From IMG/VR virus record IMGVR_UViG_3300021256_003716: 20,000 nt of DNA. One strand, given 5' to 3'. The stretch comes from an uncultured virus (IMG/VR IMGVR_UViG_3300021256_003716). Taxonomy: Duplodnaviria > Heunggongvirae > Uroviricota > Caudoviricetes. Under the pieces are notes generated by a model. The model saw only the letters and a list, made by a program, of their open reading frames with translations, had not been told where the DNA came from and made no database searches. The position numbers were made by a program, and so were the translations under genes. Position 1 is the stretch's first letter. The number at the start of each line of letters is the position of its first letter. Positions 1 to 20,000 of this stretch are shown here, piece after piece.

Positions 1-1
1 A

Positions 2-67
2 AAGTCTCATGACAAAAGTGGTAAGACTATCGTAGATGCAAAACATCAAAAGTTTAGTAAGTTTTAA
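2..67 (+). CDS. 3' end of upstream hypothetical protein (partial)
   Basis: Open frame from window edge KSHDKSGKTIVDAKHQKFSKF ending TAA at 65-67, just before the promoter motif. Confidence 0.55.
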   Translation, partial: KSHDKSGKTIVDAKHQKFSKF

Positions 68-72
68 AAGTC

Positions 73-103
73 TATACTTAAGCTTTCCTATATACATATT
101 ATA
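73..103 (+). promoter_or_regulatory. Repeated sigma70-like promoter, copy 1
   Basis: TATACT(73-78)-N18-TATTAT(97-102) within ACATATTATA; SD AGGAGA follows. Confidence 0.75.
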
Positions 104-119
104 ATATATAGGAGAAATT

Positions 120-695
120 ATGTTAGACTATGGTCATGAAGCTGAAGCTATAGAAAATATCAACCGTGCAGTTAAGCTTACAGAAGAAATGTCTGAGATG
201 GCTATAAAATATAAAAAGTTGGCAGAGTTAGCTTATCTTGATGAAATAAATACTATTCAGCATAGCGTTTCATACTGGATGCTTGAAGCTACTTTAGAAA
301 AAAGTGAAAAGTGGCTTTCAATAATAAAAGAGAAGTATGATAAGCGTAGAAAGTATGAAGAGAAAGGTTCTTTTGAAGTTCTTACTTCACATATAATGTC
401 TGAAATAACTGGTACACCTATAGAAATAACAGATATTAGCACTCTGCATTATGCTGGTATGAGTCATGCTGTTAGGTTTAAGTGTGTGGATCAGGATTTT
501 GCATTATTTATTCCGCATCTTGCAGGTCTTAATAAAGAGACATATGGGTATTGCCATAAAGGTAAACTTGCATTATCTTATGTAAAAGACTCAGACCATG
601 GCTTAATAGCGAGAAGCTATAGGGAAGAGGATTTAAAAGAGCCATTTCAAAAATATATTAAGTCACATCAAGTACATAATGAATATTTTGAATAA
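120..695 (+). CDS. Hypothetical protein with C-terminal YF motif (NEYFE)
   Basis: 191 aa ORF, SD AGGAGA, followed by a terminator. Confidence 0.85.
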   Translation: MLDYGHEAEAIENINRAVKLTEEMSEMAIKYKKLAELAYLDEINTIQHSVSYWMLEATLEKSEKWLSIIKEKYDKRRKYEEKGSFEVLTSHIMSEITGTPIEITDISTLHYAGMSHAVRFKCVDQDFALFIPHLAGLNKETYGYCHKGKLALSYVKDSDHGLIARSYREEDLKEPFQKYIKSHQVHNEYFE

Positions 696-701
696 ATATT
701 T

Positions 702-732
702 AGCAGAGGTTTATACTCTGCTTTTTCTTTTT
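702..732 (+). terminator. Intrinsic terminator
   Basis: Stem AGCAGAG(702-708)/CTCTGCT(716-722) followed by a T-rich tract. Confidence 0.75.
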
Positions 733-742
733 ACATATTATA
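712..742 (+). promoter_or_regulatory. Repeated promoter, copy 2 (overlaps the terminator)
   Basis: TATACT(712-717)-N18-TATTAT(736-741) within ACATATTATA. Confidence 0.7.
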
Positions 743-758
743 AAATAAGGGGATTATT

Positions 759-992
759 ATGCTTACGCTACTTAAAATAAGTTTAATGTTAATAGTTATT
801 GGCTTTATGATTGTGGCCATCTGTTTATTAGCTAACCATATAACAAAATTTTTAGAAGTATCTTCTATACCTATGATAGATTCTATTTTATTTATTGGGT
901 CTATGCTTTTTTGTATTGGTTTATTACTTGTGACAATATTTTTTGCATTATATATTGTTAAATATCTTATTGCGCTTATACTTGCATTATAA
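759..992 (+). CDS. Small membrane protein, 2 predicted TM helices
   Basis: 77 aa, two long hydrophobic stretches, SD AAGGGG. Confidence 0.75.
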   Translation: MLTLLKISLMLIVIGFMIVAICLLANHITKFLEVSSIPMIDSILFIGSMLFCIGLLLVTIFFALYIVKYLIALILAL

Positions 993-1011
993 TTTTAGGT
1001 AGATTAACGGA

Positions 1012-1422
1012 ATGAATACTTTAGCTGGAATAATAGAAGATATAAATAAAAGCGAATTAGTTTCTGATAATGTTATTAAAGAAATTATAAAGCTTATTGG
1101 TCAAGACAAGTGGAATGAACTCCAAAATACTGTTAGCGATATTTGCACAACGCCTGGAGAACTTTTAATTACTCTAAAAGAAGCTCAGCAAATTGAAGAA
1201 AATGCTTTAGAAGGATGGTATATCGCTTATCGAGATGAGAATAATAAATTACATTATTATAGCGGTTGTAAGATGGGCTCCGGGTTTGTAAATGGTGTTT
1301 ATTCTGCTAAAATCTATAAATCTAAAGATAACGCAATAAAAACAATTGTAGATAAGAATAAAAGTGGTAAACCTGAATGGTTAGAGGCTTTTCCTCTTTA
1401 TGTTCAGATTTTATTTCCATAG
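1012..1422 (+). CDS. Hypothetical protein
   Basis: 136 aa; N-terminal half resembles 3355-3567 (IGQDKWNELQN vs IGEDRFHALEN). Confidence 0.8.
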   Translation: MNTLAGIIEDINKSELVSDNVIKEIIKLIGQDKWNELQNTVSDICTTPGELLITLKEAQQIEENALEGWYIAYRDENNKLHYYSGCKMGSGFVNGVYSAKIYKSKDNAIKTIVDKNKSGKPEWLEAFPLYVQILFP

Positions 1423-1431
1423 GAGAAATAT

Positions 1432-1800
1432 ATGTCGGATGTAATAACAGTAGAAAATATAGAAGATATTGTACGGGTTTTTAGAAAAAGTACTGGAAAA
1501 AGTATTGATGAAGTTTTACCAGAGATTAAAAATCTAGCCAAACCAAAAGAAACTTATATTAATAATTTAATGAAAGGATATATTGATCTTTTTATTGATT
1601 TAGCAGAAAAACAAGCACCAAATAGTGAAAATTTCAAAAAGTCAGCAAGAATGATTTTATATTCTTTTGTTAAAGAATACTCAGATAAGCTTTCAGAAGA
1701 AATATATTTTGGCGCCTATGATGACCACTGTTTGATAAGTGTGGACGCTGTAGAAAAAATTATTAAGAAAATAGGTATAAATCCTGAGGTAATCTCATGA
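1432..1800 (+). CDS. Hypothetical protein (internal SEEIYFG)
   Basis: 122 aa, SD AGGAGA, ATGA overlap with next gene. Confidence 0.8.
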   Translation: MSDVITVENIEDIVRVFRKSTGKSIDEVLPEIKNLAKPKETYINNLMKGYIDLFIDLAEKQAPNSENFKKSARMILYSFVKEYSDKLSEEIYFGAYDDHCLISVDAVEKIIKKIGINPEVIS

Positions 1801-2321
1801 CAGAGTTTAAGATAATGGTTTGTGGTTCTAGAACTATTACTGATAGAGAACTAGTATTTAAGTGGATTGAAAAAGATATTTCTATTCATCCAGATGATAA
1901 AATAATTATTATCGAGGGTGAAGCAAAAGGAGTAGACTCTATTGCTAAAGATTATGCTTTGATTAACCACTTGGATATTATGTCTTTCCCCGCTGATTGG
2001 AATAAATATGGAAAAGCGGCGGGTATAATCAGAAATGAAGAAATGGTTAAAGCTTGCGACCACTGTCTAATAATTTGGGATGGACAGAGTAAAGGTACAA
2101 AAAATGATATTGATCTTTGTAGGAAATATCATAAAACTTATAGAATAATTGTACCAGGAAAAGTAAATTGTAATTATTGTGATGAAAAAATAACTTTTGT
2201 AGATAAAACAAATGAAGACAATTTCTGTAATGAATGTCATATGAATACTTATACTTCTTGTAAATGTGAAAATTACAGTTGTTTTAGCTATGCTCTTGAA
2301 GAGAATATTGTAAAGCTTTAG
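1797..2321 (+). CDS. SLOG superfamily (DUF2493/YspA-like) nucleotide-binding protein with Cys-rich C-terminal extension
   Basis: Motifs VCGSR, EGEAKGVD, FPADWNKYGKAAGIIRNEEM and WDGQSKGT are typical of DUF2493; tail has CNYC/CNEC/CKC. Confidence 0.85.
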   Translation: MTEFKIMVCGSRTITDRELVFKWIEKDISIHPDDKIIIIEGEAKGVDSIAKDYALINHLDIMSFPADWNKYGKAAGIIRNEEMVKACDHCLIIWDGQSKGTKNDIDLCRKYHKTYRIIVPGKVNCNYCDEKITFVDKTNEDNFCNECHMNTYTSCKCENYSCFSYALEENIVKL

Positions 2322-2329
2322 GAGGTATT

Positions 2330-2587
2330 ATGCCACCAAAATATGATATATCTAAAAGTGTAACTTATAAGCATGCGCCAACTTGGAAAAAGTTTATAAA
2401 TACTTTTGATAAAACCTTTAAGGATGTATTTAAGGATAGCTTTGAACTCGCAGAAATTATAAAAAAAGCTTTTGAAGATGGGTATTCTTCTACCTTAAAA
2501 GATTATGAAGGTGATTTTATTTGTAGCTATCAAAGAAATAATGCAGAGCCAACAGAAATAGAAGCGAGGGCTTATTTTAATGAATAA
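2330..2587 (+). CDS. Hypothetical protein with C-terminal YF motif (EARAYFNE)
   Basis: 85 aa, SD AGGAGG. Confidence 0.85.
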   Translation: MPPKYDISKSVTYKHAPTWKKFINTFDKTFKDVFKDSFELAEIIKKAFEDGYSSTLKDYEGDFICSYQRNNAEPTEIEARAYFNE

Positions 2588-2870
2588 TGCTATTGTTTAT
2601 AATGATAATCTTAAAGGCTCCATAAGTCCTTCAGTCAAAAAGCTAATAGAAGACTGGCGTGTTCTTCTAGAAAATGCGAAGGAAGTACCAAATGAGTTTA
2701 CATTTTATCCTGGGGAAATAATTAAAAATCCTAAAAAAATAATTAAAAAAGGTGAGCTCTCCGAGGAAGATGTAAGCCTGTACTTTGATGATTATCCAGC
2801 TATTAGTTATGAGCATATTGGTCTAGGTTTTCGTCTAGAAAGCTTATCGGAGATATATGTATGCCATTAA
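2580..2870 (+). CDS. Hypothetical protein (internal DVSLYFDD)
   Basis: 96 aa, overlaps both neighbours. Confidence 0.75.
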   Translation: MNNAIVYNDNLKGSISPSVKKLIEDWRVLLENAKEVPNEFTFYPGEIIKNPKKIIKKGELSEEDVSLYFDDYPAISYEHIGLGFRLESLSEIYVCH

Positions 2871-3163
2871 GTTCAGATATTATTGAAAAATTACCAGATA
2901 ATATAAAGGCGCTTGTAAATGATGGCTTTATTGATCTTGAAGTAATACAAGTTCAAGATTCTTTTAATGTAACTATTAAATTTCCAAAAGGTGAACCTGA
3001 TTTAGAAGTAGACTTTGAGGCGGATTTGGCGGGTATGTACTTTAATGAAGTGTCAGAGTATTCTAAAAAAGCGTATATAGAAGAGGAAGTTTATAATGCT
3101 ATAGCAGCAGTATATTTTGAAAATTTTAAGAAAGGAGAAAATTTTGTCAAACTCTACGATTAA
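2861..3163 (+). CDS. Acidic hypothetical protein with two internal YF motifs (LAGMYFNE, IAAVYFEN)
   Basis: 100 aa, SD GGAG. Confidence 0.8.
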   Translation: MPLSSDIIEKLPDNIKALVNDGFIDLEVIQVQDSFNVTIKFPKGEPDLEVDFEADLAGMYFNEVSEYSKKAYIEEEVYNAIAAVYFENFKKGENFVKLYD

Positions 3164-3395
3164 AGCAAATATTAAAGGTGATATTACTGAAGGTAAGCAG
3201 ACATTGGTTATAAAGTGTTCTAACCCAGAATATTTTTATGATATTATAAAAGCTGTAAATAAGGTTTTACCTGTAAGTAAGGTAAAAGCTGACAGTTTAT
3301 TTTGTAACCAGTATCTTAAAGAGAAATTGGCCACTAAAGGAATAAAGCTAAAATATGAGCGTCGTCCTAAAATTGTCGAAGAAAAGCACGTTTAA
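3144..3395 (+). CDS. Basic hypothetical protein
   Basis: TTG at 3144 after SD AAGGAG preferred over the track start at 3117. Confidence 0.7.
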   Translation: MSNSTIKANIKGDITEGKQTLVIKCSNPEYFYDIIKAVNKVLPVSKVKADSLFCNQYLKEKLATKGIKLKYERRPKIVEEKHV

Positions 3396-3567
3396 TGAAT
3401 CTGATGTTTTATCAGAAGAGGATATTAAGCAACATATTGGCGAAGATAGATTTCATGCATTAGAAAATGCAATTGCGGCAGATGGCGCAAGTAAGTCTGA
3501 AATTATGTATTTAATCTCCTGCGCAATTAAAAACGACGATGAAGAGGCATCATTATACTTTGATTGA
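3355..3567 (+). CDS. Hypothetical protein with C-terminal YF motif (EASLYFD)
   Basis: 70 aa; resembles the N-terminal domain of 1012-1422. Confidence 0.75.
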   Translation: MSVVLKLSKKSTFNESDVLSEEDIKQHIGEDRFHALENAIAADGASKSEIMYLISCAIKNDDEEASLYFD

Positions 3568-3790
3568 AATAAATGAACATTTATATACAAAACAATGGCA
3601 AACAGATGTTGATGAGCTAGATGAAATTTTTTTGCCAAAGTCAGATGTTGATAAAAAAATTGAGTATAATGATAAGCATTCTCCATTAGGATTAGAAAAC
3701 TTTTGGCTTTTTTGTCGAAGTACAAAAGATTGGGTAGAATATAGAAGTAATTTTAAGTTTTGTCCATTTTGTGGTAAAAAGTTAGATTAG
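3539..3790 (+). CDS. Small protein with C-terminal Zn-ribbon-like knuckle (FKFCPFCGKKL)
   Basis: CPFCG motif common in phage small proteins; alternative start TTG 3560 after GAGG. Confidence 0.7.
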   Translation: MKRHHYTLIEINEHLYTKQWQTDVDELDEIFLPKSDVDKKIEYNDKHSPLGLENFWLFCRSTKDWVEYRSNFKFCPFCGKKLD

Positions 3791-3801
3791 AGGAAAATTA
3801 C

Positions 3802-4662
3802 ATGATTAATAGTATTAAATTAATTCAAGAGCCAGAGCGAGAATTTAATTATATTCGTGAGCTTACTCGAAAAACACAAATTAGAAAACTCTATGAAATG
3901 CTTGAAAAAGGTATTGAATTTAAGTCTGGATTGAATTATATTATTGGTGAAAATGGTAGCGGTAAAACTACAATATTGAATATTATCCGCTCAGCTACAG
4001 GTTGTGAGCATTCTTTTATTCCACAGCCAGATTATTTACCTATAACTACTATTACTAGAATGAATGACCTTTTTGAAAGTTTTGAAGTAAAGGGTGATTA
4101 CTCTTATGCAATTTTTAATCTTTATAGACTTTTTGAAGATAAAGAAAAAGTTGGTAGCTCATCAGCTATGGACAGAACAGAAGACCTTAAGCTTTATCTT
4201 GCTGGAAAAGAAGAATCTAAAGGCCAAAATGTAATGGGTGACATAAATCAGCTGTTTAACTGGATGTTTGCACGACAAGATGAATGTTATCCTATTTTAA
4301 AATATATTAAAGATTGGCATGATCAGGGCCATTTTATTGAAATATCCTCTATAAATGATGAAAATGGCACAACCACTAAGCTGCTTAAAAATATTAATAA
4401 AAATCAGGTAAATACTGAAAAAGTTTATACTATTCTTATGGACGAGCCAGATCAAGGCTTAGATATAGAAAACTTAAAAGAGATTTATGGTGTTGTCAGC
4501 TATGATAAGCCAAGCACTCAACTTATTGCAGTTTTACATAATCCTATTTTGATTTATAAACTTTCAAAATTAGAAAATGTAAATTGGATTGAAACCACTC
4601 CCGGCTATCTTAACTCTGTTAAAAAAGATGTTGAAGAGTTTTATGATTGGATAAAGAAATAA
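3802..4662 (+). CDS. Stand-alone ABC-type (AAA_21/SMC-like) ATPase
   Basis: Walker A GENGSGKT, signature-like ESKGQ, Walker B/D-loop ILMDEPDQGLD, H-switch AVLHNP. Confidence 0.88.
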   Translation: MINSIKLIQEPEREFNYIRELTRKTQIRKLYEMLEKGIEFKSGLNYIIGENGSGKTTILNIIRSATGCEHSFIPQPDYLPITTITRMNDLFESFEVKGDYSYAIFNLYRLFEDKEKVGSSSAMDRTEDLKLYLAGKEESKGQNVMGDINQLFNWMFARQDECYPILKYIKDWHDQGHFIEISSINDENGTTTKLLKNINKNQVNTEKVYTILMDEPDQGLDIENLKEIYGVVSYDKPSTQLIAVLHNPILIYKLSKLENVNWIETTPGYLNSVKKDVEEFYDWIKK

Positions 4663-4689
4663 GTTAAATAGGATTAGTAGGAAACTATA

Positions 4690-4983
4690 ATGGAACCTTA
4701 TGTAAAAGATGGCGCAGCGGTTTTATCTAGTATGTATCCCTATAGGTATTCTAAGGACGCTGCTAGAATACTTAAAGAATCTTATGAAAAAGCCAATGAA
4801 GCAATTAAGGATATAGAGAAAAATAATGAGTTTGTTAGGCTTTATAAAGAATTAAGTAAATTTTCTAAGTTGGCAGATATTAAAGATTATACACAAAGTA
4901 ATGTTGAAGATGTATTAAATATTTACAGGTCTCTTGAACAAGAGGAAGAGAATAAACGAATTGCTGAAATATATTTTGATTAG
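4690..4983 (+). CDS. Helical hypothetical protein with C-terminal YF motif (IAEIYFD)
   Basis: 97 aa, SD AGGA. Confidence 0.85.
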   Translation: MEPYVKDGAAVLSSMYPYRYSKDAARILKESYEKANEAIKDIEKNNEFVRLYKELSKFSKLADIKDYTQSNVEDVLNIYRSLEQEEENKRIAEIYFD

Positions 4984-5011
4984 GCTTTTTTAATATTATC
5001 TATATATTATA
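4981..5011 (+). promoter_or_regulatory. Repeated promoter, copy 3
   Basis: TAGGCT(4981-4986; TAG is the upstream stop codon)-N18-TATTAT(5005-5010); ATG 6 nt later, no SD. Confidence 0.7.
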
Positions 5012-5016
5012 AATAT

Positions 5017-5310
5017 ATGGAAGAAAAGGTTAAAGATTGTACATCCTCTGAAATTAAAACTTATGATGAGTTTTTGCTTTATCTTGATCGTGACCTCTCA
5101 ACAAATAAAGGGTCTTTTATTAAAGATTCTAAAAGTCTATGTGCTAGAGCAATTAAGTTTCTTAATAAAGCAGTTGAAGATAAGTATATAAGACAAACTA
5201 CGATGGAGGCATATCTTTGGCTTATTTCTAGAAAAAATTCTATCCCAGTTAGGGATATATTAGATAAGTTTGTATGTATTGAAGAAGAATCAATTTCATA
5301 TTTTAACTAA
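5017..5310 (+). CDS. Hypothetical protein with C-terminal YF motif (ESISYFN)
   Basis: 97 aa, probable leaderless start. Confidence 0.8.
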   Translation: MEEKVKDCTSSEIKTYDEFLLYLDRDLSTNKGSFIKDSKSLCARAIKFLNKAVEDKYIRQTTMEAYLWLISRKNSIPVRDILDKFVCIEEESISYFN

Positions 5311-5321
5311 AGGAATATGCT

Positions 5322-5771
5322 ATGAAACAAGATATAGTTTTGGATAAAGAAGAAAAAATTCCAGATTTTGAAGAATTGAAAAAGCTTGTAGCAGAAAAAA
5401 AGGATGCATGTACTAAACTTCAAGATTTTACAAATTATGAAAGAAAGGTTGCAGAAAACAACCTTAAAGTAATTTGCTCATTTATGAAATCTTTGCATAA
5501 TGCACTTGGCGACCTTGATGCATTTGAAGTTATGGAAGATTATTCTGTAACGCTTTATGACCATTTTTTTAAGATTAATAATCTACATCCAAATTATGAT
5601 GACCCTCATATGGGCTATGATGACATAAAATATATTAAAGACCTTAGTTCAAAATGGTCAAAGTTTAAAAAGGCTCTTATGAAAGACCTTAAAAAATACT
5701 TAAAAGAAAAAGTTGATGGATATACAAAAGAGCTTAATGAAAAAGACCCAATTGTAGAATTAGAGGTATAA
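5322..5771 (+). CDS. Hypothetical coiled-coil protein
   Basis: 149 aa, SD AAGGA. Confidence 0.8.
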   Translation: MKQDIVLDKEEKIPDFEELKKLVAEKKDACTKLQDFTNYERKVAENNLKVICSFMKSLHNALGDLDAFEVMEDYSVTLYDHFFKINNLHPNYDDPHMGYDDIKYIKDLSSKWSKFKKALMKDLKKYLKEKVDGYTKELNEKDPIVELEV

Positions 5772-5773
5772 AT

Positions 5774-6142
5774 ATGAGATGTGAACATTGCAGCCACTGT
5801 CTTGGTGGCCAGCTCCCCGAAAGTTATGATGAAGAGTGGTACTGTGAATATGGCTTTGCAGACCCATGGGACGGCGGTGGATGTTTATATATTTTAAGTC
5901 ATATTAGGCGATTCTTTTATCGTATTTATGGCTTTTTATTTAAGCCAAATTATTATTATATATTTTCTGCAACAGAATATAATCCCGATACTTTTGAAAC
6001 GCCTGTTTTACAGAAAAATAAACTTTTTGCGTATCAGTATGGTAAAACTGCTAAGCGATTTAGAACAAGAAAATGGGCCAATCGGTTTGCTGATAAAGTT
6101 ATAGGTAGCCATTCTCATGTTTCACAAAGAGGAATAATTTAA
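5774..6142 (+). CDS. Hypothetical protein with Cys-rich N-terminus (CEHCSHC...C...C)
   Basis: 122 aa, SD GAGG; C-terminal half resembles 9157-9450. Confidence 0.75.
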   Translation: MRCEHCSHCLGGQLPESYDEEWYCEYGFADPWDGGGCLYILSHIRRFFYRIYGFLFKPNYYYIFSATEYNPDTFETPVLQKNKLFAYQYGKTAKRFRTRKWANRFADKVIGSHSHVSQRGII

Positions 6143-6143
6143 A

Positions 6144-6770
6144 ATGTTAAGCAAAGAAGAAATAAATAAGTTTATATCTGAAAATTTTTCTGAAGAAAGT
6201 ATGCCAGAGCTTAATGTGAAGGTATCTATAAAGGGTGAAGAAGTTTCTGTAAAAAACTTATTGAAAGCCGCATATGAAAAAGGCTTAAGTCGCTCATATG
6301 ATGAGGAATTAAAAAAGAGATTTAGTTTTTCTAGAGACGTAGAGTTTAAATCAAATGGACTTTTCCCGGGGTATTATGTAGTAGCGCACCTCTACTCAGA
6401 AATGCCAGAGCTTTGTTATTTTAATGGTCAATGTCTTAGAACTGTTGGTGAAAATATTTATATATCAGAAGATGATATTATAGGTGCAGTAGAGATAAAT
6501 ATACCATCGGATATACTTGAAGAAGTTAAAAAATGGCGGGAAATGAATACAGCTAAAGTTGTCTGTCATGACATAGCTGACTCAATTGTATATCATAAAA
6601 ATGATAGAGAAGAACAAGAATATAATCTTTATTTGAGACTTAAACAAAAATTTGAAGAGCCAGATGAGTTTTCTTGTTTTCCAAAAATTACACTTCCAAA
6701 GGGAAGTGAAGAAAAAATTGATAAAATTGTAGATAATATTTATAAGAAAATAAAGGAGGAGACATATTAG
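6144..6770 (+). CDS. Hypothetical protein
   Basis: 208 aa, SD GAGGA. Confidence 0.8.
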   Translation: MLSKEEINKFISENFSEESMPELNVKVSIKGEEVSVKNLLKAAYEKGLSRSYDEELKKRFSFSRDVEFKSNGLFPGYYVVAHLYSEMPELCYFNGQCLRTVGENIYISEDDIIGAVEINIPSDILEEVKKWREMNTAKVVCHDIADSIVYHKNDREEQEYNLYLRLKQKFEEPDEFSCFPKITLPKGSEEKIDKIVDNIYKKIKEETY

Positions 6771-6771
6771 T

Positions 6772-7109
6772 ATGAAAAAGATTTTGTGGTTAGACGATTT
6801 TAGAGACCCAAAATATTTTTGTACTCTCGCTCCCTGAATAATCAATATAAAATTATTTGGGTAAAAAGCTATAAAGAATTTTGTGATAATATAATTGAAT
6901 GTGGCTTGCCCGATATTATATGTTTTGACCATGATTTAGGTGAAGAAAAAACGGGTTATGATTGTGCAAAGTTTGTTGTTAGCTATTGCCAAGAGCATAA
7001 TTTAGATATTCCAAAATTTGATATTCAAAGTTCAAATATTGTTGGAAAAGAAAATATAAGAAGTGTGCTGTTTAGTTGGCATAAGTTTTTTATGGAGAAT
7101 ATAGTATGA
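6772..7109 (+). pseudogene. Receiver-like (cyclic-phosphate processing REC type) protein interrupted by a -1 frame change; pseudogene or programmed frameshift
   Basis: SD AGGAGG + ATG 6772 gives MKKILWLDDFRDPK and stops at TGA 6835; the remainder (WVKSY, ICFDHDLG, TGYDCAKF, QSSNIVG) is in the -1 frame. Confidence 0.75.
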
Positions 7110-7435
7110 ATGTAGGCGCATTGATTGGTCTTGAATCTTATAGAGAGAGCCAGTTTGAATCTATAGCTGCTAAAATTTTCAGATGTGATGAAGAGGACGC
7201 AATTACATACGAATCAGAAGGTACTGTAATTCTTGACTTAGGATATACACCCTTCTTAAAAGGTGATATTAAACCTGTTATCGGTACAAATCTGGAAAAG
7301 CCATTTTTTGATTATATAAAAGATAAATATCATTGTATGGTGTCTATTTGTGGTAAGTCTAGCAGGTATTCAGACTATGTTAAACTTAAAATTCAAAAGT
7401 TTGATCCAAATAAAATAAATCTTGTTAAGGGGTAG
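7106..7435 (+). CDS. Hypothetical protein
   Basis: 109 aa, SD GGAG, ATGA overlap. Confidence 0.8.
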   Translation: MNVGALIGLESYRESQFESIAAKIFRCDEEDAITYESEGTVILDLGYTPFLKGDIKPVIGTNLEKPFFDYIKDKYHCMVSICGKSSRYSDYVKLKIQKFDPNKINLVKG

Positions 7436-7439
7436 CTTT

Positions 7440-7703
7440 ATGAAGATAAGAATAAAACGTAAATTATGCGCAAGAAAACGTGCACGGTATACAGTAATAA
7501 CTTTACTCGCATATTTTTTTGAAAATGTACCATATAAAACTGATATAAATAGACCAAATCATAGAATATATACACCACGAGATATGTCGGACATTGCTGA
7601 TTTTGAAAAAATAGAATCAAAACATGTTTTAGACGAATGTAAAAGATTATATGGTCATAAAATGAGAGACTTTTTGAAAGCTATTATTAAAGCGAGTACA
7701 TAA
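7440..7703 (+). CDS. Basic hypothetical protein
   Basis: ATG 7440 after AAGGGG preferred over the track start at 7422. Confidence 0.7.
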   Translation: MKIRIKRKLCARKRARYTVITLLAYFFENVPYKTDINRPNHRIYTPRDMSDIADFEKIESKHVLDECKRLYGHKMRDFLKAIIKAST

Positions 7704-7713
7704 GAGGTAGCAA

Positions 7714-8124
7714 ATGTCAACCCCAATGCAAGAATTGCCACAAAGAATAAAATGTGCTATGAAGTATATGGAAAATCCTATGGATTTAGCATATCAGCAA
7801 TGGTTACTTGCTTACAAGTTTTCTGTATTAGAAGAAACTTTAGGAAATAATAATTTTGATATTAGAGTTCTTTTTGATAAAGATGCTGGACAATATACTT
7901 TTGATATGTATTATAAGTATTTTCCATATCCGATGACAAATTTTATTAAAACATTTAACTGTACTGAAAAAGGCGTTAGAGAAGCGATTAAATATTGTAA
8001 AAAATTGGATGAAGATAATAATATAAGGCCTAAAACACAGAATGTTGATAATATATTAGATATACTTACAAAAGTATGCGATGAGCTAGCAGAGCAGAAT
8101 AGGGCTATAAATTATTTCAATTAA
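7714..8124 (+). CDS. Hypothetical protein with C-terminal YF motif (RAINYFN); shares a domain with 8135-8707
   Basis: 136 aa, SD GAGG; FNCTEKGVREAIKYCKKLD. Confidence 0.85.
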   Translation: MSTPMQELPQRIKCAMKYMENPMDLAYQQWLLAYKFSVLEETLGNNNFDIRVLFDKDAGQYTFDMYYKYFPYPMTNFIKTFNCTEKGVREAIKYCKKLDEDNNIRPKTQNVDNILDILTKVCDELAEQNRAINYFN

Positions 8125-8134
8125 GGAGAAAATA

Positions 8135-8707
8135 ATGTCTGAAGAAAATGTAAAATATGCCGAGGAAAACTTTAATACTGAATTGGTACCATGGACAAGA
8201 GACTATGATTGGAAAAAGATTAAGTCTTTATATGGAAATCCTAAATATAAAATCAGAATTTATAAAAGTTCATCTTTTAAGCAGCATGTAATTGATTTTA
8301 TTTTTGATTATAGTGATGCTGATCTTGAACGCTTAAAAGATAAACTGACAATTAATGGTAAGTACTTTGAATGTACCGAAGAAGGTGTTAAGGACGCAGT
8401 TACTTATTGCGCTGGTTTAGACAGAAATGCTGTAAAAAATAAAAAGAAAAAAGTTTATGTTTTGGGCAGAAAGCATAAACAGTTTTATATTACTTTTAAT
8501 GGTAATAAATTTGAAATAAAGCCTTATGATGAAAATCTTGAATCTATGGAAATGCTTAAAATAATGATTGGTGAACATTATTTGTATAGTGGTACTTATG
8601 CAGAATGTGCTGCTTTTAAGAGGGGATATGAGCATGGTTATAGTATTATGAAAATGTATCTAAAAAGCGTTTTTGAAAAGAACATAAGTATGGACTTTAC
8701 GGAGTAA
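8135..8707 (+). CDS. Hypothetical protein; shares a domain with 7714-8124
   Basis: 190 aa, SD AAGGAG; FECTEEGVKDAVTYCAGLD. Confidence 0.85.
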   Translation: MSEENVKYAEENFNTELVPWTRDYDWKKIKSLYGNPKYKIRIYKSSSFKQHVIDFIFDYSDADLERLKDKLTINGKYFECTEEGVKDAVTYCAGLDRNAVKNKKKKVYVLGRKHKQFYITFNGNKFEIKPYDENLESMEMLKIMIGEHYLYSGTYAECAAFKRGYEHGYSIMKMYLKSVFEKNISMDFTE

Positions 8708-8710
8708 TAA

Positions 8711-9133
8711 ATGTTAGAAGGCATTTGTGACGAAAAAACTTGGAAAAGAGCTATAAATAATAGTGGTTTTGGAAAGCCTAAAGAAGGTTGTCCAGATTTA
8801 GAAGTTGAAAAGCTTCATATGAGGCCTCTTGTAGAGGTCCCATTTAGTTTTAAACACCCTGTTTGCTCTATTATAATAAATACTCAGATAAGAGAGATAA
8901 ATAATAATATCTATAACTTAAAGTCAAAATACTTGGAGAAAGATGTAAATCTTATGTCTGAGGTATATTATGGCAAAACTGACATTAGTAATATAAGTTA
9001 TTGTTCTGATATTGCATTTGATTATATGCATAAATTTAATTCTGATGTAGCAAAAATAGAAGTATCAAAAGAAAAACTACGGGTATATATTCTATCGAAG
9101 TTAGGAGAGGATTGGCTACCGAAAGAAGCTTAA
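8711..9133 (+). CDS. Hypothetical protein
   Basis: 140 aa, SD GGAG. Confidence 0.8.
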   Translation: MLEGICDEKTWKRAINNSGFGKPKEGCPDLEVEKLHMRPLVEVPFSFKHPVCSIIINTQIREINNNIYNLKSKYLEKDVNLMSEVYYGKTDISNISYCSDIAFDYMHKFNSDVAKIEVSKEKLRVYILSKLGEDWLPKEA

Positions 9134-9156
9134 GTGGGCTTGTTAGTATATTTAAT

Positions 9157-9450
9157 ATGAAAAGAAAGTATTATATTTTAAGAACCTGGACGTATGATTC
9201 TAAAGAGCCAGAAACGCCGGTAGAACAAAAAATTGTACATCCAACCAATTTGAGTGTTTATGTAGCAAAACCTATGTTTAAGGACAATCCAATTCCTTAT
9301 ATTACTACATCCCGCTTAAGTGCTTGGAAATTTTCTTCAAAAAAAGAAGCTAAAAAATGGGCTCGTTTTTATGGAAGTTGTCAAATAGACTGCTATTGGG
9401 AAATGTCAGAGAGTAGATTATTGGAAATGGGTAAATGGAATATAGTATAG
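9157..9450 (+). CDS. Hypothetical protein related to the C-terminal half of 5774-6142
   Basis: ATG 9157 (alternative start 9112); YYILRTWTYDSKEPETPVEQK. Confidence 0.7.
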   Translation: MKRKYYILRTWTYDSKEPETPVEQKIVHPTNLSVYVAKPMFKDNPIPYITTSRLSAWKFSSKKEAKKWARFYGSCQIDCYWEMSESRLLEMGKWNIV

Positions 9451-9656
9451 AAAAACCCTGGCAAGTAATGAATAAAGGTCCAGATCATATGGTAGAAAAT
9501 ATAATAGAAATATTTTATTATACTCATAAATTTGAGCCTGTAGTTGAATTAGATACAAAGTATTTTAATGGACTACAAATTTATATGCCAAGATTTTTTG
9601 AAGGAAGAACTCTAATAGGTATTGGTGATAAAATTTATGCATTGAGGAAAGTATAA
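9435..9656 (+). CDS. Hypothetical protein
   Basis: 73 aa, overlapping operon packing. Confidence 0.7.
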   Translation: MEYSIEKPWQVMNKGPDHMVENIIEIFYYTHKFEPVVELDTKYFNGLQIYMPRFFEGRTLIGIGDKIYALRKV

Positions 9657-9884
9657 ATGGATAAATTAGAACCTGATTATAAAACTGAAGAAAATAAAAA
9701 AGTAATAGAAACTATTATGAAGATTTTACCACTTGATGATATTAGTATTATCCCAGGCCCAAATGATATTATATCAACAGAAGAACAAATAAAGGGTCTA
9801 AGAGAATTATATAAAATTCAAACGTGTCTTAACGAATCGAGGAGACAAAAATGTTTGGAAAAACAAGAAGAATCAAAGAATTAG
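9657..9884 (+). CDS. Hypothetical protein
   Basis: 75 aa, SD GAGGA, abuts the previous stop. Confidence 0.75.
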   Translation: MDKLEPDYKTEENKKVIETIMKILPLDDISIIPGPNDIISTEEQIKGLRELYKIQTCLNESRRQKCLEKQEESKN

Positions 9885-10096
9885 AAAAAGAAGTAGAAAA
9901 ACTTAAGTTTTGGGAAGATCAAGGACAAAAGCTCGCTAGAAAAAATTGTGAGCTTGATGATGAAATTGAATATAGAGATATACAAATAAATAAGCTTCAT
10001 GATACTTTAATGAAAGTGTATAGAATGCCAGGAATTAAAAAAGAAATTCTTAGTGAAATAGAAGAAGTTTTGAATTTAAATCCAGAAGGAGAATAA
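9851..10096 (+). CDS. Hypothetical coiled-coil protein
   Basis: 81 aa, SD GAGGAG. Confidence 0.8.
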   Translation: MFGKTRRIKELEKEVEKLKFWEDQGQKLARKNCELDDEIEYRDIQINKLHDTLMKVYRMPGIKKEILSEIEEVLNLNPEGE

Positions 10097-10097
10097 A

Positions 10098-10295
10098 ATG
10101 ATTTCAGCAAATGGACCAATTGAAGTGTATACATATGAGCCAGTTAAGATAAATATAAATACTATTAAAAAAATGGTAAAAGAAGGAAAGTGGGAAGGCT
10201 CATTAGAGCAAGAAGAAGTAGAATATAATATTGAAAATAATTTATATTCTAAAGACTATATAGAAAAAGTAAAAAAAATTTTTAAAAGGCAATAA
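10098..10295 (+). CDS. Hypothetical protein
   Basis: 65 aa, SD AAGGAG. Confidence 0.75.
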   Translation: MISANGPIEVYTYEPVKININTIKKMVKEGKWEGSLEQEEVEYNIENNLYSKDYIEKVKKIFKRQ

Positions 10296-10296
10296 A

Positions 10297-10464
10297 ATGG
10301 TAGGTGTATTAGCTCAAAAGTGGATTAAAGACGAAAAAAATAAAAAGAAGCAAAAAGCAGTTAGTACTAGTGATGCTAAAAAAGATACTAATGAAGCCAT
10401 AATTGAAAAAGACTCTAAAACTTTTGAAGTACTTTATAAATTTGCGGAGCTTATAAATGGATAA
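10297..10464 (+). CDS. Small hypothetical protein (55 aa, not in ORF track)
   Basis: MVGVLAQKW...FAELING*, SD AAGG, fills the gap in the operon. Confidence 0.65.
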   Translation: MVGVLAQKWIKDEKNKKKQKAVSTSDAKKDTNEAIIEKDSKTFEVLYKFAELING

Positions 10465-10624
10465 TAAAACTTTTGAAGAGTTACTTTCTGAAATAAAAAA
10501 TATGACTCCAGAGCAATATAATGAGTATCATAAAGAAGCTCTTAAAATGAAAAAATCATTTGATAAAATGATAGATGCTCTTGAAAGGTCAAGAAAGGAA
10601 AATCAGAATGAGCAAAAGATTTGA
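10457..10624 (+). CDS. Small hypothetical protein (55 aa, not in ORF track)
   Basis: MDNKTFEELL...NEQKI*, SD GGAG, overlaps both neighbours. Confidence 0.7.
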   Translation: MDNKTFEELLSEIKNMTPEQYNEYHKEALKMKKSFDKMIDALERSRKENQNEQKI

Positions 10625-11315
10625 CACGGAAGAGTTTAAAAAACGCCAGCTTGAAAAGCTAAAAAAATCGAAAAAAGAGCAATCTAAAAAAGATAGTCAT
10701 ACCGATCCAGAACTTGAAGATGCTATAGAAAATATATTAGAAAATATGGATGGTCTTTCAGAGCAAGCAAGAGTTGATGAATGGTTATTTATAGAAAAGA
10801 AGGAAAAGAAAACTATGACATTTAATGAAGAAATTGAAAAAGAAATAAATGAATTAAAATCTGGAACTGCATTAGATGATTCTAAAGCATATTTATCTAA
10901 TGAGTTTTACTATGAGAATATTCATGATAAAATTAAATGGGCATCAAATCTTGTAACAGATGGTCCTGTATCAAAACTTGCAATTAGAAGTATTATTGAA
11001 TGGGCATATCGTGAAGGTAAAGCTGATGGTATACTAGAAACTATGAAAAAGCTTGATGCTTATAATAAAGCAGAAAGAGAATTGATGGCTCAGAAAATGC
11101 CAAAATCACCTTTATCGCCTCATCTTGATTTAAGCAAAAATTTAAAAATGCCAAATTTAGAAAAGGATGAGTATACTAAAATATCTGATAAGTTTAAGTA
11201 TAAATGTACAAAATGTGGAAAATTGTTTTCTTCTAATACAATTCTTACATCTCTTCCACCCAAAGTTCAGTGTCCAGAGTGTGGAGAATATGTTATAATA
11301 GGTGGAAGTTTTTAA
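10608..11315 (+). CDS. Hypothetical protein with C-terminal Zn ribbon (CTKC...CPEC)
   Basis: ATG 10608 after AAGGA preferred over 10575; two CxxC pairs. Confidence 0.8.
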   Translation: MSKRFDTEEFKKRQLEKLKKSKKEQSKKDSHTDPELEDAIENILENMDGLSEQARVDEWLFIEKKEKKTMTFNEEIEKEINELKSGTALDDSKAYLSNEFYYENIHDKIKWASNLVTDGPVSKLAIRSIIEWAYREGKADGILETMKKLDAYNKAERELMAQKMPKSPLSPHLDLSKNLKMPNLEKDEYTKISDKFKYKCTKCGKLFSSNTILTSLPPKVQCPECGEYVIIGGSF

Positions 11316-11324
11316 TTCTTAATT

Positions 11325-12125
11325 ATGTTTGTAAAGTCTGACGATAAGGATAAATCTATAGTAGTTGGGTCTCTTGTTGAAATAGGAGAAATTCCTATGA
11401 ATACTAGCTGTGAATATAACGAAACTAGATTAGTAATTACTAATGATGGATATGTAATTTTTATAGATAAAGATAAATTAGATATTCCTAATCAGAGTAC
11501 TTTACCGCAAACATTAAATATGGATAAATATATAAAAAATAATCCTAATTATGTTTTAGTCAAAAGTTGTAGTAGCCTTGTAGATAATATTAAAAAGTTT
11601 GCATTTAGTAGAGAAGATGATTCAATTGAAGATGCTTTATACCATACACCAGAAACAATCGCAATATTAGCAGACGGCTATAAATATAATTATTTATTCT
11701 TAGGACAATACTTTGTGCAAGGCCGACAATTGGGTGGGGCAATTACATCTGCAATTAATAGTTGTCTTAGACCTGAAATAAAAAATAGCATATCAAAAAT
11801 GACTTTTGAAGAAATAAAAAATCATAATCCTAAGACGCCCTATTGTATTTTACTTGGTGATATTCTTTTAAATATTTGTCGTGCAATATGTCAAACTCGC
11901 CTTTATAAGGCCCATATAAGGGATACAAGTGATTCAAAGAGCACTAAGTGGACAACTTGTACAAAAATAATTAATTCTAGTTTATGGAATGAAAAAGAAA
12001 TTCAAAAATTCTTAAAAAATAAAAATCCAAAAGAGACATTTTTCAATTTTATGCCTTGGTTTAAAGATAAATACTATTTTGATCCAGAATTGGAGATGGC
12101 TGTAAATTATTTTAATGAGGTTTAG
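11325..12125 (+). CDS. Hypothetical protein with C-terminal YF motif (MAVNYFNEV)
   Basis: 266 aa ORF. Confidence 0.85.
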   Translation: MFVKSDDKDKSIVVGSLVEIGEIPMNTSCEYNETRLVITNDGYVIFIDKDKLDIPNQSTLPQTLNMDKYIKNNPNYVLVKSCSSLVDNIKKFAFSREDDSIEDALYHTPETIAILADGYKYNYLFLGQYFVQGRQLGGAITSAINSCLRPEIKNSISKMTFEEIKNHNPKTPYCILLGDILLNICRAICQTRLYKAHIRDTSDSKSTKWTTCTKIINSSLWNEKEIQKFLKNKNPKETFFNFMPWFKDKYYFDPELEMAVNYFNEV

Positions 12126-12127
12126 TT

Positions 12128-12400
12128 ATGTTTGACGGAAAAGTTTTTAGGTCTGTTTATAAACTTGATGAAGTAGAAATAAAAGCATTGCCTTATTATT
12201 TTGAAAAACTTAAAAAAGAATGTAAAACTAAATCAGATCTTTGTAAGCATTGTGAGTTTTATGGAACTGAAAAAGGTACAATGTTTATGACTCCTTGCCA
12301 TTTTTGTATAGGTACCACTAGAATGCAATTTCAGCCAATTAATTATGAACTTTATGATGAAGCATTTAAGCAAGGAATAACAGCTCTTTTAATAAATTAA
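12128..12400 (+). CDS. Small Cys-rich protein (CKHC, CHFC)
   Basis: 90 aa, SD GAGG. Confidence 0.8.
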   Translation: MFDGKVFRSVYKLDEVEIKALPYYFEKLKKECKTKSDLCKHCEFYGTEKGTMFMTPCHFCIGTTRMQFQPINYELYDEAFKQGITALLIN

Positions 12401-12402
12401 AA

Positions 12403-12687
12403 ATGAATATACAAGACAATATTGACTATTATAAATTTTTAATAAGGCTCAAGTTATATCACTCTAAAATAAAACTTTCAAAAAAGGATTTTTTAGAACA
12501 TAAATATTTTGAATTTTATGAGCGCGCTAGAGAAGATGGATATATTAAACTTGTTGAAGCAAATGAACCATATGGTCGTTTTTATGGAATAGAAGATATT
12601 GGATTACCAAATTCAGAAATGCTAAAAAATATGCTTAATGTAGATACTATAAATTCTATTAATTATTTTAATAGTTCTCTTTTTTAG
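12403..12687 (+). CDS. Hypothetical protein with near-terminal YF motif (NSINYFNSSLF)
   Basis: 94 aa ORF. Confidence 0.75.
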   Translation: MNIQDNIDYYKFLIRLKLYHSKIKLSKKDFLEHKYFEFYERAREDGYIKLVEANEPYGRFYGIEDIGLPNSEMLKNMLNVDTINSINYFNSSLF

Positions 12688-12715
12688 AATTACTATAATA
12701 AAAGCACATATTATA
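12685..12715 (+). promoter_or_regulatory. Repeated promoter, copy 4
   Basis: TAGAAT(12685-12690; includes the upstream stop)-N18-TATTAT(12709-12714); ATG 4 nt later. Confidence 0.65.
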
Positions 12716-12718
12716 TTT

Positions 12719-13036
12719 ATGAAATTGTTTCTATTATCTTTATTAGGAAAGCCCCTCTCTAATTGGCTTCAGAATTATGCTAATGAACATAATTGTTATG
12801 TTTGTATGGATGAGCCAATGTATTCCCCATTAAGATTTAATTCTTTTATACAAGTGCCTCATATTGTTTTTGATGAAGAAGATGGAGACCATTATTGGGT
12901 ATGTCCTCATCCTAAGCCTTGTAGATATTGTAAGAATAATAAAAAATGTAAACAGCTTGGGGACAAAATTCCGAGAAGACTTAAAAAATTATATAAGTTT
13001 ATAGATTATAAGAAACTTTATATGCCTCAAAAATAA
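12719..13036 (+). CDS. Small Cys-rich protein
   Basis: 105 aa; CYVC, C-x5-CRYC-x5-C; probable leaderless start. Confidence 0.75.
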   Translation: MKLFLLSLLGKPLSNWLQNYANEHNCYVCMDEPMYSPLRFNSFIQVPHIVFDEEDGDHYWVCPHPKPCRYCKNNKKCKQLGDKIPRRLKKLYKFIDYKKLYMPQK

Positions 13037-13061
13037 AAATAATAATTAAGAGGATACTTTT

Positions 13062-13424
13062 ATGAATTTAGCGTTATTTACAGAGAGACTCGAAACAATT
13101 AAAAAGTTAGATAAAAAATTGGATGCGTTAGTAAAGTCTTTTAATGAAAATAACCCTTTTTTGGATGATGCTTGTGGTGTGCGCTCTTCAGCCTTATCTG
13201 ACTTAATTTATGAACATGTATATACATTATTTGTCACAATTATAAAAGAGGGACCCCGCGATTTTATAGAAAAGGGACTTCGTGATTTTATAGAATATTA
13301 TTTATATGACCATAATTATGGCGGAACTATTATAGTTGATTCCATAGAATACAATTTAGAAGATTACTCACAATTATATAATTATTTAAAATTATGTCCC
13401 AACTCATTTTTAGCATTACCATAG
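13062..13424 (+). CDS. Hypothetical protein
   Basis: 120 aa, SD GAGGA. Confidence 0.8.
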   Translation: MNLALFTERLETIKKLDKKLDALVKSFNENNPFLDDACGVRSSALSDLIYEHVYTLFVTIIKEGPRDFIEKGLRDFIEYYLYDHNYGGTIIVDSIEYNLEDYSQLYNYLKLCPNSFLALP

Positions 13425-13441
13425 TCTAGCTACATATTATA
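13411..13441 (+). promoter_or_regulatory. Repeated promoter, copy 5
   Basis: TAGCAT(13411-13416)-N18-TATTAT(13435-13440) within ACATATTATA. Confidence 0.65.
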
Positions 13442-13449
13442 TATAAATT

Positions 13450-13842
13450 ATGATTACAGATAATTGCGAAAATTTTGATAAAGCTCTTAAAAATTGCATT
13501 GTATCAACAATTGGTAGAATGGTAGATGATAATGATTTTAAGGCTATTCGAATTTTTTTACTTGCAGCAGTTTCTGTAGCAAAAGATACTTATTTGTCAT
13601 ATATACCAATAAAGCATGTTAAAGCCTTAGAAAATCTAACAGTCGAACAAATAAATACAGATATAAATAAAATTTTTTGGCCAGAAAATGATTATTTATA
13701 TGTTATTGAGCAAAAGGTTACACCAATTTATAGTCCACTTGGATATAGGAATGTATCAAAAAAGTTTTTGGAAAAAGTTCTTATAGAAGATTTAACAAGT
13801 AAAACAAATGACTATATTGCTTCAATATATTTTGATAGTTAA
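13450..13842 (+). CDS. YF-tail paralog family protein (IASIYFDS)
   Basis: 130 aa; aligns with 13852-14235 and 18315-18674. Confidence 0.85.
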   Translation: MITDNCENFDKALKNCIVSTIGRMVDDNDFKAIRIFLLAAVSVAKDTYLSYIPIKHVKALENLTVEQINTDINKIFWPENDYLYVIEQKVTPIYSPLGYRNVSKKFLEKVLIEDLTSKTNDYIASIYFDS

Positions 13843-13851
13843 AAATAACTT

Positions 13852-14235
13852 ATGAGTAATACAGCTAGAAATCTTGAAGAAGAATTTAAGAAATCTATAC
13901 CACCCTACGAAAAAATATCAGAGGTGGATTTAGAAAAATGCATGCAGTTTTTGCCCTATGCATTGGCGCTAGCAATAGAATGTTATTCTAAATATCTTCC
14001 AAAAGATTCTATAAATAATTCCGAAGTAATTACAAATAAAGAAGCTATACAAATCTCTAATTCATTACTTTGGGAACAGAATAAATTTTTTAGTGAATTA
14101 GAAGAATCCCTATTGCCTATAAGTTGCCCAGGTAAGTGGAGATCAATAATAAAAGATTTTATTGGGAAAATTATTGTTGAAGATTTAATGAATAAATCAA
14201 AAGAAATTGAAGCTTCAATATATTTTGATAATTAG
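13852..14235 (+). CDS. YF-tail paralog family protein (EASIYFDN)
   Basis: 127 aa; tandem paralog of the previous gene. Confidence 0.85.
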   Translation: MSNTARNLEEEFKKSIPPYEKISEVDLEKCMQFLPYALALAIECYSKYLPKDSINNSEVITNKEAIQISNSLLWEQNKFFSELEESLLPISCPGKWRSIIKDFIGKIIVEDLMNKSKEIEASIYFDN

Positions 14236-14254
14236 AGAAAGGAGAAATATAAAA

Positions 14255-14818
14255 ATGGGAAAAACAATTTTTGCAATTATTGATTCAAAGACTCACAAAG
14301 TAGTAGATTCTGTTCAAGCAAGAGAGTCTAGCAAAGCAGTTAAAGAGTTTAAAATGCTTTTTAAGAAGAATTATACAAAACTAAACTGGCATAAGTTTCT
14401 TCCTGAAGAGATTTCAATTTGTGACTTAAAAGAGCTTCGTCCGGACTACAGTGATGTATTTACTTATGATAGTGATTGTATAAGCAATGAAGATTTGAAA
14501 AAATTGGGATATGTTAAGGCTCCAGAAGATTATCATAACATCATCTATTCTTTATTATTTAAGATTCCATATTATAGTATAGATGGTGATATTTATACTC
14601 CAAAAGAATCTTTGGAATATATTAAGAAGATTATATCTACTGAATATAAGCCGCTGGTTATTAAAGGAACTGATGAACCTTATTGGTTTAATGTAGATGG
14701 TAATTTAGTAGCATCTGACAATCCAAATTGGTTTATTCACCTCTTTGAAAAATTCAGAATTGTTAATGAGGCAGCGCTTGTTGATTACAAACCAAAATCT
14801 GTAAAAAAAGCTGAATAA
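14255..14818 (+). CDS. Hypothetical protein
   Basis: ATG 14255 after AAGGAG preferred over 14207. Confidence 0.8.
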   Translation: MGKTIFAIIDSKTHKVVDSVQARESSKAVKEFKMLFKKNYTKLNWHKFLPEEISICDLKELRPDYSDVFTYDSDCISNEDLKKLGYVKAPEDYHNIIYSLLFKIPYYSIDGDIYTPKESLEYIKKIISTEYKPLVIKGTDEPYWFNVDGNLVASDNPNWFIHLFEKFRIVNEAALVDYKPKSVKKAE

Positions 14819-14821
14819 AAA

Positions 14822-15127
14822 ATGAAGAAAGAATTTGTACCGTCTTTAACAAGAAATGCTCCAACTAAAAAGTCAAGACCAAAAGCAGGACCTTTACCGC
14901 CTAACTTGACCAAAAAAGCTGAAAAAACAGTTGAAGATGTTGAAGTTCCAGAATACCCAAAAATAAAAATTGTAAAAGAAGATTTTAATCTTTTTAAAGC
15001 TTTTGGTCCTAAAAAGGATGTATTTGCGGAAAATACTTATAAAATGTTTTGGGCTCAGTTGATTTTTGCTTTATTTATTTTTGGGTCAGGCGTATTAGTT
15101 GGATTAGCAGTTAGAATTCTATTCTAA
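14822..15127 (+). CDS. Protein with C-terminal TM anchor and Pro/Lys-rich N-terminus
   Basis: 101 aa; FWAQLIFALFIFGSGVLVGLAV. Confidence 0.8.
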   Translation: MKKEFVPSLTRNAPTKKSRPKAGPLPPNLTKKAEKTVEDVEVPEYPKIKIVKEDFNLFKAFGPKKDVFAENTYKMFWAQLIFALFIFGSGVLVGLAVRILF

Positions 15128-15141
15128 TAAATAAATAATAA

Positions 15142-15172
15142 AAGCCGGATTTTTAAGTCCGGCTTATTTTTT
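15142..15172. terminator. Bidirectional intrinsic terminator
   Basis: AAGCCGGA/TCCGGCTT stem with A-rich 5' and T-rich 3' flanks, between convergent genes. Confidence 0.85.
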
Positions 15173-15174
15173 AA

Positions 15175-15420
15175 CTATTCAATTTCTGCCCAATAATAGT
15201 GACCACCATAACAGTGGTACTGCGCATATACTTTGTCGCCTTCTTTCTTATAAGGCTCCGTAGTACGCCAAGCAACATTTATATAATGACCGGGATTTTT
15301 CTTGGCTTCCTCAACGCACTTGGCACACTTAACTGAATGACCATAGTGATGATAAGTAACGCTAAATCCGGCCGTTACCATAAGAAATAAAAACAATAAT
15401 AACATTATAATCTTCTTCAC
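15175..15420 (-). CDS. Small secreted Cys/His protein with signal peptide
   Basis: GTG start with SD AAGGA; MKKIIMLLLFLFLMVTAGFS; H-x3-CAKC ... HCYGGH. Confidence 0.8.
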   Translation of the reverse strand: MKKIIMLLLFLFLMVTAGFSVTYHHYGHSVKCAKCVEEAKKNPGHYINVAWRTTEPYKKEGDKVYAQYHCYGGHYYWAEIE

Positions 15421-15508
15421 TTTATTTTTCCTTTTATTTTTAATTATATTTTAATATATATTTTATATTAGCTAAGAATAGTATAACAAGAATAATAGGT
15501 AACATACA

Positions 15509-15539
15509 TAGACTTAAATAAATTTACTTATATATTATA
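15509..15539 (+). promoter_or_regulatory. Repeated promoter, copy 6
   Basis: TAGACT(15509-15514)-N18-TATTAT(15533-15538); ATG 4 nt later. Confidence 0.75.
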
Positions 15540-15542
15540 TAT

Positions 15543-15971
15543 ATGTATGAGTTAACTATAGATAAATTTAACAGACTTGAGAGTGTTATAGAACAATTTT
15601 GGTTAACGCCACGTGATAAAAAACTATATGAAATTATATTTTATTCTGATGATTTTAAAAACCTTTATACTGATATAATGTATAATAAAGAAGAGTACCT
15701 TACTTATGGTCTAAAGGATATGCTTTATGATTGTCAGTTAGGAAAGTTTATGGAACCAATGCCAGTGGCAATATCTAATTGTGATTTTTTTGCAACGCAG
15801 CTTATAGATAAATTACGAAATGATAGCCTTAAGGAGTTATTTAGAAATTACGATAATTATCATAAAGGTATTTTCAACGGTTTTAGAACTTTTTTAATAA
15901 TGGAATTAAGTAATGCATTTCTGAATGACCTTATAGGACAAAAGTTTTTACCTGCTTTATATTTTGATTAG
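15543..15971 (+). CDS. YF-tail paralog family protein (LPALYFD)
   Basis: 142 aa; FLIMELSNAFLND shared with 16084 and 16533. Confidence 0.85.
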   Translation: MYELTIDKFNRLESVIEQFWLTPRDKKLYEIIFYSDDFKNLYTDIMYNKEEYLTYGLKDMLYDCQLGKFMEPMPVAISNCDFFATQLIDKLRNDSLKELFRNYDNYHKGIFNGFRTFLIMELSNAFLNDLIGQKFLPALYFD

Positions 15972-15999
15972 ACTTATAAGAATTTATTTATATATTATA
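15969..15999 (+). promoter_or_regulatory. Repeated promoter, copy 7
   Basis: TAGACT(15969-15974; includes the upstream stop)-N18-TATTAT(15993-15998). Confidence 0.75.
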
Positions 16000-16005
16000 T
16001 ATAAT

Positions 16006-16074
16006 ATGGATTGGGTTATTAGTATAAAAAATATATTAGGTAATATAAATTTATTACAGATGTATTTTAACTAG
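16006..16074 (+). CDS. 22-aa micropeptide MDWVISIKNILGNINLLQMYFN with YF motif (not in ORF track)
   Basis: ATG 7 nt after the promoter -10; ends ATG TAT TTT AAC TAG. Confidence 0.65.
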   Translation: MDWVISIKNILGNINLLQMYFN

Positions 16075-16083
16075 GGGTATATT

Positions 16084-16524
16084 TTGGCTAAGTACGGGTT
16101 TTATTGTTGGGGCTTATTAGAAGGAATTCTTAAAAGTGCAAATACCCCTGAAAGAGAAATTGAAAATTGTTATATTGCGTATTATACAGGGTCTCTTGAA
16201 GCAAAATTATTAGATCTTATAATAAATAGAAATAGCTGCTTTAATGAACTTACACAAGAGTCACATGATGTGCTTAAAACTTGGGATTATACTCTTAATA
16301 AAGAAAATTTAATAAAGGCTATAAATTGGTGTGATAGTCTTGCAATAAGTATAGAAGCTGTTAATGCGTCTGAAATTATCGAGTCATATAAAGATCATTA
16401 TGCATTAAGTAAAAAATCTATACAAGCAATTAAGCAGTATTTTATAATGTGGCTAAGTAATTCATTCTTAAATGATATACTGACGGCACAAGATAATTTA
16501 TCAGACTTATATTTTGGTGACTAG
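16084..16524 (+). CDS. YF-tail paralog family protein (LSDLYFGD)
   Basis: 146 aa, TTG start after AGGGG; YFIMWLSNSFLND. Confidence 0.8.
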   Translation: MAKYGFYCWGLLEGILKSANTPEREIENCYIAYYTGSLEAKLLDLIINRNSCFNELTQESHDVLKTWDYTLNKENLIKAINWCDSLAISIEAVNASEIIESYKDHYALSKKSIQAIKQYFIMWLSNSFLNDILTAQDNLSDLYFGD

Positions 16525-16532
16525 GAAGAAGT

Positions 16533-16973
16533 ATGGACCTTAGTGAACAGGGATATAGCCTTTTTAAGCGACTATGTATACTTGCTGAAATGAGTGAACT
16601 AGACGTAAAAGCTATGGATTGGCTAAAATATTATTGGTATAATGCGCCTATTACTCTTAAAGCTATTATTCCACCTGTAATATTTTATAGAGAAAAATAT
16701 ATAGAAGCATTTGCAAGTAAATATCAAAAAGATTTCTTAAGTTATCTTAATGATGTAGAAAGTTTAAGCAAAATAAGTTATATTGAGTTCTGTGATAAAG
16801 TTGCTGAAGCTATCGTATATAACCAAGTAAAAGATTTTTTTAGCCCCATTCATGATATGCAAGAAAATATAAAATCAGTATGTAAGAAATTTCTTTTAAT
16901 AGAGCTTAGCAATAATATTTTATGGGATATAAAATTAAATCAGTCGCAGATTGTTAAAATGTATTTTAATTAA
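16533..16973 (+). CDS. YF-tail paralog family protein (IVKMYFN)
   Basis: 146 aa; FLLIELSNNILWD. Confidence 0.85.
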   Translation: MDLSEQGYSLFKRLCILAEMSELDVKAMDWLKYYWYNAPITLKAIIPPVIFYREKYIEAFASKYQKDFLSYLNDVESLSKISYIEFCDKVAEAIVYNQVKDFFSPIHDMQENIKSVCKKFLLIELSNNILWDIKLNQSQIVKMYFN

Positions 16974-16982
16974 GGAATAAAT

Positions 16983-17432
16983 ATGGAAATTAAATTAAAT
17001 GAACAAAATATAGATATTGTATATGAGCGTGGCGAATGGAGCCGTACAGCTCTTATTTATGAAGAGCATATGCAACAAATATTTCAGACAATTTTGCCGG
17101 TAATTCTTAGAGCTATTATGCTACGGTTTACAGTAGATACAGATGAAATAATGTCTTGTATGCGTAAGAAAGAACTCCGACAATTTCCACTTTCCAGAGA
17201 AGCTGAGGCAGAAGTACTTTTTAATATTAAGTCCACCATTACGCGGCTTGATATGAAATATCCTTTTATAGAAAGTACTGTGCTTACTATCGTTCAAGGT
17301 TTTGGGGAAAAAGTATTAGTTGAGGCTCGCACAACTATGCCATCTATAAAAAAATATTTATGCTGGTTTCTTGCGCGAATGGTCCTTAAAGAAATTGAAG
17401 CACAAAAAGATGAGGTATTAAAATATTTCTAA
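16983..17432 (+). CDS. YF-tail protein (EVLKYF)
   Basis: 149 aa, SD AAGGA. Confidence 0.85.
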   Translation: MEIKLNEQNIDIVYERGEWSRTALIYEEHMQQIFQTILPVILRAIMLRFTVDTDEIMSCMRKKELRQFPLSREAEAEVLFNIKSTITRLDMKYPFIESTVLTIVQGFGEKVLVEARTTMPSIKKYLCWFLARMVLKEIEAQKDEVLKYF

Positions 17433-17905
17433 TGAGTAGTATATCCACAAATGCGCCTGAATGGCAATTAGAACCTTTTTCTCCATTATCGAATTATCCT
17501 GATTTTATATGTAAAGAAGCATCTCATTTTGTAATAGGCACGAATTTTATTAAGTCAGAAAAATTAGTTTCAGCTGTGAGCTTAACGCAAAAACGTATAG
17601 TAGAACATTTACATATATGGATTGATGAAAAAGATTCTAATAAACTAAGACGCCTACGAGAACAGTACAAGAATCATACAATAAATCATGATGGTTTATT
17701 AGTACTAACAGCAAGTAATATTAAAAATAAACTGATGAGACTTGACTGTCCTTTTTGGTCATTAATCTGTTGGCCAACATTAAAGGATTGCAGTGAAGCC
17801 TATTCCAAGGACTTACAATGGTATTTTGGAGAGTTTATTCATAGATATATTGTTTATGATACAAAGCATTATAAAGACTTACTTGCAGAGGAATATTTTA
17901 ATTAA
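17432..17905 (+). CDS. YF-tail protein (LAEEYFN)
   Basis: 157 aa, TAATG overlap. Confidence 0.85.
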   Translation: MSSISTNAPEWQLEPFSPLSNYPDFICKEASHFVIGTNFIKSEKLVSAVSLTQKRIVEHLHIWIDEKDSNKLRRLREQYKNHTINHDGLLVLTASNIKNKLMRLDCPFWSLICWPTLKDCSEAYSKDLQWYFGEFIHRYIVYDTKHYKDLLAEEYFN

Positions 17906-17908
17906 ATT

Positions 17909-18313
17909 ATGTCACCACTTGTTTTACCTTGGGATGAAGAAGTAACTTTATTTCTGAAACACTTTTTAAGAGCAAACTATTCTGCGGAAGATATGCTTAT
18001 TTGTGCTGCTTTCTTAACAGAAAGACTTCCAGTAATAACAGCTACATTTGAAAAATATGTCTCAGCAGAAACACTTAAAAAATTTGTAAATTCATCAACG
18101 GGTTGCTCTATTTCAAAGGCGGATGCAATAGGAAGAAAAGTAGCTTATAATAAAGAATTCGAAAAGGAAGTCTTAAAAGCTACTGGGGTCTTTTTAAGTG
18201 ATGATAATCTTAATGACATTAAAGCATATCTTACAAGCTTTATAAGCCGTACGGTAAGAGACAAATATTACTTGACTAGTTTTGAGATTTCTGATTTATA
18301 TTTTGGAGATTAG
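17909..18313 (+). CDS. YF-tail paralog family protein (ISDLYFGD)
   Basis: 134 aa. Confidence 0.85.
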   Translation: MSPLVLPWDEEVTLFLKHFLRANYSAEDMLICAAFLTERLPVITATFEKYVSAETLKKFVNSSTGCSISKADAIGRKVAYNKEFEKEVLKATGVFLSDDNLNDIKAYLTSFISRTVRDKYYLTSFEISDLYFGD

Positions 18314-18314
18314 T

Positions 18315-18674
18315 ATGAACCCAATAACAATACAAAGAAAGTTTTATTATTATGTACCTGAAACAATTTCTAAAACTGACTTTACTCATTGCTGTGTATA
18401 TTTAGAATCTGCAATACCTAAAGCATTAAAACTTTATCCTAAATATATTCCATATATACCAGAAAATAAAACTGTAGATGAACAGCTAGCGGGCAGTTAT
18501 GCATATAGTGTACTTTATCAGAACGACGACTTTCAAGAAGAGTTAAATTTAGTTGATGAAGGAAATTGGTTTCCACCACAATATTGGGAGAACATAAAAG
18601 AGTTTCTTAGGCATATTATTAAGAAAGATATATTAAATCAGTATTGCAATATTCCGGAGATGTATTTTGGTTAG
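18315..18674 (+). CDS. YF-tail paralog family protein (IPEMYFG)
   Basis: ATG 18315 after GGAG preferred over 18282; YLESAIPKALKLYPKYIP aligns with 13450 and 13852. Confidence 0.85.
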   Translation: MNPITIQRKFYYYVPETISKTDFTHCCVYLESAIPKALKLYPKYIPYIPENKTVDEQLAGSYAYSVLYQNDDFQEELNLVDEGNWFPPQYWENIKEFLRHIIKKDILNQYCNIPEMYFG

Positions 18675-19134
18675 TAAATTAAACTTTAGAAAACCCGATG
18701 GAGAATTTCATCTTAAATCAAGAGATAAATTTAAAGATGAGACTCTGGACTATCTATCATTAGACAAAACTCAAAAACATAATCTCTTAGTCGTACAATA
18801 TGAGTTGATTGAAGTTATAGGCAAATGCTTTGAAAGCTGGCTATCCGAAGAACACCTAAAAGACTTACTAAAAGCATCTTATTCAGCCAGTATAAAAGGC
18901 GAATATTCTGAGCTAAATTCTGCTATTATCGCAGCAGATATTTCTATTATGTTAGGCGGTCATCCAATCAATATAAGCCTTCTTACCGACTTCAAAGAAA
19001 CAGAGAAATATAACAATTTACCGGACTATATAAAAGAAGAAGTAATACCATCAGAATTCAGGCTTCTTATCAGACGCTATATAAACTGGAACCTATCAAT
19101 AAAAGAATCAGAATCTAAAGAATACTTTCAATAA
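18667..19134 (+). CDS. YF-tail protein (ESKEYFQ)
   Basis: 155 aa, TTG start after GGAGA, followed by a terminator. Confidence 0.8.
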   Translation: MVSKLNFRKPDGEFHLKSRDKFKDETLDYLSLDKTQKHNLLVVQYELIEVIGKCFESWLSEEHLKDLLKASYSASIKGEYSELNSAIIAADISIMLGGHPINISLLTDFKETEKYNNLPDYIKEEVIPSEFRLLIRRYINWNLSIKESESKEYFQ

Positions 19135-19136
19135 AA

Positions 19137-19163
19137 AGCCAGACATAAAATCTGGCTATTTTT
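19137..19163 (+). terminator. Intrinsic terminator
   Basis: AGCCAGA(19137-19143)/TCTGGCT(19151-19157) + ATTTTT. Confidence 0.8.
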
Positions 19164-19361
19164 ATTTATATATCTTAATAGCATAAAAACACTTATATAA
19201 AAGAATATATACTTATGCCAAAGAAATATATAATATATACAGAGATAATACATAAAAATATAGAATATACTATAAAGAAACATATATAAACAAGATATAT
19301 ACCAGTACTAAAGAATCCCTATATAAAACATATATAAAGCAAGAACCATAAGAATATATAA

Positions 19362-19543
19362 ACATATAAGTAATATAGCCTTAGAAGACTCAAGTATATC
19401 CTTTAAGAGTCTAAGTATATCAATAAAAGTATAAATATAGCCTTAGAAGCATAAATATATCAATAAAAGCTCAAGTATATTCCATTAAAGACCCAAATAT
19501 AGCCCTAAAAGCTCAAGTATATTACAAAAAGCTCAAGTATAAC
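19362..19543. repeat. Degenerate ~20-bp tandem repeat array (about 9 units, consensus TAAAAGCTCAAGTATATCC)
   Basis: AAAAGCTCAAGTATA x3 exact, plus variants such as AGAAGACTCAAGTATAT, AAGAGTCTAAGTATAT and AATATAGCCTTAGAAG x2. Confidence 0.75.
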
Positions 19544-19666
19544 TGCCGTAGGCGGCCGTAAGGCCAGTTTTAGTCAGTTTAGGTAAGTAAAACATGTATA
19601 TTTCTATATAAAATGTAAGGTATGACCATACTAATAGGGGTTAAAATTTTTTAAAAATATGCCACT

Positions 19667-19777
19667 TTCTGCGCAGATCTGCAGGCCGGCCTGGGTACAC
19701 TTGTGCTACTGGTATACTGGATTCTGCGCAGATTTGGAGCACTCGCGTTACTGTGCACAGAAGCAATTTTGGCCGGC
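19667..19777. repeat. Cluster of GC-rich palindromes
   Basis: TCTGCGCAGA x2 (19668, 19723), CAGGCCGGCCTG (19682), CTGTGCACAG (19751), GCCGGC (19772). Confidence 0.7.
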
Positions 19778-19848
19778 AGCTTATATTCTACAGAACTCCT
19801 GTGTGTTTTCTCCTATATATAGAACTACACACACTTATATAAAAAAAT

Positions 19849-19873
19849 AGAGCCAGACTTTACATCTGGCTCT
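19849..19873 (-). terminator. Intrinsic terminator for the incoming minus-strand gene
   Basis: AGAGCCAGA/TCTGGCTCT stem, A-tract at 19841-19847 (U-tract on minus strand). Confidence 0.75.
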
Positions 19874-19899
19874 TTATATATATATATAGCTTATTTTAA

Positions 19900-20000
19900 T
19901 TATGCTGTAATCTGGAACTCAATAGAATCTTTTATACTCTTAAGTTCCTTGACATACTTGACTTGTGCTTCATCAATTTCTTTTGATTCGGCTTTTTCAA
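19900..20000 (-). CDS. 3' end of a minus-strand gene (partial)
   Basis: ...EKAESKEIDEAQVKYVKELKSIKDSIEFQITA* ending TAA at 19902-19900. Confidence 0.6.
   Translation of the reverse strand, partial: EKAESKEIDEAQVKYVKELKSIKDSIEFQITA

Follow-up and report, generated by a model that had tools for sequence, protein, structure and literature searches.

The window, a stretch of 20 kb from an uncultured phage-like element of animal guts, carries about 49 plus-strand ORFs, of which 19 end in Tyr-Phe (YF) followed by 0-5 further residues (Table 1). A first-pass annotation had listed these 19 tails under the start positions of the carrier ORFs, not of the YF codons, and every one of them was verified in the sequence. 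The carriers are small (22-266 aa) and mostly acidic. The shortest consists of the tail only and measures 22 aa if read from ATG 16006 to 16074; the automatic ORF listing gives 36 aa from TTG 15964. It is probably the remnant of a gene of the paralogue family described below (family A). Promoter-like sites lie 6 nt upstream of the ATG of this mini-ORF (site 15991) and of ORF 5017 (site 5003), while ORF 120 is the first gene downstream of another such site (95). Terminators follow ORF 120 (702-722) and ORF 18667 (19137-19157). No carrier reached a curated cut-off among the profiles of Pfam, PHROGs, NCBIfam and PADLOC, and the matches of ORF 120 to Pol III psi (16.8 bits vs a cut-off of 180) and of ORF 17909 to Cas10 (E 0.0018) were rejected as chance-level.

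Table 1. ORFs ending in YF plus 0-5 residues, all on the plus strand; E values are those of leave-one-out profiles of family A
Coordinates	Length (aa)	C-terminus	YF codons	Remarks
120..695	191	QVHNEYFE	684	
2330..2587	85	IEARAYFNE	2573	YF kept in variants
3355..3567	70	EEASLYFD	3556	body weakly similar to tail-less ORF 1012-1422
4690..4983	97	RIAEIYFD	4972	
5017..5310	97	EESISYFN	5299	
7714..8124	136	NRAINYFN	8113	
11325..12125	266	EMAVNYFNEV	12108	
12403..12687	94	INSINYFNSSLF	12664	5 aa past F, the longest extension
13450..13842	130	YIASIYFDS	13828	family A
13852..14235	127	IEASIYFDN	14221	family A; modelled protein
15543..15971	142	FLPALYFD	15960	family A
16006..16074	22	NLLQMYFN	16063	mini-ORF, tail only; ATG start
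16084..16524	146	NLSDLYFGD	16510	family A; TTG start
16533..16973	146	QIVKMYFN	16962	family A; body resembles tail-less ORF 7106-7435
16983..17432	149	DEVLKYF	17424	family A, weak (E 0.0026)
17432..17905	157	LLAEEYFN	17894	family A, weak (E 0.006)
17909..18313	134	EISDLYFGD	18299	family A
18315..18674	119	NIPEMYFG	18663	family A; length from ATG 18315
18667..19134	155	SESKEYFQ	19123	TTG start uncertain

Composition predicts 0.95 terminal YF among 49 ORFs against the 19 observed (binomial P 3.3e-20), and 1500 shuffles gave a mean of 0.98 and a maximum of 5; the second-ranking terminal dipeptide, FN, is found in 8 ORFs. Over 50 ORFs (6205 aa) there are 35 YF dipeptides where 18.6 are expected, 19 of them no more than five residues from the C-terminus. 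The shared tag claimed from the first reading thus stands above a composition-matched null, also when paralogues are collapsed (8 of 38 groups, P 5.9e-7). In 33 control phage loci, terminal YF occurs in 8 of 851 ORFs (0.9%) vs 17 of 47 in the window with the identical ORF pipeline. In full, the motif reads [A/S/P]-x-x-Y-F-[D/N/G], with A, S or P at position -3 in 15 of the 19 carriers (background 0.142, P 4e-10) and D, N or G at +2 in 16 (background 0.156, P 7e-11), and each of the two preferences is seen in 8 of 10 carriers outside family A.

Selection targets the peptide, as plus-strand TAYTTYRRY lies mostly in frame 0 (21 of 27 sites, with three out of frame and three intergenic; the minus strand has 11). 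The varied codons that had been taken as a sign of peptide selection are a weak argument, since the shares of TAT and TTT in the motif (17/19 each) mirror usage in the window (TAT 327 vs TAC 33; TTT 287 vs TTC 22). These near-uniform codons, and the position of the motif 6-18 nt upstream of stop codons, would suit a DNA-level signal, in which TATTTTRAT sites by gene ends serve transcription, translation coupling or recombination and the peptide is a by-product. However, the uniformity is no greater than background usage, the frame bias speaks against such a site, and the intergenic and out-of-frame occurrences lie away from gene ends, except for a chance site at 16080. No TAYTTYRRY-type site closes the non-carrier genes, several different codons encode the constrained residues at -3 and +2, and the spacing to the following start codon is highly variable, so that we regard this explanation as extremely improbable. 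The motif, written as [A/S/P]-x-(hydrophobic or N)-Y-F-[D/N/G] plus 0-5 residues and a stop, is a functional peptide element.

Nine or ten of the carriers, in the block 13450-19134, make up what their sequences identify as one orphan family of predicted all-alpha paralogues. Leave-one-out profiles recovered nine of the ten candidates as top hit (E 1e-11 to 6e-3), ORF 18667 being the one that was not recovered (E 0.084, rank 4). In the alignment of the ten sequences, whose identity to the first row is 10-30%, only four columns are conserved to at least 90%, and two of these are Y and F. No relatives of family A were found among 1.84 billion representative proteins, and for this family and two other carriers relatives are limited to near-identical strains. 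Within family A the tail was inherited through duplication and not repeatedly acquired; the earlier remark that many carriers show no other similarity therefore applies to about half of them and fails for these paralogues. The product of ORF 13852 gave the sole confident carrier model (all-alpha, pLDDT 85, pTM 0.80), in which the 32-residue last helix of the bundle (94-125) ends through Y124 and F125, with YF as its ordered last turn and a pLDDT of about 71 for residues 121-127. As modelled, YF lacks the disordered surroundings that linear motifs usually have. Moreover, by our reading of the residues at each position, Y continues the hydrophobic stripe of the last helix (-4, -11, -15, -19). 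Given that about half of the carriers belong to family A and that YF forms an ordered helix end in the model, a single fold with a structural YF remains a serious competitor for some of the carriers.

Taken to its full extent, this main rival to a docking tail would have all or most carriers descend from one extremely diverged, tandem-duplicated alpha-helical superfamily, where a buried YF with its D/N/G cap holds the bundle and nothing reads YF. The recovery of family A by profiles and the modelled helix end agree with it, and helices are often C-capped by D, N or G. Further, carriers are often adjacent like tandem duplicates (4690/5017, both of 97 aa, 2330/3355 and 11325/12403), and pairs of non-family carriers compared without their tails are weakly similar slightly more often than others, with z above 3 in 7 of 108 vs about 2.5% of other pairs. 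Nevertheless, the other nine or ten carriers have no detectable similarity to family A or to one another. Among them, blastp found no pair below E 0.09, and a profile of the last helix of family A matched none once the motif was masked, which leaves nothing else to align. A bundle is impossible for the 22-aa ORF at the lower end of the wide size range, and ORFs 120 and 11325 appear partly beta-rich, although the only model among those two is unusable (pLDDT 41). Proline at -3 (ORFs 15543 and 18315) or -9 (ORFs 2330 and 11325) would set the YF turn off from the preceding helix. Finally, homologous bodies occur without the tail: inside the window, the N-terminal domain of ORF 7714 is homologous to its tail-less neighbour 8135-8707, which ends in SMDFTE (E 3e-8, z 9.9), and the bodies of ORFs 16533 and 3355 match the tail-less ORFs 7106-7435 (E 0.005, z 8.0) and 1012-1422 (E 0.035, z 5.8). 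A purely structural cap by descent therefore seems rather doubtful to us.

Substitutions in strain variants hit none of 30 YF residues, 10 of the 114 tail positions flanking them and 127 of 2183 positions overall. If YF changed at the average rate, such a count would have a P of about 0.17, so the data are too few to prove selection on YF. An 80%-identical variant of ORF 17432 has its internal YF replaced by YL and keeps the terminal one. Contigs from two other runs connect 11348 directly to 12066 in ORF 11325, so that 717 nt (239 codons) are missing while the tail codons are kept.

Our preferred reading, to which we give an even chance on the sequence evidence, is that the YF tail is a portable docking turn at the C-terminus, recognised by one common putative partner. 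Enrichment, flank pattern and frame bias support it, as do the presence of the tail on dissimilar bodies, its presence or absence on homologous ones and the invariance of YF across very diverged paralogues and strain variants; the 22-aa tail-only ORF with its own promoter-like site was also counted on this side. Against it, nine or ten of the 19 carriers have the tail through shared ancestry, and YF is ordered within the predicted helix bundle. What survives of the portable signal first proposed is thus a real motif, selected at the peptide level and found on dissimilar bodies, but about half of the carriers inherited it and the model shows it ordered. In a docking tail, the small or proline residue at -3 would start a one-turn helix, Tyr-Phe and the hydrophobic residues at -1 and -4 might form a hydrophobic plug, and D, N or G would cap the turn. 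A usually acidic flank might guide the tail onto a basic surface. The idea that the motif caps an acidic segment holds as a trend, with a mean net charge of the last 20 residues of -1.4 in carriers vs +0.5 in non-carriers (Mann-Whitney p 0.004), but not universally, as this segment is net negative in 12 of 19 carriers. The pI is 4.5-6.6 in all 19 carriers and above 7.5 in 10 of 30 non-carriers.

We infer that the tail binds, that it has a single partner and where this partner acts. The partner, most likely encoded elsewhere in the large element or by the host, would gather fast-evolving small acidic accessory proteins at one place. The virion or capsid interior and a replication or DNA-metabolism hub, e.g. 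a clamp or SSB-like protein, are equally ranked and individually unlikely candidates, a host target is a little less likely, and the remainder of the even chance falls to other partners. Alternatively, the tail could be a C-terminal degron or timer that marks proteins for a protease or adaptor and their removal at a set stage. Bacterial C-terminal degrons are known, and a hydrophobic motif near the C-terminus of many co-transcribed small proteins would fit, but the familiar examples hinge on a few terminal residues, most of them non-polar, whereas here F is followed by anything between 0 and 5 residues and most tails finish on a polar or acidic one. As the window also has no visible protease or adaptor, we think a degron very unlikely.

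The broadest form of the docking reading, about which we are somewhat more doubtful than confident, is that in a giant uncultured phage infecting ruminant-gut bacteria [A/S/P]-x-x-Y-F-[D/N/G] is an undescribed putative address that directs at least 10 small acidic proteins, unrelated and with rapid turnover, to a single hub, be it the capsid interior or a replication or host-takeover complex. Such an address would assign an entire group of phage orphan proteins to one working place, offer a handle of 6-10 residues for locating it and extend the short list of known phage protein-sorting tags by a type that is C-terminal and apparently uncleaved, while the 22-aa tail-only ORF could act as competitor or regulator of the hub. 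As a caution, half of the striking count is one paralogue family in which the motif belongs to the fold.

Phage T4 offers a counterpart in its internal proteins IPI-III and Alt, which carry an N-terminal capsid-targeting sequence (CTS) that ends in a prohead-protease site. Likewise, the YF tail is, on sequence alone, a short peptide common to otherwise unrelated, fast-evolving small phage proteins, with genes in variable cassettes that have their own promoters. An address of this kind would be the C-terminal, uncleaved version of the T4 idea. A T4-type CTS was rejected, as the YF motif lies at most five residues from the C-terminus in 19/19 carriers and the T4 cleavage site, [LI]-x-E, has no conserved equivalent before the tail (E at -4 in 6/19, position -6 mixed); further, CTS carriers are basic whereas YF carriers are acidic.

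Clamp-binding C-terminal peptides are known from PCNA clients and from the tails of T4/RB69 polymerase, gp33 and gp55 on the gp45 clamp. The PIP-box (Q-x-x-[LIM]-x-x-[FY]-[FY]; the bacterial clamp motif is QL[SD]LF) shares with the YF tails a short motif at or near the C-terminus, an aromatic pair, a nearby acidic or small residue and many different clients of one hub, the hub of the YF carriers being putative. Despite the aromatic pair, neither clamp motif was accepted, because only 1/19 carriers has the defining Q (position -6) and -3 is A, S or P in most carriers and hydrophobic in 3/19, where the PIP-box has L, I or M. Acidic tails ending in Phe, such as the bacterial SSB tip (DDDIPF) and those of T7 gp2.5 and gp4, similarly join an acidic run to a hydrophobic or aromatic C-terminal anchor and dock on basic partner pockets. 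Their F is the very last residue, though, as in only one of the 19 carriers (ORF 16983), and there the tail of one protein serves many partners, whereas here many proteins share one tail; with its incomplete acidity, the YF tail was not classed with them.

Encapsulin cargo-loading peptides and the C-terminal coat-binding helices of phage scaffolding proteins, which address proteins to the interior of HK97-fold shells, are likewise short C-terminal peptides or helices, but they do not resemble the YF tail in sequence and the window has no capsid genes. The block 13450-19134, with nine or ten diverged copies on one strand and repeated promoter-like sites, recalls the tandem orphan paralogue families that jumbo phages carry in their early and accessory regions, except that the YF motif also occurs on proteins outside the array that otherwise share nothing with it. 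Among GenBank phages, the best matches to the window's few recognisable genes come from phages of 300-355 kb.

The 19 C-terminal YF tails reported in the first-pass annotation were all found in the sequence, its coordinates being the ORF starts by which we name the carriers here, and their number stood up against a composition null, with 19 seen and 0.95 expected among 49 ORFs (P = 3e-20). The highest count in 1500 shuffles was 5, and on these tests a chance origin of terminal YF was rejected. YF dipeptides occur 35 times in 6205 residues (18.6 expected), 19 of them within five residues of the C-terminus. When the paralogue family was counted once and the 22-aa tail-only ORF at 16006 was dropped, 8 of 38 remained (P = 6e-7), and the identical ORF pipeline applied to 33 other phage loci, several of them as AT-rich as the window, gave 8 of 851 (0.9%) compared to 17 of 47 in the window. 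The conserved motif extends beyond YF itself: relative to YF, 15 of 19 carriers have A, S or P at -3 and 16 of 19 have D, N or G at +2 (8 of 10 in either case outside family A, an orphan all-alpha paralogue family), and only 2 of 15 internal YF dipeptides have a small residue at -3. Two non-carrier ORFs contain internal motif-like copies (Table). The pI of all carriers lies in the acidic to neutral range (4.5-6.6), and over the last 20 residues carriers have a more negative charge than non-carriers (p = 0.004). A literature search for a described motif returned only the 'YF motifs' of peroxiredoxin and HEG1, with no phage among the matches listed.

Features of the window and their positions (nt)
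Feature	Position	Strand	Basis or remark
Promoter-like word YATATTATA	95, 734, 5003, 12707, 13433, 14568, 15531, 15991	+	
Non-family carriers (ORF starts)	120, 2330, 3355, 4690, 5017, 7714, 11325, 12403, perhaps 18667	+	
YspA-type SLOG domain	1797-2321	+	PHROG 289
Internal motif-like copy VSLYFDD	2580-2870	+	Non-carrier ORF
Internal motif-like copies LAGMYFNE and IAAVYFEN	2861-3163	+	Non-carrier ORF
ABC/SMC-type ATPase head	3802-4662	+	Curated family match; also resembles defence-system ATPases
cREC_REC receiver domain	6819-7109	+	PHROG 1479
Family A tandem array	13450-14235 and 15543-18674	+	blastp, iterated and leave-one-out profiles
Iteron-like repeat field	19372-19542		Follows directly on the terminator of the last carrier gene
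G+C-rich island in AT-rich DNA	19655-19880		Strong terminator hairpin (19849-19873) at its end

The first-pass annotation had argued from varied codons that selection acts on the peptide. That argument is weak, since TAT makes up 91% of Tyr and TTT 93% of Phe codons anyway, and it is the reading frame that upholds the conclusion. In all, 21 of the 27 plus-strand TAYTTYRRY sites encode Y-F-[DNG], as against 3 in another frame and 3 between genes (11 sites lie on the minus strand), and the word is absent from the ends of non-carrier genes. The frame is decisive: selection acts on the motif as a peptide, and a signal at the DNA level was rejected as extremely improbable. An integron-like attC cassette array was also rejected because the spaces between genes span only a few bases.

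Variation among strains is consistent with this. Database variants of 13 carriers (80-99% identity) had substitutions at 127 of 2183 aligned positions overall, at 10 of 114 positions flanking YF in the tail (-6 to +4) and at 0 of 30 in YF, a pattern that fits selection on YF and is not significant alone. Residues next to YF did change, for instance A at -3 (to V or T), N, M and A at -1 (to T, I and D, respectively) and S and E at +3 (both to G). At 80% identity, the variant of 17432 kept its terminal YF, and its internal YF became YL. Among 1289 single-letter differences in four further sequencing runs (X2-X5), none of the 40 listed fell at a tail. In two runs, each from a different study, contigs joined 11348 to 12066 across 7 shared letters, skipping 717 nt, or 239 codons, in frame, which would leave 8 + 19 codons ending in the tail. 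Related strains thus seem able to do without the body of the 266-aa carrier 11325, or to replace it.

How many carriers are independent depends on the extent of family A, in which blastp and iterated profiles joined 13450, 13852, 18315, 17909, 15543, 16084 and 16533. Leave-one-out profiles brought back 9 of 10 candidates as top hit, with 16983 and 17432 weakly recovered and 18667 missed. Its profile matched only 10 of 1.84 billion representative proteins, all of them the window's own or variants at 80-100% identity, so that family A is, by profile comparison, an orphan family. The 22-aa ORF 16006, similar to the family A end, is probably a remnant, yet a promoter-like site of its own lies 6 nt upstream. 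None of the non-family carriers matched another carrier by blastp below E 0.09 or was found by a profile of the last helix of family A with the motif masked, and with tails removed, Smith-Waterman z-scores were only slightly shifted (z >3 in 7 of 108 non-family carrier pairs vs. about 2.5% of other pairs). With so little kinship, the sequences point to about ten carrier groups without demonstrable relationship, although some of them may be very remotely related. Three carriers have a tail-less homologue inside the window: 7714 shares an N-terminal domain with 8135 (E 3e-8, z 9.9), which then diverges and ends in SMDFTE, 16533 is similar to 7106 (E 0.005, z 8.0) and 3355 to 1012 (E 0.035, z 5.8). 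Beyond the window, a homologue search of the protein database with 13852 and 7714 returned the query itself only, and no match was obtained with 11325 against phages (tblastn), with 3802 against IMG/VR or in a scan of GTDB genomes. The ESM Atlas held no usable match for 13852 or 11325, and the sole IMG/VR match of 13852, covering only the tail, was spurious.

The reading that best fits the data, to which we give about even chances, is that the tail is a short C-terminal docking turn common to many small acidic proteins, at whose C-termini a single putative partner would read it. The main rival, possible and clearly less probable, sees the tail as a structural helix cap passed down in a single hyper-diverged family. 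Its strongest point comes from the AlphaFold2 model of 13852, built on a 10-row family alignment, which is all-alpha and confident (pLDDT 85.3, pTM 0.80) and places Y124 and F125 inside the last helix (residues 94-125; final block pLDDT 71), with Y predicted on the helical face of the conserved hydrophobic positions -4, -11, -15 and -19 by reading of the position table rather than by computation. However, several carriers have a proline at -3 or -9 that separates the YF turn from the helix before it. A complex prediction with two copies of family A scored 0.00 (mark 0.42) and speaks neither for nor against self-association, and the single-sequence AlphaFold2 model of the non-family ORF 120 was unusable (pLDDT 41). 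Foldseek against PDB and BFVD gave no hit for the family A model at E 0.001 or better, and the best VIA-align Z of 6.9 is in the range common for helical proteins; the predicted fold has no convincing match to solved or viral predicted structures. That the tail serves as a C-terminal degron is a minor alternative, to which we attach little probability.

The proposed docking turn would have functional counterparts among hub-binding terminal peptides (PIP-box and clamp tails, the SSB tip, T7 gp2.5 and gp4 tails) and phage sorting tags (T4 CTS, encapsulin or scaffold C-termini). By the usual definitions, the YF tail is not a member of these groups: the carriers are characterised neither by the defining Q and hydrophobic residue of the PIP-box nor by the terminal Phe of SSB-type tails, and they do not share the placement at the N-terminus or the cleavage site of the T4 CTS. 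In nucleus-forming phages, the accessible part of one study describes recognition of a folded surface, with no N- or C-terminal import signal found (PMC11087766), so within that part a nuclear-import reading of the tail has no precedent. The window contains nothing indicative of a nucleus-forming phage.

With a G+C content of 29-30%, the window carries about 50 short, tightly packed or overlapping ORFs, those from 120 to 19134 being on the plus strand without exception. Curated-family matches are confined to a few ORFs, namely the SLOG, ATPase and cREC_REC ORFs, which are of the conflict or accessory kind typical of large phages, and a few zinc ribbons. Among GenBank phages, those of 300-355 kb contain the best matches to the SLOG and cREC proteins. 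The protein database places window proteins on two contigs. At 940,564 bp, the longer one is far above the size of any phage known to us, so possible explanations are integration into a bacterial chromosome, a repeated assembly or a phage of exceptional size. Near-identical DNA was absent from GenBank phages and plasmids; animal-gut metagenome runs (bovine and others) contain nearly identical or ~95%-identical DNA, and three further studies yielded matching pieces. From the phage matches, the long contig and the gut DNA, we infer a large uncultured phage-like element, with the window as one of its accessory-gene regions. The single contig from a metagenome scan is identical to 6928-19884 and thus adds no new context. 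Of the differences listed for run X2 (6284-7007), those within ORF 6144-6770 are mostly 3 nt apart, at third codon positions, which indicates purifying selection on the unannotated 208-aa protein of this ORF.

The carriers are spread over several transcription units, with a repeated promoter-like word and terminator-like hairpins marking the boundaries. This word, YATATTATA, has 11 copies (3.75 expected; 0 of 200 shuffles reached 11), and seven of its eight plus-strand copies are followed at 3-16 nt by an ATG (120, 759, 5017, 12719, 13450, 15543 and 16006). A literature search on it found nothing relevant, and the sites have no -35 box. Since the word adjoins ATGs and in five cases leaves too little space for a Shine-Dalgarno site, it suggests a phage-specific promoter with near-leaderless mRNAs. 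The iteron-like field, with AATATAGCCTTAGAAG three times at 62-nt spacing and CTCAAGTATAT four times, has numerous small deletions in run X2 and may be a replication origin or protein-binding array. The G+C-rich island has no match in Rfam and folds better than 200 of 200 shuffles (z -4.2); its 63-aa ORF (19659-19850) is probably spurious, and the island is a candidate structured small RNA.
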